A stretch of 64,000 nt of DNA. Origin: Tubulanus polymorphus. Lineage: Eukaryota > Animalia > Nemertea. Shown piece by piece: positions 1 through 64,000 of this stretch. A model generated the notes under the pieces. That model saw nothing but the letters and a program-made list of their open reading frames with translations, was not told where the DNA came from and did no database searches. A program made the position numbers and the translations under genes. The DNA is taken from contig NC_134029.1 in the NCBI RefSeq assembly GCF_964204645.1, positions 11,744,850-11,808,849 of the forward strand. The letters are read 5' to 3'. How positions within the stretch are numbered: position 1 is the stretch's first letter; the number at the start of each line of letters is the position of its first letter.

Positions 1-84
1 ACATTTAGAACACTTTTTGTAATATATGTTTATAACGCCAGTGTTATTTGTAATATTGATAGTTTGTGGTTGTTCTGGTTCCAT
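1..84 (-). CDS. 5' part of HNH/zinc-ribbon nuclease gene (homolog of 42124-42771), truncated by window edge
   Basis: Translates MEPEQPQTINITNNTGVINIYYKKCSKC, near-identical to the N-terminus of the 42124-42771 ORF; TAAATG start. Confidence 0.8.
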   Translation of the reverse strand, partial: MEPEQPQTINITNNTGVINIYYKKCSKC

Positions 85-224
85 TTATTATACGTATTTT
101 TTTACTAAATTGGTTAATAATTTATAATCCTCTTCTATTTCTTCGACTAACGTTATCCTTTTTCATTCCTAGCTGCTTTTGATAAGTTTTTTCGATTCCT
201 TGATATCTAAATCATACAAGCAGC

Positions 225-545
225 CGGCCATTTATGGCCGGTTTTGCTTAATGCGCATGCGTTAAACATAATTATAAATTCATTCTATAAATTCTGTAAA
301 ATAGAAACAACACATGCGTTACATGTGTCACATGCGGCCATTGATGGCCGGTTTTGCTTAATGCACATGTGTTAATCCTAATTATATATTCATTCTATAA
401 ATTCTGTAAAATAGAAACAACTGAACATAGAAAATTCAAACGCATTCATGTCCCTCGTCACATGCGTTACATGTGTCACATGCGTCACATGCGGCCATTT
501 ATGGCCGGTTTTGCTTAATGCGTATGTGTTAAACATAATAGAAAC
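225..545. repeat. Three imperfect direct repeats (spaced ~110-160 bp), each with palindrome CGGCCATT(T/G)ATGGCCG, plus 9-bp CACATGCGT units
   Basis: Copies begin near 225, 335 and 492. Confidence 0.8.
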
Positions 546-1506
546 GACTGAACATAAAAATTCACAAATCAGATTTACACAATACATTATACAAGTTGTT
601 CAGTCATTTCTTCTAATACATCATTTGATTTCTGTAAATACAATTTATAATTACAAACATTTTTTCAATTGCTGGTAAATATTTAACTACATCAACAAAT
701 GTTAAACTTAATCATTGGAGTCTTAATGTTTTTGAAATTCTTATATTTCTTCTTCGATCTTTTAGCGATTCTATTGGTTTGATATCCACCGGTTTGTGCG
801 TGTTTAATTTGACACCAGTTCCACAGTTGTATATAGGTTTATTTGACTCTGGGCCTAGTTCCACAGTTATCTAAAAGATATATCAAAATATAAATTGCTA
901 CACATAAATATATTTAAAGGTTTCATATTTAGCGGCCTTAATAAACAAAAACTGTACTTACATTTAACTCACGAACTGTAAACTGTATATGATGTGGTGT
1001 TTATGAGACTGTTATGATACAACGTTTATGAGAATATCCTGGTTATGACACAATGTTTATGAGACTATATCCGTTGAAAAGCGATCGATATATGCTGGTA
1101 TTTCGTTCTGTGTGTGTATACGCAACTAATTGCTTTTCACCCGTAGACTGTCAAGCGTCTGATGTGCGCGCCTATTTATACTATTCTATGCTCAGAAACA
1201 TCTAGAATAAGTGTGTTGAGACTTGCGAATTATGAGATTTTTGATTGGTTAGAGCTTAGTTGTCCAGAAACATCTAAAAAGCGCGTTGAGACTTGTAAAT
1301 TATGAGATTTGTGATTCGCTAACGTCCGCCGTATGATGTATAATACACAACGCGTTGAGACTTGTAAATATAGTTGAAAAAAAATCAATAATAAAGGCAT
1401 TTAGATCAATGAAATTAATTAACTCTTTACAATTGAAATATAAGCTGGTAACATATGTTTACTAGAGCTAATACAACCAACTATATAGCTGAGTATTATC
1501 GGGTGT

Positions 1507-1680
1507 TTATAACGATTCAACATATTTTTCACTATATGTTGAGTTCCTTAATTCGATAAATGTCTTTGCTTTAACCAACTGGACTAAAAACAAATGTGTT
1601 CTAGTTTTATTGTGTCTTGCTTTTTGGGATTTATCTATATCGATATTACATGTTGGGCAGTAGTACTTATTTGCTTCCAT
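1507..1680 (-). CDS. 57-aa chimeric ORF: PolB N-terminal zinc finger fused in frame to HNH-protein C-terminus (deletion junction)
   Basis: MEANKYYCPTCNIDIDKSQKARHNKTRTHL matches the PolB start at 62308; FLVQLVKAKTFIELRNSTYSEKYVESL matches YLDQLDKAKTFVELWNSTHNEKYVEC at the end of 42124-42771. Confidence 0.75.
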   Translation of the reverse strand: MEANKYYCPTCNIDIDKSQKARHNKTRTHLFLVQLVKAKTFIELRNSTYSEKYVESL

Positions 1681-1764
1681 TTTAATACTATATTTTTTAT
1701 TAAAATTGATTTTAGAAGTTCAATGATTTAAATGTTATTCATATATATATGAATAACATTTAAG

Positions 1765-1971
1765 AGTAATAGGGGTAATGGGCTTTCATATCAAAGGTTG
1801 AAAGGTTGAGGTTGATAAATTTTCCAAATGTTAAAATAATAATAATTTCTACTTGAATTAGGAGTGTACGCGACTAATTCAAGTAGAAATTGTTGTTATT
1901 TTAACATTTTGGAAAATTTCTCGGGCTCGACCTTTCGACCTTTGGTATGAAAGCCCATTACCCCTATTACT
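1765..1971. repeat. Terminal fold-back hairpin of Polinton copy A (~97-bp arms, 12-nt loop)
   Basis: AGTAATAGGGGTAATGGGCTTTCA...CTTGAATTAG gagtgtacgcga CTAATTCAAG...TGAAAGCCCATTACCCCTATTACT. Confidence 0.9.
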
Positions 1972-3569
1972 AACATGCGATTTTGGCTCGTTTTGGTTGT
2001 ACGTCGTGGTCGAAGAGTTAACGCAATGCTGTTGTTATGGGATACCGCAATAAAAACAAATTATACAGATGATGTTTGATGGAGATATGAATATTTATTA
2101 ATAAAAAATATATGTTGTTTTCAATCGGCATAAATTGGTGGTGTTTGTTTTTCATTTTATTGAAAAAAAATATTTGCGGGACTGTTCTCGCTGGACAGGA
2201 AGTGGAGTAGTCGGAGCAGTACACGTAGACGTGCGCCGTTTTCCAAGAATCAAGTTTCCGTAGTAAGTATTAATCACTTTATTTTGTGAATTGTGTATCT
2301 CCAGTCAACGGGCTTTTCAAGCAATTATTTTGGACACTTTTATAGCTTAGATTGCAGCTAATATTGAAAATGTGTGGACCAGAGGTACTAACGGTTAAGG
2401 TATTCATTTCATTAGTTAACCACTTCAGCAAGTTCTTTGAAGAGATGTTCCTCAAATCATCCCCACTTAATCTTAAAAAATTAAGACAAACTCTAGTTTT
2501 GCATTTTCATATCTACCAAATACAATATGAAATATTTGTTGATTGATTTTGTTTTGTTTTTCAGACTCTGAGAGCACCAAGGGTAACAAAAAACTACGAG
2601 ATTCTTGCCATTGAAAAGATAGATTCAACCGATGTAAACTTTTTATGCGACCTCGGTGAAAACACAGATTGTTTCAGTATTAAGATACCTAAACCTATGC
2701 ATTATAATTATTACCAATTGCAAACAGTATCATTCGAACTAAAACAGTTTTTGAAACATGGTTTAACACATATTCGGTACAATTTGATTAGGTGTCTAAT
2801 TAATATTATGTCATACATAACGTGTACATTCATTTCCTGTGTTGTGAATAATCAACAAACGAGATCAGTTATTAAGTTAGCAAATAAAACTATTTTTACA
2901 TGTTTCTATATATTTAATCTTGGTGTTCTTCATGCAGTTGAGCAGGATATCTGGCCCACACCTCCATCCATCAGCTTTCAAAATTGAGATTGTGACACTA
3001 TATGGGATAACATTTTAGTCAAGATTTCAGTTTCATGGAATAACTTTACCAAGGACTTGTATCAACATTTCTGTACAGTTCACATCTATTTTGAAACAAA
3101 TGCAGTAAAAATTACCGCTAGATTCCCTATCATACCTAGGGGTCTGCAGGCAAATGATCCTTGGTTTTGTTAATTTGATTTAAAAGTGTTTTGATGGAGA
3201 TTTGTCCCTCCAATGAATTGATAATTTGCTACGGCACATTTGAATTTGAAAAATGCTGCAGTTTTAAAAGAATTGACATGGGTTGCTGTCGCCACCTACT
3301 GCATTCTATGAGAGAATTGCTGTAGGTCAGATTTGCCCAGATTTTAGGCCTGGTACTGTTACAAATGACGCCAACTAGATCCACCTAATAGTTACCGTAA
3401 GTGTTTATGAAACTGCTTCTAGTCAGCATTGTTTTCTCCACCCATATAATATTTATGTTGCCCATGAAAGTAAGTGCATACATATACAAACGACGTCCTG
3501 TTAGAAAGTGTGTTTCTAGTTTATTGGTTACAGTTCTATGTTTGAATGTTGCAGTTTTCAGAATAAATA

Positions 3570-4590
3570 TATAACTGTATTTATGAAATAATAATTCCAC
3601 CCAGTGTTTTCGTTAAATTGATTTTCAGTTTGAGGATTTATTATCGAGGATCCGAAATGACTTATCTGGACAGTTATATCAACTGCTCCTAATAGATAGA
3701 CAAAAGTAGTGAGATATTTTAAATCCTAATTTAAATAAAAAGTATTAAAAATTACATATCTTTAACTAGCTAGTGAATTCTATTATATTTTTAATATTTT
3801 CTTTTGCAATTCTAATTAACACTAGATTAAATAGATTTTGATAAGAATTGAATAAAAATTACATATCTTCAAATAGCTATTCAAATCTAGTTAATACTAG
3901 AATTCTTTAACTTCAAATAGCTAGTATTGAAAATTCTTTAACTTTATCTAGCTAGTATCATTTGAAGAATACTTATAATATTTTTTCGCTTTTTTCTCTT
4001 AATATAAATGTCAAAGAAATCGAGTAAAATAGTATTGATATTGAAAAGACAATTGAAGATTTAGGTATTACAGATAATAAAGATACAGTTGTTACTTATT
4101 GTATTCAAAATAAAAATATTGACTATAAATACTATTTAACATGTAAGCATCATCTAGAATTATTAATTGCCAGCGGAAAGTGCAACGAAAATAGAATTTT
4201 TAGCTTTTCAAGAATTAGATAAAATGAAACCAGATCAAACATTTTATCAAGTAATCAAACATTTAAAAATATACGAAGAAGCTAGATTAGTTAGAATAAA
4301 TGACTCTATAAGTGATGGAATAGTAAAATGTTATTCTAAGTTATGTCACCGGATAATACCAATTGATGATGAAAATAAATTATATACTGATTTAAAAAAT
4401 GATTACTTAGTTATGACCGAACTCCAAAAATGGGTTGGATACGCTTCATTCCGATTAGGCGGAATAATGATATTAATTTCTACTGGCGTAATAACATTTT
4501 CTAATTTCAAACCTACAGTAAATAAACCAGATAGTTTCGAATCAGATAATAAATCAGAAGATATTGAATCAGAACAAAAATTAACTAAAA
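3570..4590 (+). pseudogene. Inverted Polinton fragment carrying a frameshifted homolog of the 200-aa gene (40362-40964)
   Basis: Reverse complement of ~40372-41350; ATG at 4008 in TAAATG; ORF 4167-4613 shares IYEEARL.RINDSISDGIVKCYS...WVGYASF. Confidence 0.85.
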
Positions 4591-4659
4591 ATATTGCTGC
4601 AAAGCAGCGATAACGGGTTTTCTGCACAGTCTTGGAATCCTGGTCAACGGTGGATTTCA

Positions 4660-5680
4660 ACGGGCGATAAACCAAAATAATGAATTGTCGCGGGCGATAA
4701 AACCATAATAATAAATTGTCGCGGGCGTTAAAACCAAAATATTGAATTGTCGCGGGCGATAAAACCAAAATAATGGATTGTCGCGGATGACAAAAACAAA
4801 ATATTGAATTGTTGCGTGCGACAAAACCAAAATAATGAATTGTCGCGCGCGACAAAACAAAAAAAAAGAATTGTCGCGGGCGATAAAACCAAAATATTGA
4901 ATTGTCGCGGGCGACAGAACCAAAATAATGAATTGTCGCGGGCGATAAAACCAAAATAATGAATTGTCGCGGGCGATAAAACCAAAATAATGAATTATCG
5001 CGGGCGACAAAACCAAAAAATGAATTGTTGTGAGCGACAAAACCAAATGAATTGTCGCGGGCGACACAACCAAAAAAAAGAATTGTCGCGGGCAATAAAA
5101 TCAAAATATTGAATTGTCAGGGGCAATAAAACCAAAATAATGAATTGTCGCGGGCGATAAAACCAAAATATTGAACTGTCGCGGGCAACAAAACCAAAAT
5201 ATTGAATTGTCGCTGGCAACAAAACCAAACTAATGAATTGTCGCGGGCAATAAAACCAAAATAATGAATTGCCACGGGCGATAAAACCAAAATATTGAAT
5301 TGTCGCGGGCGACAGAACCAAAATAATGAATTGTCACGGGCGATAAAACCAAAATAATGAATTATCACGGACGATACAACCAAAATATTGAATTGTCGCG
5401 GGCGACAAAACCAAAAAAAATTGTCGCGGGCGACAAAAACAAAATATTGAATTGTCGCGGGCGACAAAACCTAAATAATGAATTCCTGCGGGCGATAAAA
5501 CCAAAATAATGAATTGTCGCGGGCATCAAAACCAAAATATTGAATTGCTGCGGGTGAAAAAACCAAACTAATGAATTGTCGCAGGCAATAAAAACCAAAA
5601 TAATGAATTGTCGCAGGCGATAAAACCAAAATATTGAATTGTCGCGGGCGACAAAACCAAAATTATTGATTTGTCGCGTT
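4660..5680. repeat. Tandem satellite, ~31-bp unit, ~33 copies
   Basis: Unit GGGCGA(T/C)AAAACCAAAATA(A/T)TGAATTGTCGC with internal palindrome TTGTCGCGGGCGACAA. Confidence 0.95.
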
Positions 5681-5793
5681 ATTTTAGTTTTTCGTTTGTC
5701 GTAATGTCGCCCTCATTTGCATGTCCATGTTTTTTTTACGCATGGCCCTTATCAGCCACCATACTAAAGCCTTAAGGTCGCGTAAAATACTCG

Positions 5794-6941
5794 GGTGTTG
5801 TCATATCGCGGAAAGACGGAATCGCGGAATTTTACAAAAACGCGGAATTTCTTCATTTTTACTATAGTAAACGGGTTTTCCCACGGGGATACCCACTGTC
5901 GGACAGGGCACCGGACCCAGGTTTTCAACACCGGGAATTAGTATTTGATAATTTATTATATCGCCAGTCAACAACTTAACGATACTGTTTCAAATAATGG
6001 AGAACCTACGCAATACGTGCTTTGCGAATTCAGTGATTCAGAGTATCGCTGCATTAACTGAAGGAATCCAAATCGATGGTACCTAAACGTAGGATTTGTG
6101 ATGACACCATGGGTCATTCTCAAGGACTCACTTCCGAGTTAAGATGTGACTCTGGTCTCTGGATTTAAAACATTGGAAATGAATTGATTCTAAGTAACTC
6201 AGAGTTAACTCAAAACTGTGGAACTGGATCGATGTCAGACGAAAATAAATATACATTATGTATATTTCATTCTGGCTTAGGATTGTTCATGCGTGTTGTG
6301 TGTCTACATTGTTGTTATAAGCGAAATAATGTGGTTTATCTTTTAGAATTAAATGATATGAAAGATTATAAAATGGCTTCGTTTTTTTTTTAATGTTTAC
6401 TTTGTGACTGCTATAACATATATGTTCCTATGCTGATTATTTGGGTCAAAAGAATCTTATTGGTACCGGTACTGGACGGCCGTAAAATTATAATAATTTC
6501 AAAGGAATTTGAACCGGTACTTGTTTGGTCGTAGGATTTCATGTTTGCAACCATCTACAACTACGGTCCGACACCGCGAACGTGCTTAATATTTATCTGA
6601 TAATATTCGTTTCTGAAGTTCTCAAAAAGTCGATGAACTTCGATAACCGAAGTTTGCCTAATAGAAATAGACATTAGGTGCCTGGTCTCTTTCACCTCAC
6701 TTGATTCTGACTTCTTCTACAGGTGGCAGCCAGTCAACGGTATCGTAATATAATAATTCCATATAAAATTGCCTGCAAATAATGGGATTCGAACCTAAGT
6801 CGTTGCATCGATCGGTCCGGTGCCCTGTCCGACAGTGGGTATCCCCGTGGGAAAACCCGTTTACTATTTAAAGTAAAAATGAAGAAATTCCGCGTTTTTG
6901 GAAAATTCCGCGATTCCGTCTTTCCGCGATATGACAACACC
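5794..6941. mobile_element. Non-autonomous TIR element (MITE-like) with ~125-bp terminal inverted repeats
   Basis: GGTGTTGTCATATCGCGGAAAGACGG...GGGCACCGGACC (5794-5917) is inverted at 6813-6941; no clear TSD. Confidence 0.75.
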
Positions 6942-7260
6942 GCTTCTCACTTCACGCGCTCGAGCTTCGAGTAGGCCTTCTCACTTCGCGCGCTCGAAAA
7001 GCTCGCTCAAAGCCGAATGCTCGCGCGAATAACCCTTCGAGCAAAACATCAAAACGATACCCATTTTATAGCTCTAAGACAAGTTGAAAAAACACAAGTT
7101 ATGCTTGATTCTCATGTTCAAATTTAATTCAAATTTATTTTATTACATCATATTTACAAAGCATATCATTGGTTCATACAGTAATAAAAATTAGGGCAGA
7201 ACAAATATTATTACAGAAACTCCAAAAAGGCAATGAATTTCTGTAACTAAATGAACATTA

Positions 7261-7830
7261 TTTTTAGCCCACTTGGGACTTTAGTCCCAGTGGGCTATTG
7301 CGTTCACTTTTCGTCCGTCGTCCATTCGTCCGTCCGTAGACGGAAATCAGTTATTTTAGGAAGTTTTGAAGACACTTCAATGTAATGTCTTGATATTTGG
7401 GTTTCACATGTATCTACCCTAGACACATCTTCAGCCCAAAAACTGGCCCTGTCAGAATCAAGATGGCCGACTGGCAGCCATTGTTGTTCGCCAAAATCAA
7501 CACTTTTTACACATTTTTGAACTTTTTGAGGGAAATTTTGAAGATGCTTCGATCAATTTCCTTGATCTTTCAGATATATGTGAATGCCCCCTGGGCCCAT
7601 CAGCATAACAAAAATTGGGATACGGACTCAAGATGGCCGTCCTATGACCTTTTTTAGTGCCCAAAAATGTCAATTTTGGCCCGAATTCTGAGTTTGCTCA
7701 TTTCTCATTGCAATTTGTGATGGGTATTCTTTGAAAAGGGATGTTTTATACCTTTGATACCTGAATTGTTAGATTGTTGAGCATTTGGAACCTCTTCCCA
7801 AGTGGGCATGGTGTCCCTGGACCCCTAGTT
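7261..7830 (+). mobile_element. Helentron-associated non-autonomous element (HINE/DINE-1-like)
   Basis: Subterminal IR GCCCACTT/AAGTGGGC, 5' hairpin, GTCC-type microsatellite, 3' hairpin, T-rich insertion site; core shared with ~24493-24900. Confidence 0.75.
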
Positions 7831-10800
7831 CTAATAACTCAAATCAAGAGTGACTCTCCCGTTTATTAGGAAACACACGCAACTAGTGGAATAGGTTTGA
7901 TTTACACACATGTTGCAGGTATCAATTGTTTATCACTGTAGAATTTATAATCCATAAAAGCCAAAATCAACATCAGCCGGAAACCCAGACCAAATCAATT
8001 CATAATTTATTGATTGAATCTACACTACAATAAATGTATTTATTCAAATATTTCAATAAAAACATTAACTTCTTAAATCTATCTGTGAATTCACTCAATC
8101 TATCGACTCAGCAGGTGCTTAAGATGAGTTCTTAATAGGACAGATCCATTTTAAGGATGGTGATAATACAGTATCATGATGTTTGAATGCCAAAATAAAT
8201 GCCTGGTCAAATATATTAATATTTGTGATTGTACGTCCGCGTATGTTCTTTTTCAAAGCTGAATCATATTTGACGTTTACACAGTGGTTTTATATTAGGT
8301 TCGAATCTGTCAATGCATTTTATGATATGTATCGATATTTCAATTTACTACAATTCCCATCATTCTGAATGGCTTTACAGAAAACCCGTCATCGCTGCTT
8401 TGCAGCTATATTCCTTTTAATTATTTCATGTTGAATAATATCAGTTTTTTTTATTTTCTGATGTATTGTAATCCGGTTTAGAATCATTATTTAATTTGAT
8501 ATTCTTTGTTTTAGTTTCTGTTAATTGAATATGTTTTTTAATTTTTTCACCTTCCATTAATTTTGGAGCGGTGATTATTTTTTTATTTATGTCATTTAAT
8601 CCAAATGAATTATTTATTGTTGCAGTTTTAATTAGATTATTGTAACAAATTATATTTCCCATTTTTAATATTAAATCATTAGAAATGATTAATAAATTGG
8701 GACCTATACAATAATTTAATCTTTAATGAGATTTATCTAAATAATTTTGGTACCTGACTATATTTTCTGGAAACTGTTGGTGATCTTGTTTCAACTTGCG
8801 CACCTAAAATACATATCAAATAAGTTCTAATAGATTGATTTATTCTCTATATTCCAGCTTTAGTAAAACCTTCACTATTTTCTAAAATATAATTAATCCA
8901 TCCATTATTATTTTGTTGTTGTATATTATTATAATATTTTGGTAATTCATTCCTATTTAGTGTTCTTATATCTGTATGTGTCATTATTTTTCCAAATTCT
9001 TTAGTATATAATATTCCTAATCCACCCATTGTACCAATTTTTGCTCTAAAATCATTATTTGAATTAATATTAAATTCATTACATATTTTATAAAACTTAG
9101 AAAAATTAACATTATTATTTAGTTCATTAAAATATTTTGAACCTGGTAAAGGGCACTCTAATTCATTTAATATTAATTTTATTTAAAAATATGTATGGTT
9201 TATTTAAATGATCATTCCAACTTATACCACACCCTGTTGTTGCACAATCAAAACAGCAAAATTTAATTGGTTCTGCCAATACTTCATTAGATTTTAATAA
9301 CGATTGTTTTGCCTCATTTAAATTTTTAAAATTAATTACGTAAATATTGAATATATTTTCCACCTTAACATTAAAATTATTAGTTTCAGTAACATAAATA
9401 TCTAAATTAATTAATGAATCTAAAACTTCATTTCTATATGAAATATCTTTAATAAAATCTATTGCAGGAATATTATATCTAATTGATTTATTATATATTG
9501 AAAAGCTTTTGGAAAACTATCTGCCATTTATATAATAAAAAGATTAATAATTAATTAATTCTTTTGATAATTTATCTTGTTCTTCAATTGTAATATTACC
9601 ATTTAAACTTATTATATAATCTAATGTATTCTTTAATTTATTAATTTCTTTTATATTAGATTTTATTTTTTCTTTATTACCTTTTATATTTAATTCTGAA
9701 CTTATTCCGGTTAAAACACTTAATGATAATCCTAACACGCCAATTAAGATGGTTTAAGGTGTTAATGGTGAGAATATTGCTAAAAATATTATTACAGAAC
9801 TTATTGTAACTGAACCACTGATAATAGAATGATATATTATTTTAAATATATTTTTTTTATCTTTAAATCATTTTCAAATTCTAATATTTGTTTTTCAAAA
9901 TATAATTTTAATTTAGTTTTATTTATATCATGAGGAATGATATCATTATTATCAACTTTATCATCCATTTATTTAGAAAAAAATAATTTGTAAATTTATA
10001 TGCCACAAATATAACAATAACAGTTCCACCTAAAATCCAAATTATTTCATAATTTTGTTGTTCTTTACTTGGTGTATAATAATCTGATAATTTAGGTTTG
10101 TATAGATGTAATTTTTCTTTATTTGTTACTGCGTTATATAAACTCATTGCATCATCGACTGATTGAAAATCTCTATGTGTAATTTTCTGATTATATAATT
10201 CTTTATTGATGTAATCCATGTAATTTTTTTTTCTCTATATTCTTCTGCAGCTTTATTATATTTCTCTAATGCTAAGTTATGTCTTCTTTGTTCTGCTAAT
10301 GAACTATTTTTATCAATATGCTTAAATAAATACCCACCACCAGTAAATGCTAAAGTGTTAACAATTGCTGATCCTATAATAGTTATAATTGCAGAAGCCA
10401 TTTATTTAATAAAAGAAATTACGCATTTATATAGGAGGAATATATTTTTGTTTTTCCAAATAATCAATTGTTGAATTAGATAAGGTAACTGCTAATGTTA
10501 ATTTTAAACTGCTAATTTTAAAATATCATTGATATCAAATCTAACAACATTAATACTTCCCATTCTAAATACTTTTTTTAATACCATTGTATAACCAACA
10601 GTTCCCACTGATAATAATGCTCCATTATATAACCCATTTATTATCCACTTCTGTTCTGCCATTTATTAATCAAAAAAATTACCATCTTCAAAATATTTAG
10701 TTATCTTATTAGTTATTATTTCAACATTTATTTTGTTTCATTAGGAAATACAATATTTTTAATATGTGTTATTACATCATTAATATTAAATTTCATTTCT

Positions 10801-10872
10801 TTCTCACGTTTAAAATCAAACCCAAAACATATACTCGGCCCTACTGTTATATTCATTTATATAGTGAAAAAA

Positions 10873-11633
10873 TTATTCTTTACATCTTATAACTAATTCA
10901 TGAATTACAGGAAAGTTATTTAAATCAATTAAGTATCCATTATGATTTCTTACTTCTAACTTAAAATTATTAAATTTTGGAATACAAGGTTTAAAATTAC
11001 ACTCAGCTAAATTATAATTAATTTGAGTTCCAAATTGTTTAACATTTTTTAATGGTAAAATATTTAATATACTAGAATTACAAATTGTACTTTTAGTTGC
11101 TTCAAATGTTTTTGTAGGATCAATTAAATTGCAATAAATATAAAAGTGTGTGAAAGGCATTATATTTGAATTACCGTCTACGTTTCCTGTAACAGTATCT
11201 GGTGCAATTCCTAGCAATTTAGCTAATGGGTTTTTTTTGTCATAAATGCATGTTTAATTTCATCATATACCTTTATTTTAATTTTATTTGTGATATCACT
11301 TTTTATAAATCTAATTAAAAACTTATCATCTCTTCTAATTTTCAACCGTGCTCTTCGATTAATTTCTTGAACTAATGTTTCTAAATTATATAATCCTGGT
11401 TTTAAAATTAAAAACCATTTGTTTATATTTCTAATATGAATTAAAAAAGTATTATCTTCAGTAGTTTCATCCGTTATATAATCAAAAGAATTACATAAAC
11501 CTATATTTACTAATTTTAAATCTACACAATTCTTAAATTCCCTATCTAATTGTACTAGTAAATTATGTGATTTTTGATTATGCAGTTTCCTAGAATCAAC
11601 AAATATTCTATATTCTTTTAATTTATCTTGCAT
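10873..11633 (-). pseudogene. Minor capsid (penton-like) protein, frameshifted
   Basis: ORFs 11223-11633 and 10873-11217 together match 57172-57927. Confidence 0.8.
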
Positions 11634-11643
11634 TTTACATATT

Positions 11644-11997
11644 TTATTCGAAATCTATATCATGGTGTCCTTTTTCATTCTTACCTTTATATATGAAATA
11701 GAAATCACCAGAACATAATTCTTCTAAATCTTCACTAGATAATCTATGAAATCTATCTGGTAAATATGTTCTGAATTTATATTTATTTCTTTTTAACCCT
11801 TCATATTCTAAGTGGATAACTAATTTACCTCCATATGTGTTAGTAATTATTTCAATATTTGTAATTAAATATTTCTTATGAATTGTTAATTCTGTTAACT
11901 TCATAAATTTATAATCTATGGATTTTACATTTGTAGTATCTTTTATTCTATCTAGAAATGATTCGTTGTTCTCACTGTGTACTTGTTTACTCTCCAT
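11644..11997 (-). CDS. 117-aa Polinton protein (intact), putative OB-fold/ssDNA-binding
   Basis: Same length as and highly similar to 57945-58298; function is inference. Confidence 0.7.
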   Translation of the reverse strand: MESKQVHSENNESFLDRIKDTTNVKSIDYKFMKLTELTIHKKYLITNIEIITNTYGGKLVIHLEYEGLKRNKYKFRTYLPDRFHRLSSEDLEELCSGDFYFIYKGKNEKGHHDIDFE

Positions 11998-12535
11998 TTA
12001 TTATACATATTTTTATTAAAATTGATTGACATGCTAGAATTCTTTTCGTAATTTCATTCTCTTTTATTTCTTCTCTTTTGAACTTTAAGTATTCATCTAA
12101 ATTACAACCATATGCAACTGTGTGTATACCATCATCTAAAATATATCTTTTACCATCGAAAGGATTCAAACTTATCTTCTCTATCTCTTCAATAAACATC
12201 TCGTGATCTTCTGATCTTAAACATTTCATCTTATGTTTTCTAACTTCTTCATTGAATATACAAGTGATGTAATCTTTAAAATGAATATTCTTTTCTACTA
12301 CACTTTTTGTTATACCGTTTATCCTTTTAGCTTCATGTTCTTTAGTTCTATAACTATACAATTTAGATCTAATACCTATAAATTCTATCATTTCTTCACC
12401 TCCTAATTCATCCATGAACTTTCCTGGCACCTTTTTATTATCATTGCCAAACAATTCGTGATCTTTTGGATAGTTACTAAAATCAAAATGATGTTTTAAT
12501 GTTTTTGAATCATCTGTTATGCTATTAGTTTTTAT
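11987..12535 (-). pseudogene. polB: Protein-primed PolB C-terminal fragment (copy B)
   Basis: KVPGKFMDELGG...FIGIRSKLYSY...KISLNPFDGKRYIL; resumes at 28655 after the insertion. Confidence 0.9.
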
Positions 12536-12829
12536 TGGTTCGAAGAATGAGAACCTAAGCTATCGTCAAGTTGAAGTCAAGAAGTCACGTGACAGGATCG
12601 GAAGATTATCTTTTCAGATTGAGTGATACGCCTTAATGAAATAGGTCCACATACGTAATTCGCTTGTCTTAAGAATATTATAATTATCATGATAAATATA
12701 TTCAAATACTCTGAATAATATCGTTTTTTTAAATCATGCGTAATGGACACCGATTTAGCGGTTAAAACGAATCATTACATCTACTCGCGCATAAATACAC
12801 CATCAATGCTGAGCCTGCTAAAGCGCCAG

Positions 12830-12914
12830 TAGACTGGTCGCCTGTCCAATTCTGCGCCACCCGCATTCGCAGTCAGAATAGTCTAACAGAAGGTAGATAC
12901 CGGCAACCAGTCTA
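12830..12914. mobile_element. 85-bp mini Academ-like element
   Basis: TAGACTGG...CCAGTCTA termini identical to those of 16427-20754; flanks AAGCGCCAG / TAGCGCCAG. Confidence 0.7.
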
Positions 12915-12923
12915 TAGCGCCAG

Positions 12924-15900
12924 GTGTACGTTCAAAATCCCATAGATCAAAATCCCACAAGTCAAAATCCCATAGTCAATATCCCATTGTTCATAATCCC
13001 ACATATTATGATCAAAATCCCATATATTTTTATTATATACTATGGGGTATCTGATTTTTTACTATACAGTGCCGAATACTGTAGAAATATGTATATGTTA
13101 ATAGAATATAACCTATATGCTGTATATAGGGCCTAATATAGGCTAATGAATGAATACAGATTGGTCTTTGATCTAGAGGATTAGACTAATTATGATATGC
13201 TTTGATCAAAGGTGATTAAGTTGAGATTAATCAGTGTTTAGTTAACCATAGCTATAGACAGGAAAAACCATAAGGAAAGGAAAACTAAAAGAAATGATAA
13301 GATAAGAATTACGTATACTCAATTTTCTACTATAAACTTCTAATAATATTCTATTATTCACAGTTTCATTCAGTACAATTCTGTCTCACATACATTAATC
13401 ATTCTAAACACTTATTCTAAATCATTCTATATACAAACTTGGAAAAAACGATATATTATCACAAATCAGCACATTTTCTTTTCAGTATAGCATCTATTAT
13501 AAACTAATTTCAGACAGACAGGACGGATCTCGAGATTTAACTGGAAGATCTCACGAATTAACACAAGAGGCGCATATTGTGTGAAATGCCTCTCAAAAAC
13601 TGTGGAACACGTTTTTGTCCATTATCAAAGTCCTGACATAGATTTTTTAGCCGTTCTTGCAAGTCCACAAATTTCTTACGAACACGTTTCGCTGGGCGTT
13701 GCCCAACGTTGTCAAGAGCAATCAATGCAGACACAGAAGCATTGTCCATTTGAAATGCATTTATGGTTCTCCAAATTGAGGGATGACGATGTCCCACCAT
13801 GTTAAAATATTTACAATTCCAAGATTCACAGATATTATTGGTCCTTGCACCTCCGGTTAATGTAGCATGATTCACATTCCACAACTCTAACGAATACAAC
13901 GGATTTATCCTCTTCAAGCGCATTATTCCATTAGGCGCACGAACACTTTTATATCCACCATTGACATATGTAGCATCAAAATAACCTAGTAATTCCAATG
14001 CATCATCTGGTGCAACACTACAGATATATGTAAGTCCTTCTTTAACATATGCCACAGGAAGGAATGCTAAACCGAAAATCATTCCAACAAACAGACGGAA
14101 CTCCTCATCCTCTCGATACTGCTTTGCGAGTCCTAGTTGCTGCACCTTTCTCCAAACCGACTGAGTCAAATGGAAGAAACACCCTTTCATCTGAACCTGA
14201 TTATCGAACAATACTCCCACTGCGTTGTGTATTGCTTTCTCAAAATCAGCCATGATGACTTCTGGCTCCGGGAAGATGCTTCTTTGTTCACACTCGTCTA
14301 AGAGAATCTGCAAATACAAAAAATAAAATACTAAGTTAAATCATGAAACTAAATATATGAAGTTCTATTTAATATGAGATGGGCATCTTGTCACTGTCTT
14401 TATGGTCTATCACTGACATTACCACCGTCCATATACCAATTCAATATTGCAAATCATATTCTACACCAGCTGTAAATAAACTTGAAAAGAGAATATATAA
14501 CTAACCTGTAACATTTCCTCGTATGTAGCTTGGTCTTTCTTTTCTAATAAACAATAGGCGACCGTAACTGCTGTTTCCCCAATCGGGACCCGTATCACGT
14601 AAACTTGCTCGAACATTGATGGTGCCATGGCGAAGTTCCCATCCATAAACCATTCTCGAGCATTCCCAAGTCTTTCTATACCATCATCTGCGGCGAATAC
14701 TACAACCCTCCGTCCAGTATGTCCATTGTCTTTCAGGAGAAACCGATTTCCACTGCCTTCTGATGTCTCCATCCATTTACCATCTATCACCAATTCATTC
14801 AAATCTTTTGGTTCTTTTGGTAAGTTTCTCCGTTTCTCGCGTCTTATCATCTGCTTACAGACTGCCGAACTTGGTATCTGGGCGAGAACATCTTCTTCAT
14901 GTATAGACGCTATAACATCAGAGTATATTTGTACTGGATTTGCTGCTACCGAATCTGCCACCTTTCTTTTCATCTCCAGTCTGGTCTTAGTGACAGTTAT
15001 TGCTTTGTCATCTGTGGGATGGTCGTGTGGCACAGTTTCTCTCGGATTTTGCATCTCTGTGTCTGTTACTAATGTTCCCTTGCAGCCACCTGATCGATTC
15101 TTAACACAATTCCATCTTATCTGCTTCGGTGTCGAATATTTCTTGACGTACATGTAACCATTGAGACATATCTTGAATCCACCTTTAGAAGTTTTAACTA
15201 TTTCTGATGCCATCTTAACGTATTGATAGCTGTTAAGAGACTGATATAATTTGCTAAGTTTTGGCCCCTTTTTATAGCAGTATAGCCATGCGTGATAAGT
15301 GTTCAAGTAATTAAAAAATCATAATTGCATCATGCTAATTAATCAATAACTTAATTATTGACACTGAACTGAAATCTGTTCTTTAATTAATTAACTGACC
15401 TAAGTTTGCATTCAGATGTATAGATCAGTATACATAATGTTTATAAGATGCTTTAAAAACTAAATATCATGGATTTGCAATTTGAAGTTACCATTGCTTG
15501 TAAAACAAACCCCAACATGTGTGCACCCTATTCATGTGGAACAAATTTCGGATAAATTGTGGGATTCATATAATAATTAAGGAGATATAATGTGCCTTTC
15601 AAGAAAAAAAAACGACCAACTTTTTCACTATATATAAAATGTGTCCTTTTTCAGAGGCGCCCTTTTCGAGAAATTAAGGACATGATTATCAGATTTTGTG
15701 TTAGATGTGCCCCTGAATAGCAATCTTGTCATACAAAATTGAGTGTTTAACATGCATTTTAACATGAGGTGACATTCAGTCAGTAATACTAACAACTTAA
15801 CAATTAGTCATCCTTTAATCTAATAATTTGTTTTGTTTGAAATTGGTCAAAGCAGTAACAGCCACTCAATTAATTATTATTAATTATCACTAACTAATTA

Positions 15901-16402
15901 ATTATTACACATGAAAGTCATGTTTGAAGTTGTCATGTTCAGCATGTGAACTGAAGTCAATATCAATAGTGTAATTTCCTTTTGTGAAATTATATAATAC
16001 ATAAATTAACAACTATCCTTTAATCTAATACATAAATCATGATCCTTTGATCTAATATCCTTTTGTTTTAAATAGATCAGAGCAGTAAATGATACAATAG
16101 ATTTAAAAACGGCCAATCAAAGGACAGCATCTGAACTGAAGTCAATTCCCCCTAATCCCTTACCCTTGGTTTTCTGAACAATACCTACCTAACTTAACTT
16201 AAATTTCAGCTGTTAGTGCTTCAACATATGTTTGTGTCTAAGATATCATATCATACATATGATGATAAGATGGGAAATACAATTTGGTAATACTAATGTA
16301 TGGGATTTTGATCTTTATCTGTGGGATTTTGAATTATGGGATTTTGATTATGGGTTTTTGACATGTGGGATTTTGTAACTGTGGGATTATGACAGGGATT
16401 CA
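12924..16402 (-). mobile_element. Mutator-like (MULE) DNA transposon
   Basis: 9-bp TSD TAGCGCCAG (12915-12923, 16403-16411); inverted subterminal arrays of AAAATCCCA / TGGGATTTT; internal transposase. Confidence 0.9.
13558..15213 (-). CDS. FLYWCH zinc finger + MULE DDE transposase, two exons (15213-14506, 14307-13558), ~485 aa, apparently intact
   Basis: FLYWCH (GYMY...WNC...C...HDH); WFMDGNF, IMADFE, GCFFH and RTNNICESWN motifs; GT..AG phase-0 intron 14505-14308. Confidence 0.88.
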
Positions 16403-17077
16403 TAGCGCCAGTAGTACGTACAGCCATAGACTGGTCGCCTGTCCAATTCTGTGCCACCTGCTTTCGCAGTCAGAATAGGACAGGTTTAACCCGTCCGCCA
16501 TCTTCCGCGGAATATACGGATCCAATCAGATTTCAGTATTTCATCAAATGAACAATGTAACATGGCCTCCTCCAGAGTGTCTCGATTTACGTTCCATGGA
16601 CCGCTTTAAAGTCGATTTTTACACCAATGAAGAAAGAAACTCGACTAAAACTATCAGGTTACGCTTCTGCGGGCACCTGTACTACGCTAGGCTTTGAAAA
16701 TACCGGTATACAATTCAGGATGTCTCCCTTACAGCGCTGTCAAAATCTACCCTGCTTGAAGGAACCGTCGTCAATCGACAACAACGACAACAACGAACTT
16801 GAGATGGAAAAACCAATCTCTACTGTCACTGACATTCTGAACTGAACCAGCCATGCAGCAGAGGCCACGACACCGGCAATTTGTTTGTTCACTTGAGATG
16901 ATTAATTTATTACTCTGAACGTGACACTGGACATTAGCAGTCAATTTCATTGTGGTGAAAATATTATACGACAGGTAACTTCACTTCAGTCTTTTAAAAC
17001 TTGTGAACAGTAAATAAATACTTATTTACAAATATTCTGTTGATTGTCTATTGTAGGTCATTGACTGTGTTCTGATG

Positions 17078-17842
17078 AAGATTTTCTGAGATACAACTCA
17101 GGATTTCTTAAGAATTAGAAGTTATACGTATTGAATTGAGCTCAACATGCACAGAATGAATTGTTGTCGTATCATGGTCAGTTTGAAAAACGGATGAACG
17201 GATTTAGGCCTACTGTCTGGTCAAGACTTGGTCTTTGTGATTCGAGTTAAGTTAGAGATATCAGTATCATTCTGTTGTCACACAATTTGCAATGTCACAA
17301 AATACGTATGTCACCGTCTTGTCAGGCTGTCTGTATATTGAAGATTTTTTCTGAGATAGTACTCAGGATTTCTTAAGAATTAGAAGTTATACGTATTAAA
17401 TTGAGCTCAACATGCACAGAAAGAATTGTTGTTGTATCATGGTCAGTTTGAAAAACGGATGAAACATGAATTGAAGAGTCAATCCAGGTTTAATTGTTAG
17501 TATATCTATATTGATTTAATTTCAGAATGTATCGTCAATCACGAATCAAAGAGATTAAACGAATCCAGCACTAATCGTCATGAAATAAGATTCCAAATAA
17601 CAAGTGGCGAAACTCCTTGATTCTGATGCAGTGATGAGGTTTAAAGAGCTGGAATTTATGAATAACTACACGAGCGAGCATGCAATTGGAATTGAGATTG
17701 GATTTAGGCCTACTGTCTGGTCAAGACTTGGTCTTTGTGATTCGAGTTAAGTTAGAGATATCAGTATCATTCTGTTGTCACACAATTTGCAATGTCACAA
17801 AATACGTATGTCACCGTCTTGTCAGGCTGTCTGTATATTGAA
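17078..17842. repeat. Internal tandem duplication with a deletion in the first copy
   Basis: 17078-17197 ~ 17341-17463; 17200-17342 ~ 17701-17842. Confidence 0.8.
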
Positions 17843-19110
17843 TAAGATTTTGTACTAGAAGTGGACAATAAATATAGAATAGCAGTAAAAAGAGTTTGTC
17901 GTGATGGAATTGTATACTCAATTTCTAGCAAAAATCATGTTTGGTCCATGAGGAGAGGAAAATATTGCGAATATCCAGTTGATCTGAATTAGTGGTCTCT
18001 CCCAAGTCTGTCCCAACTCACTGTCTGTATCGAGAATATAAGTAGAGATGCTGCGGTGGAGCCAAATATCTGATCTCACAAAACACTGACAAGGAGTTCA
18101 AACTATTGTAAACTTTATTCAGACTTAAGTCATTTTCACATCATCATAAACACAACAATTCACTGAATACATTCCACATAATGATAAAGAAAGCATGTCC
18201 CCCTTCGGCCAAGTTCCTTCAGAATGACTATCACAGCTGAGCCCTTTTTCTTACCTACAAAAAGACTAAGTATCAATTGAGTTGTCTGAATTCCGAGTAA
18301 ATATCAGCGGATTAATTCGATACTTACAGCAATTAATGCATTTTCTTCGGTCTTTAAATTTCCTTACGTTTGCTGATTACAATTATGATTCATAGATTAT
18401 CAGCTGATTTACTGTAATCAGGGAAGTGTGATGAGATGGAATACGGACGCTTTTAATTGCCGGATGTAGGCTATTCAATTCAGCCCGTACATCAAAGGTT
18501 ACCGCAACAGCAGTAAGCTACGCTTATCGAGTGTGTGTTACCAGCTGAACACCAGTCAACATCAACTTTGATTTGGTCGCAGAACAACCCGCAATAGTTT
18601 TAGCCCGATAAATGTTCTGCGATCGATACTACGCATGCGCACTGCAGTTCATTGAACAACGTGGAAGTGGCTGTGTATACACATATTTTTCTTTAGAAAA
18701 TCGGTTGAAATTCAACAATTTCTCGTAAAATTTGTCCAAAAAGGTATGTATTTTTATTCTTCTATATCTCCGAAACCCGGTATCGGAACATTAAGTATTT
18801 ATATTGTGATTAAAGTCTGTTTTTATGTGTTAAACATATGTTTTTGCCAGTTCGTTCCGATTCCGGGTTTAGCGTTATTTGGGCCTTGAAGATGTCAAAT
18901 ATTTCGGCCCAGACTCGCGCAGCTTTCGTTTCTGACGTCATGTTGCTATGTTACGACACAAACATATACACGAAGTATGATCTTTAAAATGTGTATTTAC
19001 TACATAATAATGTTACTTAATAACGTTTACATTAGGCCTACAAGTTATTGTCCCCCATATAAACCAAGTTGCCTAAATAGCATCAGCAATCTCATTTAAT
19101 TAACCTTTTC

Positions 19111-19392
19111 TTGTTTTTAGTCATGGATCTTTGTCGATTGTGTGGAAAAAATGCGAAACCTCCAGATCGTCGTCCTATCGATAAAAATAATTTCAAAAGC
19201 CATGTGAAGGAGTTGTTCAACATTGATTTTGATGATGATACTGAACCGTACCCGATATACATCTGTAATATGTGTCGTGTCAAATTACAAAAATGGCGTA
19301 AGAACAAAAACGTTAAAAAAACTGTCCCTGTGACTATCAAATTAAAACAATGGACATGTAAACCACTGGTTAATTCCAAGTCTGGACGGTGA
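19111..19392 (+). pseudogene. Zinc-finger fragment resembling RAG1/Chapaev transposase N-terminal domain
   Basis: LCRLCG...VKELFNIDFDDDTEPYPIYICNMC pattern. Confidence 0.5.
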
Positions 19393-20064
19393 CGTATTTG
19401 TAGTCAAAATTTTATCGATCGATTTTCCATAATGTACTGCTGCCATTCCATTTGAACTGAATTTAAATACTCGATGGTTAATCACTTCAGTCATAGCCTT
19501 TTCCAAATATATAGTGTTCCTGCGAAAATAATAATAATGATTATTATTTTAACATGTACTTATCTGGATTTTTTATATTATGTTTATATATTATTTTCTG
19601 TATTCGTTTATTATTTTATAACCTAAAAGGATTGTATTGATTATAAAAATAAATGTAAAAAATACCTGTATGTGTGTTTTCTCGTGTTCAGATCGCAGTC
19701 TCTGGTCAGCTGAGCCTGAGAAGTACCTATATGAAAAATAAAAAGGAAAGAATAAAGTGCCTGCAATTAGGTGGAAACTATTCCGATATTTCATCGATTC
19801 AAAAGGAATAACACTCACTAGAATCGGCCGAATTAGTTGATCCTGATCCAGAGGATTCCCGTAATATTTCCGTATCGATCTGAACCAATTCGTCACTATC
19901 AAAGAATAGTTCGTCAAAATCGTCATCATTTATAATTTCGTTGACAACCGTTGCCATTTTAATACAGCGGAAAGAACCGATATCACGATTGATAAAACAC
20001 TATATCCGTCTGAAGCGATGTAGAGAGAATCGCACAATGATAACGAAAAAGTCCAAAAATGTTA

Positions 20065-20125
20065 GTAGTTTATTCGACGTTTCGTCTATGTCCTAATAGT
20101 CATCTTCAGAAATAATGAATACTAC
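20065..20125 (-). ncRNA. Minimal hammerhead-ribozyme-like motif (Penelope-type remnant)
   Basis: Minus strand UUAUUU-CUGAAGA-U-GACUAU..AUAGAC-GAAAC-GUC-GAAUAA; stem I and imperfect stem II can pair. Confidence 0.55.
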
Positions 20126-21954
20126 AGAAATTATGAGATATATATACAATCCAGAGACTAAGAGACTAATTCAAGTAATCAGAGATGATACAAACTAAAG
20201 GAAAATTAACGTAGAAACAGTTACACGCTAAAACAGATTAAAGAGAAGCAGTTAAGAGACAAACTAGGGGGCACTTAAATTTAAGACAATTGTGAATACA
20301 AGTTGATCGACTGAAATTGATGAGGGGAAATCAGGTGTTGAGTTTAACCAGTTTACAGAGGAATTTTTAAATAAGTTTATTATGGGATGAAAAACCGATA
20401 TTCGGAAACAACTGAATTATTACGGGAGATTCCCGATCTCGTTGGTTATCGCTTATCGGCGCGTTACGTAACAAAGCGCTCGCCGACGAACCGTTATCGG
20501 CTTTAGGGCAATTACAACGCACATTCGACAAGAGCTGCACAATAGCGTCCGTATTCCATCTCATCACACTTCCCTGCTGTAATCAATCATTGCAGTGCGA
20601 TTTTGATATTACTCCTAGTTTCGCTTATTCGATAAGACGCCATTTTAACCCGGAAGTAACTCGATACTGACATGTTTGACATGCATCGAAAATGTAAAAT
20701 GGAGGATGGGATTAACCGGTCTCTAACTGAAGGTAGAGACCGGCAACCAGTCTAGTACAGCCATACACACGAGGCGCATTTGTTTGAAACCGGTTTGCAC
20801 AAACCGTTTCGGTTAGTAGGAAAATCGCATTTGTTCATAACGGTTTGCAAACCGGTTTTCATAAACCGTCGTCTTTGTTCACGCGTAAACCTAAACGGTT
20901 TGCGTAAACCGACCAAACCGTTCGCCGAGCGGTTTGCAAGACCAAACCGACTTTTCCAACATGGCGGTCCCCTTTGATTTGGTAATCGCTGATAAGAAAA
21001 TATCCACCGTAGCTGACTCTATGGACGCTTATAAATGGATCAGAGACAGTAACATTAAATAGTTTTATGCACGGAATATATATAATTCGTAAAATTATTT
21101 CTAATAGCGATTGTATGTGCTGTAATTCGCTCCATTGCATGCAATTCTATCTAAATTCAAAGTTAATTTATTGATAATGCTCATTAAACATCCTTATTTC
21201 AGATTCACCTGGTCATTGAACAAATTAAATCTGATTATGACTTCGCTGCATTACCTCCTGATGAAACAATTCACATAAGGGTTCCTGACGATATTTTGCC
21301 TGGTAATGGTAAGTGTTAAGTATGTTTAGAGTTGTTTAAGATGTAGTAAGCCTATCTATGATGTGAATAAAATAGTACCCAGTCAGTAGACTACTTTACT
21401 CCCAGTCCTGGCACTAATGCTATTGATTGCCATATGAATACCGGTATCGACATATGTTTAATCGTCATGAAAATGAGAAGTTTGAAATATTTTGTATAAA
21501 TCATTGCGTTTTATGTTACGTAGGACATATGTGATGAAAATAGATATGAATGCTCGACATAGTCATAGATCCTTTGTTAATTTGTTTCCTTTTTTTCCAG
21601 TTCACAAGAGACCAATTCAAACAGAAAATAATGTACGTGTATCTAATACAGATGAAATTACTGGTAACAGGCAAACAGTAAACAGTAAAACAACTGTGAA
21701 AAGTATTGATAGTGGTAAGTCTTTAATATATCAAATAGGCTACAGTCAGTAACCTTTCTTTTACTAAGTCATGTTATTGATCTTTGAATATTATAGCTAT
21801 ATTTTATGATTTTTGTTATAGGGGACATCTTTCATTGATCATCCGTGCTTTATCAATATTTTTAGCCCATTATTAGTCTTGCTAAGAAAAACAGAATATG
21901 CCTAAATTTGTTAGTTTTTTCTGAACAATATCATATTAAATTTTTTATTTCCAG

Positions 21955-22573
21955 ACAAACAACAAATGCCTGATAATGCTGTTAAGCTAATCATTCACCT
22001 TCGTACAGAAATGGATGAGGACTTTAGTAAAATGGGGAAGAAGAAGCGTCCACTTTGGGAAAAAATTGCTGAAAAATTGGAAGAAGAAAAGAAGAAGGTT
22101 ATATATATATATATACTTGGGAGCAGATTAAAGCTAAATGGAACAATTTGGTTCATATGTACAAACAAACCTGTGATAAAAACAATCAAACTGGGAACTC
22201 CCCTGCAACGTGTAAATTTTTCGATGAGTTGGACAATATCCTAGGCTCCAAGCCCAACGCCCGTCCTGATTTCACTGTCTCTGCATTTGAAAATCTCAAC
22301 AATAATGATATTGAAGAGAGTGACATTAGTACTAGTGATGATCCTTCAGATTTATTCCCCCAGAACCCCCCAAAGCGCAAAAGGCCAAATAAACGGACGC
22401 AGGAGTTACATCATATTTTGGCGGATTATGAAAAAGTAAGGCGAGAAGAACACCAAGAAATTATGACTGAGATGAAAAAGGAACATGAACAGTTTTTGAA
22501 ACTAGAAAATCATAGAACTGAAATCGAGAAGGAAAAAGTCCAGGTGCTCAAAGAATTATTTAAAAAGTTGTAG
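21955..22573 (+). pseudogene. Harbinger Myb/SANT-like (trihelix) DNA-binding protein, last exon, frameshifted at a (TA)n tract
   Basis: LWEKIAEKL...TWEQIKAKWNNLVHMYK...CKFFDELDNILG plus C-terminal coiled coil; probable upstream exons near 21200-21715. Confidence 0.8.
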
Positions 22574-23063
22574 GATAAACAGTCGAGTTAGGGCTAAAGA
22601 AAATGATACCTTGTTTCTCCTAATCAGCCGGGTCATTTTTTATATTGCAATAAAATTTGTAATCAGTTTTCATTTTTATAACTGCCGGGTCCTATCATGG
22701 TTTAATAATAGTATTGTACAGGGTAGATAGGCAGCTGGCTGGGTCAATTTTTTTAGCTCAGCAAAGAGGAGAAACAATGTATCAAATTCTTTAGCCTAGG
22801 ATTGGTGTATTTAGTTTTGAAGTGATTTCTTTTACATTTTTCTACGAGTGTTCAGTAATTGGTCAAATCTTACCTAGAAGCTCAAGTGATATAGTATCTA
22901 GTAGATTTTACTAATGCATACATGATATTGTACAATGAAGATCTCAGGAAATTAACAAGTTTTGTTGTTCTGTTAATCACTGTCAAGATGGCGGTATAAG
23001 AGAGCATTTAAGACATTTGGGGCTCACATTTATAATTTATAAGTTTTTGTTTATAATAAACGA

Positions 23064-25305
23064 TTTTATTAGGCCAGCCGTAGGCTGAGCCTATTACTAT
23101 ACAAATGGAGCGAATTTAAATGACATGGTTTCCACACAAAAGGCTCTTTTGCTTGCCAAGTGATGGCATATTCGAACAAATCACGTATTTAAGCGTAATC
23201 CATTCTCGGAATCGTAGCGAGCAGAATTTTGAAATAGGGTCTCATAAAAATGTTTTCTGCATTTTTCACGAAAGTTAAATCGGGAAAATTTCAATTTTTA
23301 TCAGCCAATCAGGAAGTTGTGTCTTCCCTGTGATTGGTTTATCTGAAAATATCAGCAGCTGTTCACGTGAATTATCGCGATTTCATTACTGGCGCTTTTG
23401 CGCATGACGTCATGTATCAACAAGCGACAATACTTCCGCGTTCGCTACGTTTTCGCTGATTGGCCCATTTACTGGGAAATTCCACAGAAGCCTAATGTGG
23501 TTTGTTACAAGCGCTGTGATTGGCCCGACCCGATTCTGGCATGGCTTTAGCTTAGTGGGTTCGAATCCCTTGACGGGTGAAGATGATGGATCCTATCAAT
23601 ATCTATTGAAACAAATAAGTTTCCCGGTTGGGCAGCCGCGGATATCTACCGGAAGTGTTCCGGTTCGATATTTCGGGGTTTCTTTGAATTTTGGAGTGAT
23701 ATTGAAATCCGGTAAATACCAGAGGTAGATTGTGAAAACCCATTGCATGATATTTGTATTACTTAATCAACGAAAAGCGTCGGGGCCGCGCCAGGAGTTT
23801 TCGTGATTCAAGTAGCGCAATAGCCTACTTCTTCGTGTTCGTCCACCTCAATTTTCACTCCGCCGATCTCTGACACGGCTCTGTCCCCGTCGGCGCTGTG
23901 ATTGCACTTTCGTACCACCAAACTTTTTTATTTCTATATCAGGGAGGTCTGGAGAATAAAAAAAGTCAAAATTTGGATATCACATAGGCCTGATTTCATC
24001 GAATAAGTCGACCATGGTCGTTACGTTTCCGTACTTATTACCACCTAAAACCGTCTGAACAATTTTGTCACAACCAACATTTCGTTTACAGAAATCAGGT
24101 GTTCACGTGAATCCGCGGTATCGTCTACTGTTTTACTTCCGGGTTTTATTTTAAGATTTAAAATTGTATTTCAAGATCGATTTCTATGAAATCTTTAGTT
24201 GATTTGGTGTTAGGGAGGAATTTTTATTTGCTCTACAGAAAATTCATCCTTGACAATTGCGCAAGGTTCGCGAAAAAAAGGTTTTACCAAATCGGGTGTA
24301 TGACCTTGATATGCTAATTAGCCATGTGCCCGAATTGAAAATTCAATCAAATTTTATTCTGCCAAAAAATGTTAAATACAATTCGCTTTCCGAGAGTTAA
24401 TGGTATGCTGCATGGAACAAAGTTGTTTTGAGATGGGTCTTGAAGCTACTGAGGTCGAGAGATAACCATCTAGATAGTTCGTGAGAGTTCCAAAGTTTTG
24501 AAGACGCTTCAAGGTAATGTCTTGATATTTGTTTTATACGTGTATCTACCCTAGACACATCTTCAGGCCAAAAACTGGCCCTGTCAGATTCAAGATGGCC
24601 GACTGGCAGCCATTGTTGTTCGCCAAAATCAGCACTTTTTACACATTTTCGAAGTTTTCGAGGGAAATTTTGAAGACACTTTTATCAATAACCTTGATCA
24701 TTCGTATATATTTGTATCCCCCGAGGACCCATCGGCATGAGAAAAATTGAGTCGATCGGACTCAAGATGGCCGTACTGTGACCTTTTTTGTTCCCAAAAA
24801 TGTCAATTTTGGCCTGAATTCTGAGTACTGTAGCTTTCTAATGGTGCGCCATGTTTCATTGCAATTTGTAATGGGTATTCTTTGGAAAGGGATCTTTTAT
24901 ATCCGAGAGGGTATTTTTGACCAGGCAATTATGACGCACTTGGCAGCCATCTTGGGGTCATCAGTACTCATTCGTAGGTGGAAAAAAAGTTTTTCCACAT
25001 AATTGATACTTAAGCATATTTTGCTACTATAATCAATTGGAAAGTTGTAGCTCATGACATGTTCTATGATCGAGGTGAGTTTCAAGCTCATTGGTTTTTT
25101 TTATGGCCACCAGGGGGCGTTGAACTATACAATAACTTAGTATTTCTATATTACATTCGTTCCTGCTGTCTGTGTTAACACACGATTTTACTATGTAAAT
25201 GATATTGAACAGGGAGTGTATATTGATAAATATAACCCACAGATTACATCATTTATAAAAAGCAAATCTGACAGGCTGGCCATTGTGCCCCTTGGGGCTC
25301 TTGTT
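23064..25305 (+). mobile_element. Helentron-associated non-autonomous element (HINE) inserted in the Harbinger
   Basis: Subterminal IR GGCCAGCC/GGCTGGCC, 3' hairpin GCCCCTTGGGGC then TCTTGTTT; near-identical copy at 63113-64000. Confidence 0.75.
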
Positions 25306-25404
25306 TAAGTTTTATATCAGATGTGTTTATTATTTCCTTCAACATTTTGTGTTTTTCTGTAAGGAGAGCCTCATGTGTTGGATGTAGACATAAAATTGAA
25401 ATAT

Positions 25405-25612
25405 TGTGGTTTATCTTAACATTGTACGGACCTTGGTTTCCCAAGATTAACCCTATTGGATTGTTCATTTAACCTCACGACGGGACCACAGCCTTTGAAG
25501 AGTCACCCGCACACTGTAAGCAGCCCCAGCAGGACTCGAACCCACTTGTCACTCGCCACTTATAGTACACCAGCATTACGCCTTATTCAAGTCAGCTACC
25601 AAGGCCGCGCTC
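25405..25612 (-). mobile_element. tRNA-derived SINE
   Basis: Minus strand A-box-like TAGCTGACTTGAATA and B-box GGTTCGAGTCC followed by a non-tRNA body. Confidence 0.55.
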
Positions 25613-25895
25613 TTGTTCACCAATTTATCATTCCTCTTGTCCTCAAGTCAAATCAAATAGGAATCTCTGGTTGAAAATAGAATGCATCATAGAATAAAAA
25701 CTAACCATTAAATTTTATTTCTAAGAGATTTATTGAACCAATTTCTGGGACAAATCTAATAACAAAACCACATGTTGAGTGACTGGTTCTATGGAAATGT
25801 CTGCATCAATATTTAAGTACAAATTTACAAATTGAATCAAAACAAGAGATAAAACTTTAATTTCCATTGGGAAAATCTTCATTTTTAGTATGTCA

Positions 25896-27196
25896 TTACA
25901 AACCAGTATTAAGTAGTACAGATATAATATCTCTTTTCTGTCGCCCATTTACAGATTCTCCTTCCATTTCACATAACACTGGTACATTATTCTCCTGCAT
26001 GTTATGCAAGCCCTCTTGCATATAATCCTCAAATTCTCCGTCAGTTAACATGCAAATGTTGTGAAGTACAAAACAAATACTAATGAAGTTCATCATCCGT
26101 TCCATGTCGCTCATATCTATATATTTCAAACGTCGGAATCGGCCTTTTGAAATACCAAAAGTATGTTCAACCCTCATGCGTGTTGAGCTATGTTTGAAAT
26201 TGAAATTTTTCTGTATTCTGGTTAGATTGCCAGTATCTTTGAATGGGGTAATAAGGACACTGCCCAGAGAATACGCAGAATCTCCAAGTAAATGACTGTT
26301 AAGAGGAAATATACTTTCTTGGTTATCAGTACTTTCGATTGCATGCCATAAGGGAGAATTTCGAAAAACACGAGAATCATGGGTTGATCCAGGCCAACCA
26401 GTATAAACGTCAATAAATTGATAGTCACTATCACAGATAGCACATACGTTTATGGAATAAAACTTTTTTCGATTGATGTATGCTTCTGGACTCTTAACTG
26501 GTGCCTTTATTGGTATGTGCGTGCCGTCCACAGCGCCTAAAACTTTCGGGAAACCTTGAAGTCATTCGAAACCCGCAAATATTTCTTTCGTACGTTCCAA
26601 TGATGGCCACTTTATAACCTTTTGGCATGACATGTCTAACCACACAGGCAGATACCTTACCTGAAAAAAAAACAAAATACAACAAATGATTATTACATTA
26701 CAATTATAAATTTTCCATCAAAACTAGTTTCAAACGACTCACCGATAATTTAATGCACGGATGCTTCACACACGCCAAACATGTCAGCAATATGCATGAG
26801 TGTTGCCTGTGTTCCTGCATAATATAAGTAAACAAGTAGTTTTTCCACGGGTTTATTTCGTGTACCACTTTCGATGATGTACGGTCCAACATACTCCAAA
26901 ACCCTATCAAATGTTTCACGAGTCATTCTAAAACGTAGCCTAAAGTCCTCTGGCAGATATCTACTTACTGTAACGTCACAGTAATTTGTAATCCGATTTA
27001 CAGTTCTCCTCTTTTTGTGTTTAACACTCTCAAAAACATTTATCAGAACACAAGCTGGGGTCGATGACGAACGTTTTAGAAGCGTATTTTGATAACGGTT
27101 TGAACGAATACTGCTATTGGTCACAGAACCAACAGAGGAAGACAATTCAGCTATCGACAAAACGCAGATGATTTTCTTCTCGCTATCATCGACCAT
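25896..27196 (-). pseudogene. Harbinger (HARBI1-like) DDE transposase, intron-containing, with stop/frameshift
   Basis: FRLRFRMTRETF, AVDGTHIPI, YINRKKFYSIN, GWPGSTHDSRVF, LLGDSAY, FNFKHSSTRMRVEHTFG..KGRFR, LHN motifs. Confidence 0.92.
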
Positions 27197-27599
27197 TTTG
27201 AATACCCCACACAGTAAACCGTCGCATTTGTTCACACTACGGCAAACCGGTTTGTGACGTAATAAACCGAAATAAACCAGTTTGTGCAAACCGCTTTCAA
27301 ACAAATGCGCCTACGGTATCTTCACCCTTCAAGTGATTCGAACCCACAACGCTAAAGCTGTTCGCCGAACGCTAGAGCTGTTCGCTGGTGGAAGCGAGTT
27401 CGGGAGTGATACCGGACCCCTGGCAAGCGAGGATGTACACACGTGTCTGTTTAAAGAACATACCTTTAACCGCCCTTTGGTTTTTTTCTTTTCGGGTGAA
27501 ATATAGAATCCAGTCCGAGTCTGAGCTGATACCGTATCGAAATTACTTTAAGGTTCGAGCGCCAAAATGTACAGACAAAAGTACATTATTTCAGGCCAA

Positions 27600-27817
27600 G
27601 ACACTGAGGGATAGCGGGCCTTTTTTCGCGCGAGAAAACAAAACATTTTGGTTTTCTCGCGCGAGAATTCAAAACTTTTTGAATTCTCGCGCGAGAAACC
27701 CAAACTTTTTGAATTCTCGCGCGAGAAAACAAAAAAAGAGCCACTGTGAAAATTTTTTTGTCGTTGCTCTAGCCGTACAGAAAATTTATTTAGTATTGCC
27801 CGAATCAGCCACCATAC
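27600..27817. repeat. Short MITE-like remnant with four ~30-bp units containing palindrome TTCTCGCGCGAGAA
   Basis: Units near 27623, 27653, 27684 and 27714; end CAGCCCACCATAC resembles the end of the satellite block at ~5752-5764. Confidence 0.55.
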
Positions 27818-28654
27818 AAAACAGATTTAGACAGTTGATCATTTCATACCTTGTACATGTTTTAAAATACAATGTATCTTTACTTGAAGTGAATGAAACT
27901 TATAAGTGGTTATGATACATCAGCAGCAGAAAAGCACTAGGCTAGTGCATGATGCTGTTTTTTTTTCTTATAAATAACATGTTCCATTCTTTAAATTGTT
28001 AAATCCGTTTCTTTAAATTGTTTAATCGATAACGAATGCACTGAGTGAGAACCTGACTGGTGTCAGTGAAAGTGGTATATCACTCGGTCACATGCGAGCT
28101 CCTTAGTACACGCAGTATTACGGAGCGCAACGCTAGGGACTGGGTGAAGTCCTGAAATGAATCATTCGGGTTGCATCTAAAATACTAAAATCAAAATCGG
28201 AACGAAAAACACCACAGGGCGGTTAGAGGTATGTTCTTTAGACAGACCCTATACACACGTTGATGCCAACACCGGCTTCCACTTCAAAAGTTAAGAACAA
28301 AATATCAGAAATATTTGTGATCCGATTTACACCAAATAAACCTTTAAAGAAAGGTGTTTAGCATCGGATATAGTGCCGAAAATTCTAGATTGATACACTA
28401 CATAGTTTTTCAAGTGCGCATTTTTAGTGAAAACCAATTATGTTGATTGACAGCAGGCTCAGCTCCGCGCCTCATTTTATCGATGACATTAGGTGTAAAC
28501 AATAGCATTACCACGTGCGCAATGCAAACGGAAAACAGAATTTCTTTAAACAAACTTCTCTAATGGAATATCAATTTCTTTTCATAATTTGCCTTTTTTA
28601 TGTAATTTATAATTTATACATCAGACTTTGCTTCTTCGAACCTCAGTCCTCTTG

Positions 28655-31247
28655 TCTTTAATATGTAACTGTCGGTATCAAAATATAAGATTTATATATG
28701 CTTTTCTCCAAAATGAGGTTGTAATACGTTATAGTAAAATTCATACATTAATAATTTTGATATTTCTAAAACATAAATTGGTTTATTAAATTTCATACTT
28801 GTTCTCCTCATTTTAACTGCAGCTAAATTTTCATCAAATATTCTGTTACCTATGAACTTAGGATATGATTGTAAATGTCTTATCCTTTTACCATTACTAA
28901 CTAGCTCAATATCATTTCTATTTCTAATATTTTCACAAGTCTTACCATAGAATGCATTATTCATTAACTTGAAGATATCTTTCTCGAAATCAGTTTTAAC
29001 TTTAGTTCTCTGTTGGTATTAAAATGTATATATTTTTCTAACCATTTAGATTGACTGAATGAAATATATCTATGTACTTTTTTAGAATCATTCCTTGATT
29101 CAAATAGAATTTTAATATCCGATAATGTACTACATAATTATATTTATCTTCCTGAGTTACAATTTACTTTTCTGTATGAATATGATTTTCAGGTTTAATT
29201 CTTTTTGATAATTTGATAATTCTTCATGTGTTACAGTTTTATGTTCGGGACAGTATGCTAGATTTCTAGATTTAAATTTAATGTTTTCAGGGTATTCCAA
29301 GTCTACAACAAAAAAGTAACCAGTATCTGAATCATCTGCAATATCTAGAATTCTTTTCTTCCAATCAAATTTATCATTATTTTCATGTTGTAAAACTTCA
29401 GTTATTTCAAATACCCCATAAGGTTGAGGTTCCATCATTGCCCAACCATATAGATTATTTGCATCTATATATAATAACTTATATCCAGGGTTATCATTTA
29501 CATTGAAATATCTATCGCCTAATACACCTGAAACTCCTCCTCTTATAGATTTTTCAAATGATAATAATTGATCTATATTCGTTAATAAATCCATTTTTAT
29601 ATCTGTAAATTTTAAACCACAGTCCCAAGTTTTAAACCTGGACTAGAATAACAATGACATGGATCAATATTGAAATATTTTAGATTTACATCTCTAAACC
29701 TTTCAAATATATCAGTTAATAATAATACATCTGACTTTAGGTATAAATCTACTAATTGTCCATGATTTATTATATTGAAATGATTCCAAATATCCAATGT
29801 TCTATTATGAACTTCATCTTTAACATATTCATTTTTTAATTCATCATAGAATTGTTCGTTTAATAATTCAGTTATATTAAAATCATTATGATTTTTATAA
29901 CATGAATATGAAATTGCTCCTTTATATCTCATTAATTGAAAATCATCATTATTTGGATAGTGTTGTTTTAATATTTCTAATTCATCATCAACTAATGATT
30001 TTTATAAATTATCTAACGAACTACTTAAAAATCTATATGAATCTAAAAATCCTAGACACCCAAATTGGAAAGATATATAATTCTCAGATGTTTTAGCTAA
30101 CATTCTAAATTTATAAGTTGGTATTTTAGCAACACCTTTTGATCTATTTGAATTTAATCTTTCTATTTCATTATTGATTTCTTCTATTTTATGACATTAG
30201 TTGCTTGATGAATAAATGAGCATCATACCCTGATAAATTATGAAATATAACTGGAACAAAGTTTATTTTTTTTAGCTTGTAAGTTACAATTCTCATGTGC
30301 TGCACCTCTAAGCTTTCCATTCAAATGATCATGGTCTTTTTTATCTTTAAAATTAAATAGTTTTTCGCAATAATAACATTTATCTGATAAATCAAATTCT
30401 TCTTTATCTTCTTCTGTCATTATAATTTCTATATTTGTATTTAATAGTGTACTAAATTTGATTTAATATTCAATTAATAAGTCACAAAAATGATTGATAA
30501 CATTTTCATTTCTATAATTATAATATTCACTTTCAATTAGTTCTGGATAATCAGATTTAATATATGACCCGAAAGCTGCAGCTGATTGATGAATCTTTTT
30601 GATAGTATTTGTTATTAGAGGATCTGAATAATCAATTACATCATTTTCATTAGAATTCAATTTCTTTCTTTTATGATATATTTCTTTTCTATCTTGATCA
30701 GTTAATTCTTTGTTTAATGATTCAAAATCTCCATATATTACAAATGGTACTTTATTCTTGTAAACATTGAATTCTAATACTTTATCCTTTTCATTTGGTA
30801 AAATCATTTTACAATAATCATGGTTATCACATAATTGTTTATGATTTAATACTGTTTATGATTTAATGTACTTTCATTGCTGAATCTATGTAAACATTTT
30901 CTACGTAGATATTTTTTATTGTGATTATTTTCTGTTCTAAAAAATAAATCGATTTGTTTTATCCACATATAATGATTCTCAAAATATAGTATATCTATAA
31001 CATCATTTGAATCATAATCTTTTGATAGGTATAAAGGCTCTAATGTAAAATGTTTTATATTGTTACCTTTTGTTTTAGGTAATTTGATTAAATCGAATAC
31101 ATTTATTTTTAGATTATTATCTCTTTCTATTTTTGGGATATTTTTAATTCTAACTGGATAATTATCTATCTTATAATTATTTTCAAATTGTTTATAATTT
31201 GTTAATCTATAAGTATGTTGATTATAATCTTCAACTGCATGTAAACC
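28655..31247 (-). pseudogene. polB: Protein-primed PolB, central and N-terminal fragments (copy B), heavily frameshifted
   Basis: MNNAFYGKT, YIDANNLYG, LYLKSDVLLL, DHDHLNGK.RGAAHENCN, VIYGDFES; colinear with ~58837-61410. Confidence 0.92.
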
Positions 31248-33221
31248 GAATAAAATTCGACTTTACAACGATTGCATTGCATGAATGGTTAGAACGCGAG
31301 GGCGGATATAGCCGAAACGGTTAGGTCGCGCAGGCGCATTACTTACGTCAAACGGCTTAGCTGCCTGATTATCATATAGCTTAAATTAGAACTCAAGCAC
31401 GAGGTATTACGAGCGACTGGGAGACAGAGAGGAATAGTCCTCGCTGTGTCCCAGTCCCAGCATCACAGTGATGTGGAAACTCGTTAGAATAACACTTAAT
31501 GTCCGTATATTTATACTAGAGGGGTCGATTGTCGATCGATAATACTTCTCGTGAAATAGGACGGATAATGCCCTATGATTAAGGCGATTAAGGATTAAGG
31601 AGGGGAGGGAAGACATCGGCGACAGTGCTAGTACCCGACTGGAACTCAGTCTCTGCGGATTCTCGTCTAACGGCTGACCGGTAGTTCCCAGTACGATGAT
31701 AATCCGTCTTCCAGAGGTGCCATTGGTTGTGATTTGTGTTCTCAGGTAATAATCTAGTGTCTTTTGAATTTAAAAAGAAAACATTGTCTGTACATTAAGA
31801 AATTATGTTCAGATATATCACTGAGCTGAACTACACGTCATTAGGCCTACTTAAGAATTTCACTCCATTTTGAAATGTTTGTTAATAACCTGTAATTGGT
31901 TGTGTTAATTATATCCCTTACATCCTTTGCATTTAAACCTCATTATCTCATATTTTCAGCTTACTGCGATCGATATCCCAGGTTCATTGTTAGAAATCTC
32001 AACTTCAAAGTACAGGAAGAATGACCTACAATTTTGGTTGAGATGTCGGGGTTTAAAATATAAGTCTGCAGACACCAGAGCTGTATTAATTTCAAGGTAG
32101 TTTTATAAATTCATTCAAAAAAACTTCCGATGTTTTTAAATGTTTTTAAATACTTTGAAGTATTCCATACAATTTAGATAATTCCAATTAAAAACCACAT
32201 GAAGACCAGTTTATTTCTTTCAGTTCAGTTAATTAAAAACAGATATTTCAATCTTGATGGCTATAGTAGAAATTTGAAATAAATTTCATTTCAGGGTTCG
32301 CTAATGTAGTCAGCGTCAGTAATTGACCCGGATCCTCACAAGACATATACATGTACAAGAGCAAAAATTATGAAATGTCCAGTATGTACGGAAGCTGCAA
32401 CCAATTCTTCAGTTAACATCAAGGATGATCCGCAAGAAATTATTTTACAGGCACCGCAGAATGGTTGGACCAAAGATATTTTAGTTTCAAAGACATTTAC
32501 TTTTTTAAATATACGTGACCATGCCGTGAAATCAGGAAAAAGACTCAAAGGTGAACAATACATAGAAAAGCCCCAGACAAAGTTTTTTTATGAAAAACTA
32601 TGTACATAATGTGGCCAATGTTATGAAAAAGACACTGATTTGCTATTCGTTCGGGGTAAATGTTTTCGTTTCCAACGCATGAATGAAACCCCACATAATG
32701 TCTTGGTAGCTCTTTTCGGTGACGTAGTTCTAGTTGGTCATTGCAGTTGTGCAGCTGGAAGTGGTGGTTGCTGCAACCACATTGTTGATTTACTGGACCA
32801 TTGTAACAAAATGAAAATAGTCAAGTACCCAGAAATCGGTACATGTACTGACAACCCGCATGAATGGAACCGGCCAAGAACCGCTGGAATTTACCCAGAA
32901 CCAATTAGGAGTTATTCAGTTATCAGGCCTGAATATGGCTCCAAAAAGACTGGTATAAAATCAACACTATGATGCCAGGGCTGACTATTTGAAACACTCA
33001 CAGTTCAATGATACTTTAGACTTATTTCAAAATTTAAAGATAATAAAACCGTCTTTAGGCTTTTGTCAGATGTTCAATGAACATAGAGATATGATTGACA
33101 CGAAAATAGGTGTTCAAACCCCGGTCGGTAGTGTTCTAAGTTATCAACTTAGTATTTCTGAAGGAGATTGAAGGATGTTGTCAGTGATTTTTCTTCATAC
33201 TCAGATTCATCAGTTATTTTT

Positions 33222-35028
33222 GGGTGTTCGAACTTCGCTGAATCGCTGAATCGCTGAAACGCTGATTATTATATTAATTTCGCTGAATCATTGAATTTAT
33301 TCTTAAATACCCTGAATCTATGTAAATCTTACATATTCTAAATACAATTATTATTTGATCGATTTAATGAGAAATTTCGTTACATTTTCGAAAAAAATCT
33401 AGTTACACGGACTACGGTAACGGACGTAGTATTCTGCGGACTGTGGTAACGGCCTTCGGCGATGGTCACCGGTACTACTTATACCATAGAATAGAAACTG
33501 ATACAGGTACATGTACAACCGTGGCGTTCGAGCGGTGAGAACCATTTTCTCTGTGAAGAAAGGGCAAAAGTCGTATCGCCGATCGGTAGTGTTACATGTG
33601 ATAAATTCAACAGAGGAATTCCCATTAAAACAACAACTGTTTAATCGAAAATGATCACATATGATTCTGCGTGAGTTTTAACCTTACAGCTTTGTAGGGA
33701 TTCGCTCTGTGGACCCCCATTCGGCTTATTCACCTGAGAATATTACCACGCATAAATTTAATAACGGGTACTTCAAAAGTACGAAACTACGAAATTAAGA
33801 AATATGCAACGAAATTACGAAATGAAAAAATTTTGTAATTTTTTGCGCTAAAGCAGCAGATTCGTGGAGCTGGCTTCAACATGCGCACCCGGTCTAGTGT
33901 GGCAGGGTTCCGTGCCGCGACTGAATTTAGCGATGCCATCAGGGAGAATGATCTGCGCATGCTCATATACAACTGGAAGGTAGCGATTAATAAATTACGG
34001 GTTAGAGAACGAAGTGTGCCTTAAAATATATCCTGCAGTGTTTAGGCTAAAAAATTGATACCTCGTTTCTCCTCTGCTGAGGAGCTTAAAAGTCTGGATT
34101 TTGCAAGGGATGCGGATTCGAAAAGAAAATTCACGGCCGGAATTTTTTTCAAATTGCTCGTCACTACGCTGTTAAGCGGTAAAAAGATCGTAATGTAGTC
34201 CATGTGTAGGGCCTATCATTTCACTATGCTTTACCGCGTCTGAGTTTCGTGGAAATGGCGCAGCGTATTCATTATTTGTTTTTGAGAACATCCTACAAGT
34301 TTCTACTAATTGTAGACGTTCTTAAAACCCTCCAGTTTAAGAAAATAAATTCTTGAATATGGTACTTTCAAAAGATCATTTACATGCACCGCCGAGATTT
34401 TTACAGTCCTGTAGCGTTATAACGAGCTATGACCATAGTATGGGCGTGTGTTTGAAATGTGACCATTTCGTTTCGTATTTCGGTTCGTATTTAAGCACTA
34501 CTGGCAAAAAAATTTCCATTTCGTAATTTCGTAGTTTCGTAATTTCGCTCCATACTTCGTAATTTCGTTTCATATTTCGTAATTTCGTAGTTTCGTACTT
34601 TAGCAGGACCCTTTAATAACTCATACGTGTAGTACCAAGGCCGAACCAAATTTCCTAAACCTTCCAGCAAAAAAGACAGAAATACTAAAAAACCTATGAA
34701 TACAGGTACTTTATTTTGATAACATAAAATTTTATTTGACGTACCAGCAGATATAAAATTGTTGAATGCTGGATGTTATAAAAATAAACTTTCATTTTGG
34801 TCCTGGCGCGCGTCCGCAAAGCGTTTTCATCTTGCTCTAAAAGCGTACTATCGTCAAACATGGCACCACTTATATGATTTATTATTTATTATACATTGTT
34901 CGTTTTACAATTGCTTGAAAAAATCAGTAAAATTAAAAGAAATGATGATTAACATTAAATTCAGCGTTTCAGTAATTCAGCGGTTCAGCGATTCAGCGAT
35001 TCAGTGATTGAGCGAAGTTCGAACACCC
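33222..35028. mobile_element. MULE-type MITE with TCGCTGAA subterminal repeats
   Basis: TIR GGGTGTTCGAACTTCGCT; 9-bp TSD GTTATTTTT / GCTATTTTT. Confidence 0.8.
33766..34611. mobile_element. Nested MULE-type MITE with TACGAAA repeats
   Basis: Inverted ends GGGTACTT...AAAGTACGAAACTACGAAATT; perfect 9-bp TSD TTTAATAAC. Confidence 0.8.
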
Positions 35029-36228
35029 GCTATTTTTGATCATTTTCCTACAATGCCTATAAGAATTTCACCCAGATTAAAATTTCCAAGGCAGCCAACA
35101 CTTTTGGAACAAGAATTCATCAATAATCTAAAAAAGGTATATAAGACCACATATAAATGGCTATTGATCCTGAAAACTTCAAAAATGTAGATTAAAATTT
35201 GTAAGAATTACGAACTTTTGAATGAGATGAGCAATAATTCAAGTTGAATTATCGGTAAGACGATATCAATGTTTATAACTTCACCAGCGCACATTGTTGC
35301 ATTAACTTAAGACATAAGTGATATCATAAAAAAGGTTATTATCAGTTGAGTTCATCGATATTTTCACTTTGTTTCTATCTTTATCCAATCCAGAGATATA
35401 AACGAAATAAAAATATTAAACGGGGGAAAAAAAGGGACGAAAAATTCAACAATGCGGACCCGGCGGGTACCCAAAAAAATGGCGCCTGGAAACTGTAAAA
35501 AGGCTTATTGTAAATTTCCAATAATCTGTTGAACTCGAGGAACTCACTCGAAAACAGAGATTTAGTTGTGATTGGTATTCAGCTCGTAAATATCGATTGA
35601 CAGCTAGTACATTTGGTACAATATTAAAAAGGAAAGCAAAGGTTACAGCCAAATTTGTAGAATCACTGCCAACATCAAATGATATTTCACATTTACCTGC
35701 TGTACGACACGGAATAGAGAATTTCGTTATCACTAACGCCATTTTTCTCGGGGTTGCCAATGACCACTAGATGGCGCTTAATAATCACCTAGTAAAAGAC
35801 GATTGAATCTTCATCTACGACTTAATGATCATTTGAGGTAAGTATCGAGCAACTGATTTATAATCAGTGTGTTATTATCATTCTTAGGGTGCTATAGACT
35901 TACCTTATCGCATCCGTAGGCCTGAGACAAGGCCATATTGATATATATTGAGTACCTAGGGAATTGTGGAAAGCTGGTACAAGTTTTTCCCTGTGGTATG
36001 ATAGTTAATCCCGCATTCCCATGGCTAGGTGCTTCTCCTGATTCTTTAGTTATTGCTGATGGTGCTGGATATGGGTTACTTGAGGTCAAGTGCCCATTTA
36101 AAGATATGTCCCCTCGAGAGGCTTGAGTGGACAGTTCATTCTGCTCAAAGCTAGTCAACGGGAAGCCACAACTAAAAAGAAATCATTATCATTATCATCA
36201 AATTCAGGGACAGTTAGGAATTAGTGGG

Positions 36229-36618
36229 TAAAATCACAAGGGATGAAACGCCAGGCCTCCGCTGTACTTAAATTTTCAGCCAGAAAGTTGGGACAGTAAC
36301 GTGACATTCCGATGACGTCATCGCATTTAAAACTTCAACATGAAAAACATGAAAAGTTAACATATTCACAGACCGATATCAATTGTCAGATTATGATTCA
36401 TATGAAATAAATAACTTATACAGAATTAATTATGATGAAATGTATAATTCATAGTCAAAAAATGCATTCGAATGTAAGTTATTCTCAAATAATTTTCGTA
36501 TCATAGTTTCCATCTTAGATGCTTCAGGTTCGCATTCAGTCAAATAAGAAGCGTCACGTGACTGTCCCAACTTTCTGGCTGGCACGACTTGAACTGCGTT
36601 TCATCCCTTGTGATTTTA
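36229..36618. mobile_element. MITE with 23-bp TIRs and internal inverted repeats
   Basis: TAAAATCACAAGGGATGAAACGC / GCGTTTCATCCCTTGTGATTTTA; internal AGCCAGAAAGTTGGGACAGT is inverted. Confidence 0.75.
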
Positions 36619-36949
36619 TATAGTAAAGCGTGACGACCGTCTGATAATTATTCTTAACGACCAATTGTTTATCGAAACTTTATAGCGGATAAATAAACAA
36701 TATATAAACACAAGGTATTTCCGTGATATTTTGAATTTATTCGCAGTTCATATTTAGCGCCATTCTCGCGAGATTATCAACAACCCGGAAATAAAATCCA
36801 AGCCCATCGCCAAACCCCTGTTTCAGCGATCGCACGTCTCGCTGCCAACGCAGCTTCACGCTTCGGCGGTCTTTCTCGCACAGTTTCAAATTTTCCCGTA
36901 GGTTTGCCGAAGAAGAAGTCTTTAGTCGCCATGACTTCTCAAGGATGTA

Positions 36950-37769
36950 ATTTGCTAAGCGGGCGATTTGTGATCCCATTTGCGGTTTTAACCGTCGCAC
37001 TTCTCACAATATTATCGGAACCAGCATGCAACTCCGTGATGACTCCCAAGTTTCCACTTTAACCGTGGAACATTTTCACTTTTCCCATTTATAATAACAA
37101 CATCACCTTTGTGAGCATTAGCAAAGGGCTTTAGACCGGTAAGAGACCTTTCCCGCAAAGACACAAGATATTCGTTAGCCCATCGCTCTCTGAATTCCTT
37201 TATAACAGACGCGCACAACTTCGCCCGTTCCGACCCTGGAGAATCTCGACAGCCTCACTATAGCCTCTGTCCGTTAAAGGGATACCCGCAATACTCCCCA
37301 ACGCCTCACCACTCAATTGGCATTTCAGGTAGTTGAATTTGCAGACACTTGCGGCAACAAAAGAGTCCCAAAACGACTGCCATTCTAATACTGCACCAGA
37401 AAACTTCGGCAAAGTTTTTTTCGGCAAATGTACTTTTAAGCTGTCACTAGGTGCAGGATTTATAGGTTCAGTTGGCGGGGTTGGCTTATCTAAATGTTTT
37501 AATATAGTTTTCTCGTGTCTACGTGCAAGAATTCTCTGGCATGAAATCTCTGTTTTGGCCTCTTCAAAAAACTTTTGATGCTCAGTATCGTCGAGCTTTC
37601 CGTAAATTATTTCATTCAGGCCTTCAATTGTCTTAATGCGAGAACAAACTTCCATAAGAGTTTCGTGTTCCAATTCATACTCATCTTTAGCTAAATGTTC
37701 ATCAATTGCGGTAAAAGATACCTTTATAAGTCCTCTATGCGCGTTCCTACTTCGTCGGTCCTTATCCAT
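36950..37769 (-). pseudogene. Internally deleted Bel/Pao retrotransposon: gag fragment joined to integrase C-terminal region
   Basis: LPKFSGAVLEWQSFWDSF...KFNYLKCQLSGEAL (DUF1759-like) directly followed by FRERWANEYLVSLRER...GDVVII...PRLKWKLG (DUF5641-like). Confidence 0.8.
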
Positions 37770-37783
37770 CGTGAGTCTCTATA

Positions 37784-38188
37784 AGTAATAGGGGTAATGG
37801 GCTTTCAGATCAAAGGTCGAACGGTCGAGCTCATTAAAAAACAAAACATTAAAAGTAATTTAAAACTATAATATATTTTCATAACCGTGTGTATTTTATA
37901 TTATAACTAAATATTTATTCTAAGATATCAATAATTTAAAAAGCATATTGTATTAAATCAATTGGTCGCTCCACTTCGCTACCGCTCCGCTCCGCGACCA
38001 ATTGATTTATTTACAATACACAAATTCATATAATCAAATATATTCAAATGATAATAATTATTCTATTATTCAACTGAAATACACACGGTTATGAAAATAT
38101 ATTATAGTTTTAAATTACTTTTAATATTTGTTTTTAATGAACTCGACCATTCAACCTTTAAACCTGAAAGCCAATTACCCCTATTACT
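37784..38188. repeat. Left terminal fold-back hairpin (405 bp) of copy C
   Basis: ~112-bp outer arms AGTAATAGGGG...CCGTGTGTATTT / AAATACACACGG...CCCCTATTACT; inner 15-bp stem AAATCAATTGGTCGC / GCGACCAATTGATTT around a GC-rich loop. Confidence 0.9.
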
Positions 38189-38278
38189 CTTAAAATATTC
38201 ATGTAAATGAATAACATTTAAATTGACAGATTATTCAATATAAAAGTGTAAGCTCTTATAGAATAGATATATAAATAG

Positions 38279-38890
38279 TTATTTTATAAATTTATATTCA
38301 TATGGAAATTGTAGTCTCAGTAATAATTTTGAACCTTTATTATTCTTTAATTTATTCATATATTCATCATGTAATTCAGTAGGTATAATTTGATTTTCTT
38401 CCAATGATTGTTGCATAGATTTTTTATCTTTGTTATAAAATAAAGCTAAAAATCTTATATTCTCCCTAAAGTCTTTAACAATTGAATTATATTTTTGATT
38501 TAAAACCCATGTTGTTATCCCATAATGTCTCCCAGAGAAAGCTAAATAACATAACTCACTTTCTCTCACTTTTGAATCGTGTAAATTTGCGCAATCATCT
38601 ATAATGAATAATGTATTTGATCCTTTATAAGTATCAATTGCTATTTTAATACAATTATCTAAATTTTCTTTTTCTGTTTTAGGATCTAATATAATAAACT
38701 TTTTCATCTCAACTATATCTCTATTATATGTTTTATTCATTTCATAAGTGGGGCAGAATAATATTATATTATCAAAATGATTCTTATAAATAGTTTCTAA
38801 CAAATCTAATATGAAATGTGTTTTACCACAGTTTGTTACTCCAGTAACTAACATATTATGCGGTTCAAATATAAATAAATCTTTATTCAT
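38279..38890 (-). CDS. A32/FtsK-HerA-family DNA packaging ATPase
   Basis: Walker A GVTNCGKT, Walker B FIIDD, GRHYGI motif, RENI. Confidence 0.92.
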   Translation of the reverse strand: MNKDLFIFEPHNMLVTGVTNCGKTHFILDLLETIYKNHFDNIILFCPTYEMNKTYNRDIVEMKKFIILDPKTEKENLDNCIKIAIDTYKGSNTLFIIDDCANLHDSKVRESELCYLAFSGRHYGITTWVLNQKYNSIVKDFRENIRFLALFYNKDKKSMQQSLEENQIIPTELHDEYMNKLKNNKGSKLLLRLQFPYEYKFIK

Positions 38891-39994
38891 TTATTCTTTT
38901 AATTTTACTAGATAAAATCCATTCATTAAATTTATCATCGTATCCTTTATATTTCACCAAAGAATATTTTTTTCCTTTAAGAGTTTTTGTTTTCAATACT
39001 TTTTCTATTATGTATTCTATTTCATCTGGATTTGGTAGAAGTGATAATTCTTGTTCATAGAAATAACCTAATATTTCTTCATCATTTAGATCTTCTAGTT
39101 TATAAACAAAAGGTTTAGTTAAAATTATCTTTTTAATCTTGAATATTTCTTCTGTAAAATTAGGGGTATAACCTTTATAAAATGTTTTTCTATATTTAGA
39201 TATTCTTACGTGTTGTCCAATTTTAAATTTGGTTCACCGAAATCATGTGTAACAAACGCTCCATATAAATTATTCCAAACTATTTCCGAATTATCTTCTT
39301 TTCTAGCTTGTATAGGTTTCATATTTATAGAACTATGTTTAGAATTATTATAACCTTTCACTGAATCATCTAACACATCGATATATTTATATGTTTCATT
39401 ATCAGTAAAATATTTCTACATTCTAGTTTTCAATGTTTTATTAAATCTTTCTATAATAGATGCTTTTTTATCTGAGTGTGTTGAAAAATATTCTACATCG
39501 TTATCAGATAATAGTTTTTAAAAATGTTTGTTATAAAATTCCTTACCTTCATCAAATTGTATCTTATCTGGAATAGCTTCTTTAAATATTGATTTAAAAG
39601 CATTTGTAACTTCTATTCCAGTTTTATTTTTGATTGGAATTGACCATGCGTATCTACTGAATATGTCTATAACATTCAGTATCCAGAAATATCCTTTGTT
39701 GTGTTCTTCTAAGTTCTTCATGTCAATTAAATCTGCTTGCCATTGTTGATCGATATATGAAACCATAACTTTTCTTGTTAAATAAGTTTTATCCATTTTC
39801 TTGTGGATTTGATATGTTGGTTGATTTTGTAACCATGATTTCAATTCACTATATTTTATATCACCGTGTGGGTGCCGCACGGCACCATTTTCATTATCAG
39901 ATTTAATTTTATTCCATAATTCTGAAATACTAGAATATGATACTTCACTTTCTGGGTTATAATATAAATCTCTTAAATATTGTTCTTTTTTCAT
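38883..39994 (-). pseudogene. Retroviral-like (rve) integrase with C-terminal chromodomain, frameshifted
   Basis: WQADLIDM, IDIFSRYAW, IQFDEGKEF; downstream KASIIERFNKTLK and YIIEKVLK...KGYDDKFNEW. Confidence 0.9.
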
Positions 39995-40000
39995 CTTATT

Positions 40001-40369
40001 TTAATCCATTAATAATAATCTTGGTTTATTTTCAATGACTTTATCATTTGACTTATTTTCTGGTATGATAGGTTTATTGTCATTGGAATCATCTTTATCA
40101 TCAGATTTGAATTTTGATTTATATATTACACCGGATAATATAATAACTGTTACTAATCCAATTGTAATATATAATTTATAATTACTTCCAGCATTAGAAG
40201 AATCAGATGGATTATTATTTGAATCAATATCAGATAATCTCTGTGATTCATTTATATCAGTTAATTTCTTTTTCTTAGCTTGTTTTAATTCTGAAGATCT
40301 TTTACCCAATTCTCTTGCCCATATAATTTGTTTCTCGGATCTAGGCTTCTTCTTAACGCTATCACTCAT
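40001..40369 (-). CDS. 122-aa protein with basic N-terminus and one transmembrane helix
   Basis: LYITIGLVTVIILSGVIY hydrophobic segment; TAAATG start. Confidence 0.7.
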   Translation of the reverse strand: MSDSVKKKPRSEKQIIWARELGKRSSELKQAKKKKLTDINESQRLSDIDSNNNPSDSSNAGSNYKLYITIGLVTVIILSGVIYKSKFKSDDKDDSNDNKPIIPENKSNDKVIENKPRLLLMD

Positions 40370-40964
40370 TTATTTTAGTTAATTTTTGTTCTGATTCATT
40401 TTCTGTTTCACTGTTTGGTTGTAGTACATCTGTTTCGTTCTTACCTGATTTATATTCCATAGGCTTGATGTTCGAAAATGTTATGACGCCAGTAGAAATT
40501 AATGTCATAACCGATCCTAATTGAAATGAAGCATAACCAACCCATTTTTGTAATTCAGTCATAACTAAGTAGTCATTTTTCAAATCACTATATAATTTAT
40601 TTTCATCATCAATTGGTATTAACTGGTTACATAACTGAGAATAACATTTGACAATACCATCTGAAATAGAATCATTTATTCTAGCTAATCTAGCTTCTTC
40701 ATAAATCTTAAAATATTTTATTACTTTATCGGGTTTCATAGCATCTAATTCTTGAAAAGTAATAATTCTATTTAAAAACTCCTTAGTTTTTCCACCGGCA
40801 ATCAATAGTTCTAGATGATGCTTAAAATATAAGTAGTATTCATAATCAATATTGTTATTAACTTGAATAGAATTAGAAACAACTGTATCTTTATTATCAC
40901 TAATACCCAAATCATCTAATGTTTTTTCAATATCAATACTATTCTTACTCGATTTCTTTGACAT
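40362..40964 (-). CDS. 200-aa conserved Polinton protein with C-terminal hydrophobic segment
   Basis: Intact ORF; homolog at 4008-4613; TAAATG start. Confidence 0.75.
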   Translation of the reverse strand: MSKKSSKNSIDIEKTLDDLGISDNKDTVVSNSIQVNNNIDYEYYLYFKHHLELLIAGGKTKEFLNRIITFQELDAMKPDKVIKYFKIYEEARLARINDSISDGIVKCYSQLCNQLIPIDDENKLYSDLKNDYLVMTELQKWVGYASFQLGSVMTLISTGVITFSNIKPMEYKSGKNETDVLQPNSETENESEQKLTKINE

Positions 40965-42123
40965 TTATATTACAGAAATTTAATAAGAAAAATATAATAA
41001 GTATTCTTCAAATGATACTAGTATCTCTTTAGATTAATACTAGCTTAGTTAAAGGTAAAGAATTTTAGTATTAGTTATTGTTTTTTTAGTATTTTTTTAT
41101 TTGTGATATAAAGTATTCTTTTGAAAAGAAAATATTAAAAAAACAATAACTAATACTAGCTAGTTGAAGATATGTAATTTTAAATACTTTTTATTTAAAT
41201 TAGGATTTAGATTATCTCACTACTATTGTTTATCTATTAGGAGCAGTAATTATAACTGTCCAGATAAGTCATTTCGGATTCTTGATCTCATCTAAATCCT
41301 AAAACTGAAAATAAATTCAAAGAAACGACTGGTGGAAATACTATTTTATAAACACACATATATTTTATTCTACAATCATTATCGATTTCCACATTCCAAG
41401 CCGCTCCTGAGAGGAGCGGTAAGGTATGCGTGGAATGCAGGAATCAATAAAATACAATACAACATCTGTCACTGTGTGTCATTAACAACAGCTTAATGAC
41501 GCAATTGAAATTCCGGCAAACGTAATGCATTGAAAGCCTATACAGTATGGCTAAACTGCTACAGTCTCATGAGTTGAAATATCCATTATTTCTGATTCCA
41601 CATCCATCTATCTTCACTTTCTTGATTCAATAGCCTTCATTTTGTTATCTAAAAGATAAATATCTAACGTAGAATAAAACTAACTTGAAGTTGTAGTTGT
41701 AAAATATTAATTACAGCACTTAAACATAACCATTTGTGGAGCATCTTACCAGGATAAGTTTTACATGTTTAACGTTTCCCAACGCCTTAATAACAACAAA
41801 AACAGTACTTACATTTATAACTGTAAACTCCTAAAATTGTGTTTATAGAGAGAATATCCTATACGTTCCTATGCTTATGTGCTGCGCGTTTATAACTGCC
41901 AGTTATTCACTAGCTAAACACTGTCTGGTGCAACAGATGTTCCTTCCTTTGTAATATAATTGATTAATCCTGTTCAACTGAAATAGCACATTCGATCAAT
42001 ATTCAAATGAGATACACCCTATTCAACTGAATATAACGTGCGACAGATGCTTTTGTAAACAACCTAATACAATTACATACAGGCGGTTTGACATAGATCG
42101 AGAGTAACCGGTTTTCTAAGCGT

Positions 42124-42771
42124 TTAACATTCAACGTATTTTTCATTATGTGTTGAGTTCCATAATTCAACAAATGTCTTTGCTTTATCCAGTTGATCTA
42201 AATATAACTGTATATCTAGTTTATTAGATTTAATTATGTTTTCCTTCTTTTCTAAAGGTCTTTTCCAGCTCCATATTAGCTTCTTATTGTATTCATCATT
42301 CATGTCAAATTTAGAAATCGGCAACACATGATCAATATGAAAGTATTCACCATAATTATCTATATTCATTTTATCATCGAATTGAAATATAATCCATGAT
42401 TTGAGAAATTCATCAGAACAACCCAATAGATTAGATAGTGTTTCTGAATGTGTTTCTTTGTTGAATAATTGTGTTAATCTAGATCTTAAGCATTGTTTCA
42501 GTCTAAAATTAAGATCTGTTTGATATCTTTCTCTCATATATTCTGCCATATAATAATTATAATGTTCTATATTATCTTCTCGATATTGTTTGGTATATAG
42601 TTTAGTACAAGTTTTACAGCAATATTGAAAACCATCTTTGCTAATCTTACGCTTATTAAATTCTGTTATAGCTAATTTATCTAATTCACACTTAGAACAC
42701 TTCTTGTAGTATATGTTTATGACACCAGTGTTATTTGTAATATTTTTAGTTTGTGGTTGTTCTGGTTCCAT
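42124..42771 (-). CDS. Zinc-ribbon + HNH-type endonuclease (giant-virus/phage-like)
   Basis: KKCSKC...DG.QYCCKTC; LLGCS; NYGEYFHIDHVLP; RPL...ENIIKSNK. Confidence 0.75.
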   Translation of the reverse strand: MEPEQPQTKNITNNTGVINIYYKKCSKCELDKLAITEFNKRKISKDGFQYCCKTCTKLYTKQYREDNIEHYNYYMAEYMRERYQTDLNFRLKQCLRSRLTQLFNKETHSETLSNLLGCSDEFLKSWIIFQFDDKMNIDNYGEYFHIDHVLPISKFDMNDEYNKKLIWSWKRPLEKKENIIKSNKLDIQLYLDQLDKAKTFVELWNSTHNEKYVEC

Positions 42772-42793
42772 TTATTATACATATTTTTTTACT

Positions 42794-42920
42794 AAATTGA
42801 TTTTAGAAGTTATTCATTTATATGTTATTCATGAATATATATGAATTATTTCAATAAAACTTTACTAACACTTTTAATGTTTAAAAATCTAACTCATACA
42901 AATATAAATATTGAAATATG
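42794..42920 (-). promoter_or_regulatory. Upstream module of the HNH gene, duplicated upstream of polB (62331-62440)
   Basis: Shared AAATTGATTTTAGAAGTT and ACTTTACTAACACTTTTAATGTTTAAAAATCTAACTCATACAAATAT blocks. Confidence 0.65.
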
Positions 42921-42937
42921 TTTAAAATATACCTATG

Positions 42938-43280
42938 TATTAGATACCCTATTAGATACCATATTAGATACCCTAATACCTGATACCCTATTAGATACCT
43001 TAATTACTTAAAACCCCCTTTTTAAAAATAAATATTATTTATACAATTTTCAACCAATTTATTTTTATTTTTTCAACTAATATATGAATAAGTTTGAAAA
43101 TAATAAAGGTTATTTATTATTACTGAGGTTTCAATATAAATTTAAAAAAGAAATATAATTTAAGGTATTTTCAAATAATACGTATTAGATATGTATTAGA
43201 TATGTATTAAATACGTATTACATACCTTAATACTTAAAACCCCCTTTTTTATTTACTATTATTTTATACAATTTTCAACC
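42938..43280. repeat. Two intergenic arrays of TATTAGATAC-type units, each followed by ACTTAAAACCCCCTTTTT
   Basis: Arrays at ~42938-43055 and ~43178-43280. Confidence 0.7.
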
Positions 43281-44101
43281 TTTATTACTTTTGAGTGTTA
43301 GATAATTACTTTCTGAATCACTTTCATCATCACTCTCCAATTCATCATCAGACCCTAACAATTTATTCAAATGCTCTACCGTATCTTCATAAATAATTGG
43401 TTTATTGATATACTTATTAGTCATCTCAACTATATCTTTATTTTCTGATTTAAGTTTCATAGAATCTTTAGTATCAATGCGCTTTCCTGTATTTTCATTA
43501 TTATCTTTATTAGTGTTTGCTCCTAATATTTCATTTACAATGTTTGATTCTAATTTAATAGCATCGATTAAATCTAATTCATCTTTATTAGGCGTTGCTA
43601 ATAATAAATCTTTATATAAATCGTTACCATTTACTTTTTGATTTGAAACAAACTTTGTAACATATCTAAATGGGTGTTCTATAAATTCTCTTAAACCAAC
43701 ACGTTTTATAACATTAGTAATATGTGAATTTGTATTCATATGATTATTCCAATTTGATGGAGCGTTTGAAAATTCACCTTTACAATAATCACAATAATTT
43801 CTATTTTCACTAACATTTAATATTATTGCATTATTAGATGTAGAAGGTATTACATTATTAGATGTAGAAGGTATTGCATTATTAGATGTAGAAGGTATTA
43901 CATTATTAGATGTAGAAGGTATTACATTATTATCAATTACATTACTTAAATTATCAACAACACCACTTTTATTATTATCGATTTCTATTAGTTTAGTTTT
44001 ATAAATTTTGAAAATAGGATCAAATATCAAAGCTATATTACAAGGTATTACATAATATAAACCATCATTATTTTCATGTGTATCGATGTATGGAATATGT
44101 T

Positions 44102-44690
44102 TGTAGCGGGCTTATTTTCCTAACCGTTTGGTTTTACTCTATTTTACTTTACGTCCGGTACTATGTCCGGTCCGGGACCGCAGTTTAGTGTGGAGTATAC
44201 GGGCGCGTGTTTAGAAAGTTCGTGACCTGCCCAATATATTAGTTTTACCCTCAGTTCTTGAGGCTTCACTGTCGGTGAGTGCATTCTCTATTGTTTGTTT
44301 AGGATGTATAGGCTATATTGACGTATGTTATTTCTGTGTAAATCTCCTGAGAGAGTTGTATCACTGGTTTTCGAGATTGGCACTCGCATGCCAGAGGCTG
44401 ATACCCTTAAGGTTATAGGACGTTTCCTGGTCTTACTAGACTTGATTATTCGTGAGTTGATTACTTAGTATTTTTCTTAGTGTGTTTTCATTTCTTGTCT
44501 TTTTAGTCAATCGTAGTTTACTGTTTGACGTCGGAGCTTGTGTGATGTCTATATGCAATGTAAAGAATGTGATCCGAGATTTGTACTCCTGAGTCTGAGA
44601 AGATTAAATAAACAAAAGCAGTAATAACACGCATATGACGGAAGCTAATTAGTGGTTTTATTAACTTAGTCAGAACTGAAGGATATTACA
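44102..44690 (+). repeat. 5' LTR
   Basis: TGTAGCGGG...GGATATTACA; about 7 mismatches to the 3' LTR by eye. Confidence 0.95.
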
Positions 44691-44860
44691 TTATTGACGA
44701 CAACGCCACCTAAGATGTCTGATACTGATGTATCAACAAAAGAACTGCAGAATGGATTGTCAGTGGAGGTGATGCCGATGGCTCAGAAACCGGTAAGATT
44801 GCCGACTTAAAGAAATCGGCCCTTGACGACCAGGATGATAGGCAGTCCATCCAGTCGTCC

Positions 44861-47800
44861 GTGAAAACACATGACTCTACCAAATCCAAGGCTAAGCTCG
44901 AAATAAAGCTCAAGGCACTGAAGAGACAACAAGAACTCGAGACGCGAAAGTTGCAGTTAGAGCAGGAGCAAGCCCAGCTTGACCTTCTCACCCAAATGGA
45001 ATTGGCAAGTTTAAGCGATGACGGAGATGAACGGGAAGTAAACCCGAAAGCTCCCCCATTTGAGCCAGATAAGTGCCATACACCTACGCCCCCAGGTTCG
45101 TCTACGTCGCAGGATGTCATCGCCATTGAAGGCCTGATCAACGAACTTAGAAAGCCCAAGGTGGACATCGCTAAGTTTGCCGGAGACCCGCTTCGGTATC
45201 CGAAATTCGTTCGGGAATTCACAGCGAAGGTCGTGAATTACACTAAATCTAATGCTGAGAATCTTAGTTATTTGGAGCAATATACCACCGGTGAGGCGAA
45301 CGAGGTGGTGTCGGGATTTACGTTCATGGATCCTGAGGCCGGTTACTTGGCAGCTATGACTGCGTTAAAGGAGAGATATGGTGACTCTGAGGTCATTGCG
45401 CATGCATTTATTGATAAAGCGCTTTCATGGCCCGCGATTAAACCAGACCGGCCTCGAGAATTAGATAAATTCGCGATGTTCCTTACTGAATGCAAATACG
45501 CCGTCGAGTCGCTGCAAGAAGTTAGAATTCTCGAGTACTCAGAAAATCTGAAAGGGTTAGTTTCAAAACTGCCGCGATTTCTACACGATCGATGGAGGAC
45601 GATGGTCTATTCGAACAAAGAGCGTGGTCGTTCGACAACATTTACTCAGTTAGTCGATTTCGTGCGTCGAGAGGCTCGTAAGAGTAACGACCCAGTGTAC
45701 GGTCACCAAGTATTAGATGGTGAACAAGGTAGCAAGTCTTTCGATAAGAGATACATGAAATACGATAAAGGCAAACGTGCCTATGCTACTTGTAGTACGA
45801 CGTCGGTCGGTGTCGGTAGCAGCAGCGACCCTCCCTCCCAGTGTAAACCTAAGTCCGGTTATGATAAACCATGTTTACATTGCGGTGATGAAAGGCATAA
45901 CCTACTAAATTGTGCGACGTTCGCTAACATGTCGGATTCCCAGAAAACGGAATCAATTAAGATCGCTAGACTCTGTTTCGGTTGTCTCCGTCCAAGACAC
46001 ATGAAAAAGTTCTGTAAACAACCGTTGAAATGTTTGAAATGCAATAGAAATCACGCAACGTTCATGCATTTCGAGAGACCTCTACCGCGAACAACGGCGT
46101 CTGATGAGAAAATTGGTCTATCCACGACTCGGGAGGAAACAACGAATGTAGCTTCGATAATCGGACACACCAACGATGGTTACGATTCGGGAGTTCTCGC
46201 GATTGTCCCGGTGAAAGTTGGGCTACCCAACAGCCCATACAAGGTCAGTACCTATGCGTTTTATGATGGAGGTAGTTCTGGAACACACGCAACAGAACTC
46301 ATAAAGCGAAAACTTGGAGCTACGGGACCGAAGGGCAAAATTAAATTCGACACGGTTTTCGCGCGTCATGAAGGGGATAGCTATAAAATCGGCACGCTAG
46401 TCGTCTCCGACTGGAATGAAAAAGACACGGTAAAACTGAGTAAAGTGTCTACAATGAAAGACATTCGCGTTTCAAGGTCATTTATCCCGCGTCAAGAAGA
46501 TATCGTGAAATGGCCGCACTTAGCAGACCTGGATATTCCTGACTTAGACATGGAGATCGGTCTCATTATAGGTTACAACAGTGTTGATGCATATCGGCCG
46601 ATAGAGTTGCGTCCTGGTTCCTCAGGAACACCGTTCGCTACCAAGACTAAACTTGGTTGGGTGGTTTGGGGCCTTATTAAGGACCCAGACCCACATTCGA
46701 GACCTATGTGTAACTTTATCGCTAGTTCCACGACTACGGAGAACCTAGAAAACTTAGTTGCTACGGCTATGAAATTCGACTTCCCCGAACGGCAATCCGA
46801 GGAGAAACAAGAAATGTCGGTCTTAGACAAACAGTTCATGAGTTCGATCGAAAGTTCGCTGAAGCTTAAGGACGGACACTACGAGATCGGGCTCCCACTC
46901 CGTGAAAACTGTAAATTACCGAACAATCGAAACATGGCGTTAAAGAGGCTGATGGGTGTCAAGTCGAAATTTCGAGCAGATGGAAATTACCATGATCAGT
47001 ATAAATTATTCGTGAGCGATATGATTAGGTTAGGCTACGCCGAAGTGGTTCCGGTCGAACTCAGCAATGACGAAAATGTGTGGTACTTGCCACACCACGG
47101 CGTGTACCACCCTCAAAAACCTAATAAGGTGCGCGTAGTATTCGACGCCTCAGCGAAATTTCAGGGGATTGCTTTGAATGATGTACTCTTGCAAGGCCCA
47201 GATGTCACGAATTCGTTGATTGGAGTTCTTTATCGCTTCCGCGAAGGCCAGGTGGCGCTAAAGGCCGACATCGAGAAGATGTTTTTTCAGGTACGTGTTC
47301 CCGAAAACGACCGAGATTTCTTGAGATTCTTGTGGTTCGAAGACGGTGATATAGAGAAAGGAATCGTTTGCTTGCGCATGAAAGTCCATATGTTTGGCGC
47401 CGTCAGTTCGCCAGCGTGTGCGAACATCGCCTTACAGCGTACGGCTACAGATAATGCGGCTAAATTCAGTACTGAAATCGTCAAGTCGATAGCTCGAAAC
47501 TTTTATGTCGATGATTTTCTTAAATGCCCATTCAAAATCGCCGAATCCGAAGAATTAGCCGTCAGTACACAAAACCTTTGTAGGAAAGGTGGATTCAATC
47601 TTACGAAATGGTCATCGAACAAGAGCACTGCGTTAAATAGTATTCCCCCAGATGATCGGGTTGATGAAACTAAACAAGAGGACTCAGTCTTAGGGATGAA
47701 ATGGTCCATTGTTGATGATACATTGTCATTCATTGTCAATATGAAGAACAATCCTACTACGCGGAGTGCTGTCAACAACTAGTGCGACGTATGATCCGAT

Positions 47801-50025
47801 AGGGTTTATCGCAATACTGCCGGTAAAGCTGCTATTGCAGCAGCTGACTTGTCGGAAAGCTGATTGGGATGAATGTTTAAATGACACAGAGTTGATCGAA
47901 TGGAAGAACTGGCTCACTGCGATGGAAAATGTTGACAAAGTCCGGGTAACCCGCATCTTGCGTCCGTCAGGTACTGTTAACAACGAAATTATATCATGCG
48001 AAATTCACTGTTTTTCGGATGCGAGCGAAGTCGGATATGGGTCGTCGTTGTATGCTCGACTCGAAGATAGCGATGGAAATGTCCAGTGTTCGTTGATTCT
48101 TGGTAAATCCAGGGTTGCTCCATTGAAGCGACTGTCGATTCCGCGGTTGGAGCTCACTGCAGCGGCCATGTCGGTCCGGCTGTGTAATATGATGCTGCAG
48201 GAGATCGACTTAGAAGTCACCGATATGGTTTTCTGGACTGATAGTTCCATAGTCCTATGATACATTAAAAATGAATCGAGTAGGTTTAACACATTCGTTG
48301 CGAACCGTGTCTCGTGTATTCAGCGGAGTTCAGATGTAGACAAATGGCGTCATGTTAGGTCCGCTGAAAATCCGGCTGATTTGGCATCGCGTGGCATGAC
48401 TCTCGATGAATCATGTTTGAATCGATGGCTTCATGGCCCCGAGTTTCTGAGTAAACCGAAATCGGAGTGGCCAGACACACGCGTAGGCAATAACGTTTCG
48501 CTCGACGGTGATCCAGAAGTGAAGCGTGTTACAACGATCAACACTACGTTGGCTGTAGATCTGCCGGAAGACGAGCATCCAGTTGACTGAATCCTTAGAC
48601 GTCGGTCGCAGTGGTCTCGTGTTAAACGTATATTGGCATGGGTCCAGCTAGCGGTGAAAAAGTTCAAGCGTCAGTCCTTAGATAAGTTCGAGCTCATAAC
48701 CGCTGATTTAATCGCAGCTGAACTATTGATTATTTCGCATGTTCAAAAGCAAGACTTTCCCGAAGTCTACCGTCGCTTGGAGGAAGGTCACGAGTTAAAA
48801 AAGTAGTGTAATCTTAGGAAGTTAAACAAAGATGAGGGTGTTATTAGGGTTGGTGGCCGTCTTAGTTATGCCAGTCTTGCTTATGATCAGAAACATCAAA
48901 TCTTGCTAACGAGCAGATCCAGATTAGCTACAATACTGATCGAAGACGCGCATCGTAAAGTTGGTCATCTAGGTTGCGAGAGTATTCTAGCGTACCTCAG
49001 GACACGATACTGGATGACTCATAAGCGTAAATCAATCAAAAGTTTCCGAGGGAAGTGTATCGTGTGTATCACTTCTCATAGTCCGCCTGGCAATCAGAAA
49101 ATGGCGGACTTACCGATCGAGCGTGTCACGCCAGACAAACCGGCATTCGCAAACTCCGGTGCGGACTATTTCGGGCCGATCGAAATTAAAAGCGGTCGAA
49201 GCGTGGTGAAAAGGTACGGCGTGATATTCACCTGTTTGGCTAGTCGCGCAATTCACCTCGAAGTAGCGTACTCGCTTGATAGCGACTCGTGTATAAATGA
49301 TACCAGGCGATTCATGGCAAGACGGGGAAATGTGAAATCGATAAGTGGCTGCTGATCGCGAATTGAAGGAATCCATTAAAGGCTGGAACGCCTCAGTTAT
49401 TCATGATTCATTGCTTCAGGATGGCGTCGATTGGTCCTTCAACCCCCCTGCTGGTTCGCACTTCGGGGGTGTGTGGGAAAGGCTAATCCGTTCCGTCCGC
49501 AGAGTGTTGAGATCGTTGATGAAGGAGCAAACGACACGCTTGGATGACGAGTCGTTTCACACGCTCCTATGCGAAGTGGAGAGTATTCTAAATAATCGGC
49601 CGATCACGAGAAACTCGTCAGACCCCGCGGACATGGAAGTTTTGACCCCGAACCACGTGCTGTTATATAAACCTGGTCTATGTTTACCTCCAGGTTTGTT
49701 CGTTAAGACGGACATGTTCGTAAAACGCAGGTGGCGCCAGATTCAGTATTTAGCGGACATTTTTTGGAAGCGCTGGATAGCAGAGTACATTCCTACATTG
49801 CAAGTACGTCAAAAGTGGCTAACTCAAAATCGAAATGTAGCTGTCGGAGATATAGTTTTGGTAGCAGACAGTACACCAAGAAACTCGTGGGCAATGGCTA
49901 AGGTCATTGAGGTGCTTCCGGACAAATATGGAGCAGTACGCGTAGTTCGGATTAAAACTAAAACAAATGAGTTGATCCGTCCCATAGACAAGTTGGTTTT
50001 ATTACTGGAGGTCGATGAGGAATAG
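44861..50025 (+). pseudogene. gag-pol: Bel/Pao gag-pol polyprotein (gag, zinc knuckles, protease, RT, RNase H, integrase) with frameshifts and stops
   Basis: KFAGDP..Y..F, CFGCL...H...C, YLPHHGV, KVRVVFDAS, ADIEKMF, FYVDD, FSDASEVGYG, IPRLEL, DYFGP, GGVWERL, RRWRQIQ. Confidence 0.95.
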
Positions 50026-50686
50026 TGTGTAAACCATCCATATTTAAGTTTTGATTGTTTAAATTTTTGACAGATGTATGTATGCCTAGTTGGTACAGTG
50101 GTATTGTATTATGTTCTTATTCCCTCACTCAGGGTGAGATGGTTTTGCCGTTAAGGTGTGTTCTAATCTGTGATGCTGCTGTATCCATTTAGTTTAGTAA
50201 TAGTGGTTCATTTTGCAGCAGTGGTGTATAATTGCTAGTTGTTATTTTCTACTGAGTAGTTTGCGTAAATTGTATAGGATACCATTCTTAAAAGGAGTGC
50301 GTTAGTAGTACTATCTTCCTGTATTAAGTTTTAGGTTCATTTATGAGGATGCGAACTCATATGTCATAAGGGATAAGTTGAACTCAAATATTTACGGGTC
50401 TGGTGTTCTTATTGTGTAGATGCGAAATTAACTTCAGGTTCACATGAGTTGAGTAATTTTTCGTAAGATCGAATATTCAGGTTAATTCTGTTTTAAGTCC
50501 AGTCGTGTGTGAGTTGCTCTGATGTATTTAATTTGCTTAGGTGCATATTATTTTGGTAGATGTATGCATACATTGTATATGTTATTCTGTTATAAACTTT
50601 TTGTAAAGAGTTTGCACTTTACCTCAGAGGCCCTTTTTTAGTATTGTAATGTGGTGGAGAAATTGCAATGCAATTTCGGGGGCCGG

Positions 50687-51275
50687 TGTAGCGGGCTTAT
50701 TTTCCTAACCGTTTGGTTTTACTCTATTTTACTTTACGTCCGGTACGTTGTCCGGTCCGGGACCGCAGTTTAGTGTGGAGTGTGCGGGCGCGTGTTTAGA
50801 AAGTTCGTGACCTGCCCAATATATTAGTTTTACCCTCAGTTCTTGAGGCTTCACTGTCGGTGAGTGCATTCTCTATTGTTAGTTTAGGATGTATAGGCTA
50901 TATTGACGTATGTTATTTCTGTGTAAATCTCCTGAGAGAGTTGTATCACTGGTTTTCGAGATTGGCACTCGCATGCCAGAGGCTGATACCCTTAAGGTTA
51001 TAGGACGTTTCCTGGTCTTACTAGACTTGATTATTCGTGAGTTGATTACTTAGTATTTTTCTTAGTGTGTTTTCATTTCTTGTCTTTTTAGTCAATCGTA
51101 GTTTACTGTTTGACGTCGGAGCTTGTGTGATGTCTATATGCAATGTAAAGAATGTGATCTGAGATTTGTACTCCTGAGTCTGAGAAGATTAGATAAACAA
51201 AAGCAGTAATAACACGCATATGACGGAAGCTAATTAGTGGTTTTATTAACTTAGTCAGAACTGAAGGATATTACA
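50687..51275 (+). repeat. 3' LTR
   Basis: Direct repeat of 44102-44690. Confidence 0.95.
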
Positions 51276-51334
51276 ATGTTTATATACTTTACCTCCTTCC
51301 ATTTATATAATAAATATTTATTAAAGTTAAAATT

Positions 51335-52584
51335 TTAATTCATAACAATATCTAATTGTGAATTTACAATATTTAATTGCGCGTCAGATATAATATAAAT
51401 GTGCATTTTGAAATTTTTGATTCCTTTATTCTTTGTCATGAATAATTGTATTCCATCTTTAGTGTTCTGTAATTTTTTTCCAGAACCATGTAATGAATTA
51501 TCCTCTGTTGTTCTAAAATCTAACCATAATGCATATTTATTACCGGTATAATAATCAATTTGATTAATATTACAATTTTCAGATGATTTTACTTTTTCAT
51601 TCATAAAATGTTTTCTAATTTCTGGCCATTGATCAATCATTCTCATTCCTTGACAAAATATTTTATTTGCTATTCCTTCGATAGTTATTTCTACTTTTGT
51701 TATTTCAGGATTATAATAATTATCAACATTTATTGCGCCATTAGTATATGTTGCAATGGTAAAAAAAATATTAATATACCTTTAATAGATCTTCTTGGGA
51801 AGTTAATATTCTCATTAATAATTTCATCATTTGCATTAATAGTTACAGTTTTAAATTTATCAATATAATCATATAATAATGAAAATCCTTGATTGTATTG
51901 AGTTTGAATTATACTTGCAATATTTTCATCAGTTACTGTATCATATTCTAAACATATATTCGATAATTTATAACTCATATCTTTATTAACGCTAGATATT
52001 ACAATTTCATTTACAGGAGCAAATGTTATTTCGAATATAACGTCTTCTTGAATTGCGTATTTATATAAAGGTGCATTGTTATTTATCAATTCAAAGTCTA
52101 ATGGAATTTTATATTTGCTTCCATATATACTTTTTATCAATTTATCTACAGCATTAGTTAATATTGCATTATGCGCTTCTGATCTTAATTTATTTTGGTT
52201 TTCCGATTGAATGCCTTGAAATATCATATTATTTCTATTTTCTTTAGTTAACCATAAATCTTTATAATGCATAAATAAATTATAATCATCTAATGAGAAA
52301 ACTGTCTCTGGGCCAATCTTTATAGATAATTTTTTAATCAAATATCTTCCAACATTATCAACGACATAATTATTATCATTACCGATTACTTTTATATCGG
52401 CTGATAAATACATACTATTTGGAACATAAAAAGTATTTTGTGTTAATCTAGGAATTCTAACATATAAAGTTTCATCGGGATTAATATTTGAAGGATTATG
52501 AGTAATTATATGATGCGATCTTTCTGCTTTAATAGCATTAGATATTCTATGATTCTTAGAAGGATTGATATAACTCCCACTCAT
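51335..52584 (-). pseudogene. Major capsid protein (double jelly-roll, Polinton type), frameshifted
   Basis: ITHNPSNINPDETLYVRIP...YKLSNICLEYD...NINFPRRSIKGIL then YALWLDFRT...LHGSG...IISDAQLNI; size and position fit an MCP. Confidence 0.75.
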
Positions 52585-52603
52585 TTATTTAACAAAAAAT
52601 AAA

Positions 52604-54315
52604 TTATTTATTTTTTATCATGTTTACTAATCCAAAAATAATAGCACTTAAAACTGTAATTAAAAATAAAATAATATGTTCAGCAGCAAAGTTAATAATA
52701 TTCCCAGCAGATTTCAATATAAAACCAACAATTGATGCAATAACTCCTGGCAATGCTGCAGCAGATTTTTTAGATAGTTCCCATATTATGCTCATTATTA
52801 TGCTAAATATTTTGCTCATTTCTTTAAACCATCCTAAACTTTATCTTGTATAGAATTATTATCATTCGGGGGTTTATCCGGTTTATTGGGAGTAGGTGTA
52901 GATTTCAAAGCATTTGATATTGCTAAACCAATTGTTGTAAATACCATAGTTACAGATGTTAGAATTGAAAGAATTGTTATACCTTCTAACTTAAATAATA
53001 ATCTTATTCTGTCTTTTAATGATATTTCAGAATTTGGTTTAATCAACAAATCTTTAAAAATAACTTTAAATTTTTTAATATGATTAAGATCATATGATTT
53101 TAATAATGTATCTCTTTCTTCTTTCTGTAATTCTATATTATATTCTGAATCATCTATTTTTTTTACTAAAGCTAACTTTCTGCTTTCAAAATCAGCTTCC
53201 TCTATTACTTGATGATCTCTTTTTAATTCTAATTGTTTTAATTTTTCATTTGCATTAGCTAATTCTTTTTCTAACATGGTTATTTTAGAAAATCTCATCT
53301 TAATATTAGCAATTTCACCAACTGATTCTTGCATACCTTTAATTTCTCTACGTGCTTTTTCAGGAAATTCTTTTAATTCATCATCAGTTAAATCAAGTAA
53401 TCCTTTTTCTAGTAAAGATAGTATTCGATTTATTCCAGTTTCAGTACCGGGTGTATCTAAAATACTATTCATCTCTTCGTCAAATGAATGAACTGCATCA
53501 AACATTTTATCATAATGTTTCACTAATTCTAATTGATTTGAATCATTATCAATTTGTTGAATATCTCTTCTCGATGTTTCGGGTGTTGAAGATCTTAATT
53601 TATCTAATCGATTTGCAAAATCTTCATCAGTTTCTGGATCAACATCATTAGGATTTAAATTTGGATTTTTAAATGGTGAATATTTGTTTATATCAATATT
53701 AGGAATTGGTTCTTCTTTATTTATTCTTTCGAGTGCATTCCATATAATTCTGAGAAATTCTCTACCACCTTTTGAACCTTCAATTGTAGATAATGCTCGC
53801 ATTCCAGGTTCAAAAATATTTTCTTGACCCATTCTAGATAATTGAATTGATACAATTTTGTTATTTAAATTAACATTATAATACCATGAATCATTTTTAA
53901 ATTCTAAATTATTCGTGAAATATGGGTCATCTTTAAAAATTTGTTCTACAACATCTTCAGTATCAATTTCATCTATAACAACTTTTGGTAATAATTCGTT
54001 AACAATTGTATCTGTTACTCTAGATTTCATTTTATATAATTCCATAAGTTTATCAGGATATTTTTCTTGTTGTTCTACTAATAGTTCCATGAATTCTTTT
54101 CTTTCTGTTCTAGTTGAAATTCTACCACTTTCAGGAGCTTGTAAATATTTAATTAATTTTTCACGTAATTCGGAATTACTTCCATCATAATCATCATCAT
54201 AATCATCATCTTCACCTAAATTAGTATTATATTCTGGCTCATTACCGTCATTGAAACTTGTTTCACCAGGTTCATCTAAAGGGTCCAATGGAAAACCTTC
54301 TCCACCTTCTGCCAT
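52604..54315 (-). pseudogene. Large acidic/coiled-coil protein with about three C-terminal hydrophobic helices, broken near 52834
   Basis: 493-aa ORF ending GITILSILTSVTMVFTTIGLAI plus 71-aa ORF with AAALPGVIASIVGFIL and IILFLITVLSAIIFGLV. Confidence 0.7.
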
Positions 54316-54330
54316 TTACATAATAGAAAA

Positions 54331-55656
54331 TTAAAATTTGAAATATAATATTCCTCCGATTACAATTCCTATACAAGTTATAGCTAATTTAGTATTTTCA
54401 TGGGATTTATTATCATCATTTAGTTTAATTATATCATGTTGAATATTATCAGTTCTAATATTTTCTGATGTATTATAATCTTTTATTTTAGAATCATTAT
54501 TTAATTTAATATTATTAGTTTTAGTTTCTGTTGATTGAATATGTTTTTTATTTTTTTCACCTTCCATTAATCTTGGAGCAGTGATAATCTTTTTATTTAT
54601 ATCATTTAATCCAAATGAATTATTTATTGTTGCAGTTTTAATTAGATTATTATAACCAATTATGTTTCCCATCTTTAATACTAAATCATTAGAAATAATT
54701 AATAGATTAGGGCCTATACAATAATTTAATCTAATATGTGATTTATCTAAATAATTTTGATATCTTACAATGTTTTCTGGAATCGATCTATTTTTATCAT
54801 TATGAATGGAATCTTCAAATAAAACTTTGAATTGTTTCTGCGCATCGAATGAAGTGTTATCATTTCCAATTATTGGGGATCTTGTTTCAACTTGCGCACC
54901 TAAAATACATATCAAATAAGTTCTAATAGATTGATTTATTCTTTGTATACCAGCTTTAGTAAAACCTTCACCATTTTCTAAAATGAAATTAACCCAACCA
55001 TTATTGTTTTGTTGTTGTATATTATTATAATATTTTGGTAATTCATTCCAATTTAGTGTTCTTATATCTGAATCTGTCATTATTTTTCCAAATTCTTTAG
55101 TATACAATATTCCTAATCCACCCATTGTTCCAATTTTTGCTCTAAAATCTTTATTTGAGTTAATATTAAATTCATAACATATTTTATAAAACTTAGAAAA
55201 ATTAATATTATTATTCAATTCTTTAAAATATTTTGAACCTGGTAAAGGACATTCTAATTCATCTAATATCAATTTTATTTGAAAATAAGTATGAAATCTA
55301 AAAAGTGATAACATCAATGGTAAACTTGGTTTGTTTAAATGATCATTCCAACTAATTCCACATCCTGTTGTTGCACAATAAACAGCAAAATTTAATTGGT
55401 TCTGCCAATACTTCATATTAGATTTTAATAACCATTGTTTTGCCTCATTTAAATTTTTGAAATTAATTGTATACACATGAAATATATTTTCCATCTTTAC
55501 ATGAAAATTATTACTTTCAGTAACATAAATATATAAATCAATTAATGAATTTAAAACTTCATTTCTATATGTAATATCTTTATTAAAATCTATTGCTGGG
55601 ATATTATATTTAATTGATTTATTATATTGGAAAGCTTTTGGAAAACTATCTGCCAT
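54331..55656 (-). CDS. 441-aa conserved Polinton protein with C-terminal transmembrane anchor
   Basis: Intact ORF, YWQNQLNFAVYCATTGCGIS motif, C-terminal LAITCIGIVIGGILYF; decayed homolog at 8415-9527. Confidence 0.8.
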   Translation of the reverse strand: MADSFPKAFQYNKSIKYNIPAIDFNKDITYRNEVLNSLIDLYIYVTESNNFHVKMENIFHVYTINFKNLNEAKQWLLKSNMKYWQNQLNFAVYCATTGCGISWNDHLNKPSLPLMLSLFRFHTYFQIKLILDELECPLPGSKYFKELNNNINFSKFYKICYEFNINSNKDFRAKIGTMGGLGILYTKEFGKIMTDSDIRTLNWNELPKYYNNIQQQNNNGWVNFILENGEGFTKAGIQRINQSIRTYLICILGAQVETRSPIIGNDNTSFDAQKQFKVLFEDSIHNDKNRSIPENIVRYQNYLDKSHIRLNYCIGPNLLIISNDLVLKMGNIIGYNNLIKTATINNSFGLNDINKKIITAPRLMEGEKNKKHIQSTETKTNNIKLNNDSKIKDYNTSENIRTDNIQHDIIKLNDDNKSHENTKLAITCIGIVIGGILYFKF

Positions 55657-55672
55657 TTATATAATTAAAAAA

Positions 55673-56107
55673 TTAATAATTTATTAATTCTTTTAATAAT
55701 TTATCTTGTTCTTCAACTGTTATATGACCATTTAAACTTATTATATAATCTAGTGTGTTCTTTAATTTATTAATTTCTTTTATATTAGTTTTAATTTTTT
55801 CTTTATTACTTTTTATATTTAATTTTGAACTTATACCAGTTAAAACACTTGAACTTAATCCTAATACACCAATTGATATAGCTAAAGGCGTTAATGGACT
55901 GAATATTGCTAGAAATGTTATTACAGAACTAATTGTAACTGAACCACTTATAATCAAATAATATATAATTTTACTTTTTAAATATTTTTTCTTTTTTATC
56001 TTTAAATCATTTTCAAATTCTAATATTTGTTTTTCTAAATATGTTTTTAATTTAGTTTTATTTATATCATGAGGAATAATATCAATATTATCAACTTTAT
56101 CTTCCAT
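55673..56107 (-). CDS. 144-aa coiled-coil protein with two-helix membrane hairpin
   Basis: IIYYLIISGSVTISSVITFLAIF-SP-LAISIGVLGLSSSVLTGI. Confidence 0.75.
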   Translation of the reverse strand: MEDKVDNIDIIPHDINKTKLKTYLEKQILEFENDLKIKKKKYLKSKIIYYLIISGSVTISSVITFLAIFSPLTPLAISIGVLGLSSSVLTGISSKLNIKSNKEKIKTNIKEINKLKNTLDYIISLNGHITVEEQDKLLKELINY

Positions 56108-56128
56108 TTATTTAGCAAAAAAAAATTA

Positions 56129-56551
56129 CTAATTAGTAAACTTATAAGCAACAAATATAACAATAACAGTTCCGCCTAAAATCCAAATTATTTCATATTT
56201 CTTCTGTTCATTACTTGGGGTATAATAATCTGATAATTTAGGTTTGTATAGATGTAATTTTTCTTTATTGGATACTGCGTTATATAAACTCATTGCATCA
56301 TCGACTGATTGAAAATCTCTATGTGAAATCTTCTGATCATATAATTCCTTGTTAATATAATCCATATAGTTTTGTCGTTTTTCTCTATATTCTTCTGCTG
56401 CTTTATTGTATTTCTCTAATGCTAAGTTATGTCTTTTTTGTTCTGTTAATGATCCATTTTTATCAATATGTTTTATTAAATAACCACCACCAGTAAATGC
56501 TAAAGCGTTAACAATTGCCGATCCTATAATAGTTATAATTGCAGAAGCCAT
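56129..56551 (-). CDS. 140-aa protein with N- and C-terminal hydrophobic segments
   Basis: MASAIITIIGSAIVNALAFTGGG...IIWILGGTVIVIFVAY; homolog at ~9983-10401. Confidence 0.78.
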   Translation of the reverse strand: MASAIITIIGSAIVNALAFTGGGYLIKHIDKNGSLTEQKRHNLALEKYNKAAEEYREKRQNYMDYINKELYDQKISHRDFQSVDDAMSLYNAVSNKEKLHLYKPKLSDYYTPSNEQKKYEIIWILGGTVIVIFVAYKFTN

Positions 56552-56575
56552 TTATTTAGTAAAATAATTACGCAT

Positions 56576-56797
56576 TTATATGGGAGTAATATATTTTTGT
56601 TTTTCCAAATAATCAATAGTTAAATTAGATAAAGTAACTGCTAATGTTAATTTAAAAATATCATTTATATCAAATCTATCAACATTAACACTTCCCATTT
56701 TTAATACCTTTTTTAATACCATTGAATAACCAACAGTTCCAACTGATAATAATGCTCCATTATATAATCCAGTTATTATCCACTTATTATCACTCAT
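56576..56797 (-). CDS. 73-aa small hydrophobic protein
   Basis: TAAATG start; homolog at ~10426-10662. Confidence 0.7.
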   Translation of the reverse strand: MSDNKWIITGLYNGALLSVGTVGYSMVLKKVLKMGSVNVDRFDINDIFKLTLAVTLSNLTIDYLEKQKYITPI

Positions 56798-56831
56798 TTA
56801 TTTATCAAAAAAAATTACTATCATCAAAATA

Positions 56832-57155
56832 TTAAGTTATCTTATTTATGATTATTTCAACATTTATTTCATTACTAGTTTCATTTGTATATATTTCAAT
56901 TATTATTTTTTTAATATCATCGATGATAAAATCTTCATCTAATTCATAAAATCTTAAAGATTCTCTAATTAAATTAGTAATCTTTTCTACATTAAAAGTT
57001 ACTTTATCTATTGTTGTTTCATACTCAAATGTTGTTTCATTAGAATATGCAATATTTTTAATATGTGTAATTACATCATTAACGTTAAATTTCATTTCTT
57101 TCTCATGTTTAAAATCAAACCCAAAACATATACTCGGCCCAACAGTTATATTCAT
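56832..57155 (-). CDS. 107-aa hypothetical protein
   Basis: TAAATG start; internally deleted homolog at ~10700-10856. Confidence 0.65.
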   Translation of the reverse strand: MNITVGPSICFGFDFKHEKEMKFNVNDVITHIKNIAYSNETTFEYETTIDKVTFNVEKITNLIRESLRFYELDEDFIIDDIKKIIIEIYTNETSNEINVEIIINKIT

Positions 57156-57171
57156 TTATATAGTGAAAAAA

Positions 57172-57927
57172 TTACTCTTTACATCTTATAACTAATTCAT
57201 AAATTACAGGGAAATTATTTAAATCAATTAAATAACCATTATGATTTCTTATTTCTAATTTAAAATTATTAAATTTAGGAATGCAAGGTTTAAAATCACA
57301 TTCTGTTAAATTATAATTTATTTGAGTTCCAAATTGTTTAACATTTTTTAGCGGTAAAATATTTAGTATACTAGAACTACAAATTGTTTCTTTAGTTGCT
57401 TCGAAAGTTTTTGTAGGCTCGATTAAATTGCAATAAATATAAAAGTGCGTTAATGGTATTATATTTGAGCTGCCTTCTGCGTTTCCAGTAACTGTAAGAG
57501 GTTTAATTCCTAACATTTTAGCCAGTGGTTTGTTTACCATAAATTTATGTTGTTCATTAGATATCTTTATTCTAATTTTATTAGTACTATCAATTTTATT
57601 AAATTTAATTTCAAATACAGAAGTGCCCCCGATTTTCAACCGAGCTCTTCTATTAATTTCCTGCGCTAATGATTCTAAATTATATAATCCTGGTTTTAAA
57701 AATATATGAAACCATTTATCTTTATTTCTCATATAAATCATAAACCCTCTATGTTCAAAAGTTTTATCCGAAATATTATAAAAAGAATTACATAAACTTA
57801 TATTTACTAATTTTAAATCTACACAATTCTTGAATTCTCTATCTAATTGAACTAGTAAATTATGTGATTTATAATCTGTAAGTCTTCTAGAATCAACAAA
57901 TATTCTGTATTCGTTTAATTCTACCAT
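57172..57927 (-). CDS. Minor capsid (penton-like, single jelly-roll) protein
   Basis: IFVDSR, NSFYNI, PGLYN, FYIYCNLI, LEIRNHNG..IDLN motifs typical of Polinton mCP. Confidence 0.8.
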   Translation of the reverse strand: MVELNEYRIFVDSRRLTDYKSHNLLVQLDREFKNCVDLKLVNISLCNSFYNISDKTFEHRGFMIYMRNKDKWFHIFLKPGLYNLESLAQEINRRARLKIGGTSVFEIKFNKIDSTNKIRIKISNEQHKFMVNKPLAKMLGIKPLTVTGNAEGSSNIIPLTHFYIYCNLIEPTKTFEATKETICSSSILNILPLKNVKQFGTQINYNLTECDFKPCIPKFNNFKLEIRNHNGYLIDLNNFPVIYELVIRCKE

Positions 57928-57944
57928 TTATTTTACATATTTTC

Positions 57945-58298
57945 TTATTCGAAATCTATTTCATGATGCCCTTTTTCATTCTTACCTTTGTATACGAAAT
58001 AGAAATCTCCAGAACATAATTCTTCTAAGTCTTCACTTGATAATCTATGAAATCTATCCGGTAAATATGTTCTGAATTTATGTGTATTTCCTTTTAATCC
58101 TTCATATTCTAAGTGTATAACTAATTTATCTCCATAGTTATTAGTAACTGTAACAATATCTGTAATTAGATATTTCTTATGGATTGTTAATTCTGTTAAC
58201 TTTTTGAATTTATAATCTACAGATTTTACATTTGTGATATCTTTAATTCTATCTAGAAATGATTTGTTGTTCTCACTGTGTGTTTGTTTACTCTCCAT
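57945..58298 (-). CDS. 117-aa protein, putative OB-fold ssDNA-binding
   Basis: Beta-rich, YG..LV..L...F..YLP.RF and YKG motifs; intact in both copies; function inferred. Confidence 0.65.
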   Translation of the reverse strand: MESKQTHSENNKSFLDRIKDITNVKSVDYKFKKLTELTIHKKYLITDIVTVTNNYGDKLVIHLEYEGLKGNTHKFRTYLPDRFHRLSSEDLEELCSGDFYFVYKGKNEKGHHEIDFE

Positions 58299-58327
58299 TT
58301 ATAATACATATTTTTATTAAAATTTGA

Positions 58328-61300
58328 TTAACACGTTAGAATTCTTTTCATTATCTCGTTCTCTTTTGTTTCTTCTCTTTTAAATTTTAAGTATTCATCT
58401 AAATTACAACCATAAGCAACTGTATGAATTCCATCATCCAGAATATATCTTTTATCATCAAATGGGTTTAGACTAATCTTTTCAATTTCTTCAATAAACA
58501 TTTCATGATCTTCAGATCCTAAACATCTCATCTTATGTTTTCTAACTTCTTCATTGAATATACAATTGATGTAATCTTTGAAATGAATATTCTTTTCTAC
58601 TACACTTTTGGTTATTCCTTTTAACTTTTTAGCTTCATGTTCTTTAGTTTTATATGAATACATTTTAGATCTAATACCAATGAACTCTATCATTTCTTCA
58701 CCACCTAATTCATCTTTGAATTTACCAGGAACTTTTTTATTATCATTGCTAAACAATTCATGATTTTTAGGATAGTTAGTGAAATCAAAATGATGTTTTA
58801 ATGTTTTCAAATCATCTGTTATGTTATCAGTTTTTATCTTTAATATGTAAGAATCTGTATCAAAATATAGTATTTCTATATGTTTTTCTCCAAAAAGTGG
58901 TTGTAATACATTATAATAGAATTCATACATTAGTAATTTTGATAATTCTAAAACTGATGCGCCAACATAGATTGGTTTATTAAATTTCATTGATGTTCTT
59001 CTCATCTTAACTGCAGCTAAATTTTCATCAAATATTCTGTTACCATTGAACTTAGGATATTTTTGTAAATGTCTAATTCTTTTACCATTACTAACTAACT
59101 CAATATCATTTCTATTTCTAATATTTTCACAAGTCTTACCATAGAATGCATTATTCATTAACTTGAAGAAATCTTTTTCGAAATCAGTTTTAGCTTCAGT
59201 TCTCTGTTTGGTGTTAAAATCTATATATTTTTCTAACCACTTAGATTGGCTGAATGAAATATATCTATGTACTTTTTTTAGAACCATTCCTTGTTTTAGA
59301 TAAAACTTTAACATTCTATAATGTACTACATAATTATATTTATCTTCTTGAGTTACCATTAACTTTTCTGTATGAATATGATTTTCGGGTTTAATTCTTT
59401 TTTGGTAATTTGATAATTCTTCATGAGTTACAGTTTTATGTTCGGGACAGTAAGCTAGATTTCTAGATTTAAATTTAATATGTTCAGGATATTCCAAGTC
59501 TACAACAAAGAAGTAACCAGTATCTGAATCATCTGCAATATCTAGGATTCTTTTCTTCCAATCAAATTTATCATTATTTTCATTCTGTAAAACTTCACTT
59601 ATTTCAAATACTCCATAAGGTTGTGGTTCCATCATTGCCCAACCATATAGATTATTTGCATCTATATATAATAACTTATATCCAGGGTTATCATTTACAT
59701 TGAAATATCTATCCCCTAATACACCTGAAACTCCTCCTCTTATAGATTTTTCAAATAATGATAATTGATCTATATTTGTTAACAAATCCATTTTTATATC
59801 TGTAAATTTTAATCCACAATCCCATGTTAATCCTGGTGATGAATAATTATGACAAGGATCAATATTAAAATATTTTAGGTTTACATCTCTAAACCTTTCG
59901 AATATATCAGTTAATAATAATACATCTGATTTTAAATATAAATCTACTAATTGTCCATGATTTTCTATTTTGAAGTGATTCCAAATATTCAATGTTCTAT
60001 TATATACTTCATCTTTAACATATTCATTTTTTAATTCATCATAGAATTGTTCTTTCAATAATTCAGTTATGTTAAAATCATTATGTGATTTATAGAAAGA
60101 ATATGGAATTGCTCCTTTATATCTCATTAATTTAAAATCATCATTATTTGGATAGTGTTGTTTTAATATTTTTAATTCATCATCAACTAATGATTTTGAT
60201 AAGTTATCTAATGAACTATTTAAAAATCTATATGAATCTATAAATCTTAGACACCCAAATTGGAATGATATATAATTCTCAGATGTTTTAGCTAACATTC
60301 TTAATTTATAAGTTGTTATCTTTTGGTCTATTTGAATTTAATCGTTCTATTTCATTATTGATTTCTTCTATTTTATGACATAACTGTTTGATGAATAAAT
60401 GAGCATCATATCCTGATAAATTATGAAATATTACTGGTACAAAATTAATTTTCTTAGCTTGTAAGTTACAATTCTCATGTGCGGCGCCTCTAAACTTTCC
60501 GTTCAAATGATCATGGTCTCTTACTTTTTTATCTTTATAATTAAATATCTTTTCACAATAATAACATTTATCTGCAAACGCAAATGCTTCTTTATCTTCT
60601 TCTGTCATTATAATTTCTATATTTGTATTCAATAATTTACTAAATCTTATTTCATATTCAATTAATAAGTCACAAAAATGATTGATAACATTTTCATTTC
60701 TGTAATTATAATATTCACTTTCAATTAGTTCTGGATAATCAGATTTTATATATAACCCGAAAGCAGCAGCTGATTGATGAATCTTTTTAATAGTATTTGT
60801 TATTGGTGGTTCATCTGAAAAATCATTTTCATTAGGATTTAATTTCTTTCTTTTATAATATATTTCTTTTCTATCTTGATCAGTTAGTTCTTTATTCAAT
60901 GATTCAAAATCTCCATATATTACAAATGGTACTTTATTTTTGTAATCATATTTTTTGAATTCTAATATTTTATCTTTTTCATTTGGTAAAACTAATTTAC
61001 AATAATCATGATTTTCACATAATTGTTTATGATTTAATAATGTACTTTCATTACTGAATCTATGTAAACATTTTCTACAAAGATATATTTTATGGTGATC
61101 ACTTTCTGATTTAAAAAATAAATCGATTTGTTTAATCCACATATAATGATTCTCATAATATAGTATATCTATAACATCGTTTGAATCATAATCTTTTGAT
61201 AGATATAAAGGTTCTAATGTATAATGTTTTATATTGTTACCTTTTGTATTTGGTAATTTGATTAAATCAAATACATTTATCTTTATATTATTATCTCTTT

Positions 61301-62308
61301 CTATTTTTGGGATGTTTTTAATTATAACAGGATACTTATCTATCATATAATTATTTTCAAATGGTTTATAATGAGTTAATCTACAAATATTATAAGTTGC
61401 AGGATGTAAACAACTTATTATAGCCCATAGAAAACATTTATCATCTTCATTTTGTACATTTATAACAGCATTAGTTTTAAATGGTAGTTTAATATAACCC
61501 GATGCTTCAATATCTGGTTCTTTATAATATGATACATTATTTTCATCAATTGGTTTTGATTTAGTTAACTTATTATATTTTGTGTTATAAACATGTTAAG
61601 TCATAAATATTATTTCATCAAATATTAAACCAGATCCATCAAAACATTTCTCTTCTATTTTAGTTTTTACTTCATTATAACATTTATCTAATTTATCATC
61701 TATATGTTGTTTTGAAATAATATGTTGTGAATGAGAATTTATATTATATATTGGTTTATCTTCAGATTTTATAAACTTTACTTTAACTGATATACTAATT
61801 TTAGGATATTCAACATCTGTAATTATTTTCATTATTTCTTTCATATTTTCTAAATGTTTTTTATTTTCTTCTAATGTTTTTCCTTTATGAAATTTAAACT
61901 CGGTAGATCTTTTTTATCTAATGAATTAATATAATTTCTTACATGTTCCATGTATGGTCTTTTATTGTTTAATTTATTTTTTATGCTTTTAATTGTCTTC
62001 TGTTTCTTATCATTATCTTTATCAAAATAATCTTCACCTAAAATATCATTATTCTTATTTCTAATATGACTTTTAGATTTTAAATGTTCTTTATAATATC
62101 TTTTATCACTGAATGATTGATAACATGTATCACATTTGTATGTTTCTTTTTCATTCTTTAATTCATCTAATTTAGTTTCTAATATATCATCTTCATATTC
62201 TAATTTCAATTTATTCTGTAAATGTGTTTTAGTTTTATTGTGTCTTGCTTTTTGGGATTTATCTATATTGATATTACATGTTGGACATTAGTACTTATTT
62301 GCTTCCAT
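58328..62308 (-). pseudogene. polB: Protein-primed family B DNA polymerase with N-terminal zinc fingers, OTU-like segment and endonuclease VII-like insertion; several stops/frameshifts
   Basis: YGDFES, FHNLSGYD, FIDSYRF, YIDANNLYG, KLMNNAFYGK, YFDTDS, KLKGI; CYYC...VRDHDHLNGKFRGAAHENCN; NEDDKCFLWA. Confidence 0.95.
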
Positions 62309-62454
62309 TTTAATACTAAATTTTTTTTTTAAATTGATTTTAGAAGTTCAATGATTTATATCATGTACTATTTCAATCACACTTTACTAACACTTTTAAT
62401 GTTTAAAAATCTAACTCATACAAATATGAATATTGAAATAATGTTGTAAATATA

Positions 62455-62701
62455 TACTTTTATATTGAATAATCTGTCAATTTAAATGTTATTCATTTAC
62501 ATGAATATTTTAAGAGTAATAGGGGTAATGGGCTTTCAGGTTAAAGGTTGAATGGTCGAGTTCATTAAAAACAAATATTAAAAGTAATTTAAAACTATAA
62601 TATATTCTCATAACCGTGTGTATTTCAGTTGAATAATAGAATAATTATTATTATTCGAATATATTTGATTATATGAATTTGTGTATTGTAAATAAATCAA
62701 T
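62455..62701. repeat. Right TIR of copy C, truncated at the inner hairpin stem
   Basis: Reverse complement of 38001-38247; ends ...AAATAAATCAAT. Confidence 0.9.
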
Positions 62702-62761
62702 AGCCTACAATTGGAATTATTTGTTTGTTCTGAAAACTGCGAATATGTCGATATGCACCTG

Positions 62762-62835
62762 AAGATGACTTGTTTTAATACTATTAGTATTAAAACAATT
62801 GTTTTAATACTATTAGTATTAAAACAAGTCATCTT
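62762..62835. repeat. Double palindrome (T-shaped/cruciform)
   Basis: AAGATGAC + 2x TTGTTTTAATACTA-T-TAGTATTAAAACAA + GTCATCTT. Confidence 0.9.
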
Positions 62836-63112
62836 GATAACTTAGTCTAAGTTATTTTACTGGTGTCATTATTATGTTATTGTAGCTCACTTTTCAACAG
62901 TCTATCATTTGTACAGGAAATCTTAAAATAGTTATAAAATAATCTAATTTCAACAGTTTTAATATTTAAACAAGAGGCCCATGGGCCTTGAAGCATTGGT
63001 AGATTATGCTGTGGTATTAAGTGGTTATAATGTTTTACATCTGCCGGCAAATCTTCTATGACGATATTGATTGGGAGGACCACAGACTTAAAGGTCTATT
63101 TGTCTAGTACCA

Positions 63113-64000
63113 TTTTATTAGGCCAGCCGTAGGCTGAGCCTATTACTATACAAATGGAGCGAATTTAAATGACATGGTTTCCACACAAAAGGCTCTTTTG
63201 CTTGCCAAGTGAGGGCATATTCGAACAAATCACGTATTTAAGCGTAATCCATTCTCGGAATCGTAGCGAGCAGAATTTCGAAATAGGGTCTCATAAAAAT
63301 GTTTTCTGCATTTTTCACGAAAGTTAAATCGGGAAAATTTCAATTTTTATCAGCCAATCAGGAAGTTGTGTCTTCCCTGTGATTGGTTTATCTGAAAATA
63401 TCAGCAGCTGTTCACGTGAATTATCGCGATTTCATTACTGGCGCTTTTGCGCATGACGTCATGTATCAACACGCGACAATACTTCCGCGTTCGCTACGTG
63501 TTCGCTGATTGGCCCATTTACTGGGAAATTCCACAGAAGCCTAATGTGGTTTGTTACAAGCGCTGTGATTGGCCCGACCCGATTCTGGCATGGCTTTAGC
63601 TTAGTGGGTTCGAATCCCTTGACGGGTGAAAATGATGGATCCTATCAATATCTATTGAAACAAATAAGTTTCCCGGTTGGGCAGCCGCGGATATCTACCG
63701 GAAGTGTTCCGGTTCGATATTTCGAGGTTTCGAGGAATTTTGGAGTGATATTGAAATCCGGTAAATACCAGCGGTAGATTGTGAAAACCCATTGCATGAT
63801 ATTTGTATTACTTAATCAACGAAAAGCGTCGGGGCCGCGCCAGGAGTTTTCGTGATTCAAGTAGCGCAATAGCCTACTTCTTCGTGTTCGTCCACCTCAA
63901 TTTTCATTCCGCCGATCTCTGACACGGCTCTGTCCCCGTCGGCGCTGTGATTGCACTTTCGTACCACCAACATTTTTTATTTCTATATCAGGGAGGTCTG
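63113..64000 (+). mobile_element. Second copy of the HINE at 23064, truncated by window end
   Basis: Near-identical to ~23064-23951. Confidence 0.85.

Follow-up and report, generated by a model that had tools for sequence, protein, structure and literature searches.

Introduction

In the 64,000-nucleotide stretch of DNA analysed here (the window), the terminal hairpins of a mobile element carry arm mismatches that mostly place T opposite G on one strand. The question raised by this locus is whether that strand folds as single-stranded DNA or RNA under selection, as an initial annotation had proposed, or whether the pattern could arise without structural selection. The window is eukaryotic repeat-rich DNA with several copies of one Polinton/Maverick family, and its host is likely an animal, judging by the types of element present. 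Polinton replication has never been directly shown, and a single-stranded intermediate is part of a model; a single-stranded 'racket' intermediate has been proposed for Polintons, as retold in a section of PMC4196379.

Copies and gene content of the element

We identified the following Polinton/Maverick features: a protein-primed family B polymerase (pPolB), a retroviral-type integrase, a packaging ATPase, and terminal inverted repeats (TIRs) with AG...CT ends. Copy A is the right end of an element, with its terminus at 1971 and the + strand as its outward strand. Copy B (8416..31216, - strand) persists as decayed internal fragments (8416-12535 and 28652-31216) without termini, and copy C runs from 37784 to 62701, with all the genes listed for it on the minus strand. 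No copy retains both ends within the window.

Copy C encodes an A32-type packaging ATPase (38279..38890, - strand; PF04665, E 1.6e-11), the stop of which lies about 90 bases from the left inner arm of the terminal palindrome, and a fragmented RVE integrase with a C-terminal chromodomain (38883..40000, - strand; PF00665, E 1.3e-07; PF00385, E 1.1e-05). The PF00665 match on one integrase piece (32.2 bits) falls just below the curated cut-off of 32.6, and the integrase with its chromodomain is intact in two relatives, L002 and L005. A probable major capsid protein of the double jelly-roll type, split into two pieces (51335..52584, - strand), is 75% identical to a protein of L002. Atlas neighbours of the L002 capsid candidate score 0.97-0.99, some of them with capsid families on 10-24% of members; a PDB sequence search with the capsid candidate gave no matches, and a single-sequence model (pLDDT 30.5) was unusable. 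Among the 24 ORF pieces scanned against Pfam, neither an adenovirus-type maturation protease family nor an HUH/Rep nicking-enzyme family was found, an EndoVII/HNH domain being present instead of the latter; an NCBIfam scan of the ORFs gave nothing useful, and several ORFs are without an assignment. A BEL/Pao LTR retrotransposon nested in copy C (44102..51275, + strand; 589-bp LTRs, 5-bp target duplication) is not part of the Polinton.

The copy C polymerase lies in four pieces (58328..62287, - strand; PF03175, E 1.3e-13; PF02945, E 2.8e-05), with pieces 61% and 73% identical to an intact 1,365-aa relative (P0121). Its layout comprises C2H2 fingers, a terminal-protein-like domain, an EndoVII/HNH insert and the polymerase core. 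The terminal-protein-like domain (61596..61913, - strand) has a predicted little-finger/PAD fold, with an invariant Ser-Gly in the loop preceding the last strand, where the linking residue is expected. For a model built from 8 sequences (pLDDT 78.9), 10 of the best 12 structural matches were Y-family little-finger/PAD domains (Z 5.8-7.2), the best with Z 7.2, rmsd 2.9 and 91 aligned; Foldseek gave no matches at E<=0.001, and all Atlas matches of this piece scored below 0.9, a representative search leading to 9 relatives. These matches lend moderate support, the most that a Z under 8 can give, to the reading of the polymerase N-terminus as a terminal-protein domain. A little-finger/PAD signature is reported for Polinton terminal proteins in part of 10.1101/2024.03.18.585575.

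The EndoVII/HNH domain occupies aa 330-379 of the polymerase piece 60306-61595, and is also found in P0121 and P0125. A Cys and a His motif in the same piece may resemble the vOTU protease domain expected after the terminal protein. VSR is a T·G-nicking family. Other Polinton polymerases with HNH or VSR inserts, the VSR in mollusc Polintons, are described in sections of 10.1101/2023.08.22.554363.

We noted further repeats and ORFs in and around the copies. The region upstream of the polymerase is duplicated upstream of a 215-aa ORF at 42124-42771 (42763-42941 vs 62300-62466, 81%), and the interior of copy A (1-115 and 1510-1754) is a mosaic of these two regions. Another Polinton fragment, at 3560-4590 and in the opposite orientation, matches 40373-41371 at 77% and is followed by a 31-bp satellite array (about 4546-5705). 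Other nested TIR elements lie at 5794-6941, 12932-16392, 23060-28247 and 33222-35028, and ORFs 13558-15318 and 25896-27310 may be Mutator- and PIF/Harbinger-like transposases. A 493-aa ORF at 52834-54315 has a hydrophobic C-terminal part and no family match, and presumably resembles the GasderminX protein of Beta adintoviruses. That protein is described in part of PMC8502044.

Terminal palindromes

We identified five occurrences of a 19-base end motif in the window, with none expected: two in copy A (1765 and 1971), two at the left end of copy C (37784 and 38188), and one at its truncated right end (62515, which corrects by one base the inner-arm start of 62516 given in the initial annotation). 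The TIR begins with a palindrome that is flush with the terminus to the base, of 207 nt in copy A and 405 nt in copy C, and palindromes of the family span about 90-400 bases. The termini are AGT...ACT and are confirmed by reads; the AGT end motif is known in Polintons, according to part of PMC8097293.

The copy A hairpin (1765-1971, + strand) consists of a 97-bp stem and a 12-nt loop. Its inner arm (1765..1861) begins AGT and holds the T of all seven T·G pairs of this hairpin, its apical loop (1862..1873) has GA at each end, as do some short stem types, and its outer arm (1874..1971) ends in ACT at the element terminus. The left terminal palindrome of copy C (37784..38188), left unused in the initial annotation, is intact and has the minus strand as its folding strand, with an outer arm at 37784-37896, an inner arm at 38077-38188 and an apical 16-bp stem at 37954-38009. 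Inside the palindrome the TIR continues (38189..38250) and matches 62453-62514. The right end of copy C (62453..62701, + strand) comprises this inner TIR and the inner arm, and breaks off at 62701, just inside the apical stem; right and left ends match in 244 of 250 columns (97.6% over the 250 bp of TIR seen).

The hairpins of copies A and C have their first 47 nt in common (94%) and diverge beyond. They had been described as independent, but the common 47 nt and a GGT(T/C)GA site present in both make this independence partial.

A small perfect 16-bp palindrome lies one base inside the copy A inner arm (1728..1763, + strand; z -7.5); as a conserved feature it was rejected, being reduced to 7 bp in copy C (z -0.8). 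The apical loop of copy C (37970-37993, minus strand) is GC-rich, and purine-rich on the folding strand, with two GCGGAGC motifs and a GAA triloop-like motif. In DNA such loop motifs form sheared G·A mini-hairpins (reported in part of PMC5449611); the GNA mini-hairpin motif GCGGAGC is not enriched within the window (8 vs 5.0 expected). A perfect 74-bp palindrome is found at 62762-62835.

Mismatches in the hairpin arms

On the + strand of copy A, which is the 3'-terminal one, we counted 88 Watson-Crick pairs, 7 T·G, 1 G·G, 1 T·C and 1 bulge. This recount reproduces the earlier statement that 7 of 9 arm substitutions place T opposite G on the outward strand. For copy C, the right inner arm compared with the outer arm at 37784 has seven substitutions (5 T·G, 1 G·T and 1 C·A), so that six of seven, rather than all of six as first stated, are compatible with G·T pairing; the C·A lies at 62607 and is confined to the right end. 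The left hairpin of copy C has the same six wobble sites, one T·C (left arm only) and three gapped columns in its arms; when it was aligned automatically, 5 wobble-type differences and 3 transversions were counted, a result that varies with gap placement.

Copies A and C together hold 13 wobble pairs vs one C·A (p=0.0018), or 11:1 when two shared sites are merged (p=0.006). The T is in the inner arm and the G in the outer arm in 12 of the 13 wobble pairs, including all seven of copy A (p=0.002 given available sites). This one-way arrangement, the fixed polarity across copies and the sites common to A and C had been overlooked. Three of the seven T·G sites of copy A are in a CpG context.

At the wobble sites of copy C, left and right inner arms agree in six of six cases, and the presence of the same T states at both ends indicates that the pattern predates insertion. 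The six differences between the TIRs of copy C are unbiased, with 2 of G·T type, 2 of A·C type, 1 transversion and 1 gap. Relative to the element, polarity is the same in A and C, and on the + strand that of the C left hairpin is opposite to that of A, which rules out a regional strand bias of the host. As a control, eight other inverted repeats in the window, read on the + strand, gave 8 G·T-type vs 1 A·C-type mismatches, distributed as 4:0, 3:0, 1:0 and 0:1, with none in the remaining four. Short runs of one mismatch class occur in other inverted repeats too, which calls for caution.

Predicted folding of each strand

Folded as DNA, copy A reaches -86.4 kcal/mol on the outward strand vs -74.8 on the other (z -23.9 and -19.7, respectively, against 200 shuffles), and copy C -119.4 vs -111.1. 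With RNA parameters the strand gap of copy A is wider (-143.9 vs -113.7). A comparison of folding energies had been suggested as a check of strand specificity; the outward strand folds better in both copies, and the other strand still folds strongly.

Variation in sequencing reads

We investigated the termini in reads of run X5, which carries the same species label and of which about 12% was sampled. Behind terminus 1971 there are 1,271 loose ends (agreement 0.34), and before terminus 37783/4 there are 1,981+288 (agreement 0.33-0.37). The outer arm is covered at a depth of about 3,740 and the flank at 18-27, a ratio that points to no fewer than about 140 termini; the number would be higher if the flank, a retroelement, is multi-copy. 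The earlier view that the arm differences are no assembly artefact is borne out by ends in raw reads, at a depth of ~3,700 and with heterogeneous flanks.

For hairpin A, 5,465 reads were placed, of which 239 fit two places, and they are unphased. The variants listed are 40 of 77 (share at least ~14%), 34 of them at paired positions. Among these, both arms are variable in 12 of the 20 pairs with variation, vs 2.6 by chance (0/100,000 draws); three of the both-arm cases are transversion pairs (1789/1947, 1832/1903 and 1852/1883), and T·G sites interchange with C:G and T:A (1840/1895 and 1843/1892). Six of the variants listed are transitions that, with no second change, would produce A·C or C·A, and for five of them a transition is also listed at the partner site; the sixth, at 1933, is without a partner change, at a place where inner-arm reads are clipped. 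Transversions without a matching partner change, again among the variants listed, are found at 1783, 1784, 1841, 1916 and 1947 (to T). The T·G pair 1799/1937 has no variant among those listed (cut-off ~14%), at depths of ~1,340 and 2,700. The covariation between arms that had been put forward as a check may be reflected in the both-arm changes, qualified by the unphased reads and by the five transversions lacking a partner. Both-arm counts can be inflated if palindrome arms are misplaced or if diverged subfamilies are assigned to the wrong arm, and changes in both arms can also result when one arm is copied onto the other.

We additionally identified short or alternative stems, from joints of 1810 to 1925 (50 reads), 1802 to 1925 (46 reads) and 1806 to 1927 (26 reads, with its own inner stem). 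These joints indicate stems of ~90-95 nt, along with stems that carry a distal stem in addition. Several stem lengths, together with the both-arm changes, agree with the earlier claim that structure rather than sequence is conserved. Flipped ends make up ~1%, an outer-type arm being joined to internal sequence in 14 reads vs 1,271 flank junctions, on which count an AAV-type equal flip/flop mixture was rejected. At the left end of copy C, four opposite-strand joints of 7-11 reads are found among the best 15 of 29 joints.

Search for relatives

A 24-base terminal pattern had no matches in viral_contigs or genome_contigs, and in viral_contigs no relatives were retrieved with the ATPase or the polymerase as query. 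A metagenome scan (52/64 parts) returned 19 loci, none with a terminus or a match to the A/C hairpins. The ATPase is internal in the long close relatives L001, L002 and L005, which have a permuted gene order. AT-rich palindromes behind the ATPase in the five closest relatives were set aside, being without a consistent strand bias. In L001, a kinase-like ORF with a P-loop lies on the opposite strand at 10340-10981; it may be a deoxynucleoside kinase.

Comparison with known systems

The element resembles the Polintons/Mavericks (Polintoviricetes; adintoviruses) in its pPolB with a terminal-protein-like domain, RVE integrase, A32 ATPase, TIRs and AGT...ACT ends, and probably in its candidate double jelly-roll capsid protein. 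Unlike those described, its TIR opens with a palindrome of ~90-400 bases that bears a fixed strand-specific T·G pattern. The words 'hairpin' and 'palindrom' do not occur in the main texts of PMC8097293 and 10.1101/2023.08.22.554363, nor does 'hairpin' in those of PMC8502044 and 10.1101/2024.03.18.585575. Our literature search found no report of terminal hairpins in a pPolB Polinton or of strand-specific wobble; the founding papers of 2006-2007, Repbase entries and supplements were outside its scope and may bear on this. In the available part of PMC11296320, hairpins are mentioned for poxvirus ends only.

In position, the palindromes resemble those of virophages/PLVs of Halocafeteria seosinensis, which lie in the TIRs by the element end; sections of 10.64898/2026.07.28.741278 propose hairpin priming, not tested there, describe these palindromes preferentially in elements with non-pPolB replication genes, and picture a subtype with 52-nt palindromes. 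In contrast to those protist elements, the present one keeps a pPolB with a terminal-protein-like domain, and strand asymmetry and covariation are not given for them in those sections.

Parvovirus/AAV termini replicate by a rolling hairpin, with inversion of the flip/flop type in AAV. There too, a fold-back at the 3' terminus runs up to the very end of the DNA and could act as a primer, but the present element has no HUH/Rep match in its 24 ORF pieces, only ~1% flipped reads, and an RVE integrase. Streptomyces telomeres, as described in part of PMC5449611, likewise belong to a terminal-protein replicon, and their 3'-terminal strand is palindromic and folds when single-stranded; they have several short conserved palindromes, an internal origin and Tap/Tpg, whereas the present element has one long variable stem and a pPolB. 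The panhandle of adenovirus/PRD1 is similar in that a displaced strand regains a duplex end through inverted repeats, although direct evidence for such structures is lacking according to part of PMC11886824. A panhandle joins two genome ends, whereas the present hairpin forms within a single end, with the 3' end left recessed.

Discussion

We propose that folding of the 3'-terminal strand as single-stranded DNA probably matters for this element, a prediction drawn from the mismatch classes, their polarity and the reads. It would imply a single-stranded stage, in which the strand has been displaced or excised. By prediction, mismatches can be tolerated only on the 3'-terminal strand, where selection for pairing would purge C·A and A·C and would let C:G, T·G and T:A interchange. 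The outer arm would also be constrained in sequence as the true end, and change would gather in the inner arm as C-to-T; confinement of C-to-T to the inner arm would make the T·G pairs one-way. The earlier proposal of one strand folding under selection, as single-stranded DNA or RNA, can thus be narrowed to the 3'-terminal strand, and since the palindrome reaches the very last base of the DNA end, DNA is a better candidate than RNA; deamination with arm copying may nevertheless mimic the pattern without selection.

Such mimicry would require C-to-T and A-to-G deamination on the 3'-terminal strand together with arm-to-arm or end-to-end copying, the palindrome being a by-product of fold-back synthesis, and we consider this rather unlikely. 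Deamination of one strand gives only G·T-class pairs, so that the missing C·A fits either reading, varied stem lengths could stem from snap-back copying, and the G/(G+A) ratio at synonymous sites is greater for genes of the left end than for those of the right (p=0.02). However, deamination of the 3'-ward strand predicts that coding-strand C be lowest in left-end genes, and synonymous sites are without such C depletion (left vs right p=0.47), while the G excess is not a gradient, the middle being lowest at two-fold sites. Many G(inner)·T(outer) pairs would also be expected, against 12 of 13 observed as T·G, and changes in the reads are strand-symmetric, though unpolarised, both in hairpin A (C>T 7, G>A 7, A>G 7, T>C 8) and at the left end of copy C (C>T 25, G>A 24, A>G 34, T>C 32). 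The retention of T·G across stem types is hard to reconcile with frequent homogenisation. During strand displacement it is the 5' part of a strand that stays exposed for the longest time, which would be the opposite end to the one affected. The deamination reading, too, implies a single-stranded stage. Selection might instead act on RNA, on a hairpin that tolerates G·U and forms in read-through transcripts, with TIR homogenisation spreading the pattern to the other end; this appears improbable. At the left end the folding strand is the sense strand, all genes being minus and the ATPase stop lying about 90 bases before the inner arm, and the two strands differ more in energy under RNA parameters; but an RNA has no need to pair flush to the last base of the DNA, which an extrachromosomal transcript would have to reach, and no Rfam match was found in 37700-38400. 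Finally, CpG decay in the host after insertion, or an assembly artefact, is very improbable. The CpG context of three T·G sites of copy A would suit decay, but this would give CpA as often as TpG, the T states are common to both ends of copy C, and A and the left hairpin of C are on opposite genomic strands with the same element-relative polarity; the presence of the ends in raw reads speaks against an artefact.

Among the readings considered, we favour priming of second-strand synthesis as the function of the folded 3'-terminal strand, a proposal that we make tentatively and rate, as a whole, a little below even. The strand would fold back, and its paired 3' end would prime the second strand across the element. 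Work on phi29 found that protein-primed origins lose much of their activity when 5' overhangs are present, and its authors remark that a recessed 3' end serves well as an ordinary primer (in part of PMC4150772); a recessed paired 3' end is the geometry of the present hairpin, which would favour ordinary extension over protein priming. Against self-priming, the presence of a terminal-protein domain means that the element does not need a hairpin primer, and the evidence for a strand-polarised hairpin comes from one species. The same single-stranded hairpin might instead serve as a local duplex origin, or as a protective cap, for terminal-protein-primed initiation, in place of a long-range panhandle of the adenovirus/PRD1 type, a reading that we regard as rather unlikely. 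Such an origin or cap would account for the choice of strand, the constrained outer arm and the fixed polarity without a resolution step, and the terminal-protein-like domain (best Z 7.2) is in keeping with it. Precedents are the duplex origin of phi29, stronger than the single-stranded one (in part of PMC4150772), and Streptomyces telomeres, where folded 3' overhangs guide end patching (in part of PMC5449611). Yet all the rest of the genome would hang from the folded end as a 5' overhang, which in phi29 makes a markedly weaker origin and leaves it open to ordinary extension, and the Z of the domain, under 8, is moderate support only.

Self-priming from the 3' hairpin raises the matter of polarity, which simple terminal resolution would flip in each round; as it is fixed, an extra polarity-keeping cut would be needed, which is speculative. 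Self-priming, followed by terminal-protein-primed synthesis from the open end, could yield an inverted dimer, and this might be cut at the outer-arm boundary by the integrase or by the EndoVII-like domain of the polymerase. The GGT(C/T)GA site, with C in the outer and T in the inner arm, might tell the cutter which of the look-alike ends is real, and so block a polarity flip. A hybrid replication of this kind, with a self-priming 3' hairpin, terminal-protein priming at another step, a polarity-keeping cut by an element-encoded nuclease, and T·G wobble as the mark, is not known from any element and is as a whole doubtful.

What is new here is a strand-polarised, inherited terminal hairpin in a known kind of element, the Polinton. 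Strand-specific wobble and both-arm changes would be the sequence footprint of a single-stranded intermediate, and name its strand and end. The finding extends terminal hairpins from protist elements without pPolB to a terminal-protein element, in which a hairpin was deemed unnecessary. If the hybrid replication is true, look-alike ends would pair as single-stranded DNA yet differ as double-stranded DNA, and nucleases embedded in Polinton polymerases (EndoVII/HNH, VSR) would be end-processing enzymes and not passengers.

Follow-up and report, generated by a model that had tools for sequence, protein, structure and literature searches.

The left end of a Polinton in the nemertean Tubulanus polymorphus is a long hairpin, a genuine and well-supported variant in the structure of Polinton ends whose strand signature lends itself to testing. 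It was found in a window of 64,000 nucleotides (the whole stretch of DNA analysed here), in which the element itself is a dead Polinton copy with many relatives in the genome. The hairpin end amounts to a defined cis element with a built-in prediction, namely folding of one strand, a flush end and a single orientation. For Polinton excision, replication and the hand-over of the ends to the integrase, the portions of the published accounts consulted offer models only.

The hairpin end and the Polinton that carries it

The imperfect terminal palindrome opens with AGTAATAGGGG at 37784 and closes with the complementary CCCCTATTACT at 38188 (Table 1). Its arms, 37784-37896 and 38077-38188, are identical in 103 of 114 aligned columns and differ by eight substitutions and three gap columns. 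At the apex a perfect stem (37954-37969 / 37994-38009) closes the loop, and the intervening stretch from arm to apical stem is a palindrome in decay, with 51 of 85 columns matching. DNA folding gave -111.1 kcal/mol (z -19.5) for the + strand and -119.4 kcal/mol (z -23.0) for the - strand, and none of 100 shuffled sequences was as stable on either strand. In the predicted fold the - strand ends in an ACT-3' that is paired flush with the inner AGT, giving the 3'-terminal hairpin with a paired 3' end by which rolling-hairpin systems are recognized. The preliminary description had proposed a 405-bp fold-back with the AGT motif on both arms, and a flush ACT-3' on the strand that ends 3' at the terminus; arm alignment and folding bear out both. 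Its inner stem-loop is also present, with a 16-bp stem and a 24-nt loop in place of the 15 bp given there. Together with a further 62 bp the palindrome makes up a terminal inverted repeat (TIR) of ~467 bp, and TTTAAG directly precedes the inner AGT in all three copies in the window.

Table 1. Features of the window, by position and strand
Feature	Positions	Strand	Remarks
Family B hairpin, end of second Polinton-derived element	1765..1971	+	207 bp; + strand (3' end = terminus) folds better
Host flank, BEL/Pao gag-like ORF	37200..37769	-	DUF1759 E 2.1e-10; Polinton 14 bp upstream of its start codon
Imperfect terminal palindrome	37784..38188	-	405 bp, flush with left terminus; - strand (3' end = terminus) folds better
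Outer arm	37784..37896	+	113 bp; begins with terminal AGTAAT motif; element-host junction 37783/37784
Apical stem and loop	37954..38009	.	16-bp perfect stem; 24-nt loop of CGCTC-like repeats
Inner arm	38077..38188	-	112 bp; second, outward-pointing AGT box; T at outer-arm C positions
Inner non-palindromic part of TIR	38189..38250	.	Completes ~467-bp TIR
Packaging ATPase (A32-like)	38279..38890	-	Pfam Pox_A32 PF04665 E 1.6e-11; reads toward hairpin
Retroviral-like integrase, in pieces	38886..40000	-	Pfam rve PF00665 E 1.3e-7
215-aa ORF, possibly HNH-like nuclease	42124..42771	-	Lead only
BEL/Pao LTR retrotransposon inside Polinton	44102..51275	+	589-bp LTRs 98.8% alike, 5-bp target duplication
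Major capsid protein gene, two frames	51335..52584	-	73% to intact metagenomic homolog
Protein-primed PolB (pPolB) gene	58328..62308	-	Stops and frameshifts; TP-like and OTU-like N-terminal region; endonuclease VII-like domain within
Right TIR remnant	62453..62701	+	Inner segment, inner arm 62515-62625, part of middle; outer arm lost

The genes to the right of the hairpin all lie on the - strand and comprise an A32-like ATPase, a broken RVE integrase, possibly an HNH-like ORF, a capsid gene and a broken pPolB. With pPolB, a terminal-protein (TP)-like domain, RVE integrase, packaging ATPase, capsid and terminal inverted repeats, the element carries the hallmarks of Polintons/Mavericks. The pPolB gene, although broken in this copy, matched DNA_pol_B_2 (PF03175, E 9.1e-14) above the cut-off, and the best integrase piece (32.3 bits) fell 0.3 bits under the curated cut-off of 32.6. 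A low-confidence model of the capsid homolog (pLDDT 40) had its best match to double jelly-roll (DJR) capsids (E 1.8e-7), and each match listed was a DJR capsid or scaffold protein. The 215-aa ORF was without a Pfam or NCBIfam match; in Atlas its three best matches listed (0.95) were unnamed viral clusters, and the nearest named clusters among the matches listed were mostly HNH-type (0.86-0.88). The Pfam scan of 19 ORFs gave no match to an Ulp1/adenain maturation protease and no HUH Rep/NS1 nickase, and seven element proteins had no match in NCBIfam.

The N-terminal region of pPolB was modelled with X at one stop (mean pLDDT 73.5) and forms a small alpha/beta domain whose helix 2 and last strand flank a Gly-Ser-Gly loop with its Ser. 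In Foldseek its top PDB matches were Y-family polymerases (~113 columns, prob 1.0, E 3e-3, above 0.001), and its best viral matches were adintovirus/MELD entries (E 1e-13 and 2e-11). A like topology and similarity to Y-family polymerases have been described for the Polinton terminal-protein domain, in the part of that study available (bioRxiv 10.1101/2024.03.18.585575). Since the modelled fold fits this published domain, pPolB likely keeps a terminal-protein-like N-terminal domain, and the protein-priming machinery would therefore be retained. Behind it lies a D-x-x-C motif with a downstream His, which we take to be OTU-like; this region gave one weak match named OTU (E 7e-3). A PDB sequence search with the pPolB N-terminus returned zinc-finger and chance matches only.

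A short-read run of another sample and study under the same species label (X5, 150-nt Illumina, of which ~12 in 100 was read) was used to examine the terminus; the contigs of Logan runs X1-X3 were too broken up to cover the whole hairpin. Depth rose 92-fold at 37784, from 32 at 37758-37775 to 2,941 at 37794-37811, and loose-ended reads stopped before 37784 (1,518) and 37783 (256; 1,767 and 271 in another count). The flanks of the loose-ended reads at 37784 were mixed (agreement 0.33-0.37), as expected if many copies end there in different host sites. Position 37784 is the true left terminus of the Polinton, and the earlier identification of the hairpin as a Polinton terminus thus holds for the family as a whole. 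No break in depth was seen over the arms, middle or apex, nor at the inner ACT (1,562 then 1,619). The depth of the hairpin (37850-38149) was 2.5 times that of the ATPase side (38250-38899), approximately the value for two hairpin-bearing TIRs per copy, and the outer half of the hairpin was no shallower than the inner (1,780 vs 1,102). From this ratio and the depth of the outer half, typical copies likely have the whole hairpin in both of their TIRs, and the truncated right end of the window copy is likely a private lesion. The right TIR remnant is 97.6% identical over 250 bp to 38001-38250; it is broken inside the apical stem, so that no TSD can be read in this copy.

Strand polarity of the arm mismatches in two end families

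The window holds a second, shorter end (family B, Table 1). On both arms its first ~47 bp are the same as in the 405-bp hairpin and its inner flank is homologous, whereas the interior is different; the same flush AGT...ACT design is found at its terminus. Palindromy and flush geometry thus persist while the hairpin interior turns over (405 vs 207 bp). In X5, 449-533 loose-ended reads at 38223 match the inner flank of family B by eye, and further loose-end classes at 37840 and 38161 point to additional end families. Within window positions 1-1971, the family B end is joined to a mosaic in which Polinton pieces (matching 42688-42802, 42125-42222 and 62220-62361) are mixed with unrelated sequence. 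It may be a non-autonomous derivative, its other end lying upstream, outside the window.

For both families the arms were compared reading each from AGT, all within the one window. An outer C faces an inner T in five of eight substitutions in the 405-bp hairpin and in seven of nine in the 207-bp hairpin; the remaining five are transversions, and no reverse transition was found. All 12 transitions form G.T pairs on the 3'-terminal strand (the one that ends 3' at the terminus) and A.C on its complement (binomial p 2.4e-4 for 12:0; 4.9e-4 for 11:0, with one shared site counted once). Replacing the left inner arm by the right-hand one gave 13:1 (p 9e-4). Of 29 C sites 12 had changed, against none of 40 G sites (Fisher p 5.9e-6), while three paralogous pairs of Polinton fragments in the window showed symmetric transitions. 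As DNA the 3'-terminal strand is the more stable by 8.3 (405-bp) and 11.6 kcal/mol (207-bp), and the gap is larger as RNA, ~30 kcal/mol. Folding energies and arm mismatches agree, in both families, on the strand that had been named before as the one that folds.

The polarity suggests selection for folding of the 3'-terminal strand; this reading is drawn from the arm sequences, and a strand-specific mutation bias of some kind, or selection at the RNA level, may account for the pattern instead. CpG decay as its sole cause was rejected, with seven of the 12 changes lying outside CpG and no G-to-A change. In integron attC hairpins, likewise imperfect palindromes, the same G.T bias favours folding of one strand and marks the working strand, according to the portion of PMC5027507 consulted. 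These are bacterial tyrosine-recombinase sites, and the analogy extends to strand choice only.

Possible roles of the folded end in replication

We tentatively favour a role of the 3'-strand fold-back in protein priming, as duplex origin, end protector and copy-back template. The functional steps that we infer would begin once strand displacement in replication, or excision, has left the terminal strand single. The final 113 nt of this strand would fold onto the inner AGT arm, replacing locally the long-range panhandle of adenovirus type, and TP-pPolB, possibly the integrase too, would bind the fold-back duplex, with synthesis beginning on the terminal template. The fold-back would thereby spare a panhandle spanning the ~18 kb between the ends (24.9 kb without the 7.2-kb insertion). 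The predicted energies put a perfect panhandle (-133 kcal/mol) ahead of the fold-back duplex (-100 kcal/mol), which would leave its local nature as the only advantage of the fold-back. It would also shield the 3' end, and the inner AGT copy could serve to restore a 3' end short of a few bases in a Tap-like manner, as in the fold-back telomeres of Streptomyces. If the folded 3' end were extended into the genome, this would be a side reaction outside the normal cycle.

The closest working analogy for this favoured role is the Streptomyces telomere (Tpg/Tap), where, in the excerpts of PMC5449611 consulted, TP priming is combined with fold-back repair templated by a foldable 3' strand. Its proteins are unrelated, its 13-nt terminal palindrome is one among several short ones, and replication starts from an internal origin (same source). 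In vertebrate Mavericks the (AGT)2 repeat is thought to allow jumping-back, according to the part of PMC8097293 consulted; the end found here, AGTAAT, is imperfect, unlike (AGT)2, and a back-up from the inner copy would therefore be useful. Rebuilding of the whole tip from the inner arm in every cycle was rejected, since the arms are ~90% alike whereas the two TIRs are 97.6% alike.

An unlikely alternative, though the strongest of the rivals, is self-priming with resolution in one orientation. The folded 3'-OH would be extended inward to give a hairpin-closed duplex, and the dimer bridge would be resolved asymmetrically; arm mismatches would mark the arm to cut, and TP priming would act at the open end. 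In favour of such a cycle, the geometry is exact, with ACT-3' flush with the inner AGT in both families, the conserved TTTAAG before the inner AGT could be a cut site, and integrated copies may be a filtered sample of the free forms. For a parvoviral left end the flip form only was reported, a result questioned by its own authors in the section of PMC1185569 consulted. The same model has been proposed for protist virophages and PLVs in a July 2026 preprint, where, in the text available, the palindromes go mainly with non-pPolB elements (bioRxiv 10.64898/2026.07.28.741278). The element also carries endonuclease VII-like and putative HNH-like domains, and the preliminary description had suggested either of them as a possible resolvase. 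The Endonuclease_7 match (E 2e-5, residues 247-296 of a pPolB piece) lies within the pPolB gene and is an insertion of the kind read as homing endonucleases, which have been described in Polinton pPolBs (Krupovic et al., bioRxiv 10.1101/2024.03.18.585575, in the portion consulted); it is thus weak evidence for a resolvase. The predominance of non-pPolB elements among the palindrome carriers of the preprint, the lack of an HUH/Rep nickase among the 19 ORFs, the retained TP-like domain and the rarity of possible bridge joints (7 and 9 reads among the rows listed) also speak against self-priming.

A hybrid cycle, in which an element-encoded nuclease would resolve the bridge asymmetrically at TTTAAG-AGT, with G.T mismatches marking the cut arm and an intact TP polymerase at work, we consider likewise unlikely. 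If true, it would combine adenovirus-type and parvovirus-type replication in animal Polintons. It could also mark a step on the way to the hairpin telomeres of pox- and asfarviruses, in which the free genome has a covalently closed hairpin end.

It is also rather improbable that the palindromes are neutral relics of occasional copy-back at the ends, carried without function. A flush end follows automatically from copy-back of a 3' end, palindromy in the middle of the 405-bp hairpin is down to ~60%, and accidental annealing is offered as an alternative in the available text of the preprint (bioRxiv 10.64898/2026.07.28.741278). However, a neutral relic decaying in double-stranded DNA should show A.C and G.T in equal number, against the 12:0 observed and the 40 of 40 G sites unchanged, and decay of the middle has spared the distal 113 bp and the apical 16 bp.

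Less probable again is an RNA-level structure, whereby a hairpin derived from the end is kept as a fold on an outward transcript, for termination or small RNAs. The ATPase and integrase genes do point at the hairpin, the favoured left-end strand is the ATPase sense strand, and the strand difference of ~30 kcal/mol as RNA exceeds the 8-12 as DNA. This reading leaves the flush terminal base of both families unexplained, and no Rfam family reached the threshold (one match, E 0.13, 26 bits vs 70). ARAGORN found no tRNA gene.

Classical rolling-hairpin replication, in which the palindrome is inverted in each round, is highly improbable for this element. In AAV hairpin transfer, self-priming is followed by a nick at the inner junction, which inverts the whole palindrome; about half of the host junctions would then be expected on inner-arm alleles, ending at 38188. 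No row of loose ends behind 38188 was present among the six X5 rows listed (159 more rows exist; the smallest listed has 256 reads), which bounds the share of whole-hairpin flips to <12.6% of junction reads (256 vs 1,774), provided that the rows listed are the best supported. The copies thus lie mostly in one orientation, as judged from X5 junction reads of integrated copies; family B lies beyond the reach of this count, and one isomer could be selected by the integrase. Depth, moreover, does not drop at the inner ACT (1,562 then 1,619). In favour of hairpin transfer are the flush 3' hairpin at the terminus and a few opposite-strand joints at arm-equivalent places (18 reads, 9+9, among the rows listed). 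The rolling-hairpin-like priming suggested at the outset is therefore supported in part only: hairpin transfer is not borne out, given a flip share below ~13% and the even depth. Parvovirus termini share a 3'-terminal imperfect hairpin whose paired end could prime, as described in the section of PMC1185569 consulted; unlike parvoviruses, the Tubulanus Polinton shows no Rep/NS1 nickase in the 19 ORFs scanned and no 50:50 flip-flop, and it has its own protein-primed polymerase. The result constrains the hairpin-priming idea put forward for protist viruses, as simple hairpin transfer misfits the integrated copies of this pPolB element.

That the hairpin is an assembly fold-back, or an independent MITE landed at the Polinton end, is scarcely credible although its 405 bp open with AGT and close with ACT in the style of a small element: to the limit of 150-nt reads, depth, junctions and flanks rule out both, given that the arms disagree in 11 columns, mostly in ways common to the right TIR 24 kb away, that short-read depth in a separate sample is unbroken across the hairpin, that the 6 bp flanking it differ between its two sides, and that reads run on through 38188 rather than ending there.

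Relatives of the hairpin end and other sequences of the window

Terminal palindromes within TIRs have been reported for virophage subtypes 1, 2, 5 and 6 and PLV subtype 4 of Halocafeteria seosinensis, with hairpin priming as the proposed use (bioRxiv 10.64898/2026.07.28.741278, in the text available). As in Tubulanus, these palindromes lie in TIRs beside the insertion site of elements with an RVE integrase. They differ in size (52 nt in the drawn example, against 207-405 bp), in host (a protist) and in replicases that are mainly non-pPolB, against a pPolB with a TP-like domain. Strand polarity and the absence of a 50:50 flip-flop characterize the Tubulanus Polinton, and no test of strand bias or isomers was found in the available Halocafeteria text.

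Vertebrate Mavericks and adintoviruses share pPolB, RVE integrase, A32 ATPase, a capsid gene and AGT...ACT ends with the element studied here, whose TIR of 467 bp falls inside their published range of 46-1,447 bp (PMC8097293, PMC8502044, in the portions consulted). They differ in the end motif, (AGT)2 against AGTAAT, in which the first triplet fits and the second is off by one base, (AG)3 being the other vertebrate Maverick form; no protease gene was recognised here. The terms 'palindrom' and 'hairpin' are absent from the main texts of these two surveys of animal elements (PMC8097293, PMC8502044). In a literature search with thin coverage of subscription papers, no animal pPolB Polinton was found for which long flush terminal hairpins had been reported, and the parts of PMC11296320, 10.64898/2026.10.13.758929 and PMC10680173 consulted hold nothing on hairpin ends of such elements.

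In metagenomic data, 20 ATPase loci were examined and none extended to a terminus. L004, L005, L007, L008 and L009 have palindromes behind the ATPase, which were rejected as support, being AT-rich and, where ORFs were listed (L004, L005, L008), intergenic. The 23-nt end motif had no match in viral_contigs, its 18-nt version none in 23 loci, and ATPase and capsid queries retrieved no viral_contigs loci; the aligned pPolB N-terminus yielded no pattern fit for searching. Among three IMG/VR pPolB loci, one (L003) has a hairpin upstream of pPolB, with 87-bp arms and no terminus shown. This hairpin (L003 4657-4840) contains a duplicated 51-bp inner unit and lies between divergent genes, adjoining an intact 1,253-aa pPolB; on either side its AGTAGT boxes face inward to the genome, the opposite polarity, and it is a lead only. 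In L004, a related Polinton, a 213-aa ORF (5871-6512) resembles a deoxynucleoside kinase by eye, with a P-loop motif.

The window as a whole is a nest of Polintons and other transposons. Decayed Polinton fragments, 77-90% identical to the main copy and one of them inverted, occupy 3560-4590, 8416-12535 and 28652-31216, and a tandem array of a 31-bp unit (4546-5705, >1.1 kb) interrupts a Polinton fragment. Within the main copy, the start and upstream regions of the HNH-like ORF and of pPolB (42763-42941 vs 62300-62466) are 81% alike over 184 columns, a likeness that reads as a duplicated promoter or leader within the Polinton. AT-rich palindromes at 62762-62835 (74 bp, 97%) and 41066-41158 (~93 bp, 74%) are perhaps terminators; similar ones lie between convergent genes in the metagenomic Polintons L005 and L008. 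A young repeat in two copies 98.4% alike (23060-23951 and 63109-64000) is found beside the broken right end, and other elements bounded by inverted repeats lie at 5794-6941, 12932-16392, 27445-28247 and 33222-35028.

What the first reader, a model, noticed from the sequence alone, without database searches (positions are those of the whole stretch)
38279..62330. Poxvirus-like TAAATG promoter code on almost every gene of the Polinton
Seen: 14 of 16 gene starts in copy C read TAAATG (ATG at 38890, 40369, 40964, 42771, 51302, 52584, 54315, 55656, 56107, 56551, 56797, 57155, 57927, 58298); polB reads TAAAATG and the integrase TAAGATG. In most cases the TAA is not the upstream gene's stop codon, which lies ~10-25 nt earlier. 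Established: vaccinia late promoters are a T-run, a ~6-nt spacer and TAAAT(G), and virophages such as mavirus share late promoter motifs with their giant-virus helper. Inference: these intronless, tightly packed genes may be transcribed by a pox-like/NCLDV RNA polymerase, making the element an endogenous hyperparasite of a cytoplasmic DNA virus of this animal.
Basis: partly seen in the sequence, partly recalled or inferred. Interest (0 to 1): 0.9.

Follow-up and report, generated by a model that had tools for sequence, protein, structure and literature searches.

The report
Polinton with poxvirus-style gene starts
A virus-like jumping element in what is probably an animal genome starts 14 of its 16 genes at the sequence TAAATG, the mark of poxvirus late promoters, and a group of its relatives does the same, so it is likely read by the RNA polymerase of a poxvirus-type helper virus that has not yet been found.

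Summary
All 14 listed minus-strand starts read TAAATG, against 24 of 432 other ATGs on that strand (Fisher p 8.5e-15). The element is a broken, multi-copy Polinton. Among 72 metagenome relatives placed on a tree, a 50-locus clade has TAAATG at 3 of 192 core-gene starts. The other 22 loci have it at 57 of 73, and AT-rich controls at 0 of 24. A distant viral contig found by its polymerase has 7 of 7.

T at -3 goes against the eukaryotic start-codon preference. The motif persists at head-to-head genes with no upstream gene (26 of 30), which argues against a stop codon or poly(A) signal. A T-rich patch at -15 to -11 gives vaccinia late-promoter spacing.

Best reading (0.6): an integrating, mavirus-like parasite transcribed by a poxvirus-type polymerase supplied in trans. 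No transcript, helper virus or pox gene was found, and tight gene packing proves nothing because motif-free relatives are packed as tightly. Those relatives carry a different upstream motif, TTGAA. The scan noted this idea before on another genome (e1-8580207); my literature searches found no report of it.

The parts
38001..38250 (.). Left inverted repeat; it overlaps a palindrome of about 405 bp at 37784-38188 that may be the true terminus
   Evidence: 97.6% identical to 62453-62701 over 250 nt; sequence
38279..38890 (-). A32-type packaging ATPase; start AATAAATG
   Evidence: Pfam PF04665 E 1.6e-11
38891..39994 (-). Retrovirus-type integrase, broken after codon 158; chromodomain-like tail near 38900; start TAAAATAAGATG (exception)
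   Evidence: PF00665 E 1.3e-7; frames; relatives L023 and L083 carry rve plus Chromo
40001..40369 (-). 122-aa unknown protein with a hydrophobic stretch; its TAAATG lies inside the last codons of the upstream gene
40362..40964 (-). 200-aa conserved protein of unknown function; start TATAAATG
   Evidence: family of 21 ORFs across window and loci
42124..42771 (-). 215-aa unknown protein; start AATAAATG with an A-run at -19 to -13
   Evidence: no Pfam hit
43275..51302 (-). Gene starting TATAAATG at 51302, split near its 5' end by the LTR retrotransposon; remainder at 43275-44101
44102..51275 (+). BEL/Pao LTR retrotransposon inserted in the element (not part of the promoter system)
   Evidence: 589-bp LTRs 98.8% identical; 5-bp ATGTT duplication; DUF1759, RVT_1, DUF5641, Peptidase_A17
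51335..52584 (-). Double jelly-roll major capsid gene, broken into two frames; start AATAAATG with T-run at -15 to -10
   Evidence: 79% identical to 415-aa P0001, whose model (pLDDT 84) matches iridovirus, PBCV-1, mavirus and Sputnik capsid proteins
52604..54315 (-). Gene of about 570 codons, broken by a stop near 52834; start TGTAAATG with T-run
54331..55656 (-). 441-aa conserved core protein with no fold match; start TATAAATG with T-run; used as the marker to fetch relatives
   Evidence: 291 homologues; no fold match
55673..57155 (-). Four small genes (144, 140, 73, 107 aa), starts at 56107, 56551, 56797, 57155, each T-run + spacer + TAAATG
57172..57927 (-). 251-aa putative penton (minor capsid) gene; start AATAAATG with A-run
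   Evidence: weak PF19254 hit E 9e-4; 52-member family; the penton label is inference
57945..58298 (-). 117-aa unknown protein; start TATAAATG with A-run
58328..62308 (-). [quoted passage not shown]
   Evidence: PF03175 E 9e-14; 85% identical to 1363-aa P0213
62453..62701 (.). Right inverted repeat, apparently truncated on its outer side

Best explanation
This is an integrated Polinton whose gene starts read TAAATG, and that motif is likely a transcription initiator used by a poxvirus-type RNA polymerase that a co-infecting cytoplasmic DNA virus would supply. By analogy with vaccinia, transcription would start inside the AAA and slip to add a poly(A) leader, so the mRNA would carry A rather than the genomic T at -3. 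A T-rich (7 of 14 starts) or A-rich (5 of 14) patch about 10-18 nt upstream would be the core element. The element would replicate with its own protein-primed polymerase, package into its own capsid, and integrate with its integrase, staying silent between helper infections as mavirus does. Shown: the motif, its spacing, its lineage pattern, the gene set and the multiple copies. Inferred: promoter function, the polymerase, the helper and the life cycle.
For: (1) 14 of 16 starts versus 24 of 432 other ATGs. (2) Motif-blind start calling in 80 related loci is bimodal. With groups set by the tree, core-gene starts have TAAATG at 57 of 73 in 22 loci, 3 of 192 in a 50-locus clade, and 0 of 24 in 8 AT-rich (at most 40% GC) control loci. 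(3) L083, a viral contig found by polB alone (36% identity, 38% GC), has 7 of 7, six of them in head-to-head pairs. (4) Head-to-head genes have no upstream gene to supply a stop or poly(A) site, yet 26 of 30 starts read TAAATG and only 5 of 30 AATAAATG, against 2 of 126 in the other loci. In 5 loci one orthologous pair overlaps at the 5' ends by 22-37 nt and keeps the motif at 10 of 10 starts. (5) T at -3 opposes the -3A/G signal reported as the strongest in almost all of 47 eukaryotes (PMC2241899, passages); the motif-free clade has A/G at 140 of 192. (6) T count at -15 to -11: 128 of 180 versus 78.8 shuffled (window plus near relatives) and 136 of 220 versus 83.5 (distant loci), each 0 of 2000 shuffles. 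This fits the vaccinia T-rich core, 5-7 bp spacer and TAAAT(G/A) (PMC5294985, passages). (7) Two starts read TAAATATG, so TAAAT is kept when the ATG lies just downstream (L004, L008). (8) Precedent: of eight endogenous virophage types only the one carrying the helper's late motif was reactivated (PMC10945749, passages); Polinton-like viruses were co-sequenced from entomopoxvirus occlusion bodies (PMC11296320, abstract and section 5).
Against: No transcript, 5' end or helper virus was seen. No pox-like transcription gene was found among the window's or the relatives' proteins, though many have no annotation. TAAAT is short, and the TAAA initiator is frequent in vaccinia outside promoters (PMC12917281, passage). 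Similar initiators occur in yeast virus-like elements (TAAAN; PMC6211774) and upstream of ranavirus DNA polymerase genes, so 'poxvirus' is not unique. Half of the window's starts lack a T-run, and L083 alone shows no significant T-patch (16 of 35 versus 12.9; 337 of 2000 shuffles). Tight packing and tolerance of internal AATAAA are shared with motif-free relatives. The poxvirus early terminator TTTTTNT is not depleted in the window's genes (6 versus 7.9) although it is in near relatives (6 versus 14.2). Loci are related and orthologous starts recur, so counts are not independent, and the motif-positive set was chosen partly by the motif. The 22 loci are not a supported clade, and 4 of them lack the motif. 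How a nuclear copy would meet a cytoplasmic polymerase is unexplained.
Confidence: 0.6

Rival explanations
1. Same promoter function, but the polymerase is not a poxvirus's. It comes from another cytoplasmic DNA virus with a TAAAT initiator, or from an autonomous sister element that encodes its own RNA polymerase, as in yeast linear virus-like elements.
For: Yeast virus-like elements have a protein-primed polymerase, their own pox-related RNA polymerase and a TAAAN initiator that gives poly(A) leaders (PMC6211774, passages). Sister locus L005 reads TAAAAATG at 3 of 4 starts and the window's polB reads TAAAATG.
Against: The yeast elements' upstream ATNTGA box (motif recalled, not from a call) is not enriched: 0 of 15 and 3 of 33. 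No RNA polymerase gene was found in the window or the scanned relatives. The ASFV late initiator is TATA, not TAAAT (PMC7163114, passages). TAAATG fused with the start codon is the poxvirus pattern, down to salmon gill poxvirus (PMC4542343, table passages).
Confidence: 0.2
2. A host RNA polymerase II promoter: a compact initiator fixed next to the ATG in this Polinton lineage, with no helper virus.
For: The element integrates, and relatives carry a chromodomain integrase, so it has a nuclear phase. It reached tens of copies. An older invertebrate start consensus, UAAAT(A/C)AACAUG, contains TAAAT a few bases upstream of the AUG (PMC2241899). Five starts read TATAAATG, which contains a TATA box.
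Against: A start inside TAAAT would leave 0-2 nt before the AUG, and a TATA box at -5 would place the start inside the coding region (general knowledge of polymerase II geometry). No TATA enrichment at -45 to -20 (4 of 15 versus 3.6; 0 of 33 versus 1.5). The genes hold 4-6 AATAAA per kb without depletion, though this test did not separate the groups.
Confidence: 0.12
3. A translation-start (Kozak-type) preference of an AT-rich host.
For: A at -2 and -1 is common in AT-rich genomes, and AT-rich relatives L012, L020 and L055 have A-runs before the ATG.
Against: The -3 base is T in 58 of 73 starts, the disfavoured base. AT-rich controls have 0 of 24 TAAATG, and loci at 34-44% GC keep the motif. 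Host genes themselves could not be checked.
Confidence: 0.04
4. The motif is a by-product of gene packing: the upstream gene's stop codon or AATAAA poly(A) signal overlapping the next ATG.
For: 8 of 14 window starts read AATAAATG and lie 9-29 nt past a stop in six cases; the ATPase TAA is probably the integrase stop.
Against: 13 of 14 TAA are not stops. Head-to-head starts keep TAAATG at 26 of 30 with AATAAATG at only 5. The two bases before TAA vary among at least 10 types in relatives.
Confidence: 0.04

Closest known systems
Mavirus and endogenous mavirus-like elements of Cafeteria (PMC10945749, passages read)
   Same: Integrating double jelly-roll virus with integrase and polB; genes carry a large virus's late promoter motif; different types carry different motifs.
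   Different: Protist host with a known helper (CroV) and a TCTA late motif (PMC5294985). Here the host is probably an animal, the motif is pox-type, no helper is known and no Ulp1 protease was found.
Entomopoxvirus-associated Polinton-like viruses (Barth et al. 2024, PMC11296320; abstract, section 5 and term search read; supplements not read)
   Same: Polinton-type elements proposed as hyperparasites of poxviruses in animals.
   Different: About 12 kb, with an adenovirus-type protease, no rve integrase (a tyrosine recombinase in two), and linked to poxviruses by co-occurrence. The main text has 0 hits for promoter, TAAAT, motif or transcription. I did not compare sequences with them.
Vaccinia intermediate and late promoters (PMC5294985, PMC12917281, PMC4542343; passages read)
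   Same: TAAAT overlapping the start codon, with a T-rich or AT-rich core a short spacer upstream.
   Different: Here it sits on a non-poxvirus element and covers 14 of 16 genes; start site, poly(A) leader and polymerase are unproven.
Animal Polintons/Mavericks and 'adintoviruses' (PMC8502044 section 3.1 and passages; PMC11071308 passages; PMC11131425 passages)
   Same: pPolB, rve integrase, packaging ATPase, double jelly-roll capsid protein, inverted repeats, many chromosomal copies.
   Different: No adenain/Ulp1 protease detected. These three papers have 0 hits for 'promoter'.
Yeast cytoplasmic virus-like elements pGKL1/2 (PMC6211774, passages read)
   Same: Protein-primed linear DNA, AT-rich, TAAAN initiator with slippage-made poly(A) leaders.
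   Different: They encode their own RNA polymerase and capping enzyme and have an upstream conserved box. None of these was found here, and this element has capsid and integrase genes.

Membership tests
Polinton/Maverick | Protein-primed family B polymerase | tested here: met
   PF03175; 85% to a 1363-aa relative; broken in this copy
Polinton/Maverick | Retrovirus-type (rve) integrase | tested here: met
   PF00665 E 1.3e-7, just under the curated cut-off because the gene is broken
Polinton/Maverick | Packaging ATPase | tested here: met
   PF04665
Polinton/Maverick | [quoted passage not shown] | tested here: met
   Model of the 79%-identical relative P0001 matches solved capsid proteins, E 5e-17
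Polinton/Maverick | Single jelly-roll penton | tested here: inconclusive
   Weak DUF5901 hit; profile search of solved structures found nothing relevant; not folded
Polinton/Maverick | Terminal inverted repeats | tested here: met
   250 nt, 97.6%
Polinton/Maverick | 6-bp target-site duplication (feature recalled) | tested here: inconclusive
   Right end appears truncated; no duplication could be read
Adintoviridae as delimited in PMC8502044 | Adenain/Ulp1 maturation protease | tested here: not met
   No Pfam hit; tblastn with the L083 protease domain hit only L083 and L082, not the window. One query only, so a distant protease could be missed. Not filed here.
Virophages (mavirus type) | Replication depends on a large DNA virus | not testable with these tools
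   No helper sequence or infection data
Virophages (mavirus type) | Promoter motif shared with the helper | tested here: inconclusive
   Motif matches published poxvirus promoters, but this host's helper is unknown
Virophages (mavirus type) | Virophage-type capsid protein | tested here: inconclusive
   Mavirus and Sputnik rank below iridovirus and PBCV-1 in the fold search, all near 10% identity; no capsid phylogeny with references was made
Poxvirus late/intermediate promoter | TAAAT initiator, usually overlapping the ATG | tested here: met
Poxvirus late/intermediate promoter | T-rich core about 5-7 bp upstream of TAAAT | tested here: met
   Pooled enrichment at -15 to -11; T-runs end at -10 to -12 in 7 of 14 window starts; not significant in L083 alone
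Poxvirus late/intermediate promoter | RNA starts in the AAA with a non-templated poly(A) leader | not testable with these tools
   No raw RNA reads available
Yeast virus-like elements | Upstream conserved box ATNTGA (motif recalled) | tested here: not met
   0 of 15 and 3 of 33, at shuffle level
Yeast virus-like elements | Own RNA polymerase and capping enzyme | tested here: inconclusive
   None recognised; many ORFs unannotated and sister copies in the genome not searchable

The most novel reading that the evidence does not exclude
One family of animal Polintons consists of integrating virophages, with promoter codes that mark each lineage's helper. TAAATG lineages like this one would parasitise poxviruses, including unknown ones of invertebrates. 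The TAAATG-free clades, with TTGAA 20-60 nt upstream (22 of 52, 17 of 59 and 16 of 45 starts versus 6.5, 4.7 and 2.3 shuffled), would use the early machinery of other large DNA viruses. Integrated copies could then act as inherited, inducible antiviral defence in animals, and their promoters would be a map to undiscovered viruses.
Probability: 0.25. Interest if true: 0.92.

Novelty: new variant of a known kind. Interest (0 to 1): 0.74.

Why it matters
How animal Polintons are expressed, and whether they need a helper, is open. In protists a promoter motif shared with a giant virus predicted which endogenous virophage would wake up (PMC10945749). A pox-type code across a lineage of Polintons gives the same kind of handle in animals and a cheap test: 5' ends inside TAAAT with poly(A) leaders, present only with a virus. 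If true, it extends integrating virophages to animals and predicts poxvirus-type viruses in hosts where none is recorded. The second motif in sister clades suggests helper switching within one family.

Tried and rejected
Host genome: none held, so the host Kozak control and a search for helper or sister-element genes were impossible. Expression: no RNA holder listed; a run guessed to be RNA laid only 2 short partial contigs. This is no evidence either way. IMG/VR scans with the capsid and 441-aa queries found nothing; polB and ATPase scans gave 4 loci, of which only L083 carries the motif (L081 0 of 10, L082 0 of 1, L084 1 of 14). AATAAA depletion test: no depletion in any group, so it does not discriminate. 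TTTTTNT test: mixed. Search for the vaccinia early core upstream of 85 starts: polB of L083 and L011 score well but so do unrelated starts; inconclusive. Conservation across copies: 8 of 9 mappable starts in the window's other copies keep TAAATG, which at about 87% identity is not beyond neutral expectation. No variant at 20% or more was listed at the integrase or 40369 start motifs, but only 40 of 53 rows were shown. The 441-aa protein has a confident model (pLDDT 82) with no match in BFVD, PDB or the wide search (best Z 3.9) and no Atlas hit. Cluster look-up gave no names. The representative search with the 200-aa protein was still queued and was not collected. The tree is the quick one; the careful search did not finish, and 8 of 80 loci were left out for short matches. 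The polB rows used a position 12 nt inside the gene; one search corrects it. The baculovirus-like TAAG in the integrase start (motif recalled) was considered and dismissed as a single case. PMC3438937 is not held. Egovirus preprint 10.1101/2024.03.23.586382, 10.64898/2026.10.13.758929 and PMC10328495 (passages only) do not mention Polinton pox-type promoters.


Full report
Observation. All 14 coordinates are minus-strand ATGs preceded by TAA. The polB start at 62308 reads TAAAATG and the integrase start at 39994 reads TAAAATAAGATG. Of 432 other ATGs on that strand of the element, 24 have TAA in front; of 275 on the other strand, 11. Fisher p is 8.5e-15. At 13 of 14 starts the TAA is not the upstream stop; the ATPase start is the probable exception.

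Anatomy. The element lies between 250-nt inverted repeats. It encodes an A32 ATPase, an rve integrase and a protein-primed polB, and a capsid protein whose 79%-identical relative folds as a double jelly roll. A BEL/Pao retrotransposon with a 5-bp duplication interrupts it. Integrase, capsid, polB and two other genes are broken in this copy. No Ulp1 protease was found. In a genomic run of the same species label, depth over most of the element is several hundred against 17-34 over the retrotransposon bins, so there are tens of copies or more. The host looks animal from its transposons, but no genome is held.

Relatives. A scan of about half of the metagenome collection with the 441-aa gene confirmed 405 relatives and kept the best 80. 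Starts were called without regard to the motif, as the first ATG after an in-frame stop in ORFs of 90 aa or more. The result is bimodal. On a quick tree of the window plus 72 loci (8 left out for short matches), a 50-locus clade (support 96) has TAAATG at 3 of 192 core-gene starts. The other 22 loci have 57 of 73, the 8 unplaced loci 2 of 13, and 8 AT-rich control loci 0 of 24. The 22 are not a supported clade, and L005, L006, L007 and L056 among them lack the motif. L083, found in IMG/VR by polB alone, has 7 of 7; three other viral contigs have 0 of 10, 0 of 1 and 1 of 14. Orthologous starts recur across related loci, so these counts are not independent.

What the motif is not. It is not composition, since loci at 34-44% GC keep it and AT-rich controls lack it. 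It is not a usual start-codon context: it puts T at -3, where A/G is the strongest signal in almost all of 47 eukaryotes (PMC2241899, passages), and the motif-free clade has A/G at 140 of 192. It is not the upstream stop or poly(A) signal. In 19 loci picked partly by the motif, head-to-head starts read TAAATG at 26 of 30 and AATAAATG at 5, against 2 of 126 in the other loci; one orthologous pair overlaps at its 5' ends in 5 loci and keeps the motif on both strands.

What it resembles. Vaccinia late promoters are a T-containing core, a 5-7 bp spacer and TAAAT(G/A) over the start site (PMC5294985, passages). Slippage there makes poly(A) leaders (PMC6211774, passages), and TAAATG marks conserved genes even in salmon gill poxvirus (PMC4542343, table passages). 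Here T is enriched at -15 to -11: 128 of 180 versus 78.8, and 136 of 220 versus 83.5, each 0 of 2000 shuffles, but not in L083 alone. In the window 7 of 14 starts have a T-run ending at -10 to -12 and 5 have an A-run ending at -13 or -14. A poly(A) leader would replace the unfavourable T at -3, which would explain why that T is tolerated (inference).

Results against. TTTTTNT depletion is mixed. No pox-like gene was recognised in the proteins scanned (23, 31, 10 and 19 proteins; one search covered 31 of 43 picked representatives). No helper or transcript was seen. TAAA is common in vaccinia outside promoters (PMC12917281, passage), and related initiators exist in yeast virus-like elements and ranaviruses.

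Mechanism. Most likely (0.6) a poxvirus-type polymerase supplied by a co-infecting virus transcribes the element, which replicates, packages and integrates with its own proteins, as mavirus does with CroV (PMC10945749, passages). A non-pox or element-encoded cytoplasmic polymerase gets 0.2, host polymerase II 0.12, and Kozak and packing by-product 0.04 each. How an integrated nuclear copy reaches the viral polymerase is unexplained.

Comparison and novelty. It files as a Polinton, not as an adenain-bearing adintovirus, and virophage status is untested. Poxvirus-associated Polinton-like viruses are published, but that paper's main text never mentions promoters (supplements not read, and they could bear on this). 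A full-text search for TAAATG with Polinton returned 3 papers (two on virophages, one on aphid small RNA; seen as listings only). The searches listed no report of this code; the library lacks most subscription journals. The scan itself noted the same idea in another genome (e1-8580207). I reached and tested the promoter part independently here, but could not test its claim of a pox polymerase subunit.

Extension. The motif-free clades carry a different upstream motif, TTGAA, which the TAAATG loci lack. It resembles the early motif shared by PgV and its Polinton-like virus (10.1101/2022.07.28.501842, passages). That would parallel the type-specific motifs of endogenous virophages, but it was found after looking and has no functional test.

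Verdict. A real, lineage-specific, promoter-shaped code on a Polinton; helper dependence is likely but unproven. New variant of a known kind; interest 0.74.

Noticed in passing
Loci of the 50-locus clade, e.g. L049, L061, L013, L015, L048: TAAATG-free relatives carry TTGAA/ATTGAA 20-60 nt upstream of starts (22 of 52, 17 of 59, 16 of 45; 0 of 100 shuffles each), absent from TAAATG loci (1 of 15, 4 of 33). It resembles the AAAATTGA early motif shared by PgV and its Polinton-like virus (10.1101/2022.07.28.501842, passages) but could be a host factor site.
   Followed up: partly
window 38890-62308, minus strand: Two upstream classes: T-run (7 starts: capsid and the block 54315-57155) and A-run, three with AAAATATGTA (42771, 57927, 58298). 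These may be late versus intermediate promoters.
   Followed up: partly
window 62300-62466 and 42763-42941: The polB upstream region and that of the 215-aa gene are about 80% identical over 180 nt, a duplicated promoter region.
   Followed up: no
window 37784-38188 and about 1764-1971: Element ends sit in long palindromes that could fold into hairpins.
   Followed up: no
L083:2740-4251: Ulp1/adenain-like protease domain (hit to ASFV pS273R, E 2e-4) fused in front of the integrase.
   Followed up: partly
P0219, P0252: Polinton-type polB relatives with an intein and LAGLIDADG or Hom_end domains.
   Followed up: no
L002:10340-10981: A close relative carries a deoxynucleoside kinase gene (PF01712, E 2e-31) on the opposite strand, also starting TAAATG.
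   Followed up: no
window 54331-55656: Conserved 441-aa core protein with a confident model and no fold match in three searches.
   Followed up: yes
window 1-4590, 8416-12535, 28652-31216: Decayed pieces of further copies, 77-94% identical; the pieces ending at 12535 and starting at 28652 are adjacent in the element, so one copy is split by about 16 kb of other DNA.
   Followed up: partly
window 14461-15213, 19123-19392, 21966-22244, 25896-26177: FLYWCH, zf-AD, Myb/SANT and DDE_Tnp_4 domains; zf-AD hints at an arthropod host (recalled, weak).
   Followed up: no
window 4546-5705 and 43800-43943: A 31-bp tandem array, and a 24-bp in-frame repeat inside the LTR-split gene.
   Followed up: no
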